DNA from: Fibrobacter sp.
Lineage (GTDB): Bacteria > Fibrobacterota > Fibrobacteria > Fibrobacterales > Fibrobacteraceae
Length of the DNA stretch: 64,000 nt
NCBI RefSeq assembly: GCF_045131395.1
Contig: NZ_JBGUQY010000024.1
Span: 86,069 to 150,068, forward strand
Direction: 5' to 3'
Shown here: one piece after another, positions 1-64,000 of the stretch
Position numbering within the stretch: position 1 is the first letter of the stretch
How the letters are laid out: each line of letters starts with the position of its first letter
Translations under genes and position numbers: made by a program
The notes under the pieces: generated by a model
The model's database searches: none
The model's input: the letters and a program-made list of their open reading frames with translations, nothing else
Told to the model about the DNA's origin: nothing

Positions 1-65
1 GAAACGCGCTTGCATGTTTCTATATCCGAGGCGAACCAGTCATGCGCTTGCGCAATGACGTGGGG

Positions 66-674
66 CTACTTTATGGGGATATCGAACTCCAGGGACTGCT
101 TGGCGGATTCGCTCACGACCTTCGCCTTAAGCACCTTGGACTTGGGCTTTGCGAACAGGGGCACCACCATCAAATTCGACACCTTGCTGCTTTCTGCAGT
201 GGGTTTCGCCTCGCTATCGCGGGCCGTCTGGGAGAAAATCGGCTTCTTACCCTTGTCATAAATGTAGTAGGTCAGCTCGCGGGTGAACCCCGGCTTGATC
301 TGGTTCGTAGGCACCTGGAAATACACCATACCGCCCTTGGGCACCTTGCGCAAGCTGTCCCGAATCTCTTCTTCGGTGGCAAAATCGCCTTCCATCATCA
401 TGCGCACGTCTTTCTTGATCTTGTTGGCGCTTTCGTAGTTGACCGTAATCTGGAATTTTGCGTCTTCGGGAATGGCGCTGGGGCGCACATCGCGGACCTT
501 GGCATTGTTCTGATAGTATTCCCAACGGCCATTTTCGTGCAAAATCACCGTTGAACCGTTCGATGTGGTGGCAATAATGTCTTCAGCAAAGACCCCTGTC
601 GCAGAAAGCAACAGAATCATCGCTATAACCCATAAAAATCCAACCGACCCACATACCCAAACGTTCAACTTCAT
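66..674 (-). CDS. hypothetical secreted protein
   Basis: ORF 66..728. The internal ATG at 674 gives a signal-like N-terminus, MKLNVWVCGSVGFLWVIAMILLLSATGVFA. No family recognised. Confidence 0.55.
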   Translation of the reverse strand: MKLNVWVCGSVGFLWVIAMILLLSATGVFAEDIIATTSNGSTVILHENGRWEYYQNNAKVRDVRPSAIPEDAKFQITVNYESANKIKKDVRMMMEGDFATEEEIRDSLRKVPKGGMVYFQVPTNQIKPGFTRELTYYIYDKGKKPIFSQTARDSEAKPTAESSKVSNLMVVPLFAKPKSKVLKAKVVSESAKQSLEFDIPIK

Positions 675-774
675 GGGATCCTCTACACTTAGACACCTTG
701 AGCCTAATATATACGATTCAGCCCCCAAAAGTCATTTTTCGGGCAAAAAAAATGCTACAATTTTGATACGGAAA

Positions 775-1890
775 TTACAATTTAATATTGAACGCTTTCA
801 GAGCTTCACCGAGAACCTTGAAGAAGTCTTCGATGTCCTTTACGTCGATGGCACCAAGGGCACAGAGGCGGAAGGTATTCGTCGTCGAAATCTTGCCCGG
901 ATAAATGGTAAAACCGCGGTCATAGCAGTAGTCGTGCACCTTCTCGAAATCCCAGTTCGGGTCTTCGGGGTATTTGACGGAAACGACGAGGCCCGATTCG
1001 ATGGACGGGTCGATAACGGTATCGAAGCCGAGTTCAGCCACACCCTTGCGGATTGCTTCGTAAACGCGGCGGTGACGGGCAAACTTTGCGGATTCACCTT
1101 CAGCAAAATATTCCTTGAGTGCCTGGATGGTGGCGTAGATGGTCTGCACCGGCGGCGTGAAGTGCATTTCGCCGGTCTTTTCGAAGAAAGAATATTGCAG
1201 GTAAAGGTTGCAGTAGTACGAACGCGTCGGGTAGTCCTTTGACTTCTCGATAATGTCCTTGCGGCCAATCACAAAGGAGAGGCCGGACATGGCCATGAGA
1301 CCCTTCTGGGCCGAAGCCATGCAGAAGTCCACGTTATCTTTCACCACATCGAGGGGAATCATGCCGAGCGTCGAGGTCGTGTCGGTAATGAAGATGGCAC
1401 CGTACTTGTGTGCCAATGCGCCGATTTCGCGGATGGGGTTCAGCACGCCCGTACCCGTTTCATGATGGCAGCAGTAGACAACAGCCACGTCGGGATTTTC
1501 CTGCAAGGTCTTCTCGACAGCGGCAAGGTCCGGGCGTTCGAACACGCTGGACTTCAGGTTGATATGCGGCAGATGGTACATCTCGCAGACTTCGACAGCG
1601 CGGGAGTTGTAAGCGCCGTTATTCACTACGAGAATCTTCTTGCCTTCGGGAACCAGCGAGTTGATGCACACGTCGATATTGATGGTGCCGGAACCGCAGA
1701 AGAGAACGGAAGTGTACTGGTCGGCAGGAGCATGCACCACCTTGAGCAAGTCTTCGCGGAGGCCCTTCATGAGGCCGGCAAAGGCCTTTTCACGGGGGCA
1801 GATATCCGGAACCACCTGGGCGTACTTGACGGTGTCGGTGGTGGTGGCGGGGCCGGGGTTCAGCAACACGTTTCTCTTGATCGGTTCCAT
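775..1890 (-). CDS. phnW: 2-aminoethylphosphonate--pyruvate transaminase (class V aminotransferase)
   Basis: N-terminus NVLLNPGPATTTDTVKYA and overall class-V aminotransferase look. It is the last gene of an operon with PEP mutase and phosphonopyruvate decarboxylase. Confidence 0.8.
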   Translation of the reverse strand: MEPIKRNVLLNPGPATTTDTVKYAQVVPDICPREKAFAGLMKGLREDLLKVVHAPADQYTSVLFCGSGTINIDVCINSLVPEGKKILVVNNGAYNSRAVEVCEMYHLPHINLKSSVFERPDLAAVEKTLQENPDVAVVYCCHHETGTGVLNPIREIGALAHKYGAIFITDTTSTLGMIPLDVVKDNVDFCMASAQKGLMAMSGLSFVIGRKDIIEKSKDYPTRSYYCNLYLQYSFFEKTGEMHFTPPVQTIYATIQALKEYFAEGESAKFARHRRVYEAIRKGVAELGFDTVIDPSIESGLVVSVKYPEDPNWDFEKVHDYCYDRGFTIYPGKISTTNTFRLCALGAIDVKDIEDFFKVLGEALKAFNIKL

Positions 1891-1919
1891 AGATATTTCC
1901 TTAAAATCGTCCGTAAAAT

Positions 1920-2639
1920 TTAGAGGTACTGGAGGATGTTCTTTTCGGCGTAGGCCAAATCGTCCACGTCGTCGATTTCATACCACTTGAGGCCATCCAC
2001 CTTGAGCACGAACACCTTCATCTTTTCCTGCGACATGGTCAGCAGCTCGTATTCGTAACCCAGCTTCGGCTTCTCAACGACCTTGGCGGCGTAATCTTCG
2101 CACATGGCCTTGTAGAACTTGTTCGAAAGCTTGTGGATGCCCACCAGTTCGCCCTTTGCATCCAGCTGGGTCTTGTCGGTGGAGCACATGGTAAGGCGGC
2201 CACCTTCGCCGAATTCCACGTAGTACTGGTCCTGGAACTTGGTTACGGGCGTAATGAGCATGATGGTGGGCTCGGAACATTCAAGGAGAGAGGTGATGGC
2301 CTTCTTCTCGAAAACGAGGTCCGATTCCAGAAGCAAAAAGTCGTCATCGCCGATGACGTCGCGGCAGTTGTACAGCGTGTACATGCTGTTGGTTTCGGCG
2401 TAGCGGGGACTGAACACGCATTCGATCTGCGGGTAGGTGGCCTTGAGGGCTTCGTACTTTTCCTTGTGGTAGCCGGTACCGATGACGATGCGTTCAATGC
2501 CGCAGTCAATCAACGTCTTGATGCTACGTTCGACCATGGAAAGGTCACCGCATTCGATAAAACCCTTGGGAATGGTCTCGGTGTACTTGCCGAAGCGGGT
2601 TCCCATTCCCGCCGCCATGATGACAGCCGTCTTGACCAT
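1920..2639 (-). CDS. LicC/PntC-type nucleotidyltransferase (putative AEP or phosphocholine-type cytidylyltransferase)
   Basis: MAAGMGTRFG...IPKGFIE NTP-transferase signature in a 239-aa protein. The gene is embedded between ppd and phnW, and its start lies 1 nt from the upstream stop. Confidence 0.7.
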   Translation of the reverse strand: MVKTAVIMAAGMGTRFGKYTETIPKGFIECGDLSMVERSIKTLIDCGIERIVIGTGYHKEKYEALKATYPQIECVFSPRYAETNSMYTLYNCRDVIGDDDFLLLESDLVFEKKAITSLLECSEPTIMLITPVTKFQDQYYVEFGEGGRLTMCSTDKTQLDAKGELVGIHKLSNKFYKAMCEDYAAKVVEKPKLGYEYELLTMSQEKMKVFVLKVDGLKWYEIDDVDDLAYAEKNILQYL

Positions 2640-2640
2640 C

Positions 2641-3768
2641 TTACTTCCTCAGAAATTCCATCAATGCGTTCTTGTTCTCGATAGGCGTAGTGGTCGGGCG
2701 TCCGAGATCCTTGCGGTTGCCCTTCTTCACCTTGACTTCCAGGAGCACGGGGCCCTGCATGCCCTTCAGCTTTTCGAGGGCGGCGGCAAGGGTTTCCTTG
2801 CTGTCGGCGGAGAGGGCATCGCGGTAACCCACGGCCTTCGCAACAGCGGGCAGGTCAATTTTCAGGCCCACCGTCGGCTGGCCGCCAACGGAATCGTGGG
2901 CTCCGTTATTGAACACCACGTGTACATAATTTGCGGGAGCCTTGCTTGCGACAATCGCCATGGAACCCATGTGCATAATCGTCGCGCCGTCACCGTCAAA
3001 ACACCAAACCTTGCGGTCTTCTTTTTCCATCGCGATGCCGAGGGCAATCTGCGAGGCGTGTCCCATGGAACCCACCGTCAGGAAGTCGCGCTCGTGGCCT
3101 TCACCCTTCTGGGCGCGGTATTCGAAAAGTTCACGGCTGATCATGCCCGTAGTAGAGACGACAACGTCCTTCTCGCCAAGGGCGGCCGCCACCGTCTGGA
3201 TGGCCTCTTCGCGGCTCATCGTGAGGTCGTTCTTCTCGACGCTCTGGAGCTTGTAATCTTCGAAGGTATCCTTCTCGATGACGAGCGCATAGACCTCGCC
3301 CGTCTCCTTCATCGTCTTCACAGCCTTCTCGATCTGCTTGGCGGCCTTGTCCTCTTCCTTGCAGAGCACGTCAAAGTTCACGCCCATGGTGTTGAGAATG
3401 CCAGTCGTCACCTTGCCCTGCTTCACGTGCTGCGGTTCATCGTGCACGCCGGGGCGTCCGCGCCAGCCAATGAGCAACAGAGCGGGAATGTTGTAGACTT
3501 CCTTGTCCGTCAGCGAGGCGAGCGGGTTGATGATGTTGCCTTCGCCGGAATTCTGCATGTAGACCACGCCGATTTTGCCTGTAGCGAGGTGGTAACCCGC
3601 GGCAAGGCCCACGGCGGCGCCTTCGTTTGCGGCAATCACGTTATGCTTGGCATCCTTGTTGTCGGCAATGTAGGCGCAGATGTTCTTGAGCAGGGAATCG
3701 GGTACGCCGGCATAGAAGTCAATGCCGTAAGAACCCAGGGTGTCAATAAAAAACTTCGGGCTGATCAT
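2641..3768 (-). CDS. aepY: phosphonopyruvate decarboxylase (ThDP-dependent)
   Basis: N-terminal FYAGVPDSLLK motif and a ThDP-enzyme GDG...NN region (CFDGDGATIMHMG...VVFNNGAHDS). It lies immediately downstream of PEP mutase. Confidence 0.85.
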   Translation of the reverse strand: MISPKFFIDTLGSYGIDFYAGVPDSLLKNICAYIADNKDAKHNVIAANEGAAVGLAAGYHLATGKIGVVYMQNSGEGNIINPLASLTDKEVYNIPALLLIGWRGRPGVHDEPQHVKQGKVTTGILNTMGVNFDVLCKEEDKAAKQIEKAVKTMKETGEVYALVIEKDTFEDYKLQSVEKNDLTMSREEAIQTVAAALGEKDVVVSTTGMISRELFEYRAQKGEGHERDFLTVGSMGHASQIALGIAMEKEDRKVWCFDGDGATIMHMGSMAIVASKAPANYVHVVFNNGAHDSVGGQPTVGLKIDLPAVAKAVGYRDALSADSKETLAAALEKLKGMQGPVLLEVKVKKGNRKDLGRPTTTPIENKNALMEFLRK

Positions 3769-3772
3769 GTCG

Positions 3773-5083
3773 TTACTTCTTCATCGTTCCGGGGATGAGG
3801 TTCAGGATTTCCTTGATGGGCATGCAGTAGTCGTTGGAGGCTTCCAGGCTGCGGCTATGCGTCAGGATGGATTCCGCGCACTTCACCATGGCCGGATAGG
3901 CAGACCGCAACATGTGGTTCGCGTAGATGACCACATTGATGCCCCAGGTGGCCAATTCCTCTTCGGTAAACTGGTTGTAGGTGGTGGGCACGGCCACGAT
4001 CGGCGTGTGCGCATCCTTTTCGCGGAAGCGACGGCAGAATTCCTTGATGTCCTCGCCGCTCTTGTCCTTGGAGTGGATCATGATGCCGTCAGTACCGGCA
4101 GCAACGTAGGCGTGGCAGCGTTCCAGGGCATCGTCCACGGACTTGCCCGCAATCAGAGATTCGCAGCGGGAAATCACCATGAAGTCTTCGGTGACCTGGG
4201 CTTCCTTGCCCGCACGGATCTTGGTGCAGAAACCTTCGATGGTGTCCTGCGTCTGGATGGCGTCAGTACCGAACAGGGAATTTTGCTTAAGGCCAACCTT
4301 GTCCTCGATAATCACTGCAGAAATGCCGAGACGTTCAAGCGTACGCACAGTGAAGCCGAAGTGTTCTACCTTTCCACCGGTATCGCCGTCAAAGATGACC
4401 GGTTTGGTCGTGACTTCCAGCGTATCGTTCAAATCATGCAAGCGGGTCGTCAGGTCCACCGCCTCGATATCCGGCTTACCCTTACTGGTAGAATCAGTCA
4501 GCGAAGACGACCACATGCCGTCGAACTCGCGCACGCAGCCGTCGATTTCGACGCTGGTGTGTTCGGCAATAAGGCCGGTAAGGCCGTTGTGGGATTCCAA
4601 TATGCGGACTATCGGCTTGGCCGCGATCAGGCGGCGCAGCGCAGAAAGTCTTGCCTGCGGCGTGGTACCTAGGCTATCCATTTCCTTCTTGAGTCCCGTA
4701 GAAGTGATGCCCTTGGTATATGGAATTTCAATGACCTTACCGCCCTGGGCTTCCATAACCTTGAAGACTTCGTCACGGATAAACTTGTCCGGTCCGTAAA
4801 GCCAGTCATCGCCGTGAATGATGTAGTCGGGCTTGTACTTCTTCAGGTTTTCCACATAGCTCCATTCGTCCTGCGGAACCACCTTGGCAACGCCCTTGAT
4901 GTTCTCCACAACATTTTTGCGTTGCTCGTAATTCAAATACGGGAGTCTCTTGTGCGTAGCAATCGCTTTGTCAGTAAAAAGCCCAATCATCACGTCACCG
5001 TACTTGGCGCCCTCATTGATAATGTTGATGAGGCCCGGGTGCATGATGTCACCAATCATTCCTAGATAAACCGTCTTTGCCAT
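3773..5083 (-). CDS. aepX: cytidylyltransferase-like domain fused to phosphoenolpyruvate mutase
   Basis: The N-terminal ~130 aa resemble HIGH-type cytidylyltransferases (GDIMHPGLINII). The C-terminal ICL/PEP-mutase fold has DGDTGG and IEDKVGLKQNS, matching the PepM-diagnostic EDKxxxxxNS motif. Confidence 0.85.
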   Translation of the reverse strand: MAKTVYLGMIGDIMHPGLINIINEGAKYGDVMIGLFTDKAIATHKRLPYLNYEQRKNVVENIKGVAKVVPQDEWSYVENLKKYKPDYIIHGDDWLYGPDKFIRDEVFKVMEAQGGKVIEIPYTKGITSTGLKKEMDSLGTTPQARLSALRRLIAAKPIVRILESHNGLTGLIAEHTSVEIDGCVREFDGMWSSSLTDSTSKGKPDIEAVDLTTRLHDLNDTLEVTTKPVIFDGDTGGKVEHFGFTVRTLERLGISAVIIEDKVGLKQNSLFGTDAIQTQDTIEGFCTKIRAGKEAQVTEDFMVISRCESLIAGKSVDDALERCHAYVAAGTDGIMIHSKDKSGEDIKEFCRRFREKDAHTPIVAVPTTYNQFTEEELATWGINVVIYANHMLRSAYPAMVKCAESILTHSRSLEASNDYCMPIKEILNLIPGTMKK

Positions 5084-5155
5084 TTTTCATTTTCCAGAGT
5101 TAAACGCAACTCAATTATAGAAATCTATGGTGACCTATTTCCGAAAGTCTTTTTC

Positions 5156-5714
5156 TCAATTGTCTTGATAGAGTCCAAAAAAGCCTTTTCCACAGCCTGC
5201 TCGTGAGAAAGTATCCGCCTTGGGGTCGTAATCAATGCTCGTCGCGTAAATGTCGAGAACCTGTCGGTAGAACACCTTCTCGCTGGCACGGATGTCGCGA
5301 ATCCGCGCCAGAAGTTCCTGCCAATAGTTGCCACCGCCGAGATTTTTCAGACGTTCATCGTCCATCGTGAAGCCCTTGACAATATACTCCTTGAGGCGCT
5401 TCGTGGCCCACTGCCTGAACTGGGTGCCGCGCAGGGACTTTACGCGGTAACCAACAGAAATAATGACGTCAAGGTTGTAAAAATTGGCCTTTTTCGTCAA
5501 ATTTTGCATAAATTCGGAATTTCCGAACAACCACTTTTTCGTCAAGTTCCCCCTCTTTGAATACATTCTTTATATACTCGTTTATGGTTGATTTCGACTT
5601 GCTAAACAACACCGACATCTGGTCCTGTGTAAGCCAGGCAGTCTCATCCTCAAAGCGGACCTCAACATTGATTGCCTCGTCATCGGTTTTGAAAATTACA
5701 ATCTCTTTATTCAT
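5156..5714 (-). pseudogene. RhuM-family (virulence-associated) gene, frameshifted and 3'-truncated
   Basis: Two overlapping ORFs (5469..5750 and 5156..5566) together give RhuM-like sequence: VVVRKFR.., NFYNLDVIISVGYRV, QFRQWATKRLKEYIVKGF, IRASEKVFYRQ. The frame changes near 5480-5500. Homology ends after SIDYDPKAD, well short of the normal ~330-aa length. Confidence 0.7.
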
Positions 5715-5858
5715 GCTGATCCAGAGAAAAACATATACACATTTGTTCACTACAAAATATACACAAACGGCGGGCAGATGTCAAGCCTTTTCCGCAAAAC
5801 TGATTTACACTTCACCGCAGACTTTGAAAAAAATGTTTACAGAAAGGCTACATTTTTC

Positions 5859-5866
5859 TATCTTTG
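5859..5866 (+). promoter_or_regulatory. candidate -7 promoter box TATCTTTG (TAnnTTTG type)
   Basis: Matches the Bacteroidota-type TAnnTTTG motif, 21 nt upstream of the ATG at 5888. Confidence 0.35.
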
Positions 5867-5887
5867 GCCTAAAGAGGAATACAATAC

Positions 5888-6841
5888 ATGAAAGTCATTT
5901 TGCCCGTAGCCGGCAAGGGCGAACGTATGCGCCCTTACACCAACAACCTGCCGAAGTGCTTGCTGCCCGTGGGCGGCAAGACCATTATCGACTGGATTGT
6001 GGCGGACACGCTCCCGCTCCAGGCAACAGAGACCATCTTCATTACCGGGTACAAGGCCGAGACCATCGACGAGTTCCTCACCCGGCGCCCGGAATGGGGC
6101 AAGACCCGCACCGTATTGCAAAGCGACCCGCAAGGGCTAGGCCAGGCCGTAAGCCTTGCGCTCCCCTACGTGGCTGACGACGAGCCGCTCCTCATTATCC
6201 TCGGCGACACCCTGTTCCAGGCGGACCTCCAGAGCCTCGCCAACGCGAACGAAAACATTCTCTACACGTACAGGGTCAAAGACCCGAGCCGATTCGGCGT
6301 GGCCGTGACCGACATAAATGGCAACATCGAACGGCTGGTCGAAAAGCCCCAGGAATTTATTAGCGACGAGGCCATCGTAGGCATCTACTACATCAAGGAC
6401 ACCAAGGCGCTCCGGGAATCTCTCCGCAACCTGATGGACAACGACATCCGCACCCGCGGGGAATTCCAGCTGACAGACGCCCTCCAGATGATGATCGAGA
6501 AAGGCTGCAAGTTCCGCACCGCCCCCGTGCAGGAATGGCTGGACTGCGGATTGCCGGAGACCCTAATCCAGACCAACACCTGGTTGTTGCAGAACAAACA
6601 CGGGCTTAACAACGTCAACCGTGCAACGGTAGACCAGCGAGCCACTATTCAAAATACAAAGCTGATTTCCCCATGCATTATCGGCAAAAACGCAACCATT
6701 GAAAATTGTACCATTGGCCCCAACGTAACCATCGGCAACAACTGCACCCTAAAAGATGTCATCACAAAAGACTGCATTGTATGGGATAACGAAAACGTCA
6801 ACAACTCCTACATAGAAAAACAAATTGTAGCAAACGGTTGA
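5888..6841 (+). CDS. sugar-1-phosphate nucleotidyltransferase with C-terminal left-handed beta-helix
   Basis: N-terminus KVILPVAGKGERMRPYT..PKCLLPV. The C-terminus has hexapeptide repeats (IGKNATIENCTIGPNVTIGNNCTL). Confidence 0.75.
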   Translation: MKVILPVAGKGERMRPYTNNLPKCLLPVGGKTIIDWIVADTLPLQATETIFITGYKAETIDEFLTRRPEWGKTRTVLQSDPQGLGQAVSLALPYVADDEPLLIILGDTLFQADLQSLANANENILYTYRVKDPSRFGVAVTDINGNIERLVEKPQEFISDEAIVGIYYIKDTKALRESLRNLMDNDIRTRGEFQLTDALQMMIEKGCKFRTAPVQEWLDCGLPETLIQTNTWLLQNKHGLNNVNRATVDQRATIQNTKLISPCIIGKNATIENCTIGPNVTIGNNCTLKDVITKDCIVWDNENVNNSYIEKQIVANG

Positions 6842-6851
6842 TTGCGCAAAA

Positions 6852-8519
6852 ATGAAAACGCTTTCAAGATCTTATTTTCATTCCATACTTCTTTTTGCAA
6901 TTTCATACACTTCACTAACATCATTTATTGCCTGCAGCAATAGCGATGGGATAGATTACGCCGAATGGGAGTATTACAACGTTGATAGCGAAGAGGACTC
7001 CCTGGTCGAGCCCCAAAAACAAGGTTGTTTCAACAGCTTTAGGTTACCTAATTTACAATCAATTGCATGTCAAAAAAAATTCTATTCTAATGACACCGTA
7101 ACCGATTTTCCGCAATCCGGCTTTTTCCAGAATACATTCACCATCGTTTTCCCGAACAAGAAACCATTAAATTGTGAAACCGGCGGAAAAGTACCAACAG
7201 CAGAAAGCCCCCTGATATCGGCAATACTTATCGACTCTTCAACCACTATTCGATGCGTTGACTTCTCTGCAAAATCAACATACAACGAAATCATCCGCAC
7301 CTACATTCTAGAAAAAGCCCCTGACATTGCAAGCGTATTTATAACCACGGATCCCAATTCCCTATTTGACCCCGACACCGGAATTTATATGGAAGGCTCC
7401 AATGCCCAAAAAAAAATGCCTCATAATGGAGCAAATTATTGGTTAGATAAGGAAATTCCGATTTTTATCGAACTTATAGAGCCAGAAACGTCAACTTCAG
7501 TTTTTGCAAAGTATGCGGGATTGAAAATTTTTGGCAACTGGAGTCGCGCAAATGCGAAGAAATCCGTGGCAATTACATTCCGTGAAAAGTATGGCAACAA
7601 ACGACTACATTACCAACTTTTCCCAGAATTTCCAGAATTAAAAGAGTTCAAAGGATTTATTCTACGGAACTTTGGAAATAGCTTTGGACTGGATTACATT
7701 CGAGACCGTCTCGCAAGTTCCCTTAGCGAAGGTCTAGGAGTTGATTATCAACGAGGACGTTACACTGTAGTTTATTACAATGGTAATTATTTTGGCCTTC
7801 ACGATCTACGTGAACGATCTAACGAATACTACTTTGAAACGCATTATGGGATTAGTCATGATAAGATAAACCTGCTTAAAGCAGACAACTCTGTTTCGGC
7901 CGGTTCAGCAACTGACTACATAGCCTTAATGGATTGGTTGAAAAACCATAATTTAGATAACGACAGCAACTATGCATACATCGCTTCAAAAATTGACATT
8001 GACAACTACATTAATTATTTGCAAGTGGAATTGTTTGCAAATAATCTCGATTGGCCAGGAAACAACCTAAAAAAATGGAATAGCCCAAGCATTCAACATA
8101 AATGGAAATGGTTTTTATATGATCTAGATTTTGGATTTGGATATGCATCGTATACCCAATACAACATATTTGATTACGTATTGTCAGAAACAGGCAATAA
8201 TTGGAAAAATGCTCCAGCACACACTTTACTTCTTAGAAAACTTATAGAAAATGCTAATTTTAAAAATACGTTTATAAATCAAATGGAAATACTCCTACAA
8301 ACAAATTTCAAAACATCTCGGATTACAGCAAAAATAAACCAGCTAATGGAAGAAATCGAATCGGAAATTCCACGGGACCAGAAACAATGGTCTTTAAACG
8401 CATCAAAGATGGAATTCCATCTACAAGAAATCATTAAATTCGCTGAGCAACGTCCTGCAATCATTATCAATAACCTTCATGAACATTTTAAAATTGAAGA
8501 CCATCTGCCACACCCCTAA
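6852..8519 (+). CDS. CotH-family lipoprotein (atypical kinase fold family)
   Basis: Lipobox SFIACS. CotH-like core: KIFGNWSRANAKKSVAITFREKYG...LRNFGNSFGLDYIRDRL...YYNGNYFGLH. Confidence 0.7.
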   Translation: MKTLSRSYFHSILLFAISYTSLTSFIACSNSDGIDYAEWEYYNVDSEEDSLVEPQKQGCFNSFRLPNLQSIACQKKFYSNDTVTDFPQSGFFQNTFTIVFPNKKPLNCETGGKVPTAESPLISAILIDSSTTIRCVDFSAKSTYNEIIRTYILEKAPDIASVFITTDPNSLFDPDTGIYMEGSNAQKKMPHNGANYWLDKEIPIFIELIEPETSTSVFAKYAGLKIFGNWSRANAKKSVAITFREKYGNKRLHYQLFPEFPELKEFKGFILRNFGNSFGLDYIRDRLASSLSEGLGVDYQRGRYTVVYYNGNYFGLHDLRERSNEYYFETHYGISHDKINLLKADNSVSAGSATDYIALMDWLKNHNLDNDSNYAYIASKIDIDNYINYLQVELFANNLDWPGNNLKKWNSPSIQHKWKWFLYDLDFGFGYASYTQYNIFDYVLSETGNNWKNAPAHTLLLRKLIENANFKNTFINQMEILLQTNFKTSRITAKINQLMEEIESEIPRDQKQWSLNASKMEFHLQEIIKFAEQRPAIIINNLHEHFKIEDHLPHP

Positions 8520-8537
8520 AAAATCACCTTTGTAAAG

Positions 8538-9821
8538 ATGCACTATCATTTCGTTAAACCACGCCCCCTACTCCTTGGTATCGTTATCTGCAGTCTGATT
8601 TTGGGATGCAGTAACAGCGAATATACTAATGGAACAAGATGGGATGATATAATTGTCAGCCAAGATTCAAATGCTTCAGCAAATTCTTTAAAATTAGACT
8701 ATCTACCATTGGACGACTCCGAATACCCCTACGCAGGAATTCCTCGAGTTGTCATCGAAACAATAAACCATCAGGCAATCAAAGACCGCGAAACAGAAAT
8801 TCCAGCCAAATTACAAATATGGGGAAAAAGCGCCCCCCAATCCACAATAATGACCTTAACAGTTAAAGGGCGAGGACACGATTCATGGGGATATCCCAAA
8901 AAATCGTATTCCATAAAATTTAACGAGAAACAATCTTTTCTTGGTATGCCTAAAGCAAAAAAATGGGTAATGCAAGCAAACTATAGAGACCGAACACTAA
9001 TCCGCAATGCAGTTGCGCTTGAACTAGCGCGAAGGACATCGCTCGCGTGGACCCCCAACGGAAAATTTGCAGATGTTTTTTTTAACAAGAAGTTTATAGG
9101 AAACTATTACATCTGCGAAAAAATTGAAGTGAAAAACAATCGGTTAGAATTAACAGACAATTCATATCTACTCGAATTTGATATGTATTATGACGAAGAA
9201 TTTAAATTTCGAACAGAATACAATAATCTTCCTGTGAATATCAAATATCCAAAAGACCTCGACAGCTACCAAGTTAATTATATAAAGCAATTTGTCGATT
9301 CGGCCGAATACGTTTTACAACGAAGTGCTGATGATACAACGTATCTTGATTATATTAACCAAGAATCATTCGTTGATTATTTCACAATATACGCTTTATC
9401 TACAAACGATGAACTCATGCATCCCAAAAGTGTCTATATGCATAAAGAAAGCAACGGAAAACTTCAAGCTGGTCCCGTATGGGATTTTGATTACGATACT
9501 TTTGATATTAAAAAAATTGGCTTAACAAACAGAAATACAATCTTATTTAGACAATTTTCAAGAAAATATTCCTTTAAAAGAGCTTTCTATCAAAGATGGA
9601 TTACCAATAGAGAATCTTTTTCCACAATAAATTCTTATATAGATTCTCTCTCAAACTATATTAGAGAATCAAATGAACAAAATATAAAACTTTGGCCAAT
9701 AAAAATAAATGCTCACAAAATAGGCGATGAAGAAAAAAATTTTGAGGACGCAATTGAAATGTTAAAATCATTTATTCAAGAAAGAATAAATGAGATGGAC
9801 ACTTTGATATACACAATTTAA
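8538..9821 (+). CDS. CotH-family lipoprotein
   Basis: Lipobox LILGCS. CotH core: LTVKGRGHDSWGYPKKSYSIKFNEKQSFLGMPKAKKWVMQANYRDRTLIRN. Clear paralog of 28611..29930. Confidence 0.75.
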   Translation: MHYHFVKPRPLLLGIVICSLILGCSNSEYTNGTRWDDIIVSQDSNASANSLKLDYLPLDDSEYPYAGIPRVVIETINHQAIKDRETEIPAKLQIWGKSAPQSTIMTLTVKGRGHDSWGYPKKSYSIKFNEKQSFLGMPKAKKWVMQANYRDRTLIRNAVALELARRTSLAWTPNGKFADVFFNKKFIGNYYICEKIEVKNNRLELTDNSYLLEFDMYYDEEFKFRTEYNNLPVNIKYPKDLDSYQVNYIKQFVDSAEYVLQRSADDTTYLDYINQESFVDYFTIYALSTNDELMHPKSVYMHKESNGKLQAGPVWDFDYDTFDIKKIGLTNRNTILFRQFSRKYSFKRAFYQRWITNRESFSTINSYIDSLSNYIRESNEQNIKLWPIKINAHKIGDEEKNFEDAIEMLKSFIQERINEMDTLIYTI

Positions 9822-9824
9822 TCT

Positions 9825-10958
9825 TCAAAAGCAGACGTTCATTTGTAGAACTTGCTCAATCACAGGAGCCATATCAAAATACTTATACAGACCTAGACGT
9901 CCACCAAAAATGACATCTGTTTCTTGATTAGCCAATTTACGATACTCCTCCGCCAAAGCATTATTGCGGTCGTCATTTACAGGATAGTACGGTTCCAACC
10001 CATCTTTATATTCTGTTGAATATTCTTCTGAAATTACTGTCTTGGGACAATCATAAACAGCCTGCCCAAACATTTCAAAATGCTTATGTTCAATAACACG
10101 AGTATAAGGCTGGTCATGCGACGTATAGTTTACAACAGCGTTTCCTTGGTAATTCGGGGTATTTTCGATGCGCGTTTTAAAGCTCACCGTGCGCCATTCA
10201 AGTTTTCCGAGCTTAAAGTCAAAATATTCATCAATGGCACCGGTATAGACAAGCTTATCCGCAACATTACGCCAATTGTCCTTATATTCTGCGAAGAAAT
10301 CCACACCCGTACGGGTTTCAACACCATTTAGCAGACCATTAATAAGCTTGTTATATCCACCAATAGGAATTCCCTGATAACGATCATTGAAATAATTGTT
10401 ATCAAAGACTAATCGCACCGGGAGGCGCTTGATAATGAATGCTGGAAGGTCCTTACAGTTTCGGCCCCATTGTTTCTCTGTGTATTCCTTAATGAGTCTC
10501 TCGAAGATATCCTTACCGACTAGCGTCAACGCCTGTTCCTCAAGATTAGCTGGCTCACATCCATTTAATGCAGCCACCGCATCCGCCTTCTGTTCTTCAA
10601 TTTTTGCCAAGGCTTCTGTCGGAGTAGTCACCCCCCACATCTGGTAGAACGTATTCATATTAAACGGCAGGTTATAAAGTTTTCCCTTATAATTTGCCAC
10701 AGGGCTATTAGTATATCGGTTGAATTCCACAATGGAATTCACGAAGTCCCATACTTGCTTATTATTGGTATGGAAAATATGTGCACCATACTTGTGAACG
10801 TTAATGCCTTCTACATTTTCGCAATATACATTACCACCGAGTTGTGGGCGTTTGTCTATAACCAAGCATTTTTTTCCAGCACAATTAGCGCAATATGCAA
10901 ATGTGGCTCCAAAAAGGCCCGAGCCGACAATGAGGTAATCATAATGAACAGGTTTCAT
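9825..10958 (-). CDS. glf: UDP-galactopyranose mutase
   Basis: YDYLIVGSGLFGATFA...DKRPQLGGNVY...HKYGAHIFHTNNKQVWDFVN. Typical Glf length (377 aa). Confidence 0.9.
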   Translation of the reverse strand: MKPVHYDYLIVGSGLFGATFAYCANCAGKKCLVIDKRPQLGGNVYCENVEGINVHKYGAHIFHTNNKQVWDFVNSIVEFNRYTNSPVANYKGKLYNLPFNMNTFYQMWGVTTPTEALAKIEEQKADAVAALNGCEPANLEEQALTLVGKDIFERLIKEYTEKQWGRNCKDLPAFIIKRLPVRLVFDNNYFNDRYQGIPIGGYNKLINGLLNGVETRTGVDFFAEYKDNWRNVADKLVYTGAIDEYFDFKLGKLEWRTVSFKTRIENTPNYQGNAVVNYTSHDQPYTRVIEHKHFEMFGQAVYDCPKTVISEEYSTEYKDGLEPYYPVNDDRNNALAEEYRKLANQETDVIFGGRLGLYKYFDMAPVIEQVLQMNVCF

Positions 10959-10981
10959 TTTTAAGTCCTTTCAGAATTCGT

Positions 10982-12118
10982 TTAATTAGAATCAATTGAT
11001 TCAAAGATGACTCTATTAAAAGAATCAACACTATGTTCCTTGTAATAATTGTTTGAAACCGAAGGCAACTGTAGACATAAAGTTTTTTTTATTGATTCTG
11101 GCGTTATTTCATCAAGAACAATTCCCAATGAATATTTTTTTATAATTTTCCCAATCATTGCAAATGCGGGGCCAATCACAGGCTTCTTAAAAAAGGACGC
11201 ATATCCAACGACTCCACTGCTTTGTGCTGCACTTTTATAAGGAATCATTATTGCATCACAAGAAAGACACAAATTATTTAAAAACTCATAAGAGCAAAAT
11301 TCATCAAAAACCTTAATTCGACTATAATTTTTATTATTCTTCAATACTTCGTAAAAATCTTCGCGCATCTTTGAGTTTACTTTACCCGCAAAAATGAAAA
11401 ATTTATTCTGAGCAATTTTTTCAGGAAGCATATTAATCGCTTTCAACAATTCTATCGTACCCTTTCTATAATCCATAGCCCCAAAATGCAAATAAACAAT
11501 ATCATCACTATTTATAGGAAATTCATTTCGAATCAAAGACAATTTACTTTTATCTATATCGGGAACTGGGTCAGGTAAATATTTAAATTTTCTTGATTTA
11601 AATTTTTCGTTCAGTAATAAAGTCATTTCTGAATCATTTAATATATAAATCCGTTCAACATTAAAATGCTTGGAAATAATTGCATATCTAAGATTTTCAA
11701 GAACCAAGCGAAGACCTCGAAATTTCACCTTATTGTACAAATAGATACTATAAACAATACCACTTACCAAAACCCCTTTAGGCAAAAAAAATGGTAAAAA
11801 GGGCATAAGCTCCATAAACATAACCAACCATACACGATCAATCTGAAACTCTTTAACATATTTACGTATTACAAAAGACATTCTCCAAGCACTTTTAAGT
11901 AGTTTTTGATCTTCGGAAATTTTCTGTTCTTCATCATTTAAAAAAACAAATTTGATATTATTTGTTTTTTCCCAATGAAACTTATCTTTCACCTGATCAA
12001 AGTCTTTATTCACCAAGAAAAAAAATTCATTTGAATTCAAGCAAGCTTCAGAATACCAATGATGCAGATATTCTAGATGATGACCTACAACTTTATTGTC
12101 ATAAATAAGAATTTTCAT
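10982..12118 (-). CDS. glycosyltransferase (GT-B, family 4-like)
   Basis: C-terminal GT1/GT4-like region (FIFAGKV...IMIPYKSAAQSSGVVGYASFFKKPVIG). ATG at 12118 (MKILIYD). Confidence 0.65.
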   Translation of the reverse strand: MKILIYDNKVVGHHLEYLHHWYSEACLNSNEFFFLVNKDFDQVKDKFHWEKTNNIKFVFLNDEEQKISEDQKLLKSAWRMSFVIRKYVKEFQIDRVWLVMFMELMPFLPFFLPKGVLVSGIVYSIYLYNKVKFRGLRLVLENLRYAIISKHFNVERIYILNDSEMTLLLNEKFKSRKFKYLPDPVPDIDKSKLSLIRNEFPINSDDIVYLHFGAMDYRKGTIELLKAINMLPEKIAQNKFFIFAGKVNSKMREDFYEVLKNNKNYSRIKVFDEFCSYEFLNNLCLSCDAIMIPYKSAAQSSGVVGYASFFKKPVIGPAFAMIGKIIKKYSLGIVLDEITPESIKKTLCLQLPSVSNNYYKEHSVDSFNRVIFESIDSN

Positions 12119-12135
12119 ACACACTTCTCTTGAAA

Positions 12136-12639
12136 TTACAGTTTCTCTTCAGATGAACTTGTTTTAAGAATCCTATTAAAGCCAACAACAGTCATATTAT
12201 CAGGAACATTTTTGGTAACAACGCTATTAGCGCCAATCCTCACATTATCGCCAATTACGATATCTCCCAATATTTTTGCACCAGCACCAATATAAACATG
12301 ATTACCAATTTGAGGAGCATTCATAGGATTGCATTTATGCTCATTTGCACCAATTGTCACCTGCTGAAATATAGTGCAATATTCACCCAACGATGCATTT
12401 TCATGAATAAAAATTCCGTTTAAATGAGGCATTCTAGCCCCCCCCCCAATGGCCCCAGTTTCTATTCCGATACCTCTAGCCTTCCAAATGAGAGAAATTG
12501 CTATTTTTGCTATGATTTTTAAAATAGACAATCCCGATGAATATTTTGTACGATAGCACCATAAATAAGCAACAGTTGTCTTATTGTTTCTATTACATAT
12601 TTTATCCAATTTAAACCTTTTACATTGAACTGAATTCAT
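12136..12639 (-). CDS. hexapeptide-repeat O-acetyltransferase (LbH)
   Basis: Hexapeptide repeats: IGANEH..APQIGNHVYIGAGAKILGDIVIGDNVRIGANSVVTKNVP. ATG at 12639 preceded by GGAGG. Contains an in-frame G10 tract. Confidence 0.7.
   Translation of the reverse strand: MNSVQCKRFKLDKICNRNNKTTVAYLWCYRTKYSSGLSILKIIAKIAISLIWKARGIGIETGAIGGGARMPHLNGIFIHENASLGEYCTIFQQVTIGANEHKCNPMNAPQIGNHVYIGAGAKILGDIVIGDNVRIGANSVVTKNVPDNMTVVGFNRILKTSSSEEKL
12438..12447 (-). repeat. homopolymeric G10 tract (C10 on plus strand) inside the acetyltransferase CDS, in frame
   Basis: Read directly: ...tctagCCCCCCCCCCaatgg... It encodes I-G-G-G-A in ORF 12136..12645. Confidence 0.95.
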
Positions 12640-12665
12640 ATTCAAGCCTCCAGAAAAGCGTTAGT

Positions 12666-12832
12666 TTATTTTTTAAATTTTGCTGGATATCCAGCCCATA
12701 TTTCATTGGCGGATATATTCTTGGCAACAACCAATCCAGCGCCATTAAACTTGAACAGGCTTACGAGCTCCAATGATGCAGATATTCCAAATTATGACCT
12801 ATAGCTCTATTATCATAAATGAGAATCTTCAT
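12666..12832 (-). pseudogene. gene remnants: glycosyltransferase 5' fragment fused to acetyltransferase 3' fragment
   Basis: 12832->12763 reads MKILIYDNRAIGHNLEYLHHWSS*, compared with MKILIYDNKVVGHHLEYLHHWY of the intact gene at 12118. 12746->12666 reads NGAGLVVAKNISANEIWAGYPAKFKK*, a typical LbH acetyltransferase C-terminus. Confidence 0.6.
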
Positions 12833-12940
12833 ATTCTAATGTCGCAAAAAATACATTAACAAAACTCTTATTTATTCAAAACATTCCTTTTTACATTTTT
12901 GTCTGCGTCTTAATATAGATGCAAACATACTATTCAACAA

Positions 12941-13990
12941 TTATATATGAACTATATCCTTTGAATTTTGAAAAAATATATCACGAATTTTGGTTCTTAT
13001 AAAGCTACGCAATTTCATCGGATTAACAAGATTCGGAATCCTCTTTATCAAGCCCTTCTGCTTCTTTTCAAATCCCGGATGTTTTAAAATAAGGACGTCA
13101 AGACCAAATAGTTTCTTAAGCATATTTTTCTTCTCATCAACTAATCGCAGATAACTAGGATACAAAGCATCAACTAATTTATCATCCACACGCCTGTTGT
13201 CTGGATACAGGTTGATTCTAACAATTTTTTTTTCAATATACTGAACATTTTCAAAATGGTAAAAAATTAAAGGCCAATTTTTTTTTCTACATTCAACAAC
13301 AATCTTATCATCAGGTTGTTTCTTGATGTATTTATATTGCGAAAAATTCCACGGAGCAACACCAGCCCCCAAAAGCTCCGTTTCAATACAATATGAATAA
13401 TCTTCACACCAATTATCTAAATATTTTTGATCTCCCCAATGAACACCATCATCTGCAGCAGAACAACATTCTAAACATTGTTGTCTCCAAATATCTACAA
13501 GTTTCAATCCGTTTTTATCATTTTTAAAAGCATTAAATTCAACACAATATTTACCAGAAATCCATTCACGTAATTTTCTTTCCGATTTGCAAAATCGATG
13601 ACCAACAACAAGAACAGATGCATTTTTTGCTTTCATTTCATCTATAAGGACTTGAGGGTCAGAATAAAAATACATGTCAGCATCAATATATGTACAATAT
13701 TCGGGTTTATAGGTCATTAGCACATATCGAATCAATGATGACGAACAAGTCCAGCAATATTCTCCAACTTTTCGAGTTGGCTTGACGCGGAGCAATTCTT
13801 CATCTTCGAAATCAACAAGTTTTATCGGCTTCATATGAGGATAATTTAAAGCTGTCAGAATTTCATAACACTTGTCACTCATTGCGAGTACATAAAGTTC
13901 AAATTCATCACAGACTTTTTCGAGAGACTCATACATAGCAAGCCCCTTATCCAAATAATTATGGTCGAATAGAGTGCAGAGTGTTATCAT
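12941..13990 (-). CDS. putative GT-A glycosyltransferase (DxD type, GT8-like)
   Basis: N-terminus ITLCTLFDHNYLDKGLAMYESL and a DxD-like YIDADMYF. No firm family call. Confidence 0.55.
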   Translation of the reverse strand: MITLCTLFDHNYLDKGLAMYESLEKVCDEFELYVLAMSDKCYEILTALNYPHMKPIKLVDFEDEELLRVKPTRKVGEYCWTCSSSLIRYVLMTYKPEYCTYIDADMYFYSDPQVLIDEMKAKNASVLVVGHRFCKSERKLREWISGKYCVEFNAFKNDKNGLKLVDIWRQQCLECCSAADDGVHWGDQKYLDNWCEDYSYCIETELLGAGVAPWNFSQYKYIKKQPDDKIVVECRKKNWPLIFYHFENVQYIEKKIVRINLYPDNRRVDDKLVDALYPSYLRLVDEKKNMLKKLFGLDVLILKHPGFEKKQKGLIKRIPNLVNPMKLRSFIRTKIRDIFFQNSKDIVHI

Positions 13991-14001
13991 AGCAAATTCC
14001 T

Positions 14002-15114
14002 TTATGCAAACGAATTAAGGGCTTCGACGACTTTTTTAGCCTGCTCTTGCGTTATGGCTTGGTTCATCGGGATCGAAAGTTCTTGTTCATGGATTCGTTC
14101 CGTAATGGGGAGCGTCAGTTGAGGCGTGTTCCAAGCTTCTGAGCTGTAACATTCCTGCTTGTGTGGCGGAATCGGGTAATGGATCAGCGTGCCGATGCCG
14201 CAATCGGTGAGGTGCTTTTGCAGGTCGTCGCGACGTTTGCAAAAAACGGGAAACTGGTGATAGACATTATTTTTATCCGGGATGCGCTCGGGGAGTGTAA
14301 TCAGCGGGTTCTTGATATTTTCGTAATAATAGTGTGCGAGCTTTTGACGCTTGGCGTTGTCTTCGTCGAGATATTTCAGCTTGACATCGAGCACGGCGGC
14401 ATCAAGTTCCGACATACGGCTGTTCATGCCGACATATTTGAACACGTATTTCTTTTGGCTTCCGTAGTTAGCGAGGGCACGGATGACTTTGGCAAGTTCC
14501 TCGTCGTTTGTCGTCACGGCACCGGCATCGCCGAAGGCACCAAGGTTTTTGCCCGGATAGAATGAATGTGCAGCCGCATCTCCTAGCGAACCTGTCTTTT
14601 GACCGTTCCATTCGCACCCATGGCTTTGGGCGCAATCTTCCATGAGTTTCAAGTTGTGCTTGCGACAGATTTCACCAAGTTTGTCGTTGTAGGCGACGCG
14701 CCCGTAAAGGTGGACGATCATGATGCCCTTTGTCTTGGGCGTGATGGCATCTTCGATTTTGTCGATGTCAATTTCAAGTTTTTCCCAAGTGGGTTCGACC
14801 AAGACCGGGACAAGATTGTTTCTCGTGATGCCTAAAATGGTGGCGATGTATGTGTTTGCGGGGACGATAATTTCGTCTCCATCGTGCAGGACGCCCATTT
14901 CTTTGTATGCCCGCATAACGAGGTACAGCGCGTCTAAACCGTTGGCAACAGAAATGCATTGGCTTGAGCCTATATACTTGGCGTAATCAGCTTCGAATTG
15001 GGCGATTTCCTTGCCTTGTAAAAACCAGCCGGAATCAATGACGCGATTTGCAGCAGCTTTGTATTCGTCACCATGCTGCATCGTGACAGCTTGAAGATCA
15101 AGAAGTTTTACCAT
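14002..15114 (-). CDS. DegT/DnrJ/EryC1-family sugar aminotransferase (FdtB/QdtB-like)
   Basis: Typical DegT layout ([27 protein letters not shown]). It sits in the same locus as the FdtA-type isomerase gene (16160..17062), separated from it by the acyltransferase gene at 15149..16176. Confidence 0.85.
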
Positions 15115-15148
15115 ATAATTAGTCCTTTATTAGTTTAATAATTACCCG

Positions 15149-16176
15149 TTAAATCTGTCCTATAATAAATTTGAGATGTTTTGTATTAATCAAAAAGGCC
15201 AATATAAGACAGCTCATTACAGTTAACAAAAATGTTACAATAGCAGTTCCAAAACAGTACATCCAATCATTGTCATATATACGGAATACGCTTAAAAGAT
15301 TGCGTAAAATAAATATATGGAATAAGTAAACGACAATTGAATTTTTCCCAATATATTCAAGAACATTATTAATTTTGATTAGCTTGCTTAACGTAATGAT
15401 AGCAAGAGTTCCCAAAAATGAAAAATATAGATACAGTGGAATATCAGCAAAGGAAACCTTAAAACCATAATTTAGAACAGGAATTCTTATATTGAAAACA
15501 TTGAACACAATGAATGTCAAAATCAACAAAAATATTGAACAACACTCAAAAATGGATATAGGTAATTTTCCTAATCTTTTTTCTTTTGAAAAAATTTTGT
15601 CTTTTGCAAGTAATCCTGCAACCAAAAAAATAGACATCGCTAATGCGTGTTGATGACACCATATATTGTATATGTTAAAATCATGTAAAAGAAAGCCTAT
15701 AACCATAGCCCCCCCCCTGCAATTAACTTAAGTTTTGTCGGTTTGCAGTACCGATTCACAGTCCAACATATTAAACGAGATAAAAAAAGCGAGGTAAGAA
15801 ACCAGTCGTTCCCTAACAACAGAAATCTTTTTATTGGAATAAAAAATAACTTTAATGAAAAACCTTCATGTATTAGTGAAACTATATCTAAAAAACTATG
15901 TATTGCAATAGCAGGGAGAATAATAGTTTTAAAGGATGTTTTTAGAAAAACAATGAAGGGTTTATTAAAGTTGCTGCATAAGCCCGTTGCAATAAAAAAA
16001 GAAGCCATAAACCAACAGCAATAATACCATTTCAAATCATCATACGAAATCCAAAAATCATTGCTAAATCCTTGAGATATTGCGTTTTGAGGGATATGAT
16101 GAAAAACTACTAACAATATTAGCAGTCCCTTCATTATATCAACCCAATGGATTCTTTCTTTATTTTGTTCGGACAT
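15149..16176 (-). pseudogene. acyltransferase-3 family membrane O-acyltransferase, split by a frameshift at a G9 tract (possible phase-OFF state)
   Basis: ORFs 15697..16275 and 15149..15706 are both polytopic and together match the acyltransferase_3 length (~342 aa from the ATG at 16176). The upstream frame ends ..IAGGGLWL*. One extra G gives ..AGGGAMVIGFLLHD, which continues into the downstream ORF. Confidence 0.75.
15709..15717 (-). repeat. homopolymeric G9 tract (C9 on plus strand) at the frameshift point
   Basis: Read directly: ...aaccatagCCCCCCCCCtgcaatt... Confidence 0.95.
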
Positions 16177-17062
16177 ATTTCTTAAAGTCATCATAATTTC
16201 GAATATAATCGTCTTCAGAATATCCATGAGACGCAAGTACCAGACAAATGGATCCCGAAGAAAAGCCTTGTTCACTAGCCCAAATTCCTGGAGGGACGTG
16301 TAGGCCCCAGAATGGTCTGTTCAATTGGACTGTGCGTTTATTTGTGCCGTCGTCCAAGACAACTTCGAACGCACCGGATGCTGCGATGATGAACTGGTGA
16401 CACTCCTTATGAGCATGAGCTCCACGATCTTCGCCACCGGGAATATCATAGGAATAAAAAACGCGATTTATCGGAAATGGCAAATGCACGTTCTCATACA
16501 TAAAGGTCAAGTTTCCTTCAGGATCGTGCATTTTATTCAATTCACAAAGAGAACAATCAAAAACACTGTGGCCTTCTGTAAGCATGTGTTGATTCAATGG
16601 TTTAATGGCATGAACAGAAGTCTTTGAATCAGGAGAATAAGTTTGCTTGTTTGAATTTTTTCGCCATTGCTTGAATTCCTCATAATTCATGATGTAATCA
16701 TTTTCATCATATTCTGTAGAAGATAACACCAACGCTAGGGAATTTGTAGAAAAATTCGTCATAGTGCGCCACATCCCCTTGGGGACATGAAGACCAAAGT
16801 AAGAACGATTGAGCGGAAATGTTCGCTTATTCACGCCATCGTCCAAAATCACATCAAAGGATCCAGAAAGAGCGACAATAAATTCCTCGTTTTCTTTATA
16901 GGCGTGCGCGCCACGATCTTTACCACCAGGGACATCATAAATCCAATAAGCCCTTTTTATTTCGAAAGGAATTTGCTTATTCTGTTCAATAATAGAGAGA
17001 TTGCCTCTCGGATCTTCAATTTTGGGAAGCCCCAAAATTTGAGCATCATATACTGTAGCCAT
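16160..17062 (-). CDS. tandem double FdtA/WxcM-type cupin (dTDP-4-oxo-6-deoxyglucose 3,4-oxoisomerase-like)
   Basis: Two ~135-aa copies of the FdtA fold. Copy 1: PKIEDPRGNLSIIE...DRGAHAYKENEEFIVALSGSF..DDG. Copy 2: HDPEGNLTFMYE...DRGAHAHKECHQFIIAASGAF..DDG. Confidence 0.8.
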   Translation of the reverse strand: MATVYDAQILGLPKIEDPRGNLSIIEQNKQIPFEIKRAYWIYDVPGGKDRGAHAYKENEEFIVALSGSFDVILDDGVNKRTFPLNRSYFGLHVPKGMWRTMTNFSTNSLALVLSSTEYDENDYIMNYEEFKQWRKNSNKQTYSPDSKTSVHAIKPLNQHMLTEGHSVFDCSLCELNKMHDPEGNLTFMYENVHLPFPINRVFYSYDIPGGEDRGAHAHKECHQFIIAASGAFEVVLDDGTNKRTVQLNRPFWGLHVPPGIWASEQGFSSGSICLVLASHGYSEDDYIRNYDDFKKYVRTK

Positions 17063-17065
17063 GGA

Positions 17066-18568
17066 TTATTCCTCTTTGTCAGTCATTTCATTGTAATTTT
17101 TAATGGCCTGTTCGTATTTGTCTTTAAAAGCCTGCGTATTTACTGATTTCAGCAGATTGCTTATTTCGTCAATGGATTCGCAGTGCGGGAATCCTAATTT
17201 TGTCATATCTTCAAAATAATTTCGATGCCCGGTCACATTGCATGAACAGAAAATAATACCTTTGAAGCCGGCATCAATCATAGATACAGAATGTTCTCCA
17301 AAAACAACATCAACATCTTTAAGGTCATCCTCAAAAGAACTTCTTTTGTATGAGAGCACAAATTGTCCATTCTGCATTGTATTGGGCATATTTCCAGACA
17401 ATTTTAGATTGGGTAAATTTAAATAGTCAAAATATGTTGCAGCTCGATTTATGGAATTGACCCCCTGATGTTGAGGATGAACCCATACTGGATGACAGCG
17501 ATAGACAAATTCAATATCGGGAAACATCGCTGCGACTTTTCCAAAAAGCCACATCATCATATCCTCGTCACTTCGGTTTTTTATTGCAGTCCAATCCCCA
17601 GCACCGCTTGCGACGCACAAAACTTTTTTGACTTTTGACGGATATTTAGCTTCAGGCAAATATAATTTTTTTCGAACAGGCATCACACAGCTTTTCAATT
17701 CATGGTACTTGAATGTATTTTGTCCCATCACATCCCACGTATAGAATTCCGTTCCCGGACCAAAATAGTAAAGATACTTGCTAGGATAATTTGGCGGCAA
17801 ATACCCATCCTGAATTTTTTTCGTATTAAAATTAGGATGGTCAGGCAGATTCCAATGAGAATCCTCATGCAACGAAGTCATACGAATCGTTTTATTTTTG
17901 GGCATAAAGTTAAACAACCTAATGCTATAGAATTCTGCGACATACTTCAAATTTTCTAATTTAGACGTTTTCATCCATCTCAAATCAATGCGATATCCGA
18001 TTCTGTTTAGGCTACCAAAAAAAAGATACTTTATACCATTTGATTTTGATTTCCAAATATCAGACTTAAATATTCCCTTAACAAAATTCAATTGACTTCT
18101 TATTATACCAAATACGCGGTTCAGCCTTGATTTTGGGCAGGGACAGCAGTCCGCAACATGGTAATAACGACATTCCGACTTAACAAAACCGTTCTGCAAC
18201 CAAATAGAGTCTTCTATTCCTAAATCATCACAAACAAGGATTCTATTGGAGCAAGGGTATTGCGCCAACAAGTTTTTAATGATTCGTTCATTCTTTAATT
18301 CCTTAATTTTCGCATAATAAGCACCCAAATTATGAGGAGGAGGAACAAAAGCCTCTTCATCACATTTTTGGCGTTCAGCATCCGACAAAAGTTTTGCAAA
18401 ATTTATATAATTGCACTTTATACCAAGCGCTTTATCGATTATTTCAGTTTCATTTTCAAAAACGAACTGCGTAGAAACGATTAGCGTTTCTTTACCAACT
18501 AAAAGAGACCTTAATGCAGATAGAGATTCTAAAACAACATTTTGTGTAATAACAATAATATTATCCAT
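17066..18568 (-). CDS. hypothetical 500-aa protein, function unknown (possible phospho- or glycosyl-transferase by context)
   Basis: Long clean ORF whose start overlaps the stop of the upstream TagD-like gene by 8 nt. No motif recognised. Confidence 0.5.
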   Translation of the reverse strand: MDNIIVITQNVVLESLSALRSLLVGKETLIVSTQFVFENETEIIDKALGIKCNYINFAKLLSDAERQKCDEEAFVPPPHNLGAYYAKIKELKNERIIKNLLAQYPCSNRILVCDDLGIEDSIWLQNGFVKSECRYYHVADCCPCPKSRLNRVFGIIRSQLNFVKGIFKSDIWKSKSNGIKYLFFGSLNRIGYRIDLRWMKTSKLENLKYVAEFYSIRLFNFMPKNKTIRMTSLHEDSHWNLPDHPNFNTKKIQDGYLPPNYPSKYLYYFGPGTEFYTWDVMGQNTFKYHELKSCVMPVRKKLYLPEAKYPSKVKKVLCVASGAGDWTAIKNRSDEDMMMWLFGKVAAMFPDIEFVYRCHPVWVHPQHQGVNSINRAATYFDYLNLPNLKLSGNMPNTMQNGQFVLSYKRSSFEDDLKDVDVVFGEHSVSMIDAGFKGIIFCSCNVTGHRNYFEDMTKLGFPHCESIDEISNLLKSVNTQAFKDKYEQAIKNYNEMTDKEE

Positions 18569-18968
18569 GGATTTTTTCCCTCAACATAGAAGAACTAATG
18601 CCTTCCGTATGGGACAAATACTCAATTTTAGCACCATACTTCGCAAACTCTTCTTCGTATTTTTTGTATAGTTCCGTTCCCTTCCATTCATCACCATGAA
18701 ACATCACATCAAAATGGCGTTTTTTCAAAAAAATCAGTTTGTCCATCGTTGTCTGCGGAACAACTTCATCAACATACTTTATTGCCTCAACTATTGCAGC
18801 ACGCTGTTCATATGGAATAATCGGTATCTTGTGTTTGTAGGACTCTACACATTCATCAGTCGAGACGCCAACAATAAGATAATCGCAATGTTCCTTTGCT
18901 CTCTGCAATATGTTAAGATGACCGATATGGAACATATCGAACACGCCAGTAGTGTATCCTATAATCAT
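18561..18968 (-). CDS. glycerol-3-phosphate cytidylyltransferase-like (TagD/HIGH family)
   Basis: IGYTTGVFDMFHIGHLNILQRAKEHCDYLIVGVSTDE in a 135-aa protein. Confidence 0.8.
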   Translation of the reverse strand: MIIGYTTGVFDMFHIGHLNILQRAKEHCDYLIVGVSTDECVESYKHKIPIIPYEQRAAIVEAIKYVDEVVPQTTMDKLIFLKKRHFDVMFHGDEWKGTELYKKYEEEFAKYGAKIEYLSHTEGISSSMLREKIHG

Positions 18969-20143
18969 GCTCTCACCCTTTTTAATTGTCTAACAATAAA
19001 GTTCGGAACCATCCGACGAACAATTGTACGAATTTTATTTTTTAGATAAATTAAATCAAACAACTGGACACTTCTCTTTAAACCTACTAAAAGAAAAAGA
19101 ATGTTCAAAAAATCATATTGAAATGGCTTTGGAGTCGGGAATTTTAAAGTATCATTCCCTGCGACCGCTTCTGCAAGGGATCTTTCTTGCAGCACAATCT
19201 TATTTTTTATCAAGGACAACATCTCTTGTCCTTTTTCTGTATGAAGTAGCACCAAATTGACACCTTGCCTATGCAAATCATACTGTTCTACAATCTGTTT
19301 ATCTAACCCCCAAAAATCAGCCAGAGTCAAATCTCCAATTCGTTCACACTTCGCATAAGCACAAGAAAGGCAAGACGCTCGATACATTGTGTGTCTCATA
19401 AAGCTGAAAAAATATGGATCAACATATTGTCCCGACTTGTAAACAAGCTCTTTATTATCATTCCATAAGCAGAAATTACAATCGTAATCACCACCACGAA
19501 AAGTGATATCGCTAAAAGCCAAGCCCTTTCTTTGAAACGAAGCTATATGGTCTTGGAGCAGCTTCGGAGATGCCGCTCCATGACACAACAAATCACAAAT
19601 AAATAAGTTGTTTGTAAAATTTTCCGTAAATTTCTTTATAGCAGCGCATTGACAAGGCACGCCAACAAACAAAACCTTCTTGTCGTTTTTCAGTAAATCA
19701 AATATTGCTTTATAAGCATCTTTTGCAAAATAATTGTGAACATACTTTGATTTTCTTATTTTTTCCAATTCATTAACATCATTTGTAACGATCGTTGTGG
19801 CTCGTAAATCTTTATCCCATGCACAGCCTGCGACATATCCACCATGGGCAATAAACGTCTTCGCCAAAGTTGTTGCAATCCCCCCGGAAGCACTTTCAAA
19901 ATGATCATAATCATCCTTACTCCATGCAGCAAAACACGCTTCACTTGAATTTAGTACTAACGGAGCATTAACAGGACAACTTCTTTGGCACAAATTGCAG
20001 TCTACACATTTCTTTTGGTCAATAACAGGACGATAATGCAGTCCAACAAGTTCCAAACTAATAGCTGATTTAGGGCATTTAGCAGCACACAAACCGCATC
20101 CAGTACATTTATCTTCACTGCATATATTTTTCATAAAGCTCAT
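18965..20143 (-). CDS. 2x[4Fe-4S] ferredoxin domain / coenzyme F420 hydrogenase beta (FrhB)-like protein
   Basis: CTGCGLCAAKCP and CVDCNLCQRSCP clusters followed by an FrhB-like region. This family is common in polysaccharide loci. Confidence 0.65.
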   Translation of the reverse strand: MSFMKNICSEDKCTGCGLCAAKCPKSAISLELVGLHYRPVIDQKKCVDCNLCQRSCPVNAPLVLNSSEACFAAWSKDDYDHFESASGGIATTLAKTFIAHGGYVAGCAWDKDLRATTIVTNDVNELEKIRKSKYVHNYFAKDAYKAIFDLLKNDKKVLFVGVPCQCAAIKKFTENFTNNLFICDLLCHGAASPKLLQDHIASFQRKGLAFSDITFRGGDYDCNFCLWNDNKELVYKSGQYVDPYFFSFMRHTMYRASCLSCAYAKCERIGDLTLADFWGLDKQIVEQYDLHRQGVNLVLLHTEKGQEMLSLIKNKIVLQERSLAEAVAGNDTLKFPTPKPFQYDFLNILFLLVGLKRSVQLFDLIYLKNKIRTIVRRMVPNFIVRQLKRVRA

Positions 20144-20145
20144 CC

Positions 20146-21678
20146 TTACACACAAATTTGTTCACGAATTTTCGCAACAACAAGCGAACGCTCTTTGGAA
20201 TCTAATCCCAGTGCATATACAGCAAAAGCAACAGACAACACTGAAATTAATGAGCACACAATAAATCGCAACCATCCTATTTCCAACATTTGATGAAGCA
20301 CCAATGGTAAAACTATCGACACAACTACGACTATAAAAACTTTAAACAAAACCTTTTGTATATAAAGACCGACAGGCAAATTAATCTGACGATGAAGGAC
20401 AAACAATCTTGCACCAACACCAATGCAGGTCAAAATAAAAATACATAAAAAAACTGATTCAGGAATGTTTGTCAACTTTATTGCAAAATAGGTTATAATC
20501 ATAAATATGTATGATAAGCCGCATACATAAATTTGATATAATTTTAACTTTCCTGAAGCCAAATTTGCAGTGAACATAGGATTTATAAAAGCATCCAATA
20601 TCGACGTACACAATATAAATCGAATAAAATTAACTGTATGTGCAGGTACTGACCCGACACCTAACCATAGATTCAAAATAAATTCAGCTTCAATCATAAT
20701 AGGAAGCGACAACAGAAAGAGAAGATAAAAGCAATAACGTGAGCTAGCAAATACTAACGAAAAAGTCCTATTAATTTCCCCTGACGCATAAGATTTTATA
20801 ATTTGCGGATTAATGGCAGTTTGAACATTGTTTGCAAATTGTTTCACAACCCCTTCTACTTGGACCGCGACCCCTCTTGCTGCATTAACAACAGGTCCAC
20901 AGAATACATTTAAAAGAATGTTTACGCCCTGTGAATAGAAAACATAAGAAAAATTACCAAACATGCCCCATCCTGCAAACGAAAGAATTTCCTTAAACAA
21001 GGGCTTATTCCAAATGCGACGAAGCTTTGTTTCGGCAAAACGTTTTTTGCAATAGGCGAAGTAAATACAGAGGTCAAGAAACCCAACAAGCGAAAGCAAG
21101 CCCCCATAAGCAATCAGGCGGTCTGCCGTAACCCATTGCAGCGACAGGACTATGCCGAGTTTTAGAAACACGTCCATGATGGAGATATAGGCAAAGGCAG
21201 ACATTTTTTCATGCGCAATGACGCACGCGTTGTAGGGCACGTATAGAATATTGAAAAAAGTTGTCGCTATGGAGAACTGGAGCAGCCAAAAGCATGCCTG
21301 CATCCTATCTGGCGGAATTTGCATTTTGCTGTGCAAAAACCACAATCCGACAGTCTCACCCAAAAAGACAATGACGATTCCCAAAACCAAATGAACAACA
21401 GATGCCATATTGAATACGGTATTCAATACGCCATCGTCTTTTTTCCCGAGGTAGAACGTAATAAACCTTGTTGTCGCATTTATCATGGCGCCATTGATGA
21501 AGGTGAACATGGTAACGATTCCGCCGACAACATTATACAAGCCGTAATCGATGACCCCAAGCGTCTGGAGAACAACGCGTGACGTGTATAACCCGACAAC
21601 CATTGTGATGAACATGCGGATGTACATCAACAAAGTGTTTACAGCAATGCGTTTGTTGTTCTGGGAGTAGGTAGGCAT
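20146..21678 (-). CDS. wzx: Wzx-type polysaccharide flippase (MOP superfamily)
   Basis: 510-aa polytopic membrane protein with a typical Wzx N-terminus (NTLLMYIRMFITMVVGLYTSRVVLQTLG). Confidence 0.75.
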   Translation of the reverse strand: MPTYSQNNKRIAVNTLLMYIRMFITMVVGLYTSRVVLQTLGVIDYGLYNVVGGIVTMFTFINGAMINATTRFITFYLGKKDDGVLNTVFNMASVVHLVLGIVIVFLGETVGLWFLHSKMQIPPDRMQACFWLLQFSIATTFFNILYVPYNACVIAHEKMSAFAYISIMDVFLKLGIVLSLQWVTADRLIAYGGLLSLVGFLDLCIYFAYCKKRFAETKLRRIWNKPLFKEILSFAGWGMFGNFSYVFYSQGVNILLNVFCGPVVNAARGVAVQVEGVVKQFANNVQTAINPQIIKSYASGEINRTFSLVFASSRYCFYLLFLLSLPIMIEAEFILNLWLGVGSVPAHTVNFIRFILCTSILDAFINPMFTANLASGKLKLYQIYVCGLSYIFMIITYFAIKLTNIPESVFLCIFILTCIGVGARLFVLHRQINLPVGLYIQKVLFKVFIVVVVSIVLPLVLHQMLEIGWLRFIVCSLISVLSVAFAVYALGLDSKERSLVVAKIREQICV

Positions 21679-21683
21679 ATTGT

Positions 21684-22076
21684 CTAACTTAATATATCCG
21701 TTTCGGTTAATGGTGCGTATGGACCTTCCTTAACTTCTAAAATGACCGTTTGAGTAGCGAAAACTTCGACTCCATGCCAAACTCCTTTGGGGATGTGCAC
21801 GCCGAAGTTTTCCGAACCTGATTCAAGTAAAAAAGATTCCATTTCTTTTTTATTTGAATCAAAATAACTTACGGACAATTTTCCCTTTATAACGATTATC
21901 GTTTCAGCGGCGTTCTGATGACGATGAACAGGAATTTTTGTTCCTGGTTCCATAGCATTAAATAATCTTTGAACCGAATCGTTTGAGTCTTCGTGCAAGT
22001 TGAAGTTTGTACGAAGACGAGGCGATTCTTTTGCTTTCGTAGAAAGATCATTCAGCATTTTTTCAGTCAACAGCAT
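21684..22076 (-). CDS. WbuC-family cupin protein
   Basis: 130 aa with ESPRLRTNFNLH...IPVHRH...VWHGVEV, which is WbuC-like. Adjacent to gmd. Confidence 0.65.
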   Translation of the reverse strand: MLLTEKMLNDLSTKAKESPRLRTNFNLHEDSNDSVQRLFNAMEPGTKIPVHRHQNAAETIIVIKGKLSVSYFDSNKKEMESFLLESGSENFGVHIPKGVWHGVEVFATQTVILEVKEGPYAPLTETDILS

Positions 22077-22088
22077 TAAGGGGGGTCC

Positions 22089-23186
22089 TTACTTCACCAG
22101 CCCCTTTTCAAGGTATTCGGCGAGGTTAGTGCGGGTAACGCTAGCAACGTGATCGGCGGCAACCTTCTGCATATCGTGGTGAACCATAATCTGCACCAGC
22201 TGTTCGAATGTCGTTGTTTGTGGGTTCCAGCCAAGTTCCTTTTTGGCCTTGGTCGGATCTCCCCAGAGGTTCACCACGTCGGTCGGACGGTAGAAATCTT
22301 CGGAGACGGCAACAACGGTCTTGCCTGTTGCAATATCAACACCCTTCTCGTTCACGCCTTCGCCTTCCCAGCGGAGTTCGATGCCAGCATGGTGGAATGC
22401 GAGTGTCGCAAATTCCCGGACGGTGTGCTGCACGCCCGTGGCGATTACGAAGTCTTCGGGCTTGTCATGCTGCAGAATGAGCCACATACATTCCACGTAA
22501 TCCTTGGCATAACCCCAGTCGCGAAGACTGTCCAGATTGCCGAGGTACAGGCAATCCTGCTTGCCCTGGGCGATACGTGCAGCAGCAAGCGTAATCTTGC
22601 GGGTCACGAAAGTCTCACCACGGCGTTCGGATTCGTGGTTAAAAAGAATGCCGGAGCAGCAGAACATGTTGTACGCTTCGCGGTATTCCTTAATAATCCA
22701 GAAGCCATAGAGCTTTGCCACAGCATACGGGCTATACGGGTGGAACGGGGTTTTCTCGTTCTGCGGAACTTCTTCAACCTTACCGTAAAGTTCACTGGTT
22801 GACGCCTGGTAAATGCGGCAAGTCTTTTCGAGGTGGTTGGTACGAACAGCTTCCAACACGCGAAGGACACCAGTAGCATCAACATCAGCGGTAAATTCTG
22901 GAGAATCGAAGGAAACCTGCACATGGCTCTGTGCGGCGAGGTTGTAAATTTCAGTCGGCTGAACCTTGCCAACAACCTTCACGAGGCTCATGGAGTCGCC
23001 CATATCGGCGTAGTGCAAGTGGAAATTCGGTGTTCCCTCGAGATGGGCTATACGTTCGCGGTAATCCACCGAAGAACGACGGATAATGCCGTGAACCTCG
23101 TAACCTTTGGCAAGAAGGAATTCGGAGAGATAGGAGCCGTCTTGGCCCGTGACGCCAGTGATAAGAGCAACGTTACGCTTTGTCAT
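22089..23186 (-). CDS. gmd: GDP-mannose 4,6-dehydratase
   Basis: [33 protein letters not shown]...NLAAQSHV...YAVAKLY. Confidence 0.95.
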
Positions 23187-23196
23187 ATTGTTCCTT

Positions 23197-24378
23197 TTAT
23201 GCCTTTAGTGATTCCTTATACCAGTTGAAAAGTTTCTGTACGCCTTCGTCAATTTCGACCTTGTGAGTCCAGCCGAGACTGTGGAGTTTGCTCACGTCGA
23301 TGAGTTTGCGCGGTGTGCCATCAGGCTTGCTTGCGTCAAAGAACACTTCGCCTTCGAAGCCAACAGCCTTCACCACGAGTTCGCTGAGTTCACGGATAGT
23401 GAGTTCCTTGCCCGTACCCACGTTGATGTGGCAGTTACGAATTTCGCCAAGTTTCGGGATTGCTCCGCCACGGCCAGCGCTATGATTGCGGTCTACTGCA
23501 CCATCGACACTTGTACCATAATGTACGCTGGAGTACTTCTCGATGCCGATAATGTCGCTGAAGTTCACGTTCAAGAGCACATGCACAGAGGCATCCGCCA
23601 TGTCTTCGCTCCAAAGGAACTCGCGGAGCGGCTTGCCGGTACCCCAGAGAGTCACTTTGTTGTTCTCGATACCATACTTGGCGAGAACCTTCAGAATCTC
23701 ATCCTGCGAGGCGTTGCCATTGATGCCTTCGACCGGACGCTTGTCCATATCGACCTTGATGCTGTCCCAATCGTTGTCGTGGATAAGCTTCGCCAGATAC
23801 ACCTTGCGCATCATGGCGGGCATCACGTGGCTGTTTTCCAGGTGGAAGTTGTCGTTCGGACCGTAAAGGTTCGTGGGCATCACAGCGATGTAGTTGGTGC
23901 CATACTGCAGGTTGTAGCTTTCGCACATCTTGAGGCCCGCGATCTTTGCGATGGCGTATTCCTCGTTGGTATACTCAAGTTCGCTCGTGAGAAGGGCATC
24001 CTCCTTCATGGGCTGCGGAGCGTTCTTCGGGTAAATGCAGGTCGAACCAAGGAACAGGAACTTTTTCACGTTATGGGCGTAGGCTTCACTGAACACGTTG
24101 CACTGGATTTTCATGTTCATCATCATGAAGTCAGCACGATAGAGCGAGTTTGCCATAATGCCGCCGACGAAAGCCGCCGCAAGGACTACAGCATCGGGGC
24201 GTTCTTCGTCAAAAAACTTCTTGACGGCATACTGGTCCGTGAGGTCAAGTTCCTTATGAGTACGTCCGACGAGGTTATTGTACCCACGAGATTTAAGATT
24301 ATTCCAAATTGCAGAACCAACAAGTCCTTGGTGACCTGCAATGTATATTTTATCAGATAAACTAACATTTTTCGTCAT
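23197..24378 (-). CDS. fcl: GDP-L-fucose synthase (GDP-4-keto-6-deoxymannose epimerase/reductase), long form
   Basis: [14 protein letters not shown]...[10 protein letters not shown]...YAIAKIAG...[11 protein letters not shown]. At 393 aa it carries an insertion relative to the usual ~320 aa. Confidence 0.88.
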
Positions 24379-25421
24379 TATTGGAAAGCCTCAAAAACTG
24401 TTTTATATGGGACATACGGATTTTTTATTGGAGTATCATTAACAACGAGATTAATCACCAACATTAAAATATGAGACAAACAGAATATCCAATAAAAACC
24501 AATCTTATTTTTCACGACAGAATAAAAAAGAGGAACAGCAAAGCATACAAACATCATCATATAAATTGGCAATCGAAAAGCAATATGTCCAAGTCCACTA
24601 AAAATAATCGACATTAAAACACCCACAAATATTATATTAAGAAAGTAACTAAAATTTTCTGATTTCACTTTTTTTCTAATCATAAACAACGCGATGAAAA
24701 AGAATAAGAACATCAGCGATATTTTCGCCCCACCATCACCAACTTTATTACTTATATAATAGGCAAATTTTCCCCCAAAGCCAAGCATATAATCAATCAA
24801 AATGTATTTATAGCTCATTACCGCAATAATTATTCCCACATACATCTTTCTACTAAACAATTTATGGGGAATTAGGTTTATCAAAAAGAAAATAAAAGCT
24901 GAAGGATGAAATAAAGAAGCAGTCAATACAGATACCACATACCATACTTTTCTCTTATCAAATAAAAAAGTCAGAGCCACAAAACATATTGCAATAGCAC
25001 ACCATTGCCGAATAGTCGAATACGAGTCAAGAAAAAAATGTGGATACGCAAAACAACAAAGAAGAGATAATTCCGGTCTAGGAGAAATTTTAAAAAACGC
25101 ATATGCTAAGCATAATACAATTATAGACGACGTTATTATGAAGAACACATAGGGATTATGCATATAATTTGAAAAATCCAGTAATTTTTCTATCGCAAAG
25201 CCCATCCTTTCGTAATGAAAATCAAGCATTGCATAAGCTTCATAATTTTTTCCTCCCGCCAATGTAAAATACATTGGATAATCCCAACCAACATCAAAAC
25301 GAATAGCGGAAAAAACAAGAAGTATTATGCATCCCAAAATATAAAACCTCTTTTTCCCAGTCAAATAGAAAAAAAAGAAAACAAATGACAAAAAAAGAAA
25401 AAACAGTATCCAAAGCAGCAT
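24378..25421 (-). CDS. EpsG-family membrane protein (putative Wzy-like polymerase)
   Basis: Polytopic, with RFDVGWDYPMY near the N-terminus as in the EpsG family. Confidence 0.6.
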   Translation of the reverse strand: MLLWILFFLFLSFVFFFFYLTGKKRFYILGCIILLVFSAIRFDVGWDYPMYFTLAGGKNYEAYAMLDFHYERMGFAIEKLLDFSNYMHNPYVFFIITSSIIVLCLAYAFFKISPRPELSLLCCFAYPHFFLDSYSTIRQWCAIAICFVALTFLFDKRKVWYVVSVLTASLFHPSAFIFFLINLIPHKLFSRKMYVGIIIAVMSYKYILIDYMLGFGGKFAYYISNKVGDGGAKISLMFLFFFIALFMIRKKVKSENFSYFLNIIFVGVLMSIIFSGLGHIAFRLPIYMMMFVCFAVPLFYSVVKNKIGFYWIFCLSHILMLVINLVVNDTPIKNPYVPYKTVFEAFQ

Positions 25422-26590
25422 TATAAAAGAAATCCCTTTATTTTTTTCTCCGCATTTACAACATTTTTATACATCTCTGCAACAAAGGACAAAGCGTTTA
25501 TACGCAAACTTTCCCTAGTCGACTCTGATCTTAACAACCGGTCTATTACAAGAGCAAAGTCTTCGTAATCATCAGTTACAAAGAACGCTCTATTTTTCCC
25601 ACTTTCCAATCCTTGCGCACCAACAGATGTAGTAACAAGCGGTTTGCCATACATCAAAGCTTCGACACATTTTATTTTCAGACCTCCACCCATAAATATT
25701 GGATTGACAAAAATTTGATTATCTCGATATATTACTTCATTATTTTCAACAAAACCATGAGTGAATACATTTCTTTCTTTTTTTGCATAATTGGAAACGT
25801 TTCCATAAACATGAAATTCTGCTGTAGGATTTTTCATCAAAACAACAGGCCAAACTTTCGTAATAAACCAATCTACAGATTTTATATTAAAGTCAATAGC
25901 AGAACCAATAAAAGCGACACGATTGTTTCCTCCATCTAAAAAATCAGCAGATTTTGGCTTTAAAAGAGGAAAATACGGATATTCCATCACATTTTTTAAA
26001 TCTTTTGAAAACAAATCAAAATCACGACCGTTTATAGCCAAAACACAATCCGCTTTTTCTAAAGCCCTAATTTCTTCTTTTTTGGTTATTTGAAAATCAT
26101 AATTCAAGCCTATTTTTGCAAATGATTCGCACCGATCATATTGGACATCATGCGTGTCAACAACTTTCAATACATTTGAAGGAACAACATCAAACAAATA
26201 AGTAAGCCATACATACTCCACCCATAACACATCATATTGTTCCTCAAAACACTTTTTCTTTATAACACTCTCTAAATTCTTATCCATTCTCGTTTCAATC
26301 GACCCTGATTTACGAAGACGCTTCAAATAAGGCCGTAAAAAAGGAACATACTTCGTAACAATACTTTTAATATTATTTTTTATTTCCAATTTCCAACAAC
26401 GAATGTTATAAATATTTGAAAAAAATTTGCCTTCTAATCTTTCCCGATTTTTTCGAGAAATTTTTCCATTATAAAATAAAGAAACATCCGCATTATTGCG
26501 CAACATTTCCAAAATCTGCGAAATTCTCTGTTCATTTCCCGCAGATTTTTTCCAAAAGGGAACATCTGTCACAAAAGCAATTTTTTTCAT
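25421..26590 (-). CDS. glycosyltransferase family 4-like (GT-B)
   Basis: C-terminal FVNPIFMGGGLKIKCVEALMYGKPLVTT motif (E-x7-E region). ATG at 26590; the ORF-track start at 26599 is TTG. Confidence 0.7.
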   Translation of the reverse strand: MKKIAFVTDVPFWKKSAGNEQRISQILEMLRNNADVSLFYNGKISRKNRERLEGKFFSNIYNIRCWKLEIKNNIKSIVTKYVPFLRPYLKRLRKSGSIETRMDKNLESVIKKKCFEEQYDVLWVEYVWLTYLFDVVPSNVLKVVDTHDVQYDRCESFAKIGLNYDFQITKKEEIRALEKADCVLAINGRDFDLFSKDLKNVMEYPYFPLLKPKSADFLDGGNNRVAFIGSAIDFNIKSVDWFITKVWPVVLMKNPTAEFHVYGNVSNYAKKERNVFTHGFVENNEVIYRDNQIFVNPIFMGGGLKIKCVEALMYGKPLVTTSVGAQGLESGKNRAFFVTDDYEDFALVIDRLLRSESTRESLRINALSFVAEMYKNVVNAEKKIKGFLL

Positions 26591-26595
26591 TGGAC

Positions 26596-27354
26596 TCAAG
26601 AAGCCTTCTTACAGATTTTTCGCTTCAAAAAGTTAAAGCCCTTCACTATCCAATTCTGTTTTTCCATAAATATACAGGGCAATTCTTTGAACTTCACGTT
26701 CTTCGTTTCTATCCACACATCTAGCAAGCGTTCACTCACGAAACCAAACACACGCGCATCGTAATTGTTGTAGTTTGATATATCGAGTTGTGATTCCAGT
26801 TCGAACAATATCGAAAACATCCATTCGCAATAATCCCTAAACAGTTCTCGCGTCATAATAAACATATTAAAGCGATGGCCTATCGTACGCTTCATATAGG
26901 CATCATAGGCCGGAATATATTCAGGATACCTATTTGCAATAATTTCACGAGTTTTATCCAAATCAATCGCATGATGCGCATGCGCATACTGAGAATAATT
27001 TGTTTCTATAAAATAATTTCGAGGTTTGGGCAAAATCACGTCATAATTTTCAGTCAACGAAGACAACTGTTCCGATGTCAAAATTGACATCCACTTATCT
27101 GCACTTTTTTTCAGAGCAAAATGACGACGATAATGAACCAAGCCCAAATAATCGGCATCAAGGTGTTTCCAAGCCCAAAATAATCCAGTCAATTCACAAT
27201 AATGCTTATTTTTTGAACTAATATTTTCACCATTATTATCGCGAAGATACCCCAAAGAATCTTTACCCTCTGCACCAACTTGTACGGGAACATACATTGA
27301 ATCAGACGGCATTTGATAGGCCTTATGCGTAGCAACAATTATTTTGACGTTCAT
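26596..27354 (-). CDS. DUF4422-type glycosyltransferase
   Basis: IIVATHKAYQMPSD..YVPVQVGAEGK...CELTGLFWAWKH...YLGLVHYRRHF. ATG at 27354 overlaps the upstream stop. Confidence 0.7.
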   Translation of the reverse strand: MNVKIIVATHKAYQMPSDSMYVPVQVGAEGKDSLGYLRDNNGENISSKNKHYCELTGLFWAWKHLDADYLGLVHYRRHFALKKSADKWMSILTSEQLSSLTENYDVILPKPRNYFIETNYSQYAHAHHAIDLDKTREIIANRYPEYIPAYDAYMKRTIGHRFNMFIMTRELFRDYCEWMFSILFELESQLDISNYNNYDARVFGFVSERLLDVWIETKNVKFKELPCIFMEKQNWIVKGFNFLKRKICKKAS

Positions 27355-28352
27355 TACACCAGTTCCTTTTCTTTGCAATCCTTATACCAATCCTTAAACG
27401 CATCTTCTAGCGAATAAGAAAGCGGATAATTCTGTGCTAGTTTTTGGCCATCAATATTCGTGCTAACCATAAGTTTCTTCACACGAGCTGGACAAATACC
27501 GAGCCCAAGTCCACCAAGACCACCACAAATAGTTGCAGCAACCATCATCGGTTTATGAGGAATAAAAGGAATCCAACGTTTCATGCCTGTAGCCTTAAGC
27601 ATGGTATTCGCAATCTGCTCAATGGTAAACGAAGGATAATAGCAACAATTATGCAATTGAATACGGTCCGCAGATTCATTTTCTGCCATCGCCAACATCA
27701 CGCGAGCAAGGTCCTTCACGTAGATACAAGCTTTGACAGTATCTTTACGTCCAGCATAAGCAAACTTGTGACACTTTAGGCCTTTATACAAACGAGTCAT
27801 ATTGCCATGTTCACCGGTGCCAAACACAATTCCTGGACGAACAATAGATAGTCTGTGGTCTTTATTTTCAGCGGCCCATTCACGATGAATTTTCTCCGCA
27901 ACCAGCTTCGAAATTCCATAGGGGGTGTTGGGCGTAGGGAGAGTCTCTTCCGTTTTGAGCTCTTCTGCTGCTCCATAGGGGGCAATACTGCTGGTAAATA
28001 CTATGTTTTCGATTCCATGCTTGCGAGCAAAATCGCAAACATTTTCGGCACCACGAATGTTCGTTTCGAAATAAGCATAATCCGGGTGACCCGGCGTGCG
28101 ATGAATCGCGGCAAAATTGAAAATCAACGTATTCTTGCCGAAAGAGCCCTGCATTTCGATGGGGTTACGAACATCAACCCGTTGGTAAACGGTTGCCTCG
28201 TCACGACGATTCTCACAAAGACGTTCATCCGCAAGCAAGTCCGCAATATAAATCTTTGCGTTCGGGTATTTTTCACGCAGTAATTTAGCCGTGTGGGTTC
28301 CGATAAAGCCACAACCACCAAAAATAATGAACGAGTTAAACAGCATAGTCAT
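27354..28352 (-). CDS. NAD-dependent epimerase/dehydratase (extended SDR)
   Basis: IIFGGCGFIGTH Rossmann motif and YGISKLVAE (YxxxK). First gene of the minus-strand glycan operon. Confidence 0.8.
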   Translation of the reverse strand: MTMLFNSFIIFGGCGFIGTHTAKLLREKYPNAKIYIADLLADERLCENRRDEATVYQRVDVRNPIEMQGSFGKNTLIFNFAAIHRTPGHPDYAYFETNIRGAENVCDFARKHGIENIVFTSSIAPYGAAEELKTEETLPTPNTPYGISKLVAEKIHREWAAENKDHRLSIVRPGIVFGTGEHGNMTRLYKGLKCHKFAYAGRKDTVKACIYVKDLARVMLAMAENESADRIQLHNCCYYPSFTIEQIANTMLKATGMKRWIPFIPHKPMMVAATICGGLGGLGLGICPARVKKLMVSTNIDGQKLAQNYPLSYSLEDAFKDWYKDCKEKELV

Positions 28353-28610
28353 CCAAAGTAAATATTATACAACAATTTACATATATATGGAGAACTTACA
28401 AGGGGTATGTACAGAAAAGTGTTGAAAATCTGTCATTTTTCAGTTTTGGGCAAATTGACCTATGGTCGTGGTCTAACAAGCTTGCAGCAGGCAAAAAGAT
28501 CTTTATTGGGCTTTTTTATCATTTTTTTTATAAAAATGACGTTTTTTGACATTTTATATAACACTTTCGCTAATAAAGATATATATTGAAACAAATTTCA
28601 AGGGAAATTT

Positions 28611-29930
28611 ATGAACCGCATTGAAAACACGACTACGGGGTTAGTGACGAGATTTCTATGCGCATTATTTTTGGCATTTTCGCTGCACCTCTTAGGGTGC
28701 AGCAATAGTGAATCTGTATACATAGGTCTAGTAGAAGAATATACGGCCAGCGGTAACGAGGTTAATACACGATACGTCGATTCATACGACCAAGAATTCC
28801 CCTATGCCGGCATTCCTAAAATCGTCATCGAGACAGAAAACGCCCAAAAGATAACTGACCGCGAAACAGAGATTCCAGCAAAATTCCAACTTTGGGAAAA
28901 AAACGGTCCTGCAAGTAGCATTGTAGACTTGACCATCCGCGGACGGGGCAACAGTTCATGGAACGCCCCCAAAAAAAGCTACAAGATAGAGTTTTCGCAA
29001 AAGCAATCATTATTAGGGATGCCCGCCAATCGCGACTGGGCGCTTATATCAAACTATGCAGATAAGACATTAATGAAGAACTACCTGACGTACAGTTTGT
29101 CTGCAAGACTCGGGGCCTATTATTCCCCCAGGTGCGAATTTGTCGAATTGTACCTTAATGGCGACTACCTTGGAGTTTACCTGCTTACAGAGACGATTAA
29201 AATCGGGAAAGACCGAATAAACATACCGGATAATTCAGATTCATACATTGTCGAGTTCGACGGGAAACTCCGCGAAAACGAGCAGGCGGTGCGTTCCAAC
29301 GTAATAAACACCAACGGCAAAACCTTTAGGATTCACGATCCCAAGAATGCTTCAGAAGAAGCTCTATCAACTATAAAAGAGCACATCCGTTCCTTTGAAA
29401 CGTTCTTAATCAACATGGATAACGCAGACAGTTTAAGCCTGTGGATAGACTTGGCGGAATACGTCAAGCACTACTGGGTTCAGGAGTTTTCTAAGAATCC
29501 AGATGCGACTTTTTATACGAGCGTCTATTTTTCTTGGGTTAAGGGCGGGTTGATAAAGATGGGGCCCGTGTGGGATTTTGATTTGGCTTTTGGTGGCCAC
29601 GGCATGGAGCATATTAACTCAACCGAAAACTGGCAATTAAAAGACAGCTATTGGAACGCCTATATTTTCAAGGATTCTACCACGGACCAAGCCCGAATCG
29701 ATTTCTGGAAACAACATAGGGAGCAGTTCGTCAAAACGATAGACGAGGCAGATTCTATCTGCTCATTGCTACAAGGTGCCGCAGAGAACAACTTTAAACG
29801 GTGGGATGTTCTCAACAGCACGAAATATATAGATCACCGCCATGCATACAACACCTACGAAGAAGCTGTCGAAGACTTAAAAGATTGGATTCGCAACCGA
29901 ATCCAATGGATCGACGAACAGATTCAGTAA
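28611..29930 (+). CDS. CotH-family lipoprotein
   Basis: Lipobox HLLGCS. LTIRGRGNSSWNAPKKSYKIEFSQKQSLLGMPANRDWALISNYADKTLMKN. Paralog of 8538..9821 (shared YAGIP+VVIET.N.Q.I.DRETEIPAK). Confidence 0.75.
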   Translation: MNRIENTTTGLVTRFLCALFLAFSLHLLGCSNSESVYIGLVEEYTASGNEVNTRYVDSYDQEFPYAGIPKIVIETENAQKITDRETEIPAKFQLWEKNGPASSIVDLTIRGRGNSSWNAPKKSYKIEFSQKQSLLGMPANRDWALISNYADKTLMKNYLTYSLSARLGAYYSPRCEFVELYLNGDYLGVYLLTETIKIGKDRINIPDNSDSYIVEFDGKLRENEQAVRSNVINTNGKTFRIHDPKNASEEALSTIKEHIRSFETFLINMDNADSLSLWIDLAEYVKHYWVQEFSKNPDATFYTSVYFSWVKGGLIKMGPVWDFDLAFGGHGMEHINSTENWQLKDSYWNAYIFKDSTTDQARIDFWKQHREQFVKTIDEADSICSLLQGAAENNFKRWDVLNSTKYIDHRHAYNTYEEAVEDLKDWIRNRIQWIDEQIQ

Positions 29931-29950
29931 GTGTTGCAAGCTTTGAGTTA

Positions 29951-32878
29951 CTACCTCAGTCTTCTCAGGCCGCGGGGCATGGGGATTTCGGTGCCGTCTT
30001 CGCCCAGCAGGTAGATGTTGTCGAGGCTGATGTAGCCCTTGCCGCTGTAACGGGCGCGCCAGGAGAAGTTCTTGATTTGCTTCGGGTCCAGCTGCGGGAT
30101 TGTTTTGCCCCAGCCTTCTTGTTTCATGTTTTCCCAGATGAGGGTGTCGCGGACCCAGCTGCCATGGGTGTTTTTCAGGCGCACCATGAATTCGTCGTAG
30201 TCCTTGACCTGTTCGCTGGCGATTTGCACTTCGAAATAGCCGTCGGGGTTATTATGGTTCGTGGCGTAGTCGAACACAATGCCCACAGACTTCTTGACTT
30301 CGGGGGAAATCACGTAGTAAGCGCCGGCGAAGTTGGGCCAGCCCTGTGCAGGGGGCTGCTCGATCACAAAGTCGTGGCGGATAAAGCCACCGTGCGGGGG
30401 CGCTCCGTTAAACACCTTGGCTTCGATGGCGGTAGCGTTGTCGCCGTTTGCCACGGGGAACCAGTCAACGGCATCGAGGCCGTTATCGAAATTCTGCATC
30501 ACATGGGTGGTTCGGTAGGCGCCGCGAACGCGGAACGGAATTTCAAGGGCCGTCACCTTACCGCCGAGGCCCTGCACGACCACGCGAATGGTGCGGGCCG
30601 CAGAACGCATGTCGGCCGGCACAGGAATCTGGACATGGAAACTTTCGATCGATGCATTCCACTTGCCGTCATCGGGGGTTACGGCGACTTCATAGGTTCC
30701 CTGCTTGCCCCAGTTATCCACACTCACGGAACCATTGGTCAGCTGGCCGTTCGGCTGGGTCACGGTCACAAAGAGGTCAATGGTATCCCCCGCCATCAAC
30801 ACCTTCTTTTCGAGGGCGGCGGCGAGAATCACGGGCTTTGCGGCCTTATCCTTCGTGGCAGCATCGAGGCCCACCACCTTCGGGTTAATTTGTACAACAG
30901 CTAACCCATAAGGAGGAATTTCAACATCCTTGCTCTTGCTGGGGTTCAGGCGGCGACCGCTAGGGCCCATTTTCGGGTACGGGTAAGCATTCTGCGAGGT
31001 GCCCACCCACTTGAACTGATCTTCGCCAAAGATTTCGACCTGCGTACGCACCAAATCCGATGCCTTGCTGGCGCGGTCAATTTGCACCACCTGCTTTGCT
31101 CCGGACAAGTTCACCAACATCACTCGGGCAGAATCGCCCTTGCCAATGGCGTAGGCCGCGATATCGGGGCTAGTACTTTCTACAGGCATTACGGCGTAAC
31201 CGTCTTGCAAGAAATCCATGAAGGTCATGTAGAGACCGTAATATTCCGCGGTAGGTTCCAGGGACTTCCAGTAATTCCAGGAGCCTTCCTTGGCGAGGGC
31301 CGTCATGCTGATAGTGCCCCAGGTGTCATCGGGGCCCTTGAACACGTTGCCAAAGGCATCCCAGGGGAGCACCTGCAAACGGTTGCCGAAACGCATGGCG
31401 TGCTGCGCAAAGATGCTTGCCACGGCTGCTGCCTGGGGGTAATCCATGAGCAGGCTAAAGCCCTGCACGCAAGTGCTGAATTCCGAGAGGAACACGCGAC
31501 GTTCGCCTTCCAGGTAGCGTTTCATCCACACGTTGAGCGTATCCATGTTGGGGCTCACATCCAACATGGCCTTGAGCATTTCTCCGGCGTCGGGAGCGTT
31601 AGGCGTCCAGTAAGGATAATTGTGCAAGTCCACCACATCCAGGTAGCGCTTGCCGTCTTTCTTTTCGGCCTCGCCCACGATGCGCAGGAATTCTTCCATC
31701 CAGTACTTGCCATCCAGAATGCCGGCGCCCTTCTGCTGCATTTTGTGGGTACTCAGGAGCGGTCCGTGCAAGATGATGGTGGAATCCACCGCCTTCATGG
31801 CACGGGCGTATTCCAGGAATCGGGAGGCGTAATGCCTTGCCGAAATGGGGCCGGATTCTTCCCATTCGCCGTCCAGTTCGTTGCCGATTTCCCACTGTTT
31901 AATGTTGTAGCCCTTCACCTTGTTGGCGTAGCGCACCCAAGCCGCGGCTTCCTTAGAAGTACCCGTACCCGCGTTCACGCAGATAACCGCCTGCGCATTG
32001 GGAAGGGTTTTGATATACTTCATGAATTCTTCGAAGTCCCACTTGATGTCAGTCCAGTCGGTACGGGCCTTGTCGCCGTTGCGGGTAGACATGGCGTAGA
32101 ACTTGTAGTTGTTGCCACCCAGCAAATCCGTTTCGCCGCTATAGAGCTTCATTTCGCGAATCTGCACACCCTTGGTGGGCAAATCGGACGTCTTGAAGCG
32201 TATAGCCACATAGCGGGTACGCAGCTGCTTGAACTTGTACTTGGTGGTAGCGCCATTGACCTTGACGGTCCCAGCCACTTTCAACTTGTTTTCCAAGGCC
32301 TGGTGCACGCCCGGATATTCGGCGTAGTCTTCGGTCCAGTAGGCAAATTCAAATGCCTTGGGGCGGAGGTTTCCCCAGTCAATCTGCAAGGAATCCAGGT
32401 TCATCTTTTCGGGGAATTCCACCACAATCCAGGGCGGATCAACGGGGTCCAAAATTTCGCCCCACCACATGGTTTCCATGTTGTCGTCGGCCAGGTGGCT
32501 GCGGCGCACAAAGCCGTAGTTGTCCTTGGTGGTGCCGCGATAAATGGTTTCGCCTAAAAAGCCGCGGGCCCACTTTTTCTCGTCGGGGGTCCAGAGGCCG
32601 GTGCTGTCGTAACTGCCGACACCGTTCCAGTGGTAATCATTTGAAAGCGATCCGTTGGGGAAGCGGAACAGGGTGTAGCCACCGTCCACAAGGGCCCGGG
32701 TCATGTCGTAATAGCGGCTAGGCGGATTCCAAATGGCCAAGTCCGCAGACATCATGTTGTCTTTGTTGATGACGATTCCCGGATGCTTGTCGTCAACGCG
32801 AACGACGTTCTGCGCGGCAAAAGAAGCGGCGCAACAGGCTAAACCCGCCAAGGCGGCAAAAGCAAAACGATTTTTCAT
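29951..32878 (-). CDS. secreted clan GH-A-like glycoside hydrolase with discoidin (F5/8 type C)-like insert
   Basis: Signal peptide from the ATG at 32878. FRFPNGSLSNDYHWNG and WEIGNELDGEW (GNE acid/base-like) motifs, plus a discoidin-like stretch (WIVVEFPEKMNLDSLQIDW...VAIRF). Family not assigned. Confidence 0.55.
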   Translation of the reverse strand: MKNRFAFAALAGLACCAASFAAQNVVRVDDKHPGIVINKDNMMSADLAIWNPPSRYYDMTRALVDGGYTLFRFPNGSLSNDYHWNGVGSYDSTGLWTPDEKKWARGFLGETIYRGTTKDNYGFVRRSHLADDNMETMWWGEILDPVDPPWIVVEFPEKMNLDSLQIDWGNLRPKAFEFAYWTEDYAEYPGVHQALENKLKVAGTVKVNGATTKYKFKQLRTRYVAIRFKTSDLPTKGVQIREMKLYSGETDLLGGNNYKFYAMSTRNGDKARTDWTDIKWDFEEFMKYIKTLPNAQAVICVNAGTGTSKEAAAWVRYANKVKGYNIKQWEIGNELDGEWEESGPISARHYASRFLEYARAMKAVDSTIILHGPLLSTHKMQQKGAGILDGKYWMEEFLRIVGEAEKKDGKRYLDVVDLHNYPYWTPNAPDAGEMLKAMLDVSPNMDTLNVWMKRYLEGERRVFLSEFSTCVQGFSLLMDYPQAAAVASIFAQHAMRFGNRLQVLPWDAFGNVFKGPDDTWGTISMTALAKEGSWNYWKSLEPTAEYYGLYMTFMDFLQDGYAVMPVESTSPDIAAYAIGKGDSARVMLVNLSGAKQVVQIDRASKASDLVRTQVEIFGEDQFKWVGTSQNAYPYPKMGPSGRRLNPSKSKDVEIPPYGLAVVQINPKVVGLDAATKDKAAKPVILAAALEKKVLMAGDTIDLFVTVTQPNGQLTNGSVSVDNWGKQGTYEVAVTPDDGKWNASIESFHVQIPVPADMRSAARTIRVVVQGLGGKVTALEIPFRVRGAYRTTHVMQNFDNGLDAVDWFPVANGDNATAIEAKVFNGAPPHGGFIRHDFVIEQPPAQGWPNFAGAYYVISPEVKKSVGIVFDYATNHNNPDGYFEVQIASEQVKDYDEFMVRLKNTHGSWVRDTLIWENMKQEGWGKTIPQLDPKQIKNFSWRARYSGKGYISLDNIYLLGEDGTEIPMPRGLRRLR

Positions 32879-32913
32879 AAAAACCTCTCGGGGTAAATAT
32901 AATTCAAAAAGAG

Positions 32914-32935
32914 ATGCCCGGTCGGAGCCGGGCAT
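32914..32935 (-). terminator. rho-independent terminator downstream of the GH9 gene
   Basis: Perfect 8-bp stem ATGCCCGG/CCGGGCAT, followed on the minus strand by CTCTTTTT. Confidence 0.6.
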
Positions 32936-32987
32936 GACAACTACGGAATGGATTGCTTCGCCCTATTAAAGGGCTCGCAATGACGTG

Positions 32988-34796
32988 CTACTTAATCCTA
33001 TGACCATTCAGGTTGAAGCGCTTGCCGTTCTTTTCGACGAAGAGCTTCTGGTTGGCAAAGCGCAGGCGCGGAGCAGCCTCGGCGTTAACCTTGCGAGAGG
33101 TCAACGGACGCTTCTCGATGCTGGCAACACCGGCCACGGCGGGAATGAATCCATTGCTCATGGCTTCGATAGCACCGGCGAGGTAGGCAAAGGGGGCATT
33201 CCAGTTGATAGCCACTTCGTTGGTGGCATAGCTGCAATTGTTGTCGATATAAGACGTTGCCGCATTGCCCGTTCTGTAATCCTTGCATTCCCAGGTTTCA
33301 GAGCCGATGTCTTCGCCACCGGGCTGGGGGCCACCCACGAGCATGCCCGGAATCGGGTCAGTAATCTTGTCAGAGGTACTCGGGCGGTGGTGAGGTTTCA
33401 TGGGAGTCTTGGTACCGTAACCGGTCAAGAAGGACATATCCAGCGGGTTCTTGCCCAGCAGGTAATCCAGAACCTTGACGGCAGCCTGGTAATACTTCTT
33501 TTCGCCAGTAATGTAGTAGGCGTGCAACAGCCAAACACCCTGGTTTGCGGCCACTGCATTGGAGCCCCACACAAAATCGTTCTTGGCCATTACCACGCCA
33601 AAGCCAGTCTGGGCACGGGCCACAAAGACATCGGCCACCTTCAGCAAGCTATCCTTTGCCGCCTGGGCCACATTGCCAAATTCGGGGGCATGGGTTACAA
33701 TACCGTAAGTAGCGAGGCCACCCACATCGGCCCAGCTGGGGATATTTCCCGAGGCGTCATTGGGCTTGTAAGTCGCATCGCCGGTAGTCACGAAGAGTTC
33801 CGTAGAAGCGAAGAGCTTTTCATCTTCTAGCCAGTTGTCGCCATATTCACCGGTCTGCACGCCGGTGGGGTTGTGGTAAGCCTTGTTCGGGTTCTGGGCG
33901 CCCCAAGCGTAAGCCTTCTTGGCGGCTTCAAGACACTTGCTGGCATAAGTTGCATCGAAAGGCTTGTACACGCGGGCAGCCACGGCCATGACGCCTGCAA
34001 AGTCAAAAGTAGCGGCAGTGCCCTTGCCAATCACGTAAATGGGGTCGGTATCCTGCGCCGGCATCACGTCGCCCGGGAATCCGAGAGAGGTGAGCTTGTG
34101 GTAAACGCCACCATCGGAGGCCTGCATGGTCAGCATCCAATCCAGGTTCCACTTGATTTCGGCAAGGAGATCCGGCAGGGTTCCGTCGGCAGGAATATTC
34201 CACCTGAGGGTATTAAAATAGTTGGGGAAATGTTCGTACAGAGAAAGGAGCGTATAAGTAGTAATGCCCGAATTCACGATGTAGCGGCCATAGTCGCCAG
34301 CATCATACCAGCCCTTTGTAGAGTTGATGGAGCCGGATTCTCCGGTAGAGTTATGGAGCTGCGAACTGGCATTGGTATGACCTGCGGCACGTTTCCACTG
34401 ACCGGCATAGGTTTCGTCCAAAGCCATGGAGGCACGCTGGTAGTAGTACCACTTCAAAGAGGCCTTGACCACGTCTACATAGGTATTGGCGGCAATTTTA
34501 AGGTCTTGGCGAAGTTCCTGGCCACCTACCTTAATCTTATAGGTACCCGGGGTGTTCAAATCCGAGAAATCCACCAGCTGCACGTTTTGGCCGCTGGCGC
34601 TCCAGTTCGAAGCTGCCGAAGGGGTCACCGTGAGAACCGCAGTTCCCGAAGCATCGGTAATTTCCACCGTGCCGTTAGCGTCGGTCAGGGCGAACTCCTT
34701 GATATCGCCGGGGCGGTAACCCACCTGGTTAATATAGGCCGTAGCGGCAGAGGCAACTGTCGCCAGGGAAAGCATTGCTATACCAAATTTGAGCAT
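32988..34796 (-). CDS. glycoside hydrolase family 9 endoglucanase with N-terminal Ig-like domain and basic C-terminal tail
   Basis: GWYDAGDYGRY, HHRPS, GGPQPGGED and YATNEVAINWNAPF are GH9 hallmarks. ATG at 34796 gives the signal peptide MLKFGIAMLSLATVASA. The tail is rich in K/R. Confidence 0.9.
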   Translation of the reverse strand: MLKFGIAMLSLATVASAATAYINQVGYRPGDIKEFALTDANGTVEITDASGTAVLTVTPSAASNWSASGQNVQLVDFSDLNTPGTYKIKVGGQELRQDLKIAANTYVDVVKASLKWYYYQRASMALDETYAGQWKRAAGHTNASSQLHNSTGESGSINSTKGWYDAGDYGRYIVNSGITTYTLLSLYEHFPNYFNTLRWNIPADGTLPDLLAEIKWNLDWMLTMQASDGGVYHKLTSLGFPGDVMPAQDTDPIYVIGKGTAATFDFAGVMAVAARVYKPFDATYASKCLEAAKKAYAWGAQNPNKAYHNPTGVQTGEYGDNWLEDEKLFASTELFVTTGDATYKPNDASGNIPSWADVGGLATYGIVTHAPEFGNVAQAAKDSLLKVADVFVARAQTGFGVVMAKNDFVWGSNAVAANQGVWLLHAYYITGEKKYYQAAVKVLDYLLGKNPLDMSFLTGYGTKTPMKPHHRPSTSDKITDPIPGMLVGGPQPGGEDIGSETWECKDYRTGNAATSYIDNNCSYATNEVAINWNAPFAYLAGAIEAMSNGFIPAVAGVASIEKRPLTSRKVNAEAAPRLRFANQKLFVEKNGKRFNLNGHRIK

Positions 34797-34828
34797 CTCA
34801 AACACTCCTTATAACATCCATTTTTTTT

Positions 34829-34836
34829 CAAATATA
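34829..34836 (-). promoter_or_regulatory. candidate -7 box TATATTTG
   Basis: Exact TATATTTG on the minus strand, ~30 nt upstream of the GH9 ATG. AAGGAG lies 8 nt before the ATG. Confidence 0.4.
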
Positions 34837-34840
34837 TTTC

Positions 34841-34872
34841 AAAAAAGGCGGGAAAGGTGTCCCTTTTCCGCC
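34841..34872 (-). terminator. rho-independent terminator after the esterase gene
   Basis: GGCGGGAAAGG/CCTTTTCCGCC hairpin, followed on the minus strand by a T-run. Confidence 0.6.
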
Positions 34873-34900
34873 AAAACTGGATACAAGTGTACCCAATGTA

Positions 34901-36160
34901 TTACTTTTTCGCGAATTTCAGGCTTTTTTGTATTCCAGATGGGAATGTTACAACAATGGCGTAATGCCCCGAAGAAAGCCAGGACAGGTCCAGAGCCCCA
35001 CGGAAGCGACCCCTCCAAACAGTGGCACCATCCATGGAGACGATGGCGCAACGGTATTCTCCCCCGTTCCCGAAGGCCACCAGTTTGTCGCCCATCAAGC
35101 CGACATGAGCCAACTGTTTCCAGTTCGAAGACAAGCGAGTCACCACCGAATCGTTATCCAGAGAATCCGTAACCGTAGAATCCGTCTTGGAGGAATCCGC
35201 CGTCGAATCCAGAAGGGCTTTTTGCGCCTTGGCTTCACGGGCAGTATCAAAGAAACTGACCATCTTGTCCAAATTCTCGGAGACATACATTTCAGAACTG
35301 CCATGGCTTCCGTTCGGCACCGAGACCAGCTCCGTCACCACATTATGATTTTTAAGGGAATCGTAAAGTTCCTGACTCTGTTCCGGATTCACAATCTGGT
35401 CTTTTGTTCCATGGAACATAATGATCGGCGGATCGTCTTCGCTGGCATAGTAGGGGGAACTGGCGACCATCCATTTGTCCTTGTTCCCTTCGCGTTCAAC
35501 ACCGATGAAGGCGCCTTCGAAAGTTCCGCTGCCCATGAAGCTGTTGATAGGATTCATGGTGTAAATGTCCGTCGGAGGCGACCAAAGTGTTGCAGCGTCA
35601 ATACAGCTGCTATACTGTGTATAATCGCCTAAGTCACCTACCAAGTCCACCGTCACGGTGCCAGACTTGCCTTCCTTCAAGCCGCAGGTTGTCGCCACAA
35701 GGCTTGATAGGTGACCGCCCGAGGAGAACCCGGACATAGCAATAAAACTCGAATCAATTTTGTACTTGGCCGTATTGCCGCGCAAAAAACGTACAACAGC
35801 CTTAAGGTCATGCAGCTGCGCCGGATACTTGGCGTCGTCTGCAGAACGGTGGTTCGGGGTCACCACGGCATACCCCGCTTTCAGGAGCGCATTGCAGATG
35901 GTTCCCAAGTCCGCAGAACCTTTGGAATTGTTCATGCTCCAGGCGCTACCGTAGGTGTGAATCACCACCGGATAAGCATCCTTGACCTCTTTCGGCAAGT
36001 AAATGTCAAGCGTATGATAAACCTTGTCATCGCCGACATAGTTTAAATCGGCAAATTTTTCGGAATATTCAATTTTGCCTTGACCTTGCTGGCCGCCAAA
36101 ACCCTGCGCAAAGGTCGAAACCGTTGCCACAAGGCACAATACACCCACCATTTTATTCAT
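34901..36160 (-). CDS. secreted alpha/beta-hydrolase (carbohydrate esterase-like) with C-terminal sorting-type beta domain
   Basis: Signal peptide, GFSSGGH nucleophile elbow, HGTKDQIV and GSHG. The last ~80 aa resemble a T9SS-type C-terminal domain. Confidence 0.75.
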   Translation of the reverse strand: MNKMVGVLCLVATVSTFAQGFGGQQGQGKIEYSEKFADLNYVGDDKVYHTLDIYLPKEVKDAYPVVIHTYGSAWSMNNSKGSADLGTICNALLKAGYAVVTPNHRSADDAKYPAQLHDLKAVVRFLRGNTAKYKIDSSFIAMSGFSSGGHLSSLVATTCGLKEGKSGTVTVDLVGDLGDYTQYSSCIDAATLWSPPTDIYTMNPINSFMGSGTFEGAFIGVEREGNKDKWMVASSPYYASEDDPPIIMFHGTKDQIVNPEQSQELYDSLKNHNVVTELVSVPNGSHGSSEMYVSENLDKMVSFFDTAREAKAQKALLDSTADSSKTDSTVTDSLDNDSVVTRLSSNWKQLAHVGLMGDKLVAFGNGGEYRCAIVSMDGATVWRGRFRGALDLSWLSSGHYAIVVTFPSGIQKSLKFAKK

Positions 36161-36199
36161 TTTAACCCCATTCCTTTTGGAATACTAATAAAATAAATC

Positions 36200-36228
36200 A
36201 AAAATCCCCGGAACGAATCGTTCCAGGG
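36200..36228 (-). terminator. rho-independent terminator after dxr
   Basis: CCCCGGAACG/CGTTCCAGGG stem (one mismatch), followed on the minus strand by ATTTTTGATTT. Confidence 0.5.
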
Positions 36229-36253
36229 AATTAAGCGTTGTATAGAACAACAA

Positions 36254-37402
36254 CTACTTGATTAAGGCTGCGGTGAGCTTGCGGGCTTCGGCGTCGGCTT
36301 CAAGCACCTGGTCCAGCGTCAAGTGGCCCGTTACGTTCGGGGCACCGGCCATAATGGTTTCCACATGGCGCGGAATGTCGGTGAACTTCAGGTTACCCTT
36401 GAGGAAGGCATCTACCAGAACTTCGTTGGCGGCATTCATCATGGAGGGCACGATACCGCCGCGGCGGCCAGCTTCGAAGGCGAGGGCGAGGCAACGGAAC
36501 TTGTTGAAGTCCGGTTCGAAGAAGGTGAGCTTTGCAAGGGTCGGCAAGTCGATGCGCTTGGTATCCAGCGGCAAGCGGTCGGGCCAAGTGAGAGCCACTT
36601 GAATCGGAATGCGCATGTCAGGAGCGCCGAGCTGGGCCATCAGGGAACCGTCGCGGAACTGCACCAGGGAATGCACCATGGACTGCGGGTGAACCACCAC
36701 CTTGATCTGGTCATAAGGAATGTGGAACAAGAAGTGAGCTTCGAGCACTTCGAGGCCCTTGTTCATCATGGAAGCGGAGTCGATGGTAATCTTCTTGCCC
36801 ATGCTCCACACCGGGTGATTGAGGGCGTCTGCCACGGTGATGTTTTCAAACTTTTCAATGGGCCATTCGCGGAAAGGGCCACCCGAAGCGGTGATTTCCA
36901 GGAATTCGACTTCGTGTTCGCGCTTGCCGCCTTCGAGGCACTGGAAAATGGCGCTGTGTTCAGAGTCGATCGGCGTAATGAAGGACTTCGGATTTTCAGC
37001 CAGCTTGTCCCAGATAACCGGGCCCGCCATGACCATGGTTTCTTTGTTTGCAAGAGCCACATGCTTGCCGTGTTCAATAGCGGTAATGGTCGGGAGGCAG
37101 CCCACGGCACCCATCAAGGAGTTGATGATGATGTCGGCCTTCGGGTCGGCGGCCAGTTCGCAAAGGCCTTCCATACCGGCCAGCACCTTCATGCCCAGTT
37201 CTTTTTCAAGTTCCTTCGCGGCATTCGGGTCGAACATGCACACGCGTTCAACCTTGTACTTGCGCACGATTTCGGCAACCTTGGCCACGCTGCTGTTAGC
37301 GGCAACGGCGTAGAGATTGAAAATATCAGAATGCTGGTGTATGACATCGACGCTAGAAGTACCGATAGAACCGGTGGCACCGAGAAGGACTACGTTTTTC
37401 AT
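36254..37402 (-). CDS. dxr: 1-deoxy-D-xylulose 5-phosphate reductoisomerase
   Basis: LLGATGSIGTSSVDV, LANKETMV, PIDSEHSAIFQC, NKGLEVLEAH. Confidence 0.95.
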   Translation of the reverse strand: MKNVVLLGATGSIGTSSVDVIHQHSDIFNLYAVAANSSVAKVAEIVRKYKVERVCMFDPNAAKELEKELGMKVLAGMEGLCELAADPKADIIINSLMGAVGCLPTITAIEHGKHVALANKETMVMAGPVIWDKLAENPKSFITPIDSEHSAIFQCLEGGKREHEVEFLEITASGGPFREWPIEKFENITVADALNHPVWSMGKKITIDSASMMNKGLEVLEAHFLFHIPYDQIKVVVHPQSMVHSLVQFRDGSLMAQLGAPDMRIPIQVALTWPDRLPLDTKRIDLPTLAKLTFFEPDFNKFRCLALAFEAGRRGGIVPSMMNAANEVLVDAFLKGNLKFTDIPRHVETIMAGAPNVTGHLTLDQVLEADAEARKLTAALIK

Positions 37403-37477
37403 GTTAAGACCTCAAAATATTTTGACTATAAGATAAAAAATTGAGACCGCGGAATTTCAAATATCTATTATTTAGGC

Positions 37478-37930
37478 ATGCTCCCGAACGATGTAAACGC
37501 CCTCATCAAAAAACTCTCCCCCTTCATGGAAGAGGATTCGGAGATTTTCCGTGAACTGATGACCTTTTTCGGGCAAGGCTCCAAGATAGACGTTCACCAC
37601 GGCGACCTGTCCAAATTCCTGGGCCCCAAGCGCCTTTACCGCGTGATTCGCCTGAAGGGAGAAAGCTACAAGGACTGCGTTTACCAGCTGGTGGACAACT
37701 ATCCGGAATCCATGGAAGCCTTGGGCATGCTGCGCTACTACAAGGCGCCTACAGGCCCCGTGCGTTGGGAAGAAGTGGAAGCCGCCGAAATTGCCATCGG
37801 CAAGGAGCTGACCATGGCTACCTACGGGTGGATGCCCGATGCATGGACTCTTTTTGAAAAAGGTCCGCAAGGCGATGAAGGCGGCGAGCATGAGCTGGTC
37901 GCGATCCTTGCATTCGATTTAGGGGAATAA
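37478..37930 (+). CDS. hypothetical protein
   Basis: 150-aa ORF with ordinary amino-acid composition. The overlapping minus-strand ORF looks like a shadow frame. Confidence 0.5.
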   Translation: MLPNDVNALIKKLSPFMEEDSEIFRELMTFFGQGSKIDVHHGDLSKFLGPKRLYRVIRLKGESYKDCVYQLVDNYPESMEALGMLRYYKAPTGPVRWEEVEAAEIAIGKELTMATYGWMPDAWTLFEKGPQGDEGGEHELVAILAFDLGE

Positions 37931-37942
37931 CCCGCCCTCTAC

Positions 37943-40084
37943 TTAGGGCTTCAAGAATTCAAACAGCGTGATGCCGGGGAGTTTGCCCTTGCGGCTGGCC
38001 AGGTAATCCTTCAGCGGGAGTTCAATGACCTGCTTTTTCCAGGCGGCGTGACGCAGAACGGGGAATTCTCCGTTGCGGAAAACGACAAAGCCCGTATGGG
38101 TCGCATCCAGGTCATTTGCGCTTGCCACAAAGGCAACACCTGTCACCATGAGCGGGCCCTCATAAGGTTTGGAGGCCATTTCTACGGCGCGATTATAAGG
38201 CAAGTAGCGCAAGTCCATGGGAGCATCGGGAATGTCGTACTTGATCTTTTTCGCCCTGAAGAAATTCTGTTTGGGCATGGTACGCTTTACCACCGTATCG
38301 CCCGGCACCTGCATGGGGCGGGCATACTTGCCTTCGCCCACCCAGTCGGCCAGCAGGTAATGCTTGCGGTTCACGAAACCGATTTTACCGCCCTTGTAGC
38401 GGATCTTCTGCAGGGTGTTGAAGATTTCGTTTTCGCTAGGCGCAATCGCCATGGCAAGCACATGTTCCAGATAAGTCACGCAGTCCACCGAATCCATGTA
38501 CACCAGCGGCTTGTTTTCGATGGGGTCAAGGTAGCTTTCGCCCATGGGGCCAAGCTTGTAGGGCGTACCCTTCATCATGCGCGAAAAGTACTCCAGCCTT
38601 GCGGTAAGGCCAGCCACATTCTGGGCCGCAAGCCACATCTGCTTCATTCTCATGAGGGAGCCGTAGTTGTCATTGGTGCGGTACACCAGTCGGCTCCATA
38701 AAGTATCCAGCACATCTTTCAGCTGGGCATCCGAATTCCGGCCAGTTTCATTCAGGTACATGGCCACCGCAAGGGTATCGCCCTCCAGGGTGTAAATGTA
38801 ACCCACCAGGCCATGGACTTCGCCAATAAAGCCCGTCTTGAATCGGGTGAGCCAGGGGTAAGGCAAATCCAGCATACGCTTGCCGCCGGTACCGATTCCC
38901 GGGCCCGCAAAGCTGTTGATGTAAAAGCGACCCTTGGGATGGCGGGCCATCTTTGCCAGCAGTGTCGTCTCGGTAGAAGGTTTCACCTTGTTCTTGGGCG
39001 AAAGTCCGCAACCGTCCCACACTTCAAAATCCGTCGAATCGATTCCCATTTCGGCGAGGAATTTCATTTCGGCATTGCGGCCGCTTTCGACGCTACCCAC
39101 GCCCGATTTCTGGGCGCCCAGGTTGCGAAAGATGGTTTCGGCATGCAGGTTCTGGCTGCGCTGATTGATTTCATCGAGAATGCTCAGGAAGGGCGCCGCC
39201 GAGAAAGAATAAGAGGCAATCTGGATTCCGTCCGGAACGTTATTCTGTTCCTTGAAAGTAATGCCGCGTTCCTTAAGGGCATGGGTAAAGGCCGCCTTGA
39301 AGTAAGCCACCGGATTGCGCACCGGGAGCACCAGCTGGCTGGAATCCACACCGATACCGATAGCACCGCCAATGGTAATTTCGGGCTTTGCGGAATCCAG
39401 GGCCCAAGTCCACTTGCGCTTTTTGCCTGGGACCGTCACCATTTCGTTTTTCAGGACAACATAACCTACATCGGGCAAAATCTCGGCACGGGCCAAGTCA
39501 CCCACCTTCAAGCCCGGCTTGAAGCGGATCATGGTGCAGTTGTCATTAAAACCAAGGGGGGCAATTTCGGCACCGTACCAGGCATCATAAAAATTCTTGC
39601 GCCAGTGTTCGGCACGCCACGGGCCCTTGTAATAGCTGGAATCCAGCGTAATCTTGCCCGAAATGGAATCTACGCCCAAAGCGCGAATAGAATCGGCCAT
39701 GGCATAAATGATATGGAAGGGGTCGGCATAGTAACGGCCCGAAAAATTCGGATCGCCGCCACCGCGGACATTGACTGTTCCGATAAAGGTCTTCTTGCGT
39801 ACGCTACCGTTGAGGGAAACATCTGTCTTGGGAGCATAATCCAGCGGCAGGTAATGCACGGCAGCTGCCGTGGTAAGAGTCTTGAGGGTACTGGCGGGAG
39901 TAAATTTTTCGACGCCGCGAATATTTCCCAGTTCCTTGCCGGTCTTTACAGAGCGAATAGAAAGCCCGTAGCGGGAGCCCGGCACAACCGAGTCCACATA
40001 CGTCTGGAAGGAATCCAGTCCAAATTGAGCCAAGACGATTGTAGAAAGCAAACAAACTAAGCAAAAAATTTTACGCATTATCAT
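37943..40084 (-). CDS. PBP4-type D-Ala-D-Ala carboxypeptidase/endopeptidase (S13) fused to a DUF1460 amidase-like domain
   Basis: N-terminal ~470 aa have STLK (SxxK) and KTG motifs. The C-terminal ~240 aa have YKLGPMGES...MDSVDCVTYLEHVLAMA...RKHYLLADW, typical of DUF1460. Confidence 0.8.
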   Translation of the reverse strand: MIMRKIFCLVCLLSTIVLAQFGLDSFQTYVDSVVPGSRYGLSIRSVKTGKELGNIRGVEKFTPASTLKTLTTAAAVHYLPLDYAPKTDVSLNGSVRKKTFIGTVNVRGGGDPNFSGRYYADPFHIIYAMADSIRALGVDSISGKITLDSSYYKGPWRAEHWRKNFYDAWYGAEIAPLGFNDNCTMIRFKPGLKVGDLARAEILPDVGYVVLKNEMVTVPGKKRKWTWALDSAKPEITIGGAIGIGVDSSQLVLPVRNPVAYFKAAFTHALKERGITFKEQNNVPDGIQIASYSFSAAPFLSILDEINQRSQNLHAETIFRNLGAQKSGVGSVESGRNAEMKFLAEMGIDSTDFEVWDGCGLSPKNKVKPSTETTLLAKMARHPKGRFYINSFAGPGIGTGGKRMLDLPYPWLTRFKTGFIGEVHGLVGYIYTLEGDTLAVAMYLNETGRNSDAQLKDVLDTLWSRLVYRTNDNYGSLMRMKQMWLAAQNVAGLTARLEYFSRMMKGTPYKLGPMGESYLDPIENKPLVYMDSVDCVTYLEHVLAMAIAPSENEIFNTLQKIRYKGGKIGFVNRKHYLLADWVGEGKYARPMQVPGDTVVKRTMPKQNFFRAKKIKYDIPDAPMDLRYLPYNRAVEMASKPYEGPLMVTGVAFVASANDLDATHTGFVVFRNGEFPVLRHAAWKKQVIELPLKDYLASRKGKLPGITLFEFLKP

Positions 40085-40098
40085 TCTCGAAATTTCGT

Positions 40099-41667
40099 CT
40101 AGTGCTTACGGATGCGGAACGCATAAATCAGCATCATGGCCACCGCCAGCACACCCAGAGAAATCACCACAATAAGGCGAACGCTCCATTCCGACTCCGC
40201 CTTAACGACACCCAGGCCCTTTGCGTATTTAAATTCGTCTACGGGCAACTGCAACGACGTACGGATGCGTTCTTTTACGGTCGCAGCCGCTTCCGGGTTC
40301 TTGTAGCCAAGGATGTCGTTGATTTTCTGATGGGTATCAAATACAAAGCGGGCAATCTCGTCGTTTACATCGGGAGCGTTTTTCAGCAGGCTCGCCGCAA
40401 TGGCAGACACCATGCCGTTGACCGACATTTCGATTTCACTCCATTCCGGAATGTTCTGGGTGCTGCGGCCATGATTTTCAAGTCCCTCGATCAGGTGATT
40501 GTAGCGGGGGTCCTGCATCCAGATGCGAATCAAGCCCTTGTCGGGAGGAATAAAGCCGCACTGTCTGGAGTAGTAGTCAATGTTGTCGGCACGGAGCATG
40601 AACAGGAACAGGTCGTAGGCACGATTGCGCTTGATGGGGTTCGCATTCTTCGGCAAAGTCAAATGGCTGCCGCCCACAAAGCTGTGATTCCCGAAGGGAC
40701 CCTTGGGGCCGCTAATGGTAATAATGCCGTCTTTTGCAAGAGGGCTGTCCATCAGGCCGCCGATATCGTTATCGAATTCAATCTTACGAATCAGTTCCGA
40801 GGTTCCAAAAATGATCAGCTGTTCGGCACGTACAAAGCGGTCTGCACTCTGGGCGGAATTTTCTTTCAGGTTATAGGGAGAAATTTCCAAGTCACGCAAC
40901 AGCTTCAAGTAATGGCGCAGGCCTACCAACGTCAGGGAATCTGCCAGGGCGCTGCGATAGCCCTTTTCGGTATCCACCACGAAGTCACCGCCGAAATTCC
41001 AAAGGAAGGGAGACATCTGCTGGTAACCGGTCCAGTCGTCCTTGACGCCAAATTCAAAGGGAGCGACCTCCACACCCTGTCGGTTGACAACCTTCGCTTC
41101 TGATATGGCGCGCAACACGCCGTAGAACTTCGGGTAGGTCTCGATTTCGGAATCATGGAGACCCAGCTCAAGCCAAATGCGTTCGTTGGCGAAAAATCCA
41201 CGGACATCCAGGAACCAGGGAATCGCGTACACCACGGTATCGCGACCGATGTGGGCCGACTTCATGGCCTCGGGATAAAAGCGGCTGGTATCCACCGCGT
41301 CCAGCAATTCCGTAACGGGGGTAATCATTCCCGCCTTGGCAAAGTAGGGAACCCAGGTAGAGCCCAGCTGCAACACATCCGGATAATCGTTGGCTTCGCC
41401 AGCCTCGTTCACCAGAGTCTTGTTGAGTTCGGCAAAGGCAGAGCCCCAGTCCAAAAAACGGATCTTTACCGGGACGCCACTCTGGCGCGTGTACTTCTTC
41501 ATGAGCTTTTGAAGAGCCGTACCCGCATTAATATCCTGGTCCATCACCCACAGCACCAGCGTATCGGGGGGCGTAGGCATGGCCCTCAGTTCCGGCACAG
41601 CCTGAGCAGTCCCGCACAGGGCGAGACTCATCAAAAACAGAGCTATGCCGAAAATACGCTTTTTCAT
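40099..41667 (-). CDS. extracellular solute-binding protein (family 1-like) with C-terminal transmembrane anchor
   Basis: Signal peptide, SBP-like core (LVLWVMDQD...LDWGSAFAELNK...GSTWVPYFA). The last 30 aa are hydrophobic (LIVVISLGVLAVAMMLIYAF) followed by RIRKH. Confidence 0.6.
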   Translation of the reverse strand: MKKRIFGIALFLMSLALCGTAQAVPELRAMPTPPDTLVLWVMDQDINAGTALQKLMKKYTRQSGVPVKIRFLDWGSAFAELNKTLVNEAGEANDYPDVLQLGSTWVPYFAKAGMITPVTELLDAVDTSRFYPEAMKSAHIGRDTVVYAIPWFLDVRGFFANERIWLELGLHDSEIETYPKFYGVLRAISEAKVVNRQGVEVAPFEFGVKDDWTGYQQMSPFLWNFGGDFVVDTEKGYRSALADSLTLVGLRHYLKLLRDLEISPYNLKENSAQSADRFVRAEQLIIFGTSELIRKIEFDNDIGGLMDSPLAKDGIITISGPKGPFGNHSFVGGSHLTLPKNANPIKRNRAYDLFLFMLRADNIDYYSRQCGFIPPDKGLIRIWMQDPRYNHLIEGLENHGRSTQNIPEWSEIEMSVNGMVSAIAASLLKNAPDVNDEIARFVFDTHQKINDILGYKNPEAAATVKERIRTSLQLPVDEFKYAKGLGVVKAESEWSVRLIVVISLGVLAVAMMLIYAFRIRKH

Positions 41668-41704
41668 GGGTTTTATTCTAAGATACTAATTAACCGTTCC
41701 TTGA

Positions 41705-43036
41705 TTACTGGGCTATTTTCAAAAAGTCTTCAAAGTAGCGCGGATAAGTCTTGTTGATGCAGGCGGGGTCCATGATCTTGATGGGGACGCCGCCCAGAGC
41801 CACCAGGCTAAAGCACATGGCCATGCGGTGATCGTTGTAAGTTTCGATGGTGGCGGGCTGCAAGCGAGCCGGGGGCGTAATGGTAATGGAATCGTTGGTT
41901 TCGCGGACTTCGGCACCCACCTTGCGGAGTTCAGCCGCCATGGCCGCAATACGGTCCGTTTCCTTGACACGCCAGCTGGCAATGCCCGAAATGGTCATGG
42001 GGGCGTCTGCAAACAGGGCGAGCACGGCAACGGTCATGGCCGCATCGGGAATTTCGATGGCGTTGAATTCGCCGAGGCTCTTGAGCTTGCCCTGGGGGCC
42101 CTCACATTCGACCCAGTCGGGGCCCATGGTCACCGTCGCGCCCATTTTCTTGATGACTTCGACAAAGGCAATATCGCCCTGGCGGCATTCGGAACCTACG
42201 CCCAGCACGCGCACCTTGCCGCCGGCAATGGCTGCCGCAGCCAGGGGGTAACTGGCAGAGCTCGCATCGCCTTCTACCATGTAGTCGCCCGGAGACTTGT
42301 AAACGCCCTTGGGCACATAAAAATCCTTAAGGTCGGCATGCTTGACTTCGATGCCGAAATGCTTCATGACGTCCAGCGTCAAAAGAATATAGGGGGCAGA
42401 AATCAGTTCGCCATCCACATGAATGTGGAGCGGAGATTCTGCATAGGGGGCGCAAATCAAGAGAGCCGTCAGGTACTGGCTAGAAATGTTGCCGCGAACC
42501 GTGACAGAGCCGCCCTTGAGGCCGTGGGCGTTAATGCACACCGGCGGGAAACCATCCGTTTCCATGTAGTCGATATCGGCACCCAGCATGCGGAGGGCAT
42601 CCACCAAGTCGCGGATGGGGCGTTCCTTCATGCGTTCTTCGCCGCTCAAATGGAATACGCCGCGACCGAGAGCAAGGGCTGCGCACAAGGAGCGCATGGC
42701 CGTGCCCGCATTGCCTAGGTAAAGGCCTGCCACATAGTTGTCGTTTTCTACCAAGACAGAGGGAGCGTCAATAGGGGCACCATTGCCTTCGATAACGGCT
42801 TCGGTAAAGTCTTCGGTCATATCGGCCTTGACTCCGAGCGCCTTGAGGGCCTCACCCATGTAGCGGGTATCGTCGCTCTTCAACAAGTTGTGCAAACGGG
42901 TGGTACCTTCGGCCAGGGCAGACACCAAAAGCACACGGTTGGTTATACTCTTGGAACCCGGGACACGAAGTTCACCGTTATAAGACGACAAAGCGGGAAT
43001 CTGAATATGACTAGGGCGAAAAAAAGGTGTATCCAT
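41705..43036 (-). CDS. aroA: 3-phosphoshikimate 1-carboxyvinyltransferase (EPSP synthase)
   Basis: LRVPGSKSITNRVLL, LGNAGTAMR, DHRMAMCFSL. Confidence 0.95.
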   Translation of the reverse strand: MDTPFFRPSHIQIPALSSYNGELRVPGSKSITNRVLLVSALAEGTTRLHNLLKSDDTRYMGEALKALGVKADMTEDFTEAVIEGNGAPIDAPSVLVENDNYVAGLYLGNAGTAMRSLCAALALGRGVFHLSGEERMKERPIRDLVDALRMLGADIDYMETDGFPPVCINAHGLKGGSVTVRGNISSQYLTALLICAPYAESPLHIHVDGELISAPYILLTLDVMKHFGIEVKHADLKDFYVPKGVYKSPGDYMVEGDASSASYPLAAAAIAGGKVRVLGVGSECRQGDIAFVEVIKKMGATVTMGPDWVECEGPQGKLKSLGEFNAIEIPDAAMTVAVLALFADAPMTISGIASWRVKETDRIAAMAAELRKVGAEVRETNDSITITPPARLQPATIETYNDHRMAMCFSLVALGGVPIKIMDPACINKTYPRYFEDFLKIAQ

Positions 43037-43085
43037 GCCGATAAATTTATAAATTAAATAAGCTAATAGATAAACGGAGCATTAA

Positions 43086-43847
43086 ATGATGAGCGAAATC
43101 ACAGACCTCAAATTCACCGTCCGCTTTTCGGACTGCGACGAGTACGGCAGGCTTAAACTGTCGCGCCTGTTCCAGTTCATGGAAGAAGCCGCCATTACCG
43201 ACGCCGAACGGAACGGATTTGGCCTGTGGCAAATGATGAAGGCGGGCTACACCTCGGCCATTACGCGCATGAAGGTCCGCATCAACCACACCCCGCTCAT
43301 GGGAGAATCCCTCAGCGTTTCTACCTGGATCAAGGAAATCTACAAGGACAAGGTTGTCCTCAAGGATTACGCCGTCGTCGATAGCCAGGGCCACGCCCTT
43401 GCCGAAGGCACTTCGTCCTGGATTCTGGTGAACCTGAAGACCGGCTTCGCCGAGCCCCCCTCCAACAGTCCGTTCCCCTTCCCCATCCAGCTCGAAAAGA
43501 GCGCCCTGCCCGAAATGCTGCAGGTGTTGCCCATGGGCCAGGATCCTCAATTAGTTTATACGGAACATGCCCGCAACAGCGACTTGGACCTGAACCACCA
43601 CGTAAACCACTGCCGTTACGTGGAATGGATCCTCGATTGCCTCAGCAAAGAGGAACTCAAGGAACGCGGCATCCGCTCGCTGCAGCTGAACTTCGTGAAC
43701 CAGGTGCCCCTGGGTGCCAACGTGAACATTATCCGCTTCAAGGACACGAACCACCATGCCGTATTCTTCGGCATGAACGCCGACATGGAAAAGAGCCCCA
43801 CCACCAACCGTTGCCATTTCCAGGCCCGCGTGGGTTTCAGGGAATAG
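43086..43847 (+). CDS. acyl-ACP thioesterase
   Basis: Double hot-dog layout (FTVRFSDCDEYGRLKLSRLFQFMEE... and ...ARNSDLDLNHHVNHCRYVEWILD). Confidence 0.8.
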   Translation: MMSEITDLKFTVRFSDCDEYGRLKLSRLFQFMEEAAITDAERNGFGLWQMMKAGYTSAITRMKVRINHTPLMGESLSVSTWIKEIYKDKVVLKDYAVVDSQGHALAEGTSSWILVNLKTGFAEPPSNSPFPFPIQLEKSALPEMLQVLPMGQDPQLVYTEHARNSDLDLNHHVNHCRYVEWILDCLSKEELKERGIRSLQLNFVNQVPLGANVNIIRFKDTNHHAVFFGMNADMEKSPTTNRCHFQARVGFRE

Positions 43848-43889
43848 CATCAGGGAATAACCAGCCCCACTCCCGGCCACATTTCAAAG
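43799..43889. repeat. 91-bp direct repeat, left copy (contains the authentic thioesterase 3' end and a duplicate of the MBL-gene 3' end)
   Basis: Identical to 45327..45417 except for one base (43849 A versus 45377 T). Confidence 0.95.
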
Positions 43890-43893
43890 GGAA

Positions 43894-44103
43894 ATACAGG
43901 CTAAACAGAGGTTTCAGCCTAATTTAGCCTGTACAAATCCCTCCGCTGACGGGGAAAATTGTTACATGCAGCAATTTGTACAGGCCAAGAGCATGTTAAA
44001 CCACATTTTGGCCCGTACCGCCGCCACCATTCGCAACTTTTCAAGCCATTTTTCCGCATTTTGTACAGGCCAACAGCAGCTTTTGGCACATTCAGCCTGT
44101 ACA
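43894..44103 (+). repeat. three ~85-bp units, each with inverted arms GTACAGGC(N~24)GCCTGTAC
   Basis: 5' arms at 43894 (ATACAGGC), 43978 and 44063. 3' arms at 43927, 44011 (GCCCGTAC) and 44095. Unit spacing is 84 and 85 bp. Confidence 0.85.
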
Positions 44104-44146
44104 ACTAGCATTTTGAGACTCAAGTCTCTATTTATCACTTATTTGC

Positions 44147-44980
44147 TCATAGCAAATACTGTTTCACAATCCTTTCTACGCGAGTCGCATCCAGAGGCAC
44201 TTCTGACGACTCCATTGATATAATTAGATTCTTCCCTAGAAAGAATCCATTGGCTTCAAAACAATTTATTTTCCAAGCCACTTGCGAAGAATATTCCGCA
44301 ACATCCATCATGCCAAAATGCTCCCATATAAATTCGTGACGCAAACGTACGTTTAAACAAGTGAAATCAGGATAAATTTTCATAGACTTTTGCGAATTCT
44401 TTGCATTTCCCTTAATAGTCAGGGGACATTCATATTTATAAGGAATTTTCAGCCGATACAGCGTATCCGCAATCATAGCTTCTGATTTTGAACGAACTCG
44501 CTCCCCGCGAAGAGTCCTTATTTCCGGAATTTCCTCGTCAAATTTCTTACCTTCATAAGCAGTAGAAATCCATTGCGTCACATAAATATCTTCAGGCATC
44601 CAAACGGGCTCAACCAATTTGCGTCGTCCCTCATGCAAATCGACATACATTTTTTCCAAGTTACAAGAAGCAATTTTTTTCATAAAGCGTTCGATTGTCA
44701 ACAATTGCCGCTTCATTTCGGGCAATGCCTTTTGGTCATATTCCTTTTGTGCAAGCGCCTTTGCGCGAGCAACATCTTTCACGGGAATATACTTTCCATG
44801 TTCAGTCGTCCCTTTGGCAACATGGAACCACTGCATTTGATTCTTTCTTCTTGATATACGAAGACGTCCCGAAGGCGCTTTCTTCAGTGATTTTTCCTTT
44901 GCGGAAATCCATGACTGAAGTTGGTCGACAACCGTCTGAAGAGACGGCAATAAATTTTGAGCACATGAAAGGTCTTTCAC
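44147..44980 (-). CDS. hypothetical 277-aa protein with possible PD-(D/E)xK nuclease-like C-terminal half
   Basis: GTG start preceded by AAGGA. The C-terminal pattern RSKSEAMIAD ... IYPDFTC ... FIWEHFGMMD resembles restriction-endonuclease-fold families. No canonical lysine was identified. Confidence 0.55.
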   Translation of the reverse strand: MKDLSCAQNLLPSLQTVVDQLQSWISAKEKSLKKAPSGRLRISRRKNQMQWFHVAKGTTEHGKYIPVKDVARAKALAQKEYDQKALPEMKRQLLTIERFMKKIASCNLEKMYVDLHEGRRKLVEPVWMPEDIYVTQWISTAYEGKKFDEEIPEIRTLRGERVRSKSEAMIADTLYRLKIPYKYECPLTIKGNAKNSQKSMKIYPDFTCLNVRLRHEFIWEHFGMMDVAEYSSQVAWKINCFEANGFFLGKNLIISMESSEVPLDATRVERIVKQYLL

Positions 44981-45020
44981 TTATATTATTCCTTTTTAAA
45001 GCGTGATTAATTAAAGATTG

Positions 45021-45305
45021 GTACAGGCCAAACACATAAACTTAATGCGTTCAACCTGTAACTTTTCCTGTTTTCCAACAAAATTTCCAGCCAATTTCCA
45101 GCATCGTACAGGCTATGCAAGACATTTTTCATATTTAGTCTGCACTCTACAGCGTTTTTCCTCATTCTATTTGCCATTGGTACAGGCCAAACAAATGCTG
45201 TTCGCGTTTCTAGTCTGTACAGCCACCTTCTCCCGCAACTTTTCAGGCCATTTTTTCGCATTTCGTACAGGCCAAAGCACTGATTTCGACCCCTAAGCCT
45301 GTATA
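45021..45305 (+). repeat. four ~85-bp units of the same GTACAGGC(N~24)GCCTGTAC family
   Basis: 5' arms at 45021, 45106 (GTACAGGCT), 45180 and 45265. Degenerate 3' arms at 45054, 45138, 45213 and 45297. Spacing is 85, 74 and 85 bp, in the same orientation as the left array. Confidence 0.85.
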
Positions 45306-45326
45306 CACCCCTCTCATCCACTAGCA

Positions 45327-45417
45327 CACCACCAACCGTTGCCATTTCCAGGCCCGCGTGGGTTTCAGGGAATAGCTTCAGGGAATAACCAGCCCCACTC
45401 CCGGCCACATTTCAAAG
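45327..45417. repeat. 91-bp direct repeat, right copy (contains the authentic MBL-gene 3' end and a duplicate of the thioesterase 3' end)
   Basis: See the left copy at 43799..43889. Confidence 0.95.
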
Positions 45418-46295
45418 CTGAAACTCCCGTGCAAGTCGGTGCGGTAGATTGCCGTTGAATCGCCCGTGATTAGCCGAAGCTTGTTCACCACCTCGTCTTT
45501 GGGGTGGCCGTAACGATTGTTTTTACCGACCCCGATGGCGGCATACCTGGGGGACACTTGCGCCAGGAACTTCAAGGTGCTGCTGCCCGCCGAGCCGTGA
45601 TGCCCCACCTGCAAAAGATCCGCCGACAAGTCGTGGGAAAGTTCCATCAGGCGGTTTTCGCCCACGGAATCCAGGTCGCCCATCAACAAAAACGAACTTT
45701 CGCGCCCTGCCAGTGGCCCCGTCATAGCCCCCATCAGCACCACGCTGGCCCGATTTTCGCCAAATCTCCCATAACTGACGGGCCACAGGCATTCCAGCCT
45801 GAAATTCTCCGCAAAAAACACCGTGTCGCCGCGGACCAGGGTATCCACCGGAATCTTGTACCGCCGCGCCACCGTGAAAACGCTATCGCCCACAAAGCCC
45901 ACCGCGGTGTCCGCCCCCACCAGCAGGCGCCCCACCTTGAGCCGCCCCGACTTCAGGGCCGCCCCCATTTCCATAAAGCCACCGCCGTGGTCCCGGTGAA
46001 AATGGCTCACCAGCACCCAGTCGAGCGACTTGACGCCCCTCGCCGCAAGGGAATCCACCAGTCCGGCGGAGTCGGGTCCCGTGTCGTACAGGGCATACCG
46101 TCCCCCGTTTTCCAGCAGCACGGCAAGCCCCTGCCCCACATCCAGAAACGTGATCCGTACCGGTTCCGGGCCCCCACTCCAACCGGAATCGTAAGTGCAG
46201 GCCGACAGAAGCAGGCCAAACAAGGCGCTCCAAAGGACCCCGCAAAGCAAAATCCACAGGAAAATGCAGCGGTTCGATTTTCTTGTAACGGGCAT
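45378..46295 (-). CDS. MBL-fold metallo-hydrolase (ComEC/Rec2 C-terminal domain-like)
   Basis: ITFLDVGQGLAVLLE...VLVSHFHRDHGGG...VGHHGS. Confidence 0.8.
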   Translation of the reverse strand: MPVTRKSNRCIFLWILLCGVLWSALFGLLLSACTYDSGWSGGPEPVRITFLDVGQGLAVLLENGGRYALYDTGPDSAGLVDSLAARGVKSLDWVLVSHFHRDHGGGFMEMGAALKSGRLKVGRLLVGADTAVGFVGDSVFTVARRYKIPVDTLVRGDTVFFAENFRLECLWPVSYGRFGENRASVVLMGAMTGPLAGRESSFLLMGDLDSVGENRLMELSHDLSADLLQVGHHGSAGSSTLKFLAQVSPRYAAIGVGKNNRYGHPKDEVVNKLRLITGDSTAIYRTDLHGSFSFEMWPGVGLVIP

Positions 46296-46448
46296 ATAAC
46301 AGCATCCTTTTATGAAAGGTTCCTCTTATATACACGCCAAAATCCGCAAAACAGGGATTTTTTAACAGTTTTTGGATTGCCACGTCGCGTTCGCTCCTCG
46401 CAATGACGTTCTTTTTTGCTATCTTTACGCCTAACACTCGAGGTTTTT

Positions 46449-46814
46449 ATGCAATTACCTAAGTACAAAAAGAAAAAGCGTATCAAGTTGAAAGTCTGTC
46501 AGGAACCCGGCTGCGGCCGCGAATTCTGGGGCCACCCGATCGCCAAGTACTGCGAATTGCACCGCGACATCAAGCAGCGCCAGAAGCAGAAGAAGGATGT
46601 GGACAACATCGAGTCCAAGAACATCATCTTCCGCCACAACTACACCGAGTCCATGGACCTCACCTTCAAGTGCTGTCTCGAAGGCTGCAACGAGCTGTTC
46701 ACTATCCGCGTGTTCCCCAAGCAGTACATTTACCCCCGTTTCTGCGAAGAACACCGCAACGATTTTAAGCGCGCAAACTACCTGCGCATCATCTCAAAGA
46801 TGAAAAACGACTAA
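46449..46814 (+). CDS. small Cys/His-rich (zinc-ribbon-like) basic protein
   Basis: ATG at 46449. CQEPGC..YCELH and CCLEGC..FCEEH pairs. Followed by a terminator. Confidence 0.55.
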   Translation: MQLPKYKKKKRIKLKVCQEPGCGREFWGHPIAKYCELHRDIKQRQKQKKDVDNIESKNIIFRHNYTESMDLTFKCCLEGCNELFTIRVFPKQYIYPRFCEEHRNDFKRANYLRIISKMKND

Positions 46815-46844
46815 AAATCGGGCTTTTTCGTAAAAAATTGGACC

Positions 46845-46874
46845 GCCACCCTTGAAAATCGGGGTGGCTTTTTT
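46845..46874 (+). terminator. rho-independent terminator
   Basis: GCCACCC(loop)GGGTGGC followed by TTTTTT. Confidence 0.6.
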
Positions 46875-46894
46875 ATATTTGGGCTCACAATCAT

Positions 46895-46969
46895 GGTGGG
46901 TGTAGCTCAATTGGTTAGAGTCCCAGATTGTGATTCTGGATGTTGTCGGTTCGAGTCCGGTCACCCACC
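46895..46969 (+). tRNA. tRNA-His (GTG anticodon) with encoded G-1
   Basis: Cloverleaf folded by hand. Acceptor GTGGGTG/CACCCAC with an extra 5' G opposite C73. Anticodon stem CCAGA/TCTGG with loop TTGTGAT. TTCGAGT T-loop. Similar to E. coli tRNA-His from memory. Confidence 0.88.
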
Positions 46970-46973
46970 CTTA

Positions 46974-47003
46974 AAAAAGACCTCGCATTCGCGGGGTCTT
47001 TTT
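46974..47003. repeat. 30-bp repeat AAAAAGACCTCGCATTCGCGGGGTCTTTTT (bidirectional terminator hairpin), copy 1
   Basis: Identical 30-mer at 49757..49786. Stem GACCTCGC/GCGGGGTC. Confidence 0.9.
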
Positions 47004-47032
47004 TTGTTCTTATGGAGGAAACAAAAGCGTTT

Positions 47033-48592
47033 TTAATCGTCTTCTTTTTTCGCGGGAATGTAGGGCTTATCAAGCGAATTGAGCTTGACATAGACTTCTA
47101 CATAAGCCGTACGCTCTTCAACATCCGGGGCCACCCCAATGGTATATCGAATCGCATATCCCGCAACAGCACGAATCTTATCCGAATCAAACTCATACGC
47201 CTCCCCAACACAAATGGTATCAAGCCAGATTTCATAATGAACGTTCGGATATCGAGGATCGTCCCACTCATCGCCATCCCATATTCTAGTATCATGTATC
47301 AACACGCTTCGTCCTTTATAAAGATCATCGACACCATACTCTGCTTTAAAGGCGTCCTCATCCATCAAATATTCGTCAGCATTCGTTTCTTTATCATCTC
47401 GATAAACACCCTGACAACATTCTTTATACAAAGTTTCAGGAGTTTTCTCTTCAAGAACATAATGGTAAATCAGGTCGTGTAAATCCTGCCATTCCTTCGT
47501 ATGGCCGGGCGTTTTCGAGGATGATTCATCCTTTTCAGGATCATAGAACGCTTCGGCATAGGCTTCTACATATTTTTCAAATTCGGGAACCGATTCCGTG
47601 TATTCCCATCCGGCAATATTTTTGCGAATTGTTTCCAATTGGCCGTTTTCTTTGGCTGAATGAGCCCAATTGGCAATTTTGGTTTTCATTTCAGCATCCC
47701 ACTCGCCCGTTTTGGTATAAGATTTCCTTAACGAGTCTACACTATAAGTAAGATGCGCATTCTTTTCTGATTCCGTCTGCGCCGTCAGGAGCACACTCGC
47801 CGCCAAAAGCGCCGCATTGCCATCCCCTGGCTTAAGGATATCCAAGTCTGCAAAATCACCGATATCGTCTTTAATGTCAAACAGCGCAAGGATTTCTTTT
47901 TTCGCCAGAGCCTTTGCTTCCGCCACAGGCATTTTCTTTTCTTCCACAAGATACATTATGCGGTCGTATTCAAGCTGCGTAAACACGTTAATATTCACAG
48001 TGCTGCGATTTTCCAAATTAACAAAGGCGTGCAGCAATACTTCTTTCTTCGACTTTGCCCCAGTATGTTCATCTAGATAATAACCCTCCACTTTGATTTT
48101 AGCGCACGAAGAAGCCATGTTAAGATTTTCAACATTGTACACTCCGTTTTCCATATCAATACGAGCATTCCAAAACTTTTCGTCACCACTCGTTCTTCTT
48201 AATGTTTCGCAATCAACTTCTCCCACCCAAACCGAACCGTCAATAAACGGGCCCTTCTGAGCAACGCCACTCAACGCCTTATTCTCGACCGCATATTCCT
48301 TGGAATCTTCAGAACTCGAAGAAACAGCCTTTTCAGAGTCAGAGGATTCTGCCTTTTCGGAACTTGAAGATTCGATTTTCTCGTTCTTTTCGGAACTCGA
48401 AGACTTCCCTTTTTTATCTTTGCCCGCAATCGAAGACGAAGAAGTGCCCTCGTCGTCACCGGATTCCACGTCCTCGATATATTCTTCCGAGTCTTCCCCG
48501 GCAACACCGCTGCTTTCGCTGGAGCAGCCCGTTACCACCAGAGCCATACTGACGGCTGCCAACGCCGTGATTTTTCCAAGTTTATTTTTCAT
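47033..48592 (-). CDS. lipoprotein: Ser/Glu-rich linker + shared N-module (type I) + C-terminal domain X
   Basis: Lipobox VVTGCS. SGVAQKGPFIDGS...NINVFTQLEYDRIMYLV...GDGNAALLAASV. The C-terminal ~130 aa are related to the C-terminus of 48619..49560. Confidence 0.8.
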   Translation of the reverse strand: MKNKLGKITALAAVSMALVVTGCSSESSGVAGEDSEEYIEDVESGDDEGTSSSSIAGKDKKGKSSSSEKNEKIESSSSEKAESSDSEKAVSSSSEDSKEYAVENKALSGVAQKGPFIDGSVWVGEVDCETLRRTSGDEKFWNARIDMENGVYNVENLNMASSCAKIKVEGYYLDEHTGAKSKKEVLLHAFVNLENRSTVNINVFTQLEYDRIMYLVEEKKMPVAEAKALAKKEILALFDIKDDIGDFADLDILKPGDGNAALLAASVLLTAQTESEKNAHLTYSVDSLRKSYTKTGEWDAEMKTKIANWAHSAKENGQLETIRKNIAGWEYTESVPEFEKYVEAYAEAFYDPEKDESSSKTPGHTKEWQDLHDLIYHYVLEEKTPETLYKECCQGVYRDDKETNADEYLMDEDAFKAEYGVDDLYKGRSVLIHDTRIWDGDEWDDPRYPNVHYEIWLDTICVGEAYEFDSDKIRAVAGYAIRYTIGVAPDVEERTAYVEVYVKLNSLDKPYIPAKKEDD

Positions 48593-48618
48593 TTTCTACC
48601 TTCTTTTTGTGTTTAAGG

Positions 48619-49560
48619 TTAATCCTGTTTTGCCCTATACCTTACCGGGATCCATATTGAAAGATTTCCTTCAAGCCCCAAAGACTGGCAAAAATATCTA
48701 ACATCGTATATTGCGTACATTTCGACGTAAATCTCCGGCCAATTCGTCCCCACCAATATGGAATCCAATCCTGCTTTAAAGCGGCATTCCGGTTTATTGA
48801 GATTAGTCCAATTAAAACCTTCCCACAGAATTTCATCTTCATAAAGCCTATCCGTTAAATGCTGATCATAACCATCATATTGATATTCGGCAACGAAATC
48901 ATCCTTAGGCATTCTATACTCATCAAGTCTTAAAATTTTGTCGGAGCGATCCAGTCTGAAAGAACGAGTTTCATGCAAATATTGAATCGAATTATTCTCC
49001 ACTACGGACGTAACAGAATCTCTGATGATTTCCCATTCCTTTGCATTGTTTAGTTCAACCGATTCAGGCTCAGCAGATTCAATCGGTTCGATCTTTTCTT
49101 CAGAGTTTGAAGGTTCAGCCTGTTCAGTTTTTTCTTCTGAGGGATCTGTGGTTTCAGCCGGATCTGTCTTTTCTTCAGGTTCAGCTTTGTTCGGTTCAGT
49201 AGGTTCTTCAGGTGCGGCAACATCGCTAGATTCAGCCGGTTCTTCTGTTTCTGGAGTGGTTGTCGGCTTTTCTTCGGCTTCAGTATTTTCTTCGGCTTCG
49301 GCCGGTTCCTGTTCTTCAGATTCAGAGGTTTCAACTTCTTCTTCCGATGTTTCTTTACCCTTTGAAGATTCCTCGACCTCCGAAGATTCGATTTGTTCGT
49401 CGTTGCCGGATTCCACGACTTCGGAGTTTTCGTTCGCATCGATTGCATCCATGCTGTCGCCATCAACAGAGCAGCCTGTCACCACCAGAGCCGTGCACAA
49501 GTACATTGCCGATACAGACAACAGGCCTGCGCCAAGAACTTCGTACCATTTATTTTTCAT
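48619..49560 (-). CDS. lipoprotein: long acidic Glu/Pro/Thr-rich linker + C-terminal domain X (no N-module)
   Basis: Lipobox VVTGCS. ~140 aa of E/P/T/S-rich sequence. The C-terminus DEYRMPKDDFVAEYQYDG...ILWEGFNW...LDSILVG parallels DEYLMDEDAFKAEYGVDD...IWDGDEW...LDTICVG in the neighbouring gene. Confidence 0.75.
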   Translation of the reverse strand: MKNKWYEVLGAGLLSVSAMYLCTALVVTGCSVDGDSMDAIDANENSEVVESGNDEQIESSEVEESSKGKETSEEEVETSESEEQEPAEAEENTEAEEKPTTTPETEEPAESSDVAAPEEPTEPNKAEPEEKTDPAETTDPSEEKTEQAEPSNSEEKIEPIESAEPESVELNNAKEWEIIRDSVTSVVENNSIQYLHETRSFRLDRSDKILRLDEYRMPKDDFVAEYQYDGYDQHLTDRLYEDEILWEGFNWTNLNKPECRFKAGLDSILVGTNWPEIYVEMYAIYDVRYFCQSLGLEGNLSIWIPVRYRAKQD

Positions 49561-49605
49561 TTTTTCTTCCTTCTTTGTTGGAGTGTTTTGTATTCCTCAC
49601 ACCTA

Positions 49606-49613
49606 CAAATATA
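49606..49613 (-). promoter_or_regulatory. candidate -7 box TATATTTG (promoter D)
   Basis: Exact TATATTTG on the minus strand, 45 nt upstream of the ATG at 49560. Confidence 0.4.
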
Positions 49614-49701
49614 GGCTTTTTAACCAATCTAGAATACAAAATCATCATTTTTCTTTAAATTTTACCATTTTTAATGTTTTTATAAAATTTTAGGCAAGTT
49701 G

Positions 49702-49730
49702 GGATACAAAAGTTGTGTTCTTGGAATACA
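49702..49730. promoter_or_regulatory. distal word pair GGATACA / GGAATACA upstream of promoter D
   Basis: GGATACA at 49702-49708 and GGAATACA at 49723-49730. Further GAATACA at 49632-49638 and inverted TGTATTC at 49589-49595. Confidence 0.35.
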
Positions 49731-49756
49731 GAGTCTAAGCCACTCCATTCCATACG

Positions 49757-49786
49757 AAAAAGACCTCGCATTCGCGGGGTCTTTTT
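49757..49786. repeat. 30-bp repeat (terminator hairpin), copy 2
   Basis: Identical to 46974..47003. Lies 28 nt downstream of the stop of gene 49814..52099. Confidence 0.9.
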
Positions 49787-49813
49787 CGTAGGTCGGAGCG
49801 TTTTTTGACCTAA

Positions 49814-52099
49814 TTAATCTTTTATGCAACGGACAGGGTAGCCAGATTTTTTTTCATATCCATGCAAGCCTACTTCGCCCCCTTTAGACACAGACAAAGC
49901 TACCACAAGTTCATATTCTAGATGATCTCTGATAAAAAGTTCTTCCGAATTCCAATAGTCATCCGTCGAACTCCATATATACCCATACTCGCCATCATCG
50001 TCATAAATATACTCGCCAATATCCATATAAGCCACCGGAATTCTTTTGCGGCCAGAAGGGAGGAACGAAAAACCGTAAGGATTTTGTTCATACAAGGTAC
50101 TAGAAGCATTAAGCGCATCTCCGGCATCATTTACCCCACCAACCGCGAGCACCAATTCATAGAGTTCATCACGATTCGGTATATGCCAGCCAGCAGGGCA
50201 AACACCGCGTACAGGGAAAGTCGGAGTACAAACAACACCGTAGCCACAGCCTTTACCGTTTTCGCTCCATGTCGCAGCACTATCCATGGCCGCGCTCCAA
50301 AAATACAGGCGACCATACTTTGCGCAATATTTCAAGGAATCATTGTAGCAGAAACTGGTAGAATCCAAACTATCCGATGGTTGCAAAGAAGCATAATTCA
50401 AATTTTCCGCCATCCACCACTGTTTGCCAATTTTCACAGTCTTGTAAGTTTGACCGTCGCGGTCATCAGTCAAAGTTCCATACTCGCAATCATCCGAACC
50501 TCTTCTATTGCAAACCCGAGCAACCTCGATGCTGCTAGACGAATTCACCGAAGCAACAGAACTGCTGGAACTAGGCTCAACATCCATCATACAGCGAATA
50601 GATTTACTTATAGATTTATGATCAAGGAATGTAGCCGCATACTCGTTCGTATCCACATGTATGCCATACGCATAGCTAGTGCTTTCATCACTAGAAGTCC
50701 AGAAGAAACCTTCTCGTCCCTCAAATTGGAACACTCCACTCTCATTCTTGAAACCAGCAGGCAACGCAGTAAAGGAATAGTCATCCGTGCCGTTATGTCC
50801 TCCATCCCAACCAGTTGTTGATTTAAGCTTTCCGCCCGCTTCCCATCTTTCTCCAACCAGTTCGATTAGCGAGACAAACTCCTCTACGCTCGGCAAATGC
50901 CACCCTGTCGGGCAAGCATTCAACGCATCTTTCCAAGCATAAAGATGACCATATTTATCACAATAGCTCGCACTGTCATTATAGCAGTAACTGTTCGGCG
51001 TTTCGTAGTTCAAGTTTTCCGCCATCCACACTTGGCCACCGATTTTAGTCGTTCTATAAGTCCTTCCGTCGCGCAGGTCCTTGAGCGTATTTGCAGCCGC
51101 ATCGTACCTACTGCCCGCATCCGCCTTTACGGAACTGCTACTAGAAGACGAGTTCACCGAGTCAGCCGGAGAGACCGAGCTGCTGGATTGCTTCGTTTCA
51201 CTTCCAATGACGTCACTGGAGGAAGATCCTTCGACTTCGCTCAGGATGACACTGTCGCCATCCGCGGAAGTAACTACGGGAATGTACTTCTCGAATGCAG
51301 GGATGGAATCTCCATAGCCCAAGCCTTCGATATTCTTGCGGATAGAATCAAGTTTTCCGTTTGCCGAAGCTTCCGCAACCCATTCCGCAATCGCCTTTTT
51401 CGTTTCAGAGTCTTTCCACTCGCCGCTTTCGGCAAAGGAATCGTCAAAATTGTCGAGGCGCTTGGCAAGTGCGGTTTCATCGGCATCCCCCTGCATTATC
51501 ACGCTTACGGCCAGGAGCGCGGCGTTACCGTCGCCCGACTCAAAGATATTCAGGTTTTCAAATTCATCGACTTCGTCCTTGATATCGAAGGCGGCAAGAA
51601 CTTCCTTTTCGGCCTGGACTTTTGCCTTGGCCAAGGTTTTGCTCTTTTCTTTCACAAGATACATCATGCGTTCGTACGCCAGATTCGTAAGCAAGTTGAC
51701 GTTTACATTCTCGCGATCCTTGAGGTCGGTCAATGCGCGGAGCGTCAGTTCGCCCTTCGTCTTCTTGCCGGTAACTTCGTTCAGGTACCTACCCGTCACC
51801 TCGACCACTGCGCAAGAGGTATCCAATGCAACGCTGTCAAGAGCAAAGTCGCCCTTGTCACTCTTGATTGCACCCTCGAAAACCTGGTCCGTGAATTCCA
51901 GCGTCTTACAGTCAATGCCACGAACCGTCACGGCAGAGCCCTTCACGAACGGGCCCTTCTGGGCAACGCCCGCCACGTCGGCCACAAAGCCGGCATCTTC
52001 AGTGACACCGCCCGAAACGCGTTCTTCATCGTCGCTGGAGCATGCGGCAAACAGCACCGACATTCCCACAAACGCAGAAACAAACAAGTTACTCTTCAT
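49814..52099 (-). CDS. lipoprotein: shared N-module (type I) + two Fib_succ_major (TIGR02145/FISUMP) domains
   Basis: Lipobox LFAACS (ATG at 52099). GVAQKGPFVKGS...NVNLLTNLAYERMMYLV...GDGNAALLAVSV. Two copies of the D.RDG.TY+T.KIG.Q.WMAENLNY....YG.LY.W....CP.GWH.P pattern. Confidence 0.85.
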   Translation of the reverse strand: MKSNLFVSAFVGMSVLFAACSSDDEERVSGGVTEDAGFVADVAGVAQKGPFVKGSAVTVRGIDCKTLEFTDQVFEGAIKSDKGDFALDSVALDTSCAVVEVTGRYLNEVTGKKTKGELTLRALTDLKDRENVNVNLLTNLAYERMMYLVKEKSKTLAKAKVQAEKEVLAAFDIKDEVDEFENLNIFESGDGNAALLAVSVIMQGDADETALAKRLDNFDDSFAESGEWKDSETKKAIAEWVAEASANGKLDSIRKNIEGLGYGDSIPAFEKYIPVVTSADGDSVILSEVEGSSSSDVIGSETKQSSSSVSPADSVNSSSSSSSVKADAGSRYDAAANTLKDLRDGRTYRTTKIGGQVWMAENLNYETPNSYCYNDSASYCDKYGHLYAWKDALNACPTGWHLPSVEEFVSLIELVGERWEAGGKLKSTTGWDGGHNGTDDYSFTALPAGFKNESGVFQFEGREGFFWTSSDESTSYAYGIHVDTNEYAATFLDHKSISKSIRCMMDVEPSSSSSVASVNSSSSIEVARVCNRRGSDDCEYGTLTDDRDGQTYKTVKIGKQWWMAENLNYASLQPSDSLDSTSFCYNDSLKYCAKYGRLYFWSAAMDSAATWSENGKGCGYGVVCTPTFPVRGVCPAGWHIPNRDELYELVLAVGGVNDAGDALNASSTLYEQNPYGFSFLPSGRKRIPVAYMDIGEYIYDDDGEYGYIWSSTDDYWNSEELFIRDHLEYELVVALSVSKGGEVGLHGYEKKSGYPVRCIKD

Positions 52100-52952
52100 G
52101 ATCTCCATCCTTTTTTGTCGCAACCTTGCCGTCTTTCTTTAAACATACACTCATCGGGAACAATTGCAAGTTCAGGCGGTACACTTGCTCCGTGTCATCG
52201 TCTTCGGTCACGATGGCCATAATGCGGCGACGACAATCTGCAAGTTCCTTCCTAATGCGTTCGTAAGCGCGGCGGGTAATTCCCATGGTAAGGCCCGACA
52301 TGTCGCGTTCCGAAAGAGGCAAACTCAGCGCCTTGACGGCGAATTCAGCCATCTGGCGCTGCAAATCGCGGGCCGCCACGGGCACGGCGTCTACAGAGCC
52401 CATCGAAATGGCCTTGTCCGTCTGGTGGTAATTCCCGTCCTTGTCTTTTTTGAGGAGCTTGGCACGCAGCAAAAAGTCCAAGGTCTCGGAGACCTCGGCT
52501 GCGGTAATCGGCTGCTTGCAAGCCTTCGCCATTTCAAGCGGCTTTGCACCGGGCATGTGAGGAGCAAGCTCTCGCAGCACCGGGTTTTTCCACGATTTAA
52601 AATACTTGAACTCTTCGTCCCCCAGCACACGTACCTTGTGAGCCATGGCCAAAGCGCAGCGCTCTTCGAACGCGGCACGCTTCGCCTCGTCCCCCTTCGC
52701 ATGCGCATATGAAACCATCAGCACAAAGTACGTGTGTTCAAACCCCACCAACCCCATAGCACTCGCTACGGAACCTGCAGCCCCTACGCTCAGGTTTTTC
52801 TTCCCCTCACAGACATACTTCAGATAAACCGCCGACGAAAACCCTGCGTCTCGCGCAAAATCTCGCCAGGTAAACGCTGAAGTGCGCTTACGTTCATCGT
52901 AGTAGTCCTGGATGAACTTGCGGTAATCTGTGTATTCTACGATCTCCTTCAT
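52089..52952 (-). CDS. TIGR02147/DUF4423-family HTH protein (cassette A)
   Basis: MKEIVEYTDYRKFIQDYYDERKR..FTWRDFARDAGFSSAVYLKYVCEGKKNLS (XRE-like HTH). Its stop overlaps the next gene start by 11 nt. Confidence 0.85.
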   Translation of the reverse strand: MKEIVEYTDYRKFIQDYYDERKRTSAFTWRDFARDAGFSSAVYLKYVCEGKKNLSVGAAGSVASAMGLVGFEHTYFVLMVSYAHAKGDEAKRAAFEERCALAMAHKVRVLGDEEFKYFKSWKNPVLRELAPHMPGAKPLEMAKACKQPITAAEVSETLDFLLRAKLLKKDKDGNYHQTDKAISMGSVDAVPVAARDLQRQMAEFAVKALSLPLSERDMSGLTMGITRRAYERIRKELADCRRRIMAIVTEDDDTEQVYRLNLQLFPMSVCLKKDGKVATKKDGDHEE

Positions 52953-52957
52953 GGATA

Positions 52958-52965
52958 CAAATATA
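52958..52965 (-). promoter_or_regulatory. candidate -7 box TATATTTG, 5 nt from the ATG (near-leaderless geometry)
   Basis: The minus strand reads TATATTTG-TATCC-ATG. Confidence 0.4.
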
Positions 52966-53055
52966 GACTAATTGCATAATCTCGGGACACAAATCAGCCT
53001 TTTTCTTTCAAATTTTACCAATTCTGCATAATTTTAAAAATTTCAGCAATTTCAA

Positions 53056-53082
53056 GAATACAGCCTGTATTCCAGGAATACA
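53056..53082. promoter_or_regulatory. cassette-A-specific words GAATACA / TGTATTC / GAATACA
   Basis: Words at 53056-53062, 53066-53072 (inverted) and 53076-53082. They lie ~105-130 nt upstream of the regulator ATG. Confidence 0.35.
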
Positions 53083-53147
53083 AGAATTCACTATACCTTT
53101 GGTATATTACCAAAAGCATAGTGTGCTTTGGGAACACTTTAACGCAT

Positions 53148-55142
53148 TTATTTCTTTTTATACTGCGTGTGAATTATTATAGAATAACCGTATACAAACT
53201 TGGTCAAAGTATTACCAGCCATCGCTGAGGCGGCACGCATTCCGGCCCCCACATGAACATCAACTTCAAACTTCGCCATTTCGGTTTCTTTTTCGTACAA
53301 ATGGCGTATAATAATTTCGCTTTTCGTCACGATATGATCATGATTATATTTCGCAGGATCATACTCCTTCTCGGCAACCGTATCCGACTTCACATACGTA
53401 AAGCCATTTTCAAGCAGCAAATTTCTAAACACTTCAAGGCTATCCCCAGCCGCATCCTCTTTCGATTGATCCATGAGGATTGTACTAAAAGTTTGCATCT
53501 GAACCCAAGCTGTATCCGTCTCATAATGAGCAGTCCAAACTGTTGTAAGGGAGTCGTCATCCCAAGCATCCAGACTTTTCAACGAAAGGTATTCTGCCGC
53601 AAAGTCAAATTCTTTTGACAATTTATCAAAACGAAGCGAGCTATAATCGGTCGTCGGCATTTCTTCGAAGCCGTCTTTCAGCACCACGACCTTCACCTTA
53701 AAGGAAAAATCACTACCAAACATAATACCCAGAACTCGTTCCTTCGAAATAGAAATCTTGTAAAGAACGTTTTCCTTTTTTAACGAATAAACATACGACA
53801 GCGTATCATACCACGCGGCATCTAGGGAATCATTATTTATGACACCTTCAAAAGAAAATTCTTTATCCCCCATCGTCTTTACCAATGCGCTAGCAACGGA
53901 ATCCCTTCCGCTCTGATAGCTTTCCTGTTTTGCCTGAAGGAACCAAACTTCCTGCTTGCCTTCGCCAAAGCTCCTGTAGCCGATGAACGAATATGTCGAA
54001 TCGAATAAGTCTAGTTCCGCAGGAAGAGGCGGAATCGTATCTTCGGGTTCACTAGAAGAAGAGCTTACAAACGGATCATAGAGAGAACTCGACGAAACGT
54101 CAGCGGAACTACTAGACCCTTCGACTCCGCTCGGGGTGACACTAGAAGACGATTCAGGTTCATCACCCGGAATATGCCAGCGGCCCTTTTCGCACACGAA
54201 GTATTCGTTGTACAGTTTACTGAGCTTGTTTATGTTGCGCTTGGTTTCGTTTTCGCGTTTGTCGGTGCAGGCGCCGAGGCCGTAGTTATCCCACCAGAAG
54301 TTCGTCACATACTTTTCGAATGCGGGTACGGTGTCGGCATATTTCCAACTTTCCACGTTCTTGCGTATCTTCGAAAGGGAGCCCTTCAAGTCTATATCGC
54401 AGGCCCAATCCGCAATCAAGGCCTTGGTGTCGGCATCGTCCCAGCTACCACCCTCTGCAAGCGATATACTGAATTCGCCGATACGTTCGGTAAGTCCCGC
54501 CACGTCCACATCGCTTTGCAGGAGTACACTTACCGCGAGGAGCGCGGCGTTGCCATCACCCGTCTTGAAGATGTTCAAGTCTTCGGATTCACCAAAGTCG
54601 CCCGCGATTGCAAACGACGCTAGGACCTCTCCTTCGGCCTGCGCCTTCGCATCGGCAATGGACATTTTCTTCTTGTTGACCAAGTACATCACGCGCTCAT
54701 ATTCCAAATGCGTGAGCAAGTTGATATTCACCGTCTTTCTACTCGAAAGATCCGTCAGCGCGCGCAGCGTCACCATGCCCGAAGACTTCTTGCCAGAAAC
54801 TTCGTCGCGGTAATACCCCGTCGCCTCGAGAATCGCATACTGCGATTCCAGATTAATATCCTTGATGGCAAAGTCGCCCTTGTCGCTCTTGATGGAGCCC
54901 TTGAAACTCTTGCCTGTCTGCTTGAGCGTGATACCGTCCAGTTCCTGCACGGCCACTGCGGAACCCGTAACGAACGGACCCTTCTGCGACACTCCGGCCA
55001 CTTCCAAGTCTACGACAGCGGTAACGCCGGCATCGCCCGAAGCACCGCCACCGAGATCCATACTATCGGAGTCGCCTCCGGAACAAGCCCAGAACATGGC
55101 CCCGACTACAAGACTCCCTATAATGCGATTTCTCTTCATCAT
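53148..55142 (-). CDS. lipoprotein: shared N-module (type I) + unrelated ~330-aa C-terminal region
   Basis: Lipobox MFWACS (start at 55142; alternative ATGs at 55157 and 55175). GVSQKGPFVTGS...NINLLTHLEYERVMYLV...GDGNAALLAVSV. The C-terminal part has no FISUMP motif. Confidence 0.8.
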   Translation of the reverse strand: MMKRNRIIGSLVVGAMFWACSGGDSDSMDLGGGASGDAGVTAVVDLEVAGVSQKGPFVTGSAVAVQELDGITLKQTGKSFKGSIKSDKGDFAIKDINLESQYAILEATGYYRDEVSGKKSSGMVTLRALTDLSSRKTVNINLLTHLEYERVMYLVNKKKMSIADAKAQAEGEVLASFAIAGDFGESEDLNIFKTGDGNAALLAVSVLLQSDVDVAGLTERIGEFSISLAEGGSWDDADTKALIADWACDIDLKGSLSKIRKNVESWKYADTVPAFEKYVTNFWWDNYGLGACTDKRENETKRNINKLSKLYNEYFVCEKGRWHIPGDEPESSSSVTPSGVEGSSSSADVSSSSLYDPFVSSSSSEPEDTIPPLPAELDLFDSTYSFIGYRSFGEGKQEVWFLQAKQESYQSGRDSVASALVKTMGDKEFSFEGVINNDSLDAAWYDTLSYVYSLKKENVLYKISISKERVLGIMFGSDFSFKVKVVVLKDGFEEMPTTDYSSLRFDKLSKEFDFAAEYLSLKSLDAWDDDSLTTVWTAHYETDTAWVQMQTFSTILMDQSKEDAAGDSLEVFRNLLLENGFTYVKSDTVAEKEYDPAKYNHDHIVTKSEIIIRHLYEKETEMAKFEVDVHVGAGMRAASAMAGNTLTKFVYGYSIIIHTQYKKK

Positions 55143-55208
55143 CCATTCCTTATTCATAAATTTTCTCTCTCCCATATCTAAAATTTCTTTTCTTGACGCA
55201 TCATCACC

Positions 55209-56924
55209 TTAGTTCTTCACGCAACGGACTCGGGCATCCGTTAGCGGTCTCTCTTTAACCAAATAACCATTGGTAGAAATTTCGACACCATAGTCGCCTG
55301 CAGGTCCAGAAACAAGACGATCAGCCAAAGCCTCTTGCTCTTCTTCTAAAAGGTACGGCCAAATTTCCACAATTTCTACATCGGCCAATCTATAACGATA
55401 AGTATTTTGCGTATACGAATGGTAATAGGCCTTCAAGTATACAGTATCCATCGGTGTAAAGCCGAAATCTAAATTATTGTAGAATACGTCAGTCATACCT
55501 TTTTGATAAGCAACATCCATATCCGACGTTTTCCACGTTTCATTAAACAGCTTTTTGACACCACCGGCATAATCAATCAAGTTTTTCCACTCTTCGGTAT
55601 TGGACACATGCCACCCATCTGGACAAATACCTTGATGAACAGAATCGATCAAATCATTTTTAACAACCATCCCCATGTATCTGTCCTCAATTTGCATAGC
55701 CTTCGTCCAGATATAGGCACCATCAGATTTGTATTTGAGGTCCTCCGCCATCCATTCATATTTTTTTCCTTTGTATTCAAAACTAACAGTCTTGTATTTG
55801 CGCCCATCACGAGAATCAGTCATGATTCCTATTTCGTGTTCAACATTCGCCATGAGAGAATCAAGGTGCTCTTTCGTTGTCAAGCGCCAATAATATCCAT
55901 TGCAAAGGAAATAACCCGATTGAAGGAATTCATCGCCATAACTTATCGGCTTATTGAATTCTCTGTATTCTCCCCAAAGTGCCTCGGTACAAGATTCTAA
56001 ACCCATGTAATGCTGAATCAGCTGCGCACTGAAATCGGACATTCGTTTCTCGGACATTATTTTAGTCCAAACATAGGCAATGCCAGCGAGGCCTTGCATA
56101 AGCGAATCGTCAAGAACTCCGTCATCTGCGAAATCATTGACAAATTCATCGACATAATCTTGCAGTTTGGAGCAATCAACATCATGTGCTACATCATCAT
56201 CCATATTAAAATTATCGCGCATTATTTCAATAATTTCATCAGAAGATGCAGAGTACCATGCATTCCAATTTGGATTTTCATCAATGATGCGACTAATGTA
56301 GTAGAGAGTTCTATCTGCATCAGATGTATTGTAAATATTCAAATCCTCTGCAGAGGGCGTTTCAATCTTGGCACCAAATGCACCAAGAACCTCTGTTGCA
56401 GCCCGTCTCTTAGCCTCAGCAAAAGACTCGCCCTCTTTGATTAAGTTCAAAACTCGTTTGTATTCGAAATGAGTCAAAAGGTTGACATTCACGGTTTCAC
56501 GTTTCTCCAAATTAGAAACCGCATCAAGGCGCATAGAGCATCTTGAAATTTCGCTATTGCTTTCGTGGTGATAGCGGCCTTCTACAGAAATAAGCACATA
56601 CTGACTTTCCAAATCTAGACTATCAAACTGAAATTCACCCTCGTCATTAAAAGTCTTAACAACGAACTTTCGACCTGTGGGTTCAAAACTTCCATCATCA
56701 GATGTTTCTCTGAGGGTTACAGTGGAACCTTTCACAAACGGGCCCTTCTGCGACACACCGGCAATTCTCTTATTCGAAATACCCACAATGCCAGCATCAC
56801 CCGACGCGCCACCGGAAATATCTTGATCAGAATTTGAGCAACCCGCAACAAAGACCGCCATCATTGCCATCAACGGGATATATACCAGCCCGCGCCTCAT
56901 CTTTTGACTCATGTTATTACTCAT
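55209..56924 (-). CDS. lipoprotein: shared N-module (type II) + one Fib_succ_major domain
   Basis: Lipobox FVAGCS. GVSQKGPFVKGSTVTLRETSDDGSFEPTGRKF...NVNLLTHFEYKRV. The C-terminus has DSRDGRKYKTV...WMAEDLKY...GICPDGWHVSNTEEW. Confidence 0.85.
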   Translation of the reverse strand: MSNNMSQKMRRGLVYIPLMAMMAVFVAGCSNSDQDISGGASGDAGIVGISNKRIAGVSQKGPFVKGSTVTLRETSDDGSFEPTGRKFVVKTFNDEGEFQFDSLDLESQYVLISVEGRYHHESNSEISRCSMRLDAVSNLEKRETVNVNLLTHFEYKRVLNLIKEGESFAEAKRRAATEVLGAFGAKIETPSAEDLNIYNTSDADRTLYYISRIIDENPNWNAWYSASSDEIIEIMRDNFNMDDDVAHDVDCSKLQDYVDEFVNDFADDGVLDDSLMQGLAGIAYVWTKIMSEKRMSDFSAQLIQHYMGLESCTEALWGEYREFNKPISYGDEFLQSGYFLCNGYYWRLTTKEHLDSLMANVEHEIGIMTDSRDGRKYKTVSFEYKGKKYEWMAEDLKYKSDGAYIWTKAMQIEDRYMGMVVKNDLIDSVHQGICPDGWHVSNTEEWKNLIDYAGGVKKLFNETWKTSDMDVAYQKGMTDVFYNNLDFGFTPMDTVYLKAYYHSYTQNTYRYRLADVEIVEIWPYLLEEEQEALADRLVSGPAGDYGVEISTNGYLVKERPLTDARVRCVKN

Positions 56925-56949
56925 TGTTCAACTCCTTGTTTAAACCATT

Positions 56950-57771
56950 TTATTTTTTCAAACGTTCGCTCATGGGGAACAGCTGCACGTTCAGGCGATA
57001 AACCTGTTCCGTTTCATCATCTTCTGTCGCAATCGCCACCACGCGGCGGTAATAATCTTCCGTCTCTTTTTTGATGCGCTCGTACGCGCGGCGCGTTAGG
57101 CCAAGCGTGTAACCCGACATGACTCGTTCCGAAATCGGCAAGTCAATGGACTTGAGGGCGAATTCGCCCATCTGGCGCTGCAAATCGCGAGCCGCCAGCG
57201 GCACCGCCTCTACCGGGGCCATTTTAATCGCCTTGTCCGTTTGGCGGTAATTTCCGTCGCGGTCCTTCTTCAAGAGCTTCGCCTTCACCAAAAAGTCAAG
57301 AGTCTCGGAAACTTCCGCCGCCGAAATTTTAGGCTTGCAGGCATGGGCAATTTCAAGAGGCTTTGCGCCCGGCATGTGCGGGGCCAGTTCGCGGATTACA
57401 GAATTTTTCCACGACTTGAAATACTTGAATTCCTCGTTTCCGAGGATGCGCACCTTGTGGGCGTTCGCCAGCGCGCAGCGTTCCTCGAAAGCGGCCTTCT
57501 TCGCCTCGTTGCTCTTTGCATGCGCATAAGAAACCATCAAGACAAAGTATTCGTGTTCGAAACCGACAAGCCCCATGGCAGTAGCCACCGAACCCGCCGA
57601 CCCGACGCTCAAATTCTTTTTCCCTTCGCAGACATACTTCAAGTAGACATCCGACGAAAAGCCCGCCTTTTGGGCGAAAGCGTGCCAGGAGAAAGCCGAG
57701 CAGCGCTTGCGTTCATCGTAATAGTCCTGAATGAACTTGCGATAATCAGTGTATTCTACTATTTCCTTCAT
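56950..57771 (-). CDS. TIGR02147/DUF4423-family HTH protein (cassette B)
   Basis: MKEIVEYTDYRKFIQDYYDERKRCSAFSWHAFAQKAGFSSDVYLKYVCEGKKNLS. Confidence 0.85.
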   Translation of the reverse strand: MKEIVEYTDYRKFIQDYYDERKRCSAFSWHAFAQKAGFSSDVYLKYVCEGKKNLSVGSAGSVATAMGLVGFEHEYFVLMVSYAHAKSNEAKKAAFEERCALANAHKVRILGNEEFKYFKSWKNSVIRELAPHMPGAKPLEIAHACKPKISAAEVSETLDFLVKAKLLKKDRDGNYRQTDKAIKMAPVEAVPLAARDLQRQMGEFALKSIDLPISERVMSGYTLGLTRRAYERIKKETEDYYRRVVAIATEDDETEQVYRLNVQLFPMSERLKK

Positions 57772-57776
57772 GTCTA

Positions 57777-57784
57777 CAAATATA
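57777..57784 (-). promoter_or_regulatory. candidate -7 box TATATTTG, 5 nt from the ATG
   Basis: The minus strand reads TATATTTG-TAGAC-ATG. Confidence 0.4.
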
Positions 57785-57871
57785 GATTCATCTAGTCCAT
57801 TTAGAACATAAAATTTGCGTTTTTAAGCAAATTTTACCACTTTTCAGCATTTTACTAAAATTTCAACATTC

Positions 57872-57901
57872 TAGAACATGGTCAGCATATTCCTAGAACA
57901 T
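57872..57901. promoter_or_regulatory. cassette-B-specific word TAGAACAT x2 (22-bp spacing)
   Basis: Copies at 57872-57879 and 57894-57901, plus a proximal copy at 57802-57809. Confidence 0.35.
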
Positions 57902-57936
57902 GAAAGCAACGGAGCCGAACGGTCTCACAAGAAAGA

Positions 57937-57958
57937 CCTCGCTAGCGTCCTAGCGAGG
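57937..57958 (-). terminator. terminator hairpin after gene 58037..59572
   Basis: CCTCGCTAG(CGTC)CTAGCGAGG, followed on the minus strand by TCTTTCTT. Confidence 0.5.
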
Positions 57959-58036
57959 CTTCTCTCCTAACCGTCCCCTTGCCCGACTCCATCGGGCCCA
58001 AACGAGGGGACTCAAATGTATTTTACCATGCCAGTC

Positions 58037-59572
58037 CTAGTTCTTCACGCAGCGGACAGGATAATACAAATCCCGGTGGAACACACGATTCGAATTCCAA
58101 TTCCAGACATTTTCCACGACGAAACCTAGATCATCTACCAAGTCGAGCGTGAAATTGTATTCAAAATCAACATAAAAGCGACTACTTTTATCTAGCGACT
58201 TTTTCGCACCCGAATCCGTATACTGCAAATAAACAAATAATTCACGAGTTTCATAGTCATCCCTCATCGCATCCCACAAAGACCTCCATTCTTCAACATA
58301 GGGAAGATGCCATCCATCCGGGCAAATGCCTTGGATAAATTCACTAAACAACATCTGGTTATGGATATCCGCCTCCAAGCCCACGTAGCTAAACTTTTCA
58401 TCAGCAGGATAATCAAACACCTGATAACCGTAGTACTCGCGTCCCACCCCGGGAACATTGCGGGCATCGGCCTTAAAACTGTTCTTGGGTTCATATTCCA
58501 AAAGGCTCGCCATCCAAGTCGCAATTCTACCGTTCTCCATTTTGACATCTAAAGTCTTATAGACATGGCCATCTCGTTCATCAACCAAGGCGCCATATTT
58601 GCCTGCAGTATCCACAGGTTCATCACCTTCGTCTCTGGCCCCATGGTAATATTTCCACACACCATCGCGACAAATTACGCGACTATAAAGGCTATCATTA
58701 AACCGGGTCGTTCTCCAGACTTCATCCTGATTGAGGCAGTGTTCCCAGGTAGAATCCCAAGGAGATGCGAACTGCTTCAAATATTTCTGGAAATCGGGAA
58801 TTTCTGTTGCGCCCATATTCTTTAAATTTTGCAAGACCCCTTTGTATACGCCATCATGATTGTCCATCGAGACAAAGCGCTTTATCTGGGCAATCAAAAC
58901 GCTGTCATCCCAAATACCGTCTTCTTCTAGATCCATCGCAATAGAAGCCAAACGGCTAGTGACCTCGCCAACATTGGCGGCCGTAAGCATCATCAAAGAG
59001 ATTGCAAGCAATTTAGCATCACTTTCGCCATTGTTCAAAATATCAAGATCTTCAAAGGACTCTTCCGATTCAGAGAAACCAAACGCTTCCAACACTTCCT
59101 TTTCAGCTTGACGCTTCGCCTTATCGACAGGATTTCCATTTTTGACAAGGTAACGAATTCGATTGAAGGACAAATGAGTCAGAATATTAATATTGACATG
59201 ATCCCGGTCCTGTAAATCAACAAGACTGTTCAACGATATTTTTTGAGCAGAGGTGTCACCCGTTATTTCATCGATATAGTAGCCGTTCGCCACAAGCCAA
59301 GCGTAACGATTTTCCAAATTAATTTTTTTCAGGGTGTATTCACCACTATTGTTGTCTATTTCCGTGGAAAAATGCGTTCCCGTCTGAATCAGTCCCTCAT
59401 CCATTCCATAAAGGGTTACTTCAGTTCCCTTTACGAAAGGCCCCTTCTGCGACGTTCCGTAAATAGTTCTGCTTCCTTCCGACAATGCGGAACTTGAATC
59501 GTTCTGACTGCACGCCGCAAGGAACATTCCTAGAACAAACAAAACGCTAATTTGTTTATATCCCTTAAACAT
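58037..59572 (-). CDS. lipoprotein: shared N-module (type I) + one Fib_succ_major domain
   Basis: Lipobox FLAACS. GTSQKGPFVKGT...NINILTHLSFNRIRYLV. The C-terminus has DERDGHVYKTL...GICPDGWHLPYVEEW. Confidence 0.85.
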   Translation of the reverse strand: MFKGYKQISVLFVLGMFLAACSQNDSSSALSEGSRTIYGTSQKGPFVKGTEVTLYGMDEGLIQTGTHFSTEIDNNSGEYTLKKINLENRYAWLVANGYYIDEITGDTSAQKISLNSLVDLQDRDHVNINILTHLSFNRIRYLVKNGNPVDKAKRQAEKEVLEAFGFSESEESFEDLDILNNGESDAKLLAISLMMLTAANVGEVTSRLASIAMDLEEDGIWDDSVLIAQIKRFVSMDNHDGVYKGVLQNLKNMGATEIPDFQKYLKQFASPWDSTWEHCLNQDEVWRTTRFNDSLYSRVICRDGVWKYYHGARDEGDEPVDTAGKYGALVDERDGHVYKTLDVKMENGRIATWMASLLEYEPKNSFKADARNVPGVGREYYGYQVFDYPADEKFSYVGLEADIHNQMLFSEFIQGICPDGWHLPYVEEWRSLWDAMRDDYETRELFVYLQYTDSGAKKSLDKSSRFYVDFEYNFTLDLVDDLGFVVENVWNWNSNRVFHRDLYYPVRCVKN

Positions 59573-59573
59573 A

Positions 59574-60404
59574 TTAATCCTCCATAAACCAGCCTTTTAA
59601 AACAGAATGCAGCATCTGTGAATCAAACCGTTCATAGTCATCCCCCGCAAGGATGTCAACAAAATTGTCTAGATAATTCTGAACTTCTTCACAGTATTTT
59701 TCGGGTTCCTCTTCATACTGTGTATAATAAGTTTTATGGTCTCTAGAATGCCAATGAACAGTTCCATACTCCTCACCGAAGAGGATATGGTCAACAAAGG
59801 TGCTGATTTTTTTCAGAGCCTTGTCGGCATCCCCGCTATTGTTGATATTCAGATTTTCAGAATCTTCCGCCAAATCATCGTAGTAGAACGCCTTCATCAA
59901 TTCTTGACGGGCCTGTTTCTTGGCTTCTGTAAAGGTCTTTCCTTTCTTTATCAAAGCAAGCGTGCGATCGTATTCCAGATGCGTCAGCACATTCACATTA
60001 ATTTGCTCTCGATTGTTAATATCAGACAAAGCCCTCAGACTGACTTGGCACACTGAATTTTCAGCCGTCGTTTCTCTTTTATAGTAACCAGTAGCTTCAA
60101 GCCTTACATATTGACATTCCAAATTGAGGCCATCAATCTTGAAATCACCCTTATCGCTACGGGTTGTTGCAAAGAATTCCCTGCCCGTGGGTTCGAAGTT
60201 TCCTTCTGCTGAGGTTTCCCGGAGGACAATACTGGATCCCGTTACAAAAGGTCCCTTCTGCACCACACCGGCAAGTTCCTTATCTACAATAGCAACAATG
60301 CCTTCGGACTCTTCGCTGGTACCCGCGGTATTGCTTTCTAAACAAGCACTAAGCATCGTCCCCAAGGAGCATGCACACAAAATCCAATTCAAACGCCTAA
60401 ACAT
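59574..60404 (-). CDS. lipoprotein: shared N-module (type II) only, no C-terminal domain
   Basis: ATG at 60404 gives MFRRLNWILCACSLGTMLSAC. GVVQKGPFVTGSSIVLRETSAEGNFEPTGREF...NVNVLTHLEYDRT. Its stop is 1 nt before the next ATG. Confidence 0.8.
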   Translation of the reverse strand: MFRRLNWILCACSLGTMLSACLESNTAGTSEESEGIVAIVDKELAGVVQKGPFVTGSSIVLRETSAEGNFEPTGREFFATTRSDKGDFKIDGLNLECQYVRLEATGYYKRETTAENSVCQVSLRALSDINNREQINVNVLTHLEYDRTLALIKKGKTFTEAKKQARQELMKAFYYDDLAEDSENLNINNSGDADKALKKISTFVDHILFGEEYGTVHWHSRDHKTYYTQYEEEPEKYCEEVQNYLDNFVDILAGDDYERFDSQMLHSVLKGWFMED

Positions 60405-61257
60405 TTTCACCCCCATTGTTCTCATCCCGGCCGCCATTCAAATTGTCTGTCAGCGGGAACAGTTGCATATTCAATCGATAAACCTTTTCTACGTTCTTGT
60501 CTGCCGAGACAATCGACACGATGCGCTTGCGGCATTCTATAAGTTCTTCAATGACCTTCTCGTAGCTTTCGGCAGTCATACCCATGGTAACGCCGCTAAA
60601 GTGACGTTCCGAAATAGGCACGTCGTCTAAAGACTCTAGCGCAAATTCGCCCATCTGGCGTAGCAGGGAATGAACCGCCACCGAAACCACCTTCAGGCGA
60701 CCAGTGGAAAGAGAATGGTTCGTCTGATGATACAAGCCCTTGATATCCTTTGTCAAGAAACCCGCACTGGTCAGAAAGCGAAGACTGTTGCTCACATCGG
60801 CTGCAGAAATAGGGAAACGGCAGGCTTTCGCGATTTCGTGCGGTTTTGCCCCGGGCATAGCCACAGCCAATTCACGGACCACGGAATGTTTCCACGTTTC
60901 ATAGAAGGTGTACATTTCGCTGCCCAAAATTTTCACATGGTGTGCCGAACTCAATGCTTCCATTTCTTCGAAGCATTTTTTCTTTTCGCGGTCTGTTTTT
61001 GCGTTTTCGTATCGAACCATCAAAACGAAGTAGTCGAACTCAAACCCCAGCAACCCCATCGCCAGGGCAGTCTTCTTTGCTCCTTCCTCCCGAAGCCTTG
61101 TTTTGCCATCGCAAACCAGCTTCAAGTATGAACCCGATGCGAAACCAGCAATCTTTGCAAACTCGCGCCAGGTAAACGCCGACGTGCGCTTGCGTTCGCG
61201 GTAGTAGTCAAGTACGTACTCGCGATAATCTTTGTATTCAATAACTGATTTCATCAT
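60397..61257 (-). CDS. TIGR02147/DUF4423-family HTH protein (cassette C)
   Basis: MMKSVIEYKDYREYVLDYYRERKRTSAFTWREFAKIAGFASGSYLKLVCDGKTRL. 8-nt overlap with the next gene. Confidence 0.85.
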   Translation of the reverse strand: MMKSVIEYKDYREYVLDYYRERKRTSAFTWREFAKIAGFASGSYLKLVCDGKTRLREEGAKKTALAMGLLGFEFDYFVLMVRYENAKTDREKKKCFEEMEALSSAHHVKILGSEMYTFYETWKHSVVRELAVAMPGAKPHEIAKACRFPISAADVSNSLRFLTSAGFLTKDIKGLYHQTNHSLSTGRLKVVSVAVHSLLRQMGEFALESLDDVPISERHFSGVTMGMTAESYEKVIEELIECRKRIVSIVSADKNVEKVYRLNMQLFPLTDNLNGGRDENNGGENV

Positions 61258-61370
61258 GACAATAAAATAGATAATCCCATCTATTCATGCAACAATTTTT
61301 AAAAAACAAAAATGTCGTTTTTAAGCAAATTTAAGCACTTTTTGTTTTACGCTAAAGAAATTTCAATTTC

Positions 61371-61402
61371 ATAAAACAAAATACGGAATATATAAAACAA
61401 AA
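61371..61402. promoter_or_regulatory. cassette-C-specific word ATAAAACAAAA x2 (21-bp spacing)
   Basis: Copies at 61371-61381 and 61392-61402. Inverted TTTGTTTTA at 61341-61349. A-rich variant at 61301-61312. Confidence 0.35.
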
Positions 61403-61403
61403 A

Positions 61404-61424
61404 GGGCTAGGTTTTTCCTAGCCC
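61404..61424 (-). terminator. rho-independent terminator after the GLUG-protein gene
   Basis: GGGCTAGG(TTTTT)CCTAGCCC, followed on the minus strand by a T-run. Confidence 0.6.
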
Positions 61425-61443
61425 TTCCTGCCCTTAAAACAAG

Positions 61444-63936
61444 TTAAATGCCTTTCAAAACGACCTTCCTGTAGACAGAGGAATGCCCGTCCTGAACACG
61501 GACAACATAGATCCCGCTCTTCAATCCGTTCAACGGGACATTTGAACTTGCGAGCCCCCTCTTGACGACTTCACCTTTTAAGTTCACTATCTGGAATTTT
61601 GCCTGAGCGCTTGTTCCATAAAAATGGAGACTCTTCCCTGAAACAACCATTCTCACATCGAGAGGCTTGTCCAAGACCGGCGCCGCAGCCCGTTCCTCTT
61701 CTTCATACTGTTCACAAGACATCCAATTATTATTGTAGCATTGATCAAATTCAGGCTCCTTTACCGTTTTCGCGTCACCCTTGCAAGTTCCCCTGGGACC
61801 GAATTCAAACAGCCGAAGGGTTCCTTCAACCGCAACGGAATCGACAATATCAAGATAAATATTCTTATCATAATTACAGGGCTTGACTTCATCTGTATCA
61901 CTTGGATTATAATATTTAAAATTTCCAAGCGACGTTTCAACCGTAGAAACTTTGCTTGTCTTAGGCAAAACGGCGCTACAGAACCCAACACGGATCACGA
62001 TATCATGGTCAGACATATAGGTTGTGCAGAACCCTTTCGCCTTGGACACGACCGAATCCCGACCTATTGCTTCGTCTCCCTTATCTAGATGAATAGTGAT
62101 TTCCATATGTTTTTTTGCCAAGTCTTTTTTAATTCGATACTTGTAACCTAAATAGCCTAGGCTATCCATCGTTTCCCTGAAAGAAGGGTAGGGCGTCCGC
62201 ACAACAGCCGCACTGCCAAGAGAAACACGGGGTTCCTCCGACGTTTCGCAAAACGATCCCGTTATAGACTGACATGCTTTATACTTATACGGAGTATAAT
62301 TTATCCCATCAAACCATAAGTCCTTGTTCGCTATTCGGGTTTGAATGACGGTGCCACTATTAAAGCCCGCAATCTTATTCACTTCAGTCACTTCATCGCC
62401 ATTATAGACGTTTTCAAAGAAACACTCACTAATAGTCCCATCGTTACTACCGGCCAAAGCCGCATCATGACGAAATTTAGCGTCCGAATTGAAATAAGAA
62501 TCCTTTATAATGAGATTCTTGACGACCCCAGTCGATTCAATCGATTCAAACAACCCAACAGACTTATAGCTCGCAATATGAACCCGATCTTTTGTCGTAT
62601 ACAACCCGGAAATAGAATGGAACTGTCCATCCAGGGTTCCAGCGAAAGCTACGGGAGAATCCCAGGAAAAAAATTTGCACTCGGTCCCATTCTTTAGGCA
62701 TTCATCAGAAGTAACATTCCTGTTGAACACCAGGTCCTTGAGAAGAACCGCTTTCAAGGTCTTATCTCCAGGAGAAACCCTTGCGAACCATACAAGCTGT
62801 TCCTCATTTTCGATCTGGTACACGCCATTCTTGATTTTAGGAGCATAATCCCTTAATACGGGATGCTTTTCCCCCTGCTCCCAGATATCTACAAAATAAC
62901 CATCATTGTTGAGCAAATCGACAATGGTTCCATCCGTAAAGGCAGACTCATCAACAATGGTTCCATAATTCGGATATTCAACGTACCCGTCAGGTTTTTC
63001 ATTGACCGCAATGCTGTAGGAATTCCTTATTTGCAGATCAGCCGTATCTATGATATTAGTAAACCCGCTTTGATACCATCCTTGAACCTGCCCCACGTTG
63101 AAACTGTTTTCTATAACAATGTTGAAAAAAGACGTTCCGACTAGTCCGCCCACCGAACCGCCTTTCACAGATCCTGTATTGTAACATTGATATATAGCTC
63201 CATTAGTAGAGCGGATTCCACCCCCAGTTTTTTCGCTATAGACAGTTCCCGTATTGTAACATTGTTCCGCCATCACAAGACCAATTCCAGCAACTTCATC
63301 TTCTCCCCAAACATAGCCATCGTTATGGCAACGAAACGCGTCATCAGCGCTTCCCGCGATTCCACCAACCACTTCCGATCCAACAACCACACCAGAAAAT
63401 GAACTGTTGTATATGTTTCCCCCTCTTCCAGATATACCACCGACGTGACGGCCTCCCTTGATGTATGAATCGGCAATATTCAGGTTTTTGATGATTCCAC
63501 CCCCATATGAAACATATCCAAAAAAGCCCGCCGGATAGGAAAAAGCGTCTACGTAAAGTCCACTTACCGTATGCCCCTGCCCATCAAAGATGCCATGAAA
63601 CCGCGTACTTTCGGAGCCAATAGGATTCCATTTTTGAAGAGAGCATGTTCCGCCATCTTTTGCACACTTGAGAGTTGGGGGGACGTCATCCTCTTCTCCA
63701 AATTCAACTTCGTCCATCACGTTCTTGTTGATTGTAATATCGTTTTCAAGTTTTGCACAGGTAATCTGGTCCAATTTTTTTTCCTCACCAGAATTCACCT
63801 GTTTTGCAAAGCCATAAAGTTCTTCAACCGTTGAAATCGAGTAGCATCCGTCCGCATCCTTTGGGGGAACGGTTGGCGAAATTGCCGACACAGCGTAAGT
63901 AGCAAACAGCAGCCCCAATAAAACTGAACCCTTCAT
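61444..63936 (-). CDS. secreted GLUG-motif repeat protein with T9SS-type C-terminal sorting domain
   Basis: Signal peptide from the ATG at 63936. Two F.G.(F/L)DGQGH.(V/I)SGLY modules followed by GG(I/L).G repeats. The C-terminus GIYVVRVQDGHSSVYRKVVLKGI resembles Por/T9SS CTDs. Confidence 0.75.
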   Translation of the reverse strand: MKGSVLLGLLFATYAVSAISPTVPPKDADGCYSISTVEELYGFAKQVNSGEEKKLDQITCAKLENDITINKNVMDEVEFGEEDDVPPTLKCAKDGGTCSLQKWNPIGSESTRFHGIFDGQGHTVSGLYVDAFSYPAGFFGYVSYGGGIIKNLNIADSYIKGGRHVGGISGRGGNIYNSSFSGVVVGSEVVGGIAGSADDAFRCHNDGYVWGEDEVAGIGLVMAEQCYNTGTVYSEKTGGGIRSTNGAIYQCYNTGSVKGGSVGGLVGTSFFNIVIENSFNVGQVQGWYQSGFTNIIDTADLQIRNSYSIAVNEKPDGYVEYPNYGTIVDESAFTDGTIVDLLNNDGYFVDIWEQGEKHPVLRDYAPKIKNGVYQIENEEQLVWFARVSPGDKTLKAVLLKDLVFNRNVTSDECLKNGTECKFFSWDSPVAFAGTLDGQFHSISGLYTTKDRVHIASYKSVGLFESIESTGVVKNLIIKDSYFNSDAKFRHDAALAGSNDGTISECFFENVYNGDEVTEVNKIAGFNSGTVIQTRIANKDLWFDGINYTPYKYKACQSITGSFCETSEEPRVSLGSAAVVRTPYPSFRETMDSLGYLGYKYRIKKDLAKKHMEITIHLDKGDEAIGRDSVVSKAKGFCTTYMSDHDIVIRVGFCSAVLPKTSKVSTVETSLGNFKYYNPSDTDEVKPCNYDKNIYLDIVDSVAVEGTLRLFEFGPRGTCKGDAKTVKEPEFDQCYNNNWMSCEQYEEEERAAAPVLDKPLDVRMVVSGKSLHFYGTSAQAKFQIVNLKGEVVKRGLASSNVPLNGLKSGIYVVRVQDGHSSVYRKVVLKGI

Positions 63937-63984
63937 AAAACCTCCACAAATCCATTTAGATTTATTTATCCAAAATAATCTATG

Positions 63985-63992
63985 CAAATATA
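63985..63992 (-). promoter_or_regulatory. candidate -7 box TATATTTG
   Basis: Exact TATATTTG on the minus strand, ~50 nt upstream of the ATG at 63936. GGAGG lies 4 nt before the ATG. Confidence 0.4.
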
Positions 63993-64000
63993 ACAAAATG

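Follow-up and report, generated by a model that had tools for sequence, protein, structure and literature searches.

A nine-guanine tract interrupts a membrane O-acyltransferase gene in a Fibrobacter surface-glycan locus: a candidate phase-variable switch in the OFF state

Homopolymer contingency loci are a textbook feature of Campylobacter, Neisseria, Haemophilus and Helicobacter, in which they are usually explained by immune evasion. Campylobacter jejuni is not known to have MutS/MutL mismatch repair, and the phase variation of pglI in Neisseria is brought about by a poly-G tract. In Escherichia coli K1, the polysialic-acid O-acetyltransferase NeuO, a hexapeptide-repeat enzyme encoded by a prophage-borne gene, is switched by heptanucleotide repeats (a 7-nt unit) near the 5' end of that gene. 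The AT3 capsule O-acetyltransferase gene wcjE of Streptococcus pneumoniae is subject to assorted irreversible loss mutations, which convert serotype 11A to 11E. Fibrobacter, the subject of the present analysis, is a key cellulose degrader of the rumen.

In C. jejuni NCTC11168 there are 29 poly-G/C tracts of at least 7 nt, with modification genes for the capsule, LOS and flagellar glycan among the genes concerned (PMC4965091). The oafA gene of Haemophilus influenzae encodes a phase-variable LOS O-acetyltransferase of the AT3 family (PMC10505976, PMC9558356), for which function, selection and ON/OFF switching were reported experimentally (PMC10505976). Neisseria phasome studies place pglI among the phase-variable genes (PMC5953494), and its product is an AT3-SGNH O-acetyltransferase of the pilin glycan (PMC9558356). 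Members of the AT3 family have about ten transmembrane helices, with an R/K-X10-H motif in TM1 and an RXXR motif in the first cytoplasmic loop, and the general model is that a cytoplasmic donor provides the acyl group, which they then transfer to a glycan at the outer side of the membrane (PMC9558356). We found no report of phase variation in Fibrobacter in the literature searched, nor any mention there of SRR25030089, one of the two sequencing runs used below.

The window analysed here is a 64-kb stretch (64,000 nt) of Fibrobacter DNA. It holds an operon-like, low-GC, Wzy-type surface-glycan biosynthesis locus (9825..28352, all genes on the minus strand) that encodes a UDP-galactopyranose mutase, GT1s, an EpsG-type polymerase, a DUF4422 protein, a GDP-mannose dehydratase, an FdtA-like isomerase and a DegT aminotransferase, and that is flanked by CotH genes and a 2-aminoethylphosphonate cluster. 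Within this locus lies a frameshifted gene for an AT3-only (Acyl_transf_3) membrane O-acyltransferase (15149..16176, minus strand), assigned by PF01757, homologue alignment and hydrophobic segments. Its upstream neighbour encodes a tandem FdtA/WxcM-like ketoisomerase of 300 aa (16160..17062, minus strand), the 3' end of which overlaps the AT3 start by 17 nt, as it also does in the homologous loci L001 and L002, and its downstream neighbour encodes a DegT/FdtB-type sugar aminotransferase of 370 aa (14002..15114, minus strand). A Fibrobacter locus, L022, is collinear with this region at 86% nucleotide identity over ~13 kb, minus exactly the 1,051-nt segment with the AT3 gene (15117..16167, minus strand). 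The segment is also absent from L003 and L004, in which FdtA is followed directly by DegT. Because these three loci do without it, we regard the AT3 gene as an accessory tailoring cassette, which by this comparison sits as an insertion between the isomerase and aminotransferase genes.

The AT3 gene is interrupted at an uninterrupted homopolymer. The sequence-only reading had placed a run of nine C on the plus strand at 15709-15717, and this is a G9 tract on the coding minus strand, where it encodes Gly154-156 and forms the frameshift site. The minus strand at the tract is AAG TTA ATT GCA GGG GGG GGG CTA TGG TTA TAG, so that the upstream frame reads ...KLKLIAGGGLWL and terminates at TAG 15699-15697, giving an N-terminal product of 159 aa (15697..16176, minus strand, ending ..AGGGLWL). 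A C-terminal ORF of 185 aa (15149..15706, minus strand) starts at ATG 15706-15704, 2 nt past the tract, and overlaps the first half by 10 nt; the junction of an ORF 15697..16275 with an ORF 15149..15706 at the run was therefore read correctly. At NCBI the two halves are separate 'acyltransferase family protein' entries, the first in a 165-aa form (WP_405340579.1) and the second as WP_405340576.1. As homologues share the start MSEQNKERIHW, ATG 16176 is most likely the start codon, rather than GTG 16275. When the gene was rebuilt in silico from ATG 16176 with 7-11 G's, G10 gave a single ORF of 342 aa (..IAGGGAMVIGFLLHD..), which bears out the predicted length of ~342 aa, and G7 gave a single ORF of 341 aa, while G8, G9 and G11 led to truncation at ~160 aa. 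The gene thus carries, within its reading frame, an uninterrupted homopolymer that exceeds the 7-8 nt expected as a minimum for a contingency locus and at which a one-base change toggles full-length against truncated product. No other stop or indel is present in its 342 codons, which are collinear with homologues, and the 185 codons past the frameshift are open in DNA of 30% GC. We conclude that this is a real frameshift at a hypermutable tract.

The repaired 342-aa protein matches PF01757 with E 2e-17 and 63.7 bits (cut-off 31), residues 9-327 covering profile positions 1-321 of 326, in agreement with the earlier assignment as acyltransferase_3-like. It aligns end to end, across the junction, with homologues of 330-346 aa (AT3 homologue lengths range over 330-352 aa), retains all invariant columns of a 10-sequence alignment, and shows ten hydrophobic segments in a crude Kyte-Doolittle scan, the fifth of which begins at Gly154-156. 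The K16-X10-H27 motif is present, K16 and H27 being invariant in that alignment. The RXXR motif is absent; the matching loop, whose positional equivalence was judged by eye, is K79-T-S-F-K83, and K83 is conserved in at least 90% of the AT3 alignment. There is a single Pfam domain without a fused SGNH domain, and a PDB profile search with the AT3 protein found no solved relative. From its family membership and its position in a glycan locus, the protein is a putative transferase of acyl groups to the glycan. The product of the G9 state, a 159-aa fragment with 4 of ~10 membrane segments, is presumably inactive. Activity from such halves would be expected if both the 159-aa and the 185-aa polypeptides were made and assembled into an enzyme, the second being initiated at the ATG 2 nt past the G run with the run as a Shine-Dalgarno-like element. 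The 10-nt overlap is compatible with translational coupling, and an ATG lies directly 3' of both this tract and the second tract described below. However, the break falls within predicted membrane segment 5, the two-gene organisation was seen in no homologue, and a spacing of 2 nt is short for a ribosome-binding site. We therefore consider a functional split gene extremely improbable.

Runs of this length are more frequent here than base composition would lead one to expect. The AT3 gene has 29.7% GC and the 10-25 kb region 38.9%, against 52-57% in the flanking backbone, which upholds the description of the locus as AT-rich. Under a first-order Markov model, 0.019 G/C runs of at least 9 nt are expected in the locus at 9825-28352 and 2 are observed (Poisson P ~1.7e-4), a ~100-fold over-representation in the glycan locus; that a 9-nt run is unexpected by chance, as previously suggested, holds on this count. 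Across the window, 8 G/C runs have a length of 6, lengths 7 and 8 are not represented, and lengths 9 and 10 occur once each; the higher-GC rest of the window has no run of at least 9. Both long runs have G on the sense strand and lie in acyl/acetyltransferase genes. Each comprises three consecutive GGG codons, despite GGG being the rarest glycine codon in the locus (42/332). The locus shows no general excess of homopolymers, since A/T runs of at least 9 nt match expectation (2.8 expected, 2 observed, chance level). The A9/T9 runs of a neighbouring glycosyltransferase gene were also considered as switches and were rejected, as their frequency is that expected by chance for the composition.

The second long run, G10 at 12438-12447 (C10 on the plus strand; minus-strand gene), is the sole other G/C run of at least 7 nt in the 64 kb and lies 3.3 kb from the AT3 tract. 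It is in frame within an intact (ON) gene for a hexapeptide-repeat (CysE/LacA-like) O-acetyltransferase of 167 aa (12136..12639, minus strand, WP_405340567.1), where ATT GGG GGG GGG GCT AGA ATG encodes IGGGARM and the run itself the three glycines of the IGGGAR motif. Searching for homologues gave many full-length sequences (~167 aa), and 16 of the 120 best database clusters were fragments of 91-100 aa that start MPHLNG, at a Met just past the tract. A comparison set was built from the protein matches and their contigs, and a metagenome pattern scan for homologues of this tract gave 2 JGI matches. Fibrobacter and rumen contigs carry G7, G9 and G10 at the same codons, in four ON and five OFF alleles. 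The ON alleles are those of the window (G10 followed by CTAGA), of five samples, L022-26 (G10, TTAGA), of L028 (G10, CGAGA) and of L033 (G9, CTTAGA). The OFF alleles are those of L027 (G9, CGAGA), L029-31 (G7, CTTAGG), L032 (G10, ATTAGG), L034/35 (G9, where G8 or G11 would be needed) and L036/37 (G10, CTTAGG). L022, L036 and L038 are assigned to Fibrobacter by their neighbouring genes.

The closest pair of alleles differs in the tract itself. Over 921 nt, L027 (OFF) and L028 (ON) share 98.8% identity, with one G of the tract as the only gap in their alignment. In an allele without a tract the three glycines are encoded by GGT GGC GGT, and the gene is intact in 10/10 contigs recovered with this allele. 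The OFF alleles of L029-31, L034/35 and L036/37 are each identical across independent samples and are therefore not random read errors. A perfect G10 is kept between the window and L022 despite ~13% divergence of the flanks, and the bases immediately next to it differ on both sides. The family includes both 'G9+CTT' and 'G10+CT' forms, which suggests that indels beside the tract may have been compensated by tract slippage over evolutionary time. Judged by these alleles, the hexapeptide tract has the hallmarks of a contingency tract that is maintained while varying in length. An alternative reading of L034 and L035, as an in-frame tract with an upstream lesion, was rejected by translation in all frames, in which the N-terminal frame ends ...NKIHWGGA followed by a stop. 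As separate observations, the hexapeptide acetyltransferase is naturally polymorphic for ON and OFF states in rumen metagenomes, locus L034 has three G tracts of at least 9 nt within 8 kb, and locus L027 has a G9 in a LicD gene.

Tract lengths both in and out of frame in this family fit switching at the level of DNA. They bear on a further possibility, namely that the AT3 G9 allele is expressed with no DNA change, by transcriptional slippage or by +1/-2 ribosomal frameshifting, in which case it would be constitutively leaky rather than OFF. Runs of at least 9 identical bases can provoke RNA polymerase slippage, mainly when they consist of A or T, and the AT3 gene is perfectly preserved downstream of its tract. 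Against this, homologues encode AT3 in one frame, and together with the hexapeptide tract lengths this makes leaky expression, in our view, very unlikely.

The AT3 tract itself has a single length wherever it was recovered. A Logan contig of 18,778 nt from SRR25030089 is 100% identical to the window, G9 included, and so is one of 4,208 nt from a different run, SRR25030106. G9 is therefore common to the NCBI contig and both Logan assemblies; these give the consensus only, in which minority ON cells are invisible. OFF is the consensus wherever this AT3 allele has been seen. The agreement of two independent runs on G9 argues strongly that the OFF state did not arise in assembly or sequencing. The sequence-only reading had named a homopolymer sequencing error as a possible refutation; in that case the true genome would have G10 and an intact AT3 gene. 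Most platforms are prone to errors in homopolymers of this length (9-10 nt); but the agreement of the three assemblies largely excludes such a sequencing or consensus error, the G10 located 3.3 kb away was called in frame by the same data, and frameshifted homologous tracts recur identically in the independent samples listed above. We hold this explanation to be highly improbable.

Searches for an intact AT3 copy were negative. Neither the G10 nor the G7 product was found by exact look-up among 15 billion proteins, and a homology search started from the repaired protein turned up no homologue of more than 60% identity; this absence is not fully reliable, because the window's own 185-aa half went unlisted although it is in the collection. 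A variable-gap DNA pattern across the AT3 tract had 0 matches in genome contigs and 0 in metagenome contigs. The nearest homologues, at 60% identity, have an interrupted, stable GGGGGAGGG at the tract codons and read GCA GGG GGA GGG CTT ATG there. By this comparison Gly-Gly-Gly at the tract is ancestral, and the uninterrupted run is lineage-specific because homologues at 60% identity have an interrupted one. Instead of a G having been lost from G10, the present GGGGGGGGG-CT-ATG could reflect deletion of a T from G9+CTT; set against the homologues (GGG CTT ATG versus GGG CT ATG), the T-loss reading fits the frameshift equally. In a genome-contig scan with the AT3 alignment, the only relatives found had no more than 36% identity and were in Bacteroidales and Lachnospiraceae MAGs, and no AT3 relative was found in Fibrobacter species representatives. 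The family is otherwise mostly found in rumen and gut Bacteroidales MAGs, again at no more than 36% identity, a distribution consistent with horizontal acquisition of low-GC DNA. A G10 is also present, in frame but at another position, in a distant AT3 homologue from a Prevotella MAG, where the tract therefore arose independently; it may be a hint of a wider phasome.

These results bear most directly on the serious alternative among the rivals, which is that the AT3 gene is a recent dead-end pseudogene: an accessory gene acquired by recombination, hit by a single-base indel (slippage of a G, or deletion of a T beside the tract) and heading to decay. A synonymous substitution, GGA>GGG, would then have produced the tract, which would be a hazard for mutation and not a selected switch. 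Such an origin is consistent with the identical G9 in all three assemblies from two runs, with the absence of an ON copy from the 15 billion proteins, and with the dispensability of AT3, which L022, L003 and L004 lack; starting from the interrupted tract and CTT of the homologues, one substitution and one T loss suffice. On the other hand, no second lesion has accumulated in 342 codons of 30%-GC sequence, the G9 run can still revert at high frequency regardless of how the frameshift came about, two runs of at least 9 in one locus are very unlikely by chance, and the second tract of the locus, G10, comes from a gene family that is clearly polymorphic for ON and OFF states. We therefore regard a dead-end pseudogene as unlikely, though far from negligible. 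A fixed G9 in a gene otherwise in decay had been proposed as the observation that would speak against a switch; G9 is common to all three assemblies, but the gene has no extra stops, and phase variation requires a gene that is otherwise undecayed. The comparison of tract lengths that the sequence-only reading had called for was divided, the hexapeptide family being length-polymorphic, whereas the AT3 tract is G9 in all three assemblies and interrupted in homologues.

Based on these data, we consider it reasonably probable that the AT3 gene is a slipped-strand ON/OFF switch for glycan O-acylation in Fibrobacter. Given its similarity to the hexapeptide tract and its place in the same locus, the AT3 G9 very likely undergoes slippage as that tract does. 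We infer, with good support, that the AT3 tract is switchable; of the earlier claim that glycan O-acylation is switchable here, the intact gene and the polymorphic second tract speak in favour, while G9 in all three assemblies and the lack of an ON copy speak against. Under the proposed switch, cells with G9 would make the 159-aa fragment only. Slipped-strand mispairing during replication would change the tract length, and a gain of one G or a loss of two (G10 or G7) would restore the complete enzyme and O-acylation. ON cells would then form a minority within a population, and switching of the O-acyl decoration on the glycan would be stochastic and reversible. Independently of AT3, the hexapeptide acetyltransferase, with its G10 now ON, would switch as well, and with two independent switches a single locus could yield as many as four acylation states. 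We speculate that the likely selective agents are rumen phages and predators for which the surface glycan serves as a recognition signal.

The arrangement resembles that of C. jejuni in its intragenic G runs (8-11 nt) in a low-GC glycan locus, in the toggling of full-length against truncated enzyme by a one-base change, and in the prospect of several independently switching tracts per locus. It differs in that C. jejuni is a host-associated pathogen whereas Fibrobacter (phylum Fibrobacterota) is a commensal that degrades cellulose in the rumen, and in that here only two tracts are seen in 64 kb. Like oafA, the AT3 gene belongs to this family, with a putative glycan O-acyltransferase as its product, and would be frame-switched by slipped-strand mispairing of an intragenic repeat, and for oafA both ON and OFF alleles occur among natural strains; the oafA repeat, however, is a tetranucleotide (GCAA/AGCA) and not a homopolymer, and the Fibrobacter protein is a short AT3-only form. 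With pglI it shares a poly-G tract within a gene that encodes, here putatively, a surface-glycan O-acetyltransferase, but PglI has a fused SGNH domain that the 342-aa Fibrobacter protein lacks, and both the organism and the glycan are different. The second tract has its closest analogue in NeuO, a capsule LbH O-acetyltransferase turned ON and OFF by the number of repeats within its ORF, whereas the Fibrobacter G run encodes a conserved Gly-Gly-Gly mid-protein. The wcjE gene is similar in being an accessory AT3 gene of a capsule locus that is inactivated by frameshift while the rest of the locus stays intact; its lesions are heterogeneous and not mediated by a repeat, and it is thus a model for the pseudogene explanation and not for a switch.

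The mechanism proposed for the AT3 gene is already known from classical contingency loci, and what is new is the host phylum. More tentatively, it is possible, though we would not call it probable, that Fibrobacter, and perhaps rumen Bacteroidales, maintain a 'phasome' in which multiple genes for the tailoring of surface glycans are poly-G contingency loci, driven by rumen phages or protozoal grazing and not by adaptive immunity. The gene classes involved may include AT3 and hexapeptide acyltransferases, LicD and glycosyltransferases. The three tracts of L034, the G9 in the LicD gene of L027 and the G10 in the Prevotella AT3 gene are hints in this direction. If true, this would mean combinatorial glycan variation in a non-pathogenic fibre degrader with a free-living style of life.

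If the proposed switch is real, it would extend the contingency-locus strategy to another phylum and another ecology, with phages and protozoa as its likely drivers. In annotations, genes split by such tracts routinely appear as pseudogenes or as a pair of fragments, here WP_405340579.1 and WP_405340576.1. MAG-based studies of the rumen therefore under-call strain heterogeneity as well as the capacity for glycan modification.

The second homopolymer of the window lies in a hexapeptide O-acetyltransferase gene (12136-12639, minus strand), which contains an in-frame run of ten G at 12438-12447. Among homologues of this gene in Fibrobacter and rumen contigs, the tract is seven, nine or ten G long, and both ON (in-frame) and OFF (out-of-frame) states are found.

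Other rumen glycan loci have poly-G tracts too. A single glycan locus (L034) in the NCBI metagenome-assembled genome GCA_963629515.1 (contig CAVGIN010000050.1) carries three tracts of at least nine G within 8 kb (positions are those of L034): one close to the 5' end of a GT2 gene (356-365), one at the beginning of a GT8 gene or close to it (1143-1151), and one inside a hexapeptide acetyltransferase that is OFF (5986-5994), with fragmented gene calls surrounding the first two. In another contig (L027), an OFF hexapeptide tract is found together with an in-frame G9 (665-673) in a LicD-family gene, around codon 36. A distant homologue (29% identity) of the window's Acyl_transf_3 membrane O-acyltransferase (AT3), encoded in a locus of 27.6% GC from an uncultured Prevotella sp. 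MAG (L020), bears an in-frame G10 (10302-10311) that encodes RGGGD at about codon 100, a position within the enzyme that differs from that of the tract in the window's AT3. Within the AT3 enzyme family, the poly-G tract of this homologue arose independently. It should be noted that the word-indexed protein search with the frame-restored AT3 as query missed the window's own 185-aa AT3 fragment, although the collection searched has that exact sequence as a cluster representative; negatives from that search should therefore be treated with caution.

Upstream of the hexapeptide gene, the 300-nt gap (12640-12945) that separates it from a gene for a 349-aa glycosyltransferase holds gene relics. These comprise a GT1-like 5' end, MKILIYDNRAIGHNLEYLHH, with ~81% identity to the beginning of its GT1 counterpart in a collinear Fibrobacter locus (L022), followed in a different frame by the C-terminus of an LbH acetyltransferase (..NGAGLVVAKNISANEIWAGYPAKFKK*). 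Together, the relics look like a recombination scar. The glycan locus is also mosaic in composition, since the genes for GDP-mannose 4,6-dehydratase and, next to it, a single epimerase/reductase (22089-24378) have 50-53% GC amid 30-40% in the rest of the locus. Its 300-aa FdtA/WxcM-like protein (16160-17062) has two cupin isomerase domains in tandem, unlike the usual single-domain or acetyltransferase-isomerase fusion forms, and shares this architecture with L001-L004 and L022.

Three CotH-kinase-family genes on the plus strand (6852-8519, 8538-9821 and 28611-29930) lie on both flanks of the glycan locus, and in L038-L044 a CotH gene likewise lies next to the acetyltransferase allele that has no tract. 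A truncated gene of mobile-element type borders the low-GC region: the 136-aa ORF at 5156-5566, whose match to the 252-position profile of the RhuM virulence protein covers positions 1-114 only. Adjoining the glycan locus is a 2-aminoethylphosphonate biosynthesis cluster (775-5083, minus strand), composed of a PEP mutase-cytidylyltransferase domain fusion, a phosphonopyruvate-decarboxylase-like TPP enzyme, a nucleotidyltransferase and a class-V aminotransferase. The presence of this cluster beside the glycan locus suggests that the glycan is decorated with phosphonate.

What the first reader, a model, noticed from the sequence alone, without database searches (positions are those of the whole stretch)
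43799..45417. 1.44-kb foreign insertion bounded by 91-bp direct repeats that duplicate the ends of two convergent genes
Seen directly: 43799-43889 and 45327-45417 are identical at 90 of 91 positions. The repeat covers the last 46 nt plus the stop of the thioesterase gene, then a 2-nt spacer, then the last 40 nt of the convergent MBL-fold gene. Both genes therefore stay intact, and each repeat copy carries a dead duplicate of the other gene's tail.

The 1437 bp between the repeats is visibly more AT-rich than its flanks. It contains no integrase or transposase that I can recognise.

Inference: a 91-bp duplication is far longer than usual transposon target-site duplications. It looks more like attL/attR of an integrative element mobilised in trans, or an unknown insertion mechanism with widely staggered cuts.
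Basis: partly seen in the sequence, partly recalled or inferred. Interest (0 to 1): 0.75.

Follow-up and report, generated by a model that had tools for sequence, protein, structure and literature searches.

The report
Nuclease cassette with 91-bp target duplication
A 1.4-kb piece of foreign DNA, carrying one nuclease gene and arrays of matching hairpin repeats, sits exactly between two Fibrobacter genes and duplicated 91 bp of its target; it belongs to a very large unnamed family, and how it inserts is not yet known.

Summary
43799-43889 and 45327-45417 match at 90 of 91 positions. They flank a 1437-bp insert with 41.5% GC, against 52-56% in the flanks.

Six related metagenome contigs carry the empty site. 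Five of them have one copy of the 91-nt segment with the two genes abutting, so the repeat is a real target duplication. An independent sample reproduces both junctions.

The insert is not gene-less. It encodes a 277-aa protein with a coiled-coil N-terminal half and a PD-(D/E)xK-type nuclease C-terminal half. Seven palindromic units (GTACAGGCCAA...GCCTGTAC) flank the gene, four upstream and three downstream.

This gene-plus-array cassette defines a large unnamed family: 3105 clusters at E<=1e-30, in Fibrobacter, Treponema, Lachnospiraceae and others. The arm sequence differs between cassettes and tracks the N-terminal domain.

Diverged cassettes occupy the same site in other Fibrobacter lineages, with decayed repeat remnants. 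A second site (L014/L018) has a 35-44-bp duplicated terminator. No integrase or transposase lies between the repeats in either case.

My best reading is a selfish, site-specific nuclease cassette that inserts through widely staggered breaks. Recombination between the repeats and mobilisation in trans remain open.

The parts
43799..43889 (.). Left copy of the 91-bp target duplication: the live thioesterase tail (43799-43847), a 2-nt spacer, and a dead copy of the MBL tail (43850-43889)
   Evidence: single copy in empty-site relatives
45327..45417 (.). Right copy of the 91-bp target duplication: a dead copy of the thioesterase tail (45327-45375), a 2-nt spacer, and the live MBL tail (45378-45417)
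43890..45326 (-). Inserted cassette, 1437 bp, GC 0.415
   Evidence: 99% identical copy in L001
44147..44980 (-). 277-aa ORF: N-terminal coiled-coil and beta-hairpin region (about aa 1-140) plus C-terminal PD-(D/E)xK-type nuclease domain (about aa 150-277; conserved E167, D205, E220-H221)
45017..45308 (-). Array upstream of the ORF: four palindromic units (45017-45062, 45102-45148, 45176-45224, 45261-45308), with arms GTACAGGCC(AA)/(TT)GGCCTGTAC-like, spaced 74-85 nt
43891..44106 (-). Array downstream of the ORF: three palindromic units (43891-43938, 43974-44020, 44059-44106), spaced about 84 nt
   Evidence: fold z-scores -6.1, -3.5, -2.5
43086..43847 (+). Host acyl-ACP thioesterase gene, intact
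45378..46295 (-). Host MBL-fold hydrolase gene, intact

Best explanation
The insert is a self-contained selfish cassette from a large unnamed family. It has one gene for a two-domain protein and tandem arrays of palindromic units. The N-terminal domain reads the arms of those units, and the C-terminal domain is a PD-(D/E)xK nuclease.

The cassette entered the junction between the convergent thioesterase and MBL genes of a Fibrobacter succinogenes-group genome. I infer that the target was broken on the two strands 91 bp apart. The cassette was joined between the staggered ends, and repair synthesis filled the gaps. This duplicated the 91 bp and kept both genes intact.

Shown:
- the insertion and the empty sites;
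- the target origin of the repeat;
- the cassette's anatomy and its family;
- the joint variation of arms and N-terminal domain;
- the absence of any other enzyme gene between the repeats.

Inferred:
- that the cassette's own nuclease makes the breaks;
- that the breaks are staggered nicks;
- that the arrays are the protein's cis sites.
For: 1. Empty sites hold exactly one 91-nt copy, and alignment breakpoints fall at the repeat edges.

2. The two copies are 90/91 identical, while lineages differ by 9-20% in nucleotide sequence, so the event is recent or renewed.

3. Only the ORF and its arrays lie between the repeats.

4. The C-terminal domain has a restriction-endonuclease fold. BFVD hits include DUF2726, restriction enzymes, a Holliday-junction resolvase, endonuclease I, TnsA_N and DUF559, most at probability 0.9 or above. 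PDB hits are weak but are all PD-(D/E)xK nucleases. PADLOC PDC-S68 matches the C-terminus at E = 2e-23.

5. Flanks of 57 of 80 genome loci hold recurring 9-mers, about 45 of them as alternating-strand palindromic units. Adjacent regions average 3.47 hairpins against 0.83 in controls. Arms stay intact while loops and linkers drift to about 0.3-0.5 identity.

6. Arm identity tracks the N-terminal domain and not the nuclease domain. Logistic coefficients are 0.75 against -0.02, and L014 versus HC4 is a natural domain swap.

7. A second site (L014/L018) has a 35-44-bp duplicated host terminator bounding the cassette, again with no recombinase gene.

8. Between the window and L001 the insert differs at 10 of 1437 positions, but the left repeat copy differs at 4 of 81, including one 20 nt from the junction. 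This fits a repeat copied from each host's own sequence.

9. The ORF is more diverged at four-fold sites than the host genes, which argues against pure co-divergence.
Against: - Only two sites (three lineages) out of about 70-80 loci show an intact target duplication. Long duplication is therefore not shown to be a family rule.
- No empty site was found for the L014/L018 locus.
- The window-type and L002/L113-type cassettes share the identical cassette/dead-tail junction, and L012/L118 retain part of the same dead tail. This also fits a single old insertion whose repeats are kept identical by gene conversion.
- No near-identical multi-copy sets occur within a genome. Copies in one genome have different arms.
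- No catalytic activity, cut sites or intermediates are known.
- A 91-bp stagger has no precedent that I know of among bacterial transposons (own knowledge).
- Arrays usually lie on one side of the gene only: 184 units upstream, 42 downstream. That is unlike classical transposon ends.
Confidence: 0.4

Rival explanations
1. Repeat-mediated recombination cycle. The duplication arose once, long ago. Since then the cassette plus one repeat copy pops out by homologous recombination between the repeats, which restores a perfect empty site. It re-enters empty sites of related strains by a single crossover in the 91-bp homology, or it is carried in on flanking homology. Gene conversion keeps the two copies alike. 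The nuclease is cargo or an addiction function, not the integrase.
For: - The same cassette/dead-tail junction is found in window-type and L002/L113-type cassettes, and part of the same dead MBL tail remains in L012/L118.
- Filled and empty sites are interleaved among lineages of similar AroA distance.
- 91 bp and 35-44 bp both exceed the usual minimum length for RecA recombination (own knowledge).
- L014 and L018 share the same repeat and left junction but carry different cargo.
- The first and last 20 nt of L001 are identical, which is compatible with a circle.
Against: - It does not explain how a repeat is first made at a new site such as L014/L018.
- In L001 the left repeat copy differs from the window's at a position 20 nt from the junction while the insert is 99.3% identical. 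This leaves too little element-borne homology for a crossover.
- L001's end positions also fit an integrated form broken at k = 31 branch points.
Confidence: 0.25
2. A defence or addiction cassette that is not self-mobile. The nuclease is a toxin or effector. The hairpin array is its operator, decoy or RNA antidote, in the manner of a type III toxin-antitoxin system. The cassette arrived by ordinary gene transfer and illegitimate recombination, and the repeat is a by-product.
For: - In L018 the same repeat-bounded slot also holds a KilA-N/PDC-S22 gene and a type II R-M system.
- The C-terminal domain matches PADLOC candidates PDC-S68 and PDC-S69.
- Each genome has one or a few diverged copies with distinct specificities.
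- Arrays lie mostly upstream of the gene.
- There is a slight excess of G:T over A:C arm mismatches on the sense strand, 192 against 154, p = 0.047.
Against: - It gives no account of two precise target duplications whose edges coincide with the cassette's edges.
- No known toxin-antitoxin or defence family matches the full protein.
- Most loci are solitary insertions among housekeeping genes, not defence islands.
- Only the arms are conserved, unlike the near-identical repeats of type III antitoxins.
Confidence: 0.18
3. One reading: a small integrative element mobilised in trans. The 91-bp repeats are attL and attR, recombined by a tyrosine or serine recombinase encoded elsewhere in the genome or on a helper element.
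For: - The empty site has a single copy, as attB would.
- There is no integrase in the insert.
- In L014/L018 the repeat is a hairpin terminator with a 7-nt loop, which resembles a recombinase core site.
Against: - A crossover between the two stop codons would disrupt neither gene, so an att-type element would have no reason to carry 49 nt and 40 nt of two gene tails.
- The repeat matches the host's own lineage sequence at 90 of 91 positions, although the cassette ORF is far more diverged from its relatives than the host genes are.
- The cassette carries its own nuclease and cognate sites that vary together with it.
- No recombinase was seen in the repeat-bounded segments of L014 or L018.
Confidence: 0.12
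4. Assembly artefact. A free 1.5-kb circle that shares 91 bp with the chromosome was threaded into an empty chromosomal site by the assembler.
For: For k-mers shorter than 91, an integrated copy and a circle plus an empty site give the same graph. L001 is compatible with either form.
Against: - The two copies differ at position 51 and each is linked to its own flank in the window.
- Diverged cassettes are integrated at the same site in long contigs from many independent assemblies: L002, L009, L012, L013, L113, L118.
- Ordinary reads span 91 bp.
Confidence: 0.03

Closest known systems
Free-standing homing endonuclease genes (for example the seg and mob genes of T-even phages; PD-(D/E)xK and Vsr-like homing enzymes)
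   Same: A lone nuclease gene sits in an intergenic slot between conserved genes. It is present in some close relatives and absent from others at the same site. It is AT-rich and diverges faster than its flanks. There is no transposase.
   Different: Homing copies the gene by repair from a filled allele and leaves no target duplication. Here 91 bp are duplicated. Known homing genes lack flanking arrays of cognate palindromes. No sequence match to any known homing family was found.
REP / RAYT (TnpA-REP) systems
   Same: A single gene is flanked by palindromic repeats that its product is thought to recognise. The repeat sequence differs between lineages together with the protein.
   Different: RAYT is an HUH Y1 enzyme, whereas this protein has a PD-(D/E)xK fold. 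REPs are scattered in hundreds of copies around the genome, whereas here the motif is confined to the cassette: 5 exact copies in 64 kb, all in the insert.
Tn7-type elements (TnsA PD-(D/E)xK nuclease; several transposase-binding sites in each end; site-specific insertion downstream of a conserved gene)
   Same: There is a restriction-fold nuclease (a TnsA_N-like fold is among the BFVD hits), several repeated protein sites in both ends (3 and 4 in the window), and insertion just past the 3' ends of conserved genes without disrupting them.
   Different: There is no TnsB, TnsC or TnsD. The whole element is 1.4 kb. The duplication is 91 bp or 35-44 bp rather than 5 bp. Most family members have an array on one side only.
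Type III toxin-antitoxin systems (ToxIN, CptIN, TenpIN)
   Same: A tandem repeat array lies upstream of a small nuclease gene, and each system has its own cognate repeat.
   Different: Those toxins are ToxN-type endoribonucleases and their repeats are near-identical 36-45-nt units. Here the units are 64-106 nt, only the hairpin arms are conserved, and arrays can lie downstream or on both sides.
PADLOC candidate PDC-S68 and helicase-nuclease fusions on plasmids
   Same: The C-terminal domain of about 120 aa is homologous (E = 2e-23; 29-41% identity to the C-termini of AAA/RecD/UvrD-like proteins).
   Different: Those proteins are about 1200 aa with ATPase or helicase domains. The family here is about 270 aa, with a coiled-coil N-terminal half and a repeat array.

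Membership tests
Classical insertion sequence / transposon | Encodes a DDE, HUH, serine or tyrosine transposase | tested here: not met
   Pfam, NCBIfam and PHROGs give no transposase hit for the only ORF, and the fold is a restriction-endonuclease type
Classical insertion sequence / transposon | Short target duplication of fixed length (2-14 bp) | tested here: not met
   91 bp here and 35-44 bp in L014/L018
Classical insertion sequence / transposon | Several near-identical copies per genome | tested here: not met
   There is no second copy in the 64-kb window. Copies within one genome are diverged and have different arms. Whole source genome not available.
Integrative element with att sites | Carries an integrase (tyrosine or serine recombinase) | tested here: not met
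   None in the insert and none in the L018 repeat-bounded segment
Integrative element with att sites | Direct repeats equal to a single-copy attB in empty sites | tested here: met
   L110, L111, L117, L119 and L120 hold one copy of the segment
Free-standing homing endonuclease gene | Lone nuclease gene at a fixed intergenic site, variably present among close relatives | tested here: met
   Filled in L002-L010, L012, L013, L113, L115, L116, L118; empty in L110, L111, L114, L117, L119, L120
Free-standing homing endonuclease gene | Sequence membership in a known homing family (LAGLIDADG, GIY-YIG, HNH, His-Cys, PD-(D/E)xK, EDxHD) | tested here: inconclusive
   No sequence match. There is only fold-level PD-(D/E)xK similarity.
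Free-standing homing endonuclease gene | Enzyme cleaves the empty allele; insertion by repair, without target duplication | tested here: not met
   A 91-bp duplication is present. Cleavage itself cannot be tested with these tools.
REP / RAYT | HUH Y1 (TnpA-REP) protein | tested here: not met
   No Y1_Tnp hit; the fold is different
REP / RAYT | Cognate palindromes dispersed around the genome | tested here: not met
   All 5 exact copies and 4 of the 16 one-mismatch copies of GTACAGGCC in 64 kb lie in the insert
Type III toxin-antitoxin | ToxN/CptN/TenpN-type endoribonuclease toxin | tested here: not met
   No Pfam or PADLOC hit of that kind
Type III toxin-antitoxin | Repeat array acts as RNA | tested here: inconclusive
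   G:T against A:C arm mismatches are 192 against 154, p = 0.047, and by locus 31 against 19. No expression data.
TIGR-Tas / CRISPR-type guide arrays | Nop-domain Tas protein or a Cas protein (PMC12385481) | tested here: not met
   No Nop or Cas hit in Pfam, NCBIfam or PADLOC
TIGR-Tas / CRISPR-type guide arrays | Unrelated, acquired spacers between conserved repeats | tested here: not met
   Loops and linkers are related by duplication and drift. In L053, L016 and L084 the loops are 85-93% alike.
Tn7-like element | TnsA together with TnsB and TnsC, and a 5-bp duplication | tested here: not met
   Single ORF; no Pfam TnsA, TnsB or TnsC hit; 91-bp duplication
PADLOC PDC-S68 | Full-length match to the ~1200-aa protein | tested here: not met
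   Only profile positions 1101-1218 of 1221 are matched

The most novel reading that the evidence does not exclude
This is a new class of autonomous mobile or selfish element. A small PD-(D/E)xK nuclease has an exchangeable N-terminal domain that reads a cognate palindromic array. It inserts at gene 3' ends by breaking the target tens of base pairs apart, giving target duplications of 35-91 bp that rebuild the flanking gene ends or terminators.
Probability: 0.3. Interest if true: 0.85.

Novelty: new variant of a known kind. Interest (0 to 1): 0.7.

Why it matters
Three things would matter if this holds.

1. It points to a very large, unnamed protein family. There are 3105 clusters at 50% identity with E<=1e-30, spread across several phyla of gut and rumen bacteria. 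Each member is paired with its own array of palindromic sites. The recognition half of the protein seems to be swappable independently of the nuclease half. A natural, modular, sequence-reading nuclease of 270 aa is of interest for biology and possibly as a tool.

2. A clean 91-bp target duplication with matching empty sites is, to my knowledge, far longer than the duplications described for bacterial transposons. It calls for an insertion chemistry that has not been described, or for a recombination cycle that keeps the repeat renewed.

3. The second site shows the same kind of repeat-bounded slot holding restriction-modification and KilA-N genes. Such cassettes may therefore mark or create small hotspots for accessory genes in genomes where few mobile elements are known.

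Tried and rejected
- **Array linkers as decayed copies of the duplicated gene tails.** Local alignment against shuffles was not significant. The best case was reached by 6 of 300 shuffles, before correction.
- **A conserved terminal motif GAGGGGTGT.** It is seen at the same offset in the window and L014, but it is absent from other loci and lies inside the array in L012.
- **A conserved partner gene.** Clustering the neighbours of 80 loci gave no family in more than 5 loci. The ComEC/MBL neighbour recurs in only 4.
- **Rfam.** No meaningful match to the arrays.
- **Guide-array reading (CRISPR or TIGR-like).** Loops are related by drift and are not unique spacers.
- **Hairpin potential of the window's 91-nt target.** Not better than shuffles, z = +1.45. 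Only the L111 homologue and the L014 terminator fold well.
- **More cases of flanking duplications.** Four scans found only L014/L018. The other hits are two-sided arrays or probable paralogous genes.
- **An empty site for the L014/L018 locus.** Searched through aspartokinase relatives. HC4 has a variant cassette with one terminator copy, and more distant relatives have different downstream genes.
- **Exact-product look-ups for the two flanking genes.** Nothing found.
- **First junction pattern in metagenomes.** Nothing found.
- **Short contigs other than L001.** None shows terminal overlaps.
- **Literature searches.** No description of such cassettes was found.
Full report
**1. The observation**

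The window holds one long direct repeat, 43799-43889 and 45327-45417, identical at 90 of 91 positions. The single difference is at repeat position 51, in the 2-nt spacer between the two stop codons. Identity ends abruptly at both edges.

The left copy holds the last 46 nt plus the stop of an acyl-ACP thioesterase gene (43086-43847, +), then the spacer, then a dead copy of the last 40 nt of the convergent MBL-fold gene. The right copy holds a dead thioesterase tail, the spacer, and the live MBL tail (45378-46295, -). Both genes align end to end with their relatives.

The 1437 bp between the repeats has GC 0.415, against 0.561 and 0.524 in the 2-kb flanks.

A contig from another sample (L001, Logan SRR32285417) is 99.1% identical. 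It runs from inside the right copy, through the insert, into the left copy, so both junctions are seen independently.

**2. The repeat is a real target duplication**

I scanned JGI metagenomes with a conserved thioesterase 3' segment. This returned eleven contigs from the same species group.

- In six of them (L110, L111, L114, L117, L119, L120) the two genes abut, with nothing between. Five hold a single copy of the 91-nt segment, and L114 differs by one extra 13-nt unit.
- BLAST alignments of the window to these contigs stop at 43888-43894 and resume at 45327-45328. The two pieces overlap by about 91 nt in the subject.
- The nearest relatives by AroA (L111 99.3%, L120 98.4% amino-acid identity) are empty. 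They are still only 87-91% identical in DNA, so no same-strain comparison was available.

**3. What the insert contains**

The insert has one ORF, 44147-44980 on the minus strand, 277 aa.

- *Sequence searches.* Pfam, NCBIfam, PHROGs and the sequences of solved structures give no family. This holds even with a 48-member profile.
- *Partial match.* PADLOC matches only the C-terminal 120 residues, to the extreme C-terminus of the ~1200-aa candidate PDC-S68 (E = 2e-23). The same domain ends AAA/RecD/UvrD-like proteins on plasmids.
- *Structure.* An AlphaFold model is confident (mean pLDDT 89.5). It shows long N-terminal helices with a beta-hairpin and a C-terminal alpha/beta domain.
- *Fold search.* Against viral models the hits are DUF2726, restriction enzymes, a Holliday-junction resolvase, endonuclease I, TnsA_N and DUF559, most at probability 0.9 or above. 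The weak PDB hits are likewise PD-(D/E)xK nucleases, plus coiled coils.
- *Conserved residues.* Invariant residues include E167, D205 (in PDF) and E220-H221 (in WEHxG).

The ORF is flanked by seven palindromic units, four upstream of it (45017-45308) and three downstream (43891-44106). Their arms are close to GTACAGGCCAA and TTGGCCTGTAC, they enclose about 20 nt, and the units are spaced 74-85 nt apart. All five exact copies of GTACAGGCC in the 64-kb window lie in the insert. Three of the units fold far better than shuffles, and the others are degenerate.

**4. The cassette is one member of a large family**

- *Size.* The word-indexed search found more than 1288 relatives, and every one that carries a name is called hypothetical. 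The exhaustive search found 3105 clusters (50% identity) at E<=1e-30 and 8438 at E<=1e-3. Nearly all of those listed are 250-345 aa and cover the full length.
- *Distribution.* Species-representative genomes hold at least 587 loci, in Fibrobacter, Treponema, Lachnospiraceae, Butyrivibrio, Desulfovibrio, Selenomonadaceae and others. Some genomes hold several diverged copies.
- *Plasmids and phages.* Full-length members are absent from annotated plasmids and essentially absent from phages.
- *Neighbours.* No neighbouring gene is conserved; the largest cluster covers 5 of 80 loci.
- *The array is the constant partner.* In 57 of 80 loci the flanks hold 9-mers recurring four or more times. In about 45 of them the motif alternates strands 27-31 nt apart, as palindromic units do. 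Adjacent regions average 3.47 perfect 8-nt-arm hairpins, against 0.83 in controls. 81% of units lie upstream of the gene.
- *Array structure.* Arrays are tandem repeats of 64-106 nt, for example 95 nt x 6.5 in L037 and 74 nt x 6.5 in L053.
- *Conservation.* Within arrays the arms stay at or near 9/9, while loops and linkers fall to 0.3-0.5 identity. The arm figure is inflated by how units were defined, but the contrast with saturated surroundings is real.
- *Rfam.* No match.

**5. Arms and the N-terminal domain change together**

Arm sequences differ between cassettes.

Fibrobacter sp. HC4 (L134) and L014 carry cassettes at the same place. Their proteins are nearly 100% identical over residues 121-200 and about 90% identical at the C-terminus. 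Over the first 120 residues they are only about 50-55% identical. The arms differ accordingly: TGTCAC(C/T)AAA in L014 and AGGTTACTAA in HC4.

Across 63 arrays, sharing of arms is predicted by N-terminal identity and not by C-terminal identity. Standardised logistic coefficients are 0.75 and -0.02. In one Fibrobacter subgroup all pairs are 0.78-0.89 identical in the nuclease domain, but N-terminal identity is 0.65-0.98 for same-arm pairs and 0.40-0.52 for different-arm pairs.

I infer that the N-terminal half reads the arms. Whether it reads them as DNA or as RNA is open. The excess of G:T over A:C mismatches on the sense strand is marginal (192 against 154, p = 0.047).

**6. History at this site**

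Diverged cassettes occupy the same MBL/thioesterase junction in other Fibrobacter lineages:

| Loci | ORF identity to the window |
|---|---|
| L002-L008, L113, L116 | 80-81% |
| L012, L115, L118 | 69-70% |
| L009, L010, L013 | 57-58% |

None of these has the intact repeat, but remnants are visible.

- L002/L113 keep CTCATTTCAACG, a decayed copy of the end of the MBL tail, joined to the cassette at the same nucleotide as in the window.
- L012/L118 keep about 20 nt of dead MBL tail between the thioesterase stop and the ORF stop. The downstream array has been lost.

So the architecture is either old and shared, or re-made at the same nucleotides each time.

At four-fold degenerate sites the ORF is more diverged than the host genes in every comparison: 48% identity against 57-74%, 42% against 61-70%, and 29% against 39-45%. 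This argues against simple co-divergence, but the samples are small and base composition differs.

Between the window and L001 the insert differs at 10 of 1437 positions, while the left repeat copy differs at 4 of 81, one of them 20 nt from the junction. This fits a repeat made from each host's own sequence. L001 is a short metagenome contig, however, and could be partly chimeric.

**7. A second repeat-bounded site**

In L014 the array and ORF are bounded by a 40-44-nt repeat (39/40 or 42/44). The repeat is the intrinsic terminator of the upstream aspartokinase gene.

L018 has the same site, the same left junction and a 35/35 repeat. There the repeats enclose 4.95 kb: the cassette, a KilA-N gene (PDC-S22), a C5 methylase and an Eco47II-type endonuclease. 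No recombinase is present.

Four scans of 67-84 loci found no further intact target duplication. No empty version of this second site was found. Long duplications are therefore documented at two sites and are not shown to be a family rule.

**8. Mechanism**

The facts to explain are:
- a precise 91-bp duplication of host sequence;
- empty sites in relatives;
- a segment that carries only a nuclease and its cognate sites;
- the same junction in diverged cassettes;
- a second site with a 35-44-bp duplication.

I rank the explanations as follows.

| Explanation | Confidence | Main point |
|---|---|---|
| Insertion at widely staggered breaks made by the cassette's own nuclease, followed by fill-in | 0.40 | Accounts for all five facts but lacks any direct test |
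| A recombination cycle between the repeat copies, with gene conversion | 0.25 | Explains the shared junction and the scattered empty sites, but not how a repeat first forms at a new site |
| A defence or addiction cassette that is not self-mobile | 0.18 | Fits the L018 cargo but not the precise duplications |
| att-type recombination in trans | 0.12 | Fits the single-copy empty site, but not the need to carry two gene tails |
| Assembly artefact | 0.03 | Contradicted by many independent integrated copies |

**9. Comparison with known systems**

The cassette works most like a free-standing homing endonuclease gene or a minimal site-specific element. It resembles REP/RAYT and Tn7 ends in pairing a protein with repeated cognate sites. 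It fails the defining tests of each:
- there is no known transposase, integrase, HUH, ToxN, Nop or Cas domain;
- the duplication is far longer than those of insertion sequences or Tn7;
- the palindromes are not dispersed around the genome;
- the loops are not acquired spacers.

I therefore file it as a new variant of the selfish nuclease-gene kind. I give a 0.3 probability that it is a new class of mobile element.

Noticed in passing
window 43838-43863 and the homologous junction in L110, L111, L114, L117, L119, L120: The two convergent genes end in the same 13-nt unit (TTCAGGGAATAnn) on the top strand. Its copy number varies between relatives' empty sites: one in L110 (the genes overlap), two in most, three in L114. 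This could be slippage or a footprint of earlier insertion and excision.
   Followed up: partly
window 46414-47005: A 592-nt stretch holding a Cys-rich 132-aa ORF (46416-46814) and tRNA-His (46896-46970) is 96.6-97.3% identical to L113 and L114. The surrounding DNA is only about 80-85% identical. It is either unusually conserved or recently exchanged.
   Followed up: no
L018 5487-10505: The repeat-bounded slot downstream of aspartokinase holds the cassette plus a KilA-N/PDC-S22 gene and a complete type II R-M system (C5 methylase and Eco47II-type endonuclease). In L014 the same slot holds the cassette alone.
   Followed up: yes
L134 8332-9895 (Fibrobacter sp. HC4) compared with L014 5457-6861: A natural module swap. 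The array and the first ~120 codons are replaced, while residues 121-200 are nearly 100% identical. HC4 also has a 61-aa insertion in the nuclease domain and only one terminator copy.
   Followed up: yes
L009 4369-4594 and 5589-5813; L013 4903-5162 and 6162-6422; L091 322-584 and 1577-1837: In some members the arrays on the two sides of the gene are long direct repeats of each other (81-92% over 225-263 nt). The whole array seems to have been duplicated across the gene.
   Followed up: partly
L075 3258-5609 and L080 3618-5906: In two Lachnospiraceae genomes the cassette lies just downstream of a 762-783-aa gene product with an MBL-type domain related to the window's MBL protein; from its size it looks like full-length ComEC. 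In Fibrobacter the cassette follows a short MBL-fold gene. This recurs in 4 of 80 loci, so it may be chance or a target preference.
   Followed up: partly
L121, L124, L130 and their relatives: In three separate Treponema-type clusters the ORF is followed within 25-40 nt, on the same strand, by a gene with weak TonB_C hits.
   Followed up: no
L136 8320-8766: In one relative the aspartokinase gene is followed directly by a Vsr endonuclease gene, at the place where L014 and L018 carry the cassette.
   Followed up: no

Follow-up and report, generated by a model that had tools for sequence, protein, structure and literature searches.

TIGR02147 regulators head tandem lipoprotein cassettes in Fibrobacter, and co-varying promoter sites point to class-specific autoregulation

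Autoregulators with an XRE-type helix-turn-helix (HTH), such as lambda cI/434 repressor, SinR, DdrO and the restriction-modification C proteins, use a palindromic operator and additional sites in their own promoter, and the C proteins and cI combine positive with negative autoregulation. The Fibrobacter regulators described here (R1-R3) resemble them in HTH fold and site arrangement, but carry in addition a winged helix of the MarR type and a helical tail. In layout, a further likeness is found in the MrpJ/PapX-type regulators encoded inside fimbrial operons of Proteus mirabilis and uropathogenic E. coli, where many paralogous small HTH proteins, one per adhesin operon, tie expression of a surface structure to a regulator within the same operon. 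MrpJ-type genes, however, lie at the operon end and have their main targets at other loci (flagella), whereas the Fibrobacter regulator comes first, overlaps the payload gene and, on the evidence below, points to its own promoter. Surface-glycan and polysaccharide-utilisation loci of Bacteroides, in the same FCB superphylum, likewise have dedicated locus regulators (SusR, hybrid two-component systems or ECF sigma factors; UpxY-UpxZ) for each surface lipoprotein or structure locus, but these systems have neither protein families nor mechanisms in common with the Fibrobacter cassettes, which contain no SusC/SusD pair, anti-sigma factor or antitermination element. The payloads are closest to FISUMP (TIGR02145/PF09603) and DUF1566/Lcl_C lipoproteins, for example Legionella LdtA, in which a protein with a lipoprotein signal exposes a C-type-lectin-like domain at its C-terminus to bind ligands. 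In the Fibrobacter cassettes, by contrast, this domain is one of several exchangeable payloads carried by an N-terminal pedestal that is conserved but unannotated, and variation comes from the replacement of domains, not from a diversity-generating retroelement (DGR). One published grouping (Wu et al. 2018, PMC5758913) assigns FISUMP to the same set as DUF1566, C-type-lectin-like variable domains that occur in DGR targets including the surface lipoprotein LdtA. The FISUMP sequences also matched Lcl_C. TIGR02147 ('Fsuc_second')/DUF4423 is on record only by name, as a paralogous family without an assigned function; operator, autoregulation and lipoprotein coupling are absent from that record, and the literature on TIGR02147 yielded one passing mention, in a Bdellovibrio proteome table. 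As the family comprises 10,412 clusters (50% identity, E<=1e-3), nearly all of about 280 aa, the regulator-lipoprotein pairing would provide a first testable function for a large uncharacterised group.

In the window (the whole 64-kb stretch of DNA analysed), every open reading frame of the initial annotation was recovered on the minus strand at the same position. That annotation had described three cassettes; each of the three TIGR02147/DUF4423 regulators does head one minus-strand unit, but the number of transcription units is four, the fourth (48619-49560 / 47033-48592) having a separate terminator-bounded promoter and lacking a regulator gene. In order of transcription, the features are as follows.

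60397..61257, minus strand: regulator R3, head of cassette 3 (TIGR02147 285 bits; DUF4423 90.7 bits)
59574..60404, minus strand: lipoprotein of 276 aa, N-module only (N-module E 7e-100; lipobox LSAC)
58037..59572, minus strand: lipoprotein, N-module and one FISUMP domain (TIGR02145 65.8 bits; N-module E 1e-103)
57936..57959, minus strand: terminator-like hairpin, cassette 3 end (10-bp stem, 6 GC pairs, T-rich tail)
56950..57771, minus strand: regulator R2, head of cassette 2 (TIGR02147 334 bits; HTH SWHAFAQKAGFSSDVY)
55209..56924, minus strand: lipoprotein, N-module and one FISUMP domain (TIGR02145 67 bits; PF09603 35.9 bits)
53148..55142, minus strand: lipoprotein, N-module, Ser-rich linker and C-terminal domain of about 330 aa (Dc)
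53089..53123, minus strand: terminator-like hairpin, cassette 2 end
52089..52952, minus strand: regulator R1, head of cassette 1 (TIGR02147 329 bits; HTH TWRDFARDAGFSSAVY)
49814..52099, minus strand: lipoprotein, N-module, Ser-rich linker and two FISUMP domains (TIGR02145 333 bits, two stretches)
49756..49781, minus strand: terminator hairpin, cassette 1 end (GACCCCGCGAATGCGAGGTC and a T-run)
48619..49560, minus strand: lipoprotein, acidic low-complexity region and domain X, without N-module
47033..48592, minus strand: lipoprotein, acidic/Ser-rich region, N-module and domain X (N-module E 5e-106, domain X E 2e-85, window-derived profiles)
46973..47004, no strand assigned: terminator hairpin, array end, adjoining tRNA-His
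46896-46970, plus strand: tRNA-His, beside the array-end hairpin

Every unit is bounded by terminators, the cassette 1 hairpin sequence (49756-49781) being found again at 46973-47004, and the arrays are syntenic across Fibrobacter species. R1 and R3 overlap their first lipoprotein genes (49814-52099 and 59574-60404) by 11 and 8 nt, respectively, and a 25-nt gap separates R2 from its lipoprotein gene. The assignment of R1-R3 to TIGR02147/DUF4423 was confirmed by strong profile matches (285-334 bits against the NCBIfam TIGR02147 cut-off of 50 bits; 91-100 bits against the Pfam DUF4423 cut-off of 30 bits), and all three are full-length members, matching positions 1-270 of the 272-position profile. 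Identity to R1 was 80% for R2 and 52% for R3. An AF2 model of R1 (pLDDT 86) contained two DNA-binding folds and no further recognisable domain, namely an HTH resembling the DdrO N-domain (rmsd 1.7 Å over 61 residues, target-normalised TM-score 0.73) and a MarR/PhiH1-like winged helix. Pfam HTH models gave no match to R1-R3 at E<=0.01, and a solved structure matching the whole chain was not found (best E 0.25). Across 62 related Fibrobacter loci, an N-module lipoprotein directly followed 105 of 107 complete TIGR02147 genes, in a sample that was seeded with R1-R3 motifs and is therefore limited to this subfamily; in one exception, the lipoprotein that followed lacked the N-module. Regulator/lipoprotein junctions were overlapping in 64/99 cases (mode -4 nt) and within 30 nt in 32 more. 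This linkage and the profile matches support the earlier reading of a repeated regulator-plus-lipoprotein cassette.

The shared N-module (about 240 aa) previously reported for six of the lipoproteins was recovered by a six-sequence profile that matched exactly six open reading frames in the window (E 1e-100 to 1e-110), and the residues quoted for it (G..QKGPF..G, N.N..T and R) were invariant in the alignment. In an AF2 model of the N-module of 49814-52099 (pLDDT 87, pTM 0.81), it formed a beta-sandwich and a helical bundle, with the PgcA non-heme domain as best PDB match (E 1e-4). FISUMP was present, as annotated, in three lipoproteins (TIGR02145 cut-off 41.65 bits), with two copies in 49814-52099 and one each in 55209-56924 and 58037-59572, and domain X was common to 47033-48592 and 48619-49560 (BLASTP 30% identity over 134 aa, E 1e-9). 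Dc had no Pfam, NCBIfam or PDB match and was also present in 23 lipoproteins of other loci, where C-termini consisted of 0-3 FISUMP domains, Dc, FISUMP and Dc, domain X, or none. The proposed swapping of C-termini was seen directly in an orthologous cassette of a related genome, in which the regulator was 98% identical and the N-module about 95% identical to residue ~272, while after the Ser-rich linker an unrelated C-terminus replaced the two FISUMP domains. Diversification of the payload would occur by recombination at this linker over evolutionary time. Judging from lipoboxes read by eye and from analogy, the proteins are lipid-anchored and probably surface-exposed. Their pedestal, predicted to comprise a disordered linker with a GG-x-T/S-E-D-A-G motif, a prealbumin-like beta-sandwich and a helical bundle, would present a variable FISUMP (C-type-lectin-like), Dc or X domain.

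Operator architecture, its co-variation with the regulator and a regulator-less fourth promoter are new relative to the initial annotation. The three cassettes carry three candidate operator classes, GT[AG]T[TC]C (G class, R1), AT[AG]T[TC]C (A class, R2) and TGTTTTA (T class, R3), as listed below.

61326..61399, minus strand: candidate cassette 3 promoter/operator region, T class
61393-61399 and 61372-61378, minus strand: TGTTTTA direct repeats, with -10-like GCTTAAATTTG at 61326-61336
57777..57901, minus strand: candidate cassette 2 promoter/operator, A class
57896-57901, 57874-57879 and 57804-57809, minus strand: ATGTTC, with an inverted partner at 57887-57892
57831-57838 and 57777-57784, minus strand: TGGTAAAAT and TATATTTG, respectively
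52958..53081, minus strand: candidate cassette 1 promoter/operator, G class (2 matches against 0.06 expected by chance)
53067-53081, minus strand: palindrome GTATTC-CTG-GAATAC
53056-53061 and 52985-52990, minus strand: GTATTC and GTGTCC, respectively
53012-53019 and 52958-52965, minus strand: TGGTAAAAT and TATATTTG, the latter ending 5 nt upstream of ATG
49590..49729, minus strand: candidate regulator-less ('orphan') promoter with a full G-class site set
49715-49729, minus strand: palindrome, with GTATCC at 49702-49707 and GTATTC at 49632-49637
49659-49666 and 49606-49613, minus strand: TGGTAAAAT and TATATTTG, then a 45-nt leader

In Fibrobacter cassette promoters, the hexamers lie at -130(+), -121(-), -108(+) and -38(+) relative to ATG, positions that are fixed in 32 A-class cassettes, and are accompanied by two conserved promoter-like elements, TGGTAAAAT at about -65 and TATATTTG at -13 to -6, ending 5 nt before ATG. 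The T-class direct-repeat layout (-142, -121 and about -50) was common to 15 R3-like cassettes. Among 67 such promoters (752 kb), the orphan was the only one without a regulator behind it. All four sites were present in 75 cassettes, of which 42 were all-G, 32 all-A and 1 mixed, so that a single class was found in 74/75. Regulator residue 30 was R in 50/50 G-class cassettes, including R1, and H or Q in 29/29 A-class cassettes (H in R2), a co-variation confounded by common descent in that the two classes are largely clades and independent events are limited to the H subclade, the Q subclade and one recombinant. The remaining top discriminating residues (28, 31, 34 and 41) also cluster in the HTH. 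The natural recombinant, L016_7021, joins a G-clade body to an A-type HTH and carries ATGTTC at 4/4 sites. Site class thus tracks the N-terminal HTH, which points to TIGR02147 regulators controlling their own cassette promoters.

Beyond what the initial annotation described, the regulator-lipoprotein gene pair is far more widespread, and the cassette represents its expansion in Fibrobacter. Many other bacteria have such a pair: lipoprotein genes also accompany distant family members (27-45% identity), and the encoded lipoproteins have in common a conserved motif that follows the lipobox cysteine. A GTnnnn-N2-7-nnnnAC palindrome was found in 44/69 of the regions upstream of these regulators, against 19% in shuffled sequences and 10% in coding controls, the constancy of GT being partly built in because the search required it. 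The palindrome core co-varied with the recognition helix over at least 7 classes, helix identity being 70% for same-core and 34% for different-core pairs (0/2000 permutations reached this). Some of these classes have Q, H or K at residue 30 with operators still beginning with GT, and the pairing of R with G is therefore not a general code. Where a sigma-70-like promoter was detectable, the palindrome centre clustered between -58 and -66 relative to the estimated start (13/28 cases; median -62). An extra half-site was present in the 5' leader of several distant members.

The reading that we favour, with moderate confidence, is that each cassette is a self-contained autoregulated operon of an activating, class-specific regulator and co-transcribed pedestal lipoproteins with swapped C-termini. 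The TIGR02147 protein would be a cytoplasmic transcription factor with an XRE-type HTH at the N-terminus, a MarR-like winged helix in the middle, corresponding to DUF4423, and a helical C-terminal region. Its N-terminal HTH would bind the class-specific hexamer set in its own promoter, in which the palindrome would lie some 65-70 bp before the probable start site, with a third half-site beside it and a fourth about 70 bp downstream. As a best guess, binding at the palindrome would activate from a class I activator-type position, giving positive feedback, and the downstream half-site would restrain expression when the regulator is abundant. The one to four lipoprotein genes behind the regulator would be co-transcribed and mostly translationally coupled with it, so that it would switch on its own payload; we infer this control of downstream genes from sequence. 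As R1, R2 and R3 would recognise different operator classes, the three cassettes would form separate regulatory channels, and the regulator-less unit 47033-49560, with its R1-class sites, should follow R1 in trans.

The same parts could act with opposite sign, TIGR02147 being a classical autorepressor that silences the cassette, perhaps by looping between the palindrome and the proximal half-site, until a signal received through the DUF4423 half releases it. This is possible, if clearly the less probable sign. Most solved XRE-type structures resembling the HTH are repressors (DdrO, SinR, Stl, C proteins), and the extra leader half-site of distant members would fit. Furthermore, the fourth hexamer (-38 to -33) would sit within the core promoter, and repression would be likelier than activation, if the proximal TATATTTG served as the true -10/-7 element. 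However, in distant members with clear -35/-10 elements, the palindrome lies upstream of -35, centred near -62, with no core-promoter overlap, and in Fibrobacter it is far upstream of both candidate promoters.

It was also considered that the hexamers are bound by another shared factor or merely inherited, and that TIGR02147 has its role elsewhere or is no transcription factor at all, serving for example as a cytoplasmic partner for the lipoprotein precursor. The tight 4-nt overlap, implying near-stoichiometric synthesis that would be unusual for a transcription factor, and the N-terminal motif, which alone is shared by every partner lipoprotein, would suit such a role. It is nevertheless improbable, as it cannot explain the joint class change of four sites (74/75) in step with the regulator HTH or the recognition helix/operator co-variation over at least 7 distant classes, and both recognisable domains of the protein are DNA-binding folds. 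An active within-lineage variation system (a DGR acting on FISUMP, invertible promoters or ongoing gene conversion between paralogues) might be suspected from the paralogous, tandem, co-oriented cassettes, the differing C-termini of near-identical orthologous cassettes and the use of FISUMP/DUF1566 domains as DGR targets elsewhere (PMC5758913). This too is very doubtful: identity between repeats in the 46.5-64 kb region does not exceed 75-82%, there are no palindromes other than the 15-nt operators, and neither an inverted repeat of >=40 nt nor a template/variable repeat pair was seen there. Pfam scans of 20 other large window open reading frames gave no reverse transcriptase, and these searches together with PADLOC gave no sign of a DGR, DNA inversion or defence function at the locus. 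That the cassettes are selfish or defence modules (toxin-antitoxin-like or anti-phage) with an XRE-type antitoxin or regulator is scarcely credible, since, despite an HTH gene overlapping its downstream gene as is usual in type II toxin-antitoxin/defence operons and a gene at 44147-44980 similar to the candidate defence protein PDC-S68, PADLOC matched no cassette protein, the downstream products are large modular extracytoplasmic proteins with signal peptides and lipoboxes, and the arrays are syntenic among Fibrobacter species.

Under the favoured reading of an activating, self-regulated cassette, the presented FISUMP, Dc and X domains would be ligand-binding. In proteomics of F. succinogenes S85, most lipoproteins decrease on cellulose (PMC6851124), which argues against a simple cellulose-adhesin role.

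The array of cassettes at positions 47033-61257 of the window had been read in the initial annotation as regulator genes followed by lipoproteins with swapped C-termini, and all of the ORFs named there were found, on the minus strand. The features referred to below are listed here.

Regulators and lipoproteins of the array
60397-61257, minus strand: R3, regulator heading cassette 3
58037-59572, minus strand: lipoprotein with one FISUMP (TIGR02145) domain
56950-57771, minus strand: R2, regulator heading cassette 2
55209-56924, minus strand: lipoprotein with one FISUMP domain
53148-55142, minus strand: lipoprotein with the C-terminal domain Dc
52089-52952, minus strand: R1, regulator heading cassette 1
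49814-52099, minus strand: lipoprotein with two FISUMP domains
48619-49560, minus strand: lipoprotein with the C-terminal domain X
47033-48592, minus strand: lipoprotein with domain X

The assignment of the three ~280-aa regulators to TIGR02147, a named paralogous family of F. succinogenes, was confirmed by HMM. R1, R2 and R3 scored 328.7, 334.4 and 285.2 bits on the NCBIfam model over profile positions 1-270/272, membership being assigned on a score above the curated cut-off of 50 bits together with full-length coverage, and 99.9, 92.9 and 90.7 bits on Pfam DUF4423 (PF14394; gathering threshold 30 bits) over residues ~103-268. R2 is 80% and R3 52% identical to R1. No Pfam HTH family, of the HTH_3/HTH_31 type or other, matched R1-R3 at E<=0.01; PF13560 was present in one distant relative (P0365). 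In the AF2 model of the regulator (134-sequence alignment; pLDDT 86.4, pTM 0.65), an N-terminal helical domain with the HTH is followed by a winged helix (helices 138-163, strands 167-177) and C-terminal helices, and a five-helix HTH fold is present, with pLDDT 95-97 at residues 11-80. Foldseek aligned this HTH to the DdrO N-domain (6rnz) over 61 columns with an rmsd of 1.7 Å, a probability of 1.00, a TM-score of 0.73 (normalised to the target) and weak E-values (0.5), and also to SinR, Stl and C proteins, while the winged helix aligned to MarR- and PhiH1-like proteins. A whole-chain neighbour was not found in the PDB by Foldseek (best E 0.25), nor did a PDB sequence search of the regulators give a match. 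As modelled, the regulator would combine two DNA-binding folds and have no solved relative, which is unusual.

The linkage of regulator and lipoprotein was assessed in 62 Fibrobacter loci returned by a genome scan seeded with R1-R3, whose ORFs were scanned with window-derived profiles. In this sample, which is skewed to the R1-R3 subfamily, R1-R3 themselves having supplied the patterns scanned for, 105 of 107 complete regulator genes had a lipoprotein gene with the N-module (a ~240-aa N-terminal module common to six window lipoproteins) directly next to them on the same strand, as had been proposed. At one of the two exceptions (L051) the next gene encodes a lipoprotein lacking the N-module, and at the other (L039) no N-module gene lies downstream. 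The regulator stop and lipoprotein start overlap at 64 of 99 junctions, with a mode of 4 nt, and lie within 30 nt of each other at 32 more; the number of N-module genes per cassette is one (68), two (31), three (5) or four (1).

The family extends well outside this subfamily. A profile of R1-R3 recovered 10,412 clusters at 50% identity (E<=1e-3), nearly all of ~280 aa, while R1 alone as a protein query returned only relatives at least 80% identical. Among the named sources are Chitinivibrionales, Chitinispirillaceae and other Fibrobacterota as well as a 'Deltaproteobacteria' bin, and Bdellovibrio Bd3700 is annotated DUF4423. Distant members were surveyed with a profile of distant representatives (a 21-sequence subset of a 98-sequence alignment for the metagenome scan), giving a sample of 80 metagenome loci and three long contigs, whose regulators have 27-45% identity among themselves. 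In nearly all cases the gene behind the regulator overlapped its stop by 4 nt and encoded a signal peptide with a Cys, directly after which stood the motif [AG]-G-[GDT]-[ST]-[ST]-E-[TV]-[GT]-N. At 6 bits or more, a profile of this motif matched 43 of 76 downstream genes and 0 of 667 control ORF N-termini, with variants visible by eye in most of the remaining downstream genes; this motif-based count was used instead of a lipobox regular expression, which was too strict (37 of 74 matched). The motif takes the form A-G-G-T-T-E-T-G-N-P/A in distant lineages (downstream genes of loci L063-L145) and GG-x-T/S-E/G-D-A-G in Fibrobacter (window lipoproteins, residues ~25-40). The homologous GG[ATSV][ST][EG]DAG occurs in 69 of 148 Fibrobacter N-module proteins, and the motif was not found in three other window lipoproteins. 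That a conserved motif at the lipoprotein N-terminus accompanies the regulator across phyla is also unusual. The distant partners are diverse in domain content (CarboxypepD_reg + DUF2341 + Laminin_G_3; Beta_propel; CarboxypepD_reg + fn3; DUF4382; He_PIG/Big_9), and the window cassettes are thus read as an expansion, specific to Fibrobacter, of a more general pairing of regulator and lipoprotein.

The ~150 nt ahead of 104 distinct Fibrobacter regulator genes have one layout in common, an operator architecture additional to what had initially been seen; its half-sites were also recovered by an unbiased k-mer count.

Layout upstream of Fibrobacter regulator genes (positions from the ATG)
about -130/-121: 6-3-6 palindrome
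-108: third half-site, direct orientation
about -68: conserved element TGGTAAAATTTG
-38: fourth half-site
ending 5 nt ahead of the ATG: element CTATATTTG

Operator hexamer classes
G class: GT[AG]T[TC]C, 50 cassettes
A class: AT[AG]T[TC]C, 32 cassettes
T class: TGTTTTA direct repeats, 15 cassettes

Sites within a promoter agree in class: of the 75 cassettes in which none of the four canonical sites is missing, 42 are all-G, 32 all-A and one mixed. All three classes occur in the window, R1 (promoter 53081-52958) being of class G, R2 (57901-57777) of class A and R3 (61399-61326) of class T. In the 64 kb, the palindrome pattern matched twice for the G class (0.06 expected) and once for the A class (0.08 expected). 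The second G-class match, at 49715-49729, lies in a full promoter copy between 49814-52099 and 48619-49560. This orphan promoter (49590-49729, minus strand) comprises the G-class palindrome, the third and fourth half-sites, TGGTAAAAT and CTATATTTG, has no regulator gene, and precedes the lipoprotein gene 48619-49560 via a 45-nt leader. The full architecture was found 67 times in 752 kb of Fibrobacter loci, 66 times ahead of regulators and with the orphan as the sole exception. Judged from its sites, the orphan unit should depend on R1 in trans.

Cassette 1 and the last unit end in the same terminator hairpin sequence (GACCCCGCGAATGCGAGGTC; at 49756-49781 and 46973-47004, respectively), which suggests that duplication of a cassette copied its terminator too. 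A tRNA-His gene (46896-46970, plus strand) borders the array, and an Rfam scan of the window gave nothing beyond it.

Operator class was found to co-vary with the regulator. At residue 30 (R1 numbering), in the first HTH helix, R is present in 50 of 50 regulators of the G class, and H (17 regulators) or Q (12) in 29 of 29 of the A class; several of the other top class-discriminating residues are in the HTH (28, 31, 34, 41), and others are at 183, 217-221 and 241. One regulator, L016_7021 (L016:7021-7851), is a natural chimaera: its body clusters with the G class and is 80% identical to R1, its HTH segment (SWHAFAQKAGFSSDVY) is A-type, and its four operator sites are all ATGTTC, of the A class. 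Among distant metagenome members, a search that required arms starting with GT found a GTnnnn-N2-7-nnnnAC palindrome upstream of 44 of 69 (shuffles 19%, coding controls 10%), and the operator core again went with the recognition helix.

Operator cores and recognition helices of distant members
GTAT[TA]C: SPN[YF]LKLV
GTTTCC: KS[RK]GFL[YF]NV
GTTC[CT]C: KSKT[FY]..KV
GTTCG: NSSG[ML]YKD
GTTGTC: KARDYILRV
GTGGAC: D[PA]SYL.KV

Same-core pairs shared 70% of recognition-helix residues and different-core pairs 34%, a result reached in 0 of 2000 permutations, although these statistics are inflated by shared descent. Since several sites per promoter change in concert with the only cassette-specific DNA-binding protein, which is difficult to account for in another way, it was concluded, as a prediction from co-variation, that TIGR02147 proteins bind their own promoters. 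The use of residue 30 (R versus H/Q) as a general code for the first operator base was weakened by some distant classes, which have Q, H or K at this residue and yet a GT-initial operator, so that the R-to-G reading applies locally.

Regarding the sign of regulation, the palindrome centre lay at -58 to -66 (median -62) in 13 of 28 distant members, relative to start sites estimated, in distant members only, from recognisable -35/-10 boxes, and this position holds across seven operator classes. This is where class I activators (CRP-type) act from. The leader contains an additional half-site in some distant members. The Fibrobacter element TGGTAAAAT is consistent with an extended -10 element and, as the promoter, would place the palindrome centre near -69 and the fourth site at about +17, with a leader of about 53 nt. 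Activation with a feedback limit is the favoured prediction from these positions. That the regulator is a repressor rather than an activator seems possible but somewhat unlikely. The other candidate promoter, TATATTTG, fits both TAnnTTTG and TATAAT-like boxes. This promoter-like element ends 5 nt ahead of the regulator ATG (window 52953-52965, 57772-57784), and in several distant members (L063, L088, L121, L124 and L131) transcription would likewise begin at the start codon, going by the best -35/-10 pair; many of these regulators may therefore be expressed from leaderless mRNAs. Were TATATTTG the promoter, the regulator mRNA would be leaderless and the fourth half-site would fall inside the core promoter, so that repression would be favoured; against this stands the class-I-activator position of the palindrome in distant members. 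As a candidate for a genome-wide -7 promoter box, TAnnTTTG was found in sense orientation in 2 of ~20 non-cassette upstream regions, a sample too small for promoter choice.

The system would be a locally autoregulated operon for surface proteins, of a familiar kind with unusual features, of which a massive paralogous expansion with orthogonal operator classes appears to be one. A further reading would make it a widespread surface-display switch, giving phase variation without DNA change and using the motif as an export signal; taken as a whole, we consider this improbable. Under this reading the TIGR02147-lipoprotein pair would be self-contained across several phyla, and the dual-HTH regulator would act by positive autoregulation from a class-I-like site, in fixed ratio to its payload. 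Each cassette would be bistable, with different lipoprotein subsets on cells of one population, and mutually orthogonal operator classes would allow dozens of cassettes per genome. The A-G-G-T-T-E-T-G-N / GG-x-T/S-E-D-A-G motif would serve this class of lipoproteins as their own signal for sorting or export.

For the payload, the initial domain assignments were upheld. A profile built from the six N-modules matched the six ORFs that carry them and no other ORF of the 64 kb, and domain X was common to 47033-48592 and 48619-49560 (E 1e-9). The FISUMP proteins 49814-52099, 55209-56924 and 58037-59572 scored 333.5, 67.1 and 65.8 bits on NCBIfam (cut-off 41.65 bits); on Pfam PF09603 (Fib_succ_major; cut-off 33.9 bits) 184.8 and 35.9 bits pass, and 58037-59572, at 28.7 bits, is under the threshold while passing that of NCBIfam. 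A lipobox with an invariant Cys at residues 20-31 (LFAAC, MFWAC, FVAGC, FLAAC, LSAC, VVTGC) was seen in all seven window lipoproteins, using a regular expression and inspection by eye rather than a trained predictor. The N-module structure, which the initial annotation had suggested predicting, was modelled with pLDDT 86.7 and pTM 0.81 (model m0aee139d14a7, window 51230-52099), with residues 1-37 (signal peptide and linker) disordered, a beta-sandwich at 38-125 and a helical bundle at 136-272. The best PDB match of the beta-sandwich was 9i0d, the non-heme domain of PgcA from Geobacter (E 1e-4), an extracellular lipoprotein cytochrome, and the next, weak matches were transthyretin-like and pilin sandwiches. 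The PgcA match may point to a type of domain that surface lipoproteins share as the first one behind their lipid anchor. The N-module was detected solely in Fibrobacter proteins and had no Pfam match, PF13620 (carboxypeptidase regulatory-like/prealbumin-fold) included; PF13620 was above threshold in partner lipoproteins of distant regulators. Neither Dc (C-terminal ~330 aa of 53148-55142) nor X (C-terminal ~150 aa of 47033-48592 and 48619-49560) had a Pfam, NCBIfam or PDB sequence match; both are present again in other Fibrobacter loci, and Dc was also seen fused behind a FISUMP domain.

FISUMP is a very large paralogous family in Fibrobacteres, with 54 copies in F. succinogenes S85. TIGR02145 is reported to occur in 17-119 copies per Fibrobacteres genome, and a role as cohesin analogue or as cellulose-binding module has been suggested for it without experiments (PMC4704652); together with DUF1566 it has also been placed among the C-type-lectin-like domains targeted by DGRs, the surface lipoprotein LdtA being an example (PMC5758913). 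For the cassette lipoproteins, the acidic residues and conserved motif that follow the Cys, together with the likeness to LdtA, are suggestive of surface exposure of the FCB-group (Bacteroidetes-type export) kind. On cellulose, 40 of 49 quantified lipoproteins of S85 go down (PMC6851124), which calls for caution on a simple cellulose-adhesin role.

Across loci, payloads ended in one (50), two (22) or three (15) FISUMP domains, no recognised domain (18), Dc (17), FISUMP+Dc (6) or X (4). The proposed C-terminal swapping was seen directly at locus L002, which has an R1 orthologue 98% identical and a lipoprotein ~95% identical up to residue ~272 (…PAFEKY), where, after a Ser-rich linker, an unrelated ~180-aa domain replaces the two FISUMP domains. 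Syntenic arrays (L002, L025, L034) keep their regulators and differ in payload architecture. Between 46.5 and 64 kb of the window, direct repeats were at most 75-82% identical and inverted repeats of at least 40 nt were not found, the only palindromes being 15-nt operators; swapping is therefore read as evolutionary recombination at low-complexity linkers. Ongoing gene conversion was rejected, near-identical repeats not having been found. A DGR was rejected as well. Its target would have a nearby reverse transcriptase and a template repeat nearly identical to a variable repeat located 3'-terminally in the gene; no direct repeat exceeded 82% identity in 46.5-64 kb, and no reverse transcriptase was found among 20 other window ORFs scanned with Pfam. 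Invertible-promoter phase variation, which would involve inverted repeats on either side of the promoter and a site-specific recombinase, was rejected for want of inverted repeats of at least 40 nt in 46.5-64 kb, and anti-phage defence found no match to any PADLOC family (two regulators and four lipoproteins). Having passed the HMM, linkage and C-terminal replacement checks, the cassette interpretation was borne out overall.

In a literature search that left most subscription journals outside, TIGR02147, its operators, its lipoprotein pairing and the peptide motif were not found described. TIGR02147 and FISUMP, long listed without function, prove to be two halves of one cassette, at least in this subfamily. 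The model makes testable predictions: it specifies exact operators and a specificity residue, pairs three regulators orthogonally with their operators within a single locus, and places the orphan unit under control in trans. DNA-binding autoregulation is proposed for DUF4423, a family of ~10,000 sequence clusters, which is also tied to a previously unnoticed lipoprotein motif in organisms of rumen, soil, sediment and sludge. For rumen biology this may offer a handle on surface variation and its control in a major fibre degrader, and for synthetic biology a natural orthogonal regulator-operator set.

Several other genes of the window were also noted. Just upstream of the array, the product of 61444-63996 (minus strand) is a secreted protein of 850 aa, in which a C-terminal sorting domain for type IX secretion scores weakly (26.1 bits, cut-off 27). 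On the other side, 44147-44980 (minus strand) encodes a 277-aa protein with no Pfam match, of which the last ~120 aa match the C-terminal part of PDC-S68, a candidate anti-phage defence protein (PADLOC, E 2e-23). A stretch at ~8000-28400 is low in GC (33-40%, flanks ~52%) and carries genes for surface-polysaccharide biosynthesis, encoding UDP-galactopyranose mutase, group 1 glycosyltransferases and a DegT aminotransferase; it has the appearance of a glycan island gained by horizontal transfer. CotH-family genes, three in all, stand on both sides of it (6852-9821, 28611-29930), the two at 6852-9821 with lipoboxes, and a GH44-like protein and a GH9 cellulase are encoded at 29951-32935 and 32988-34805.
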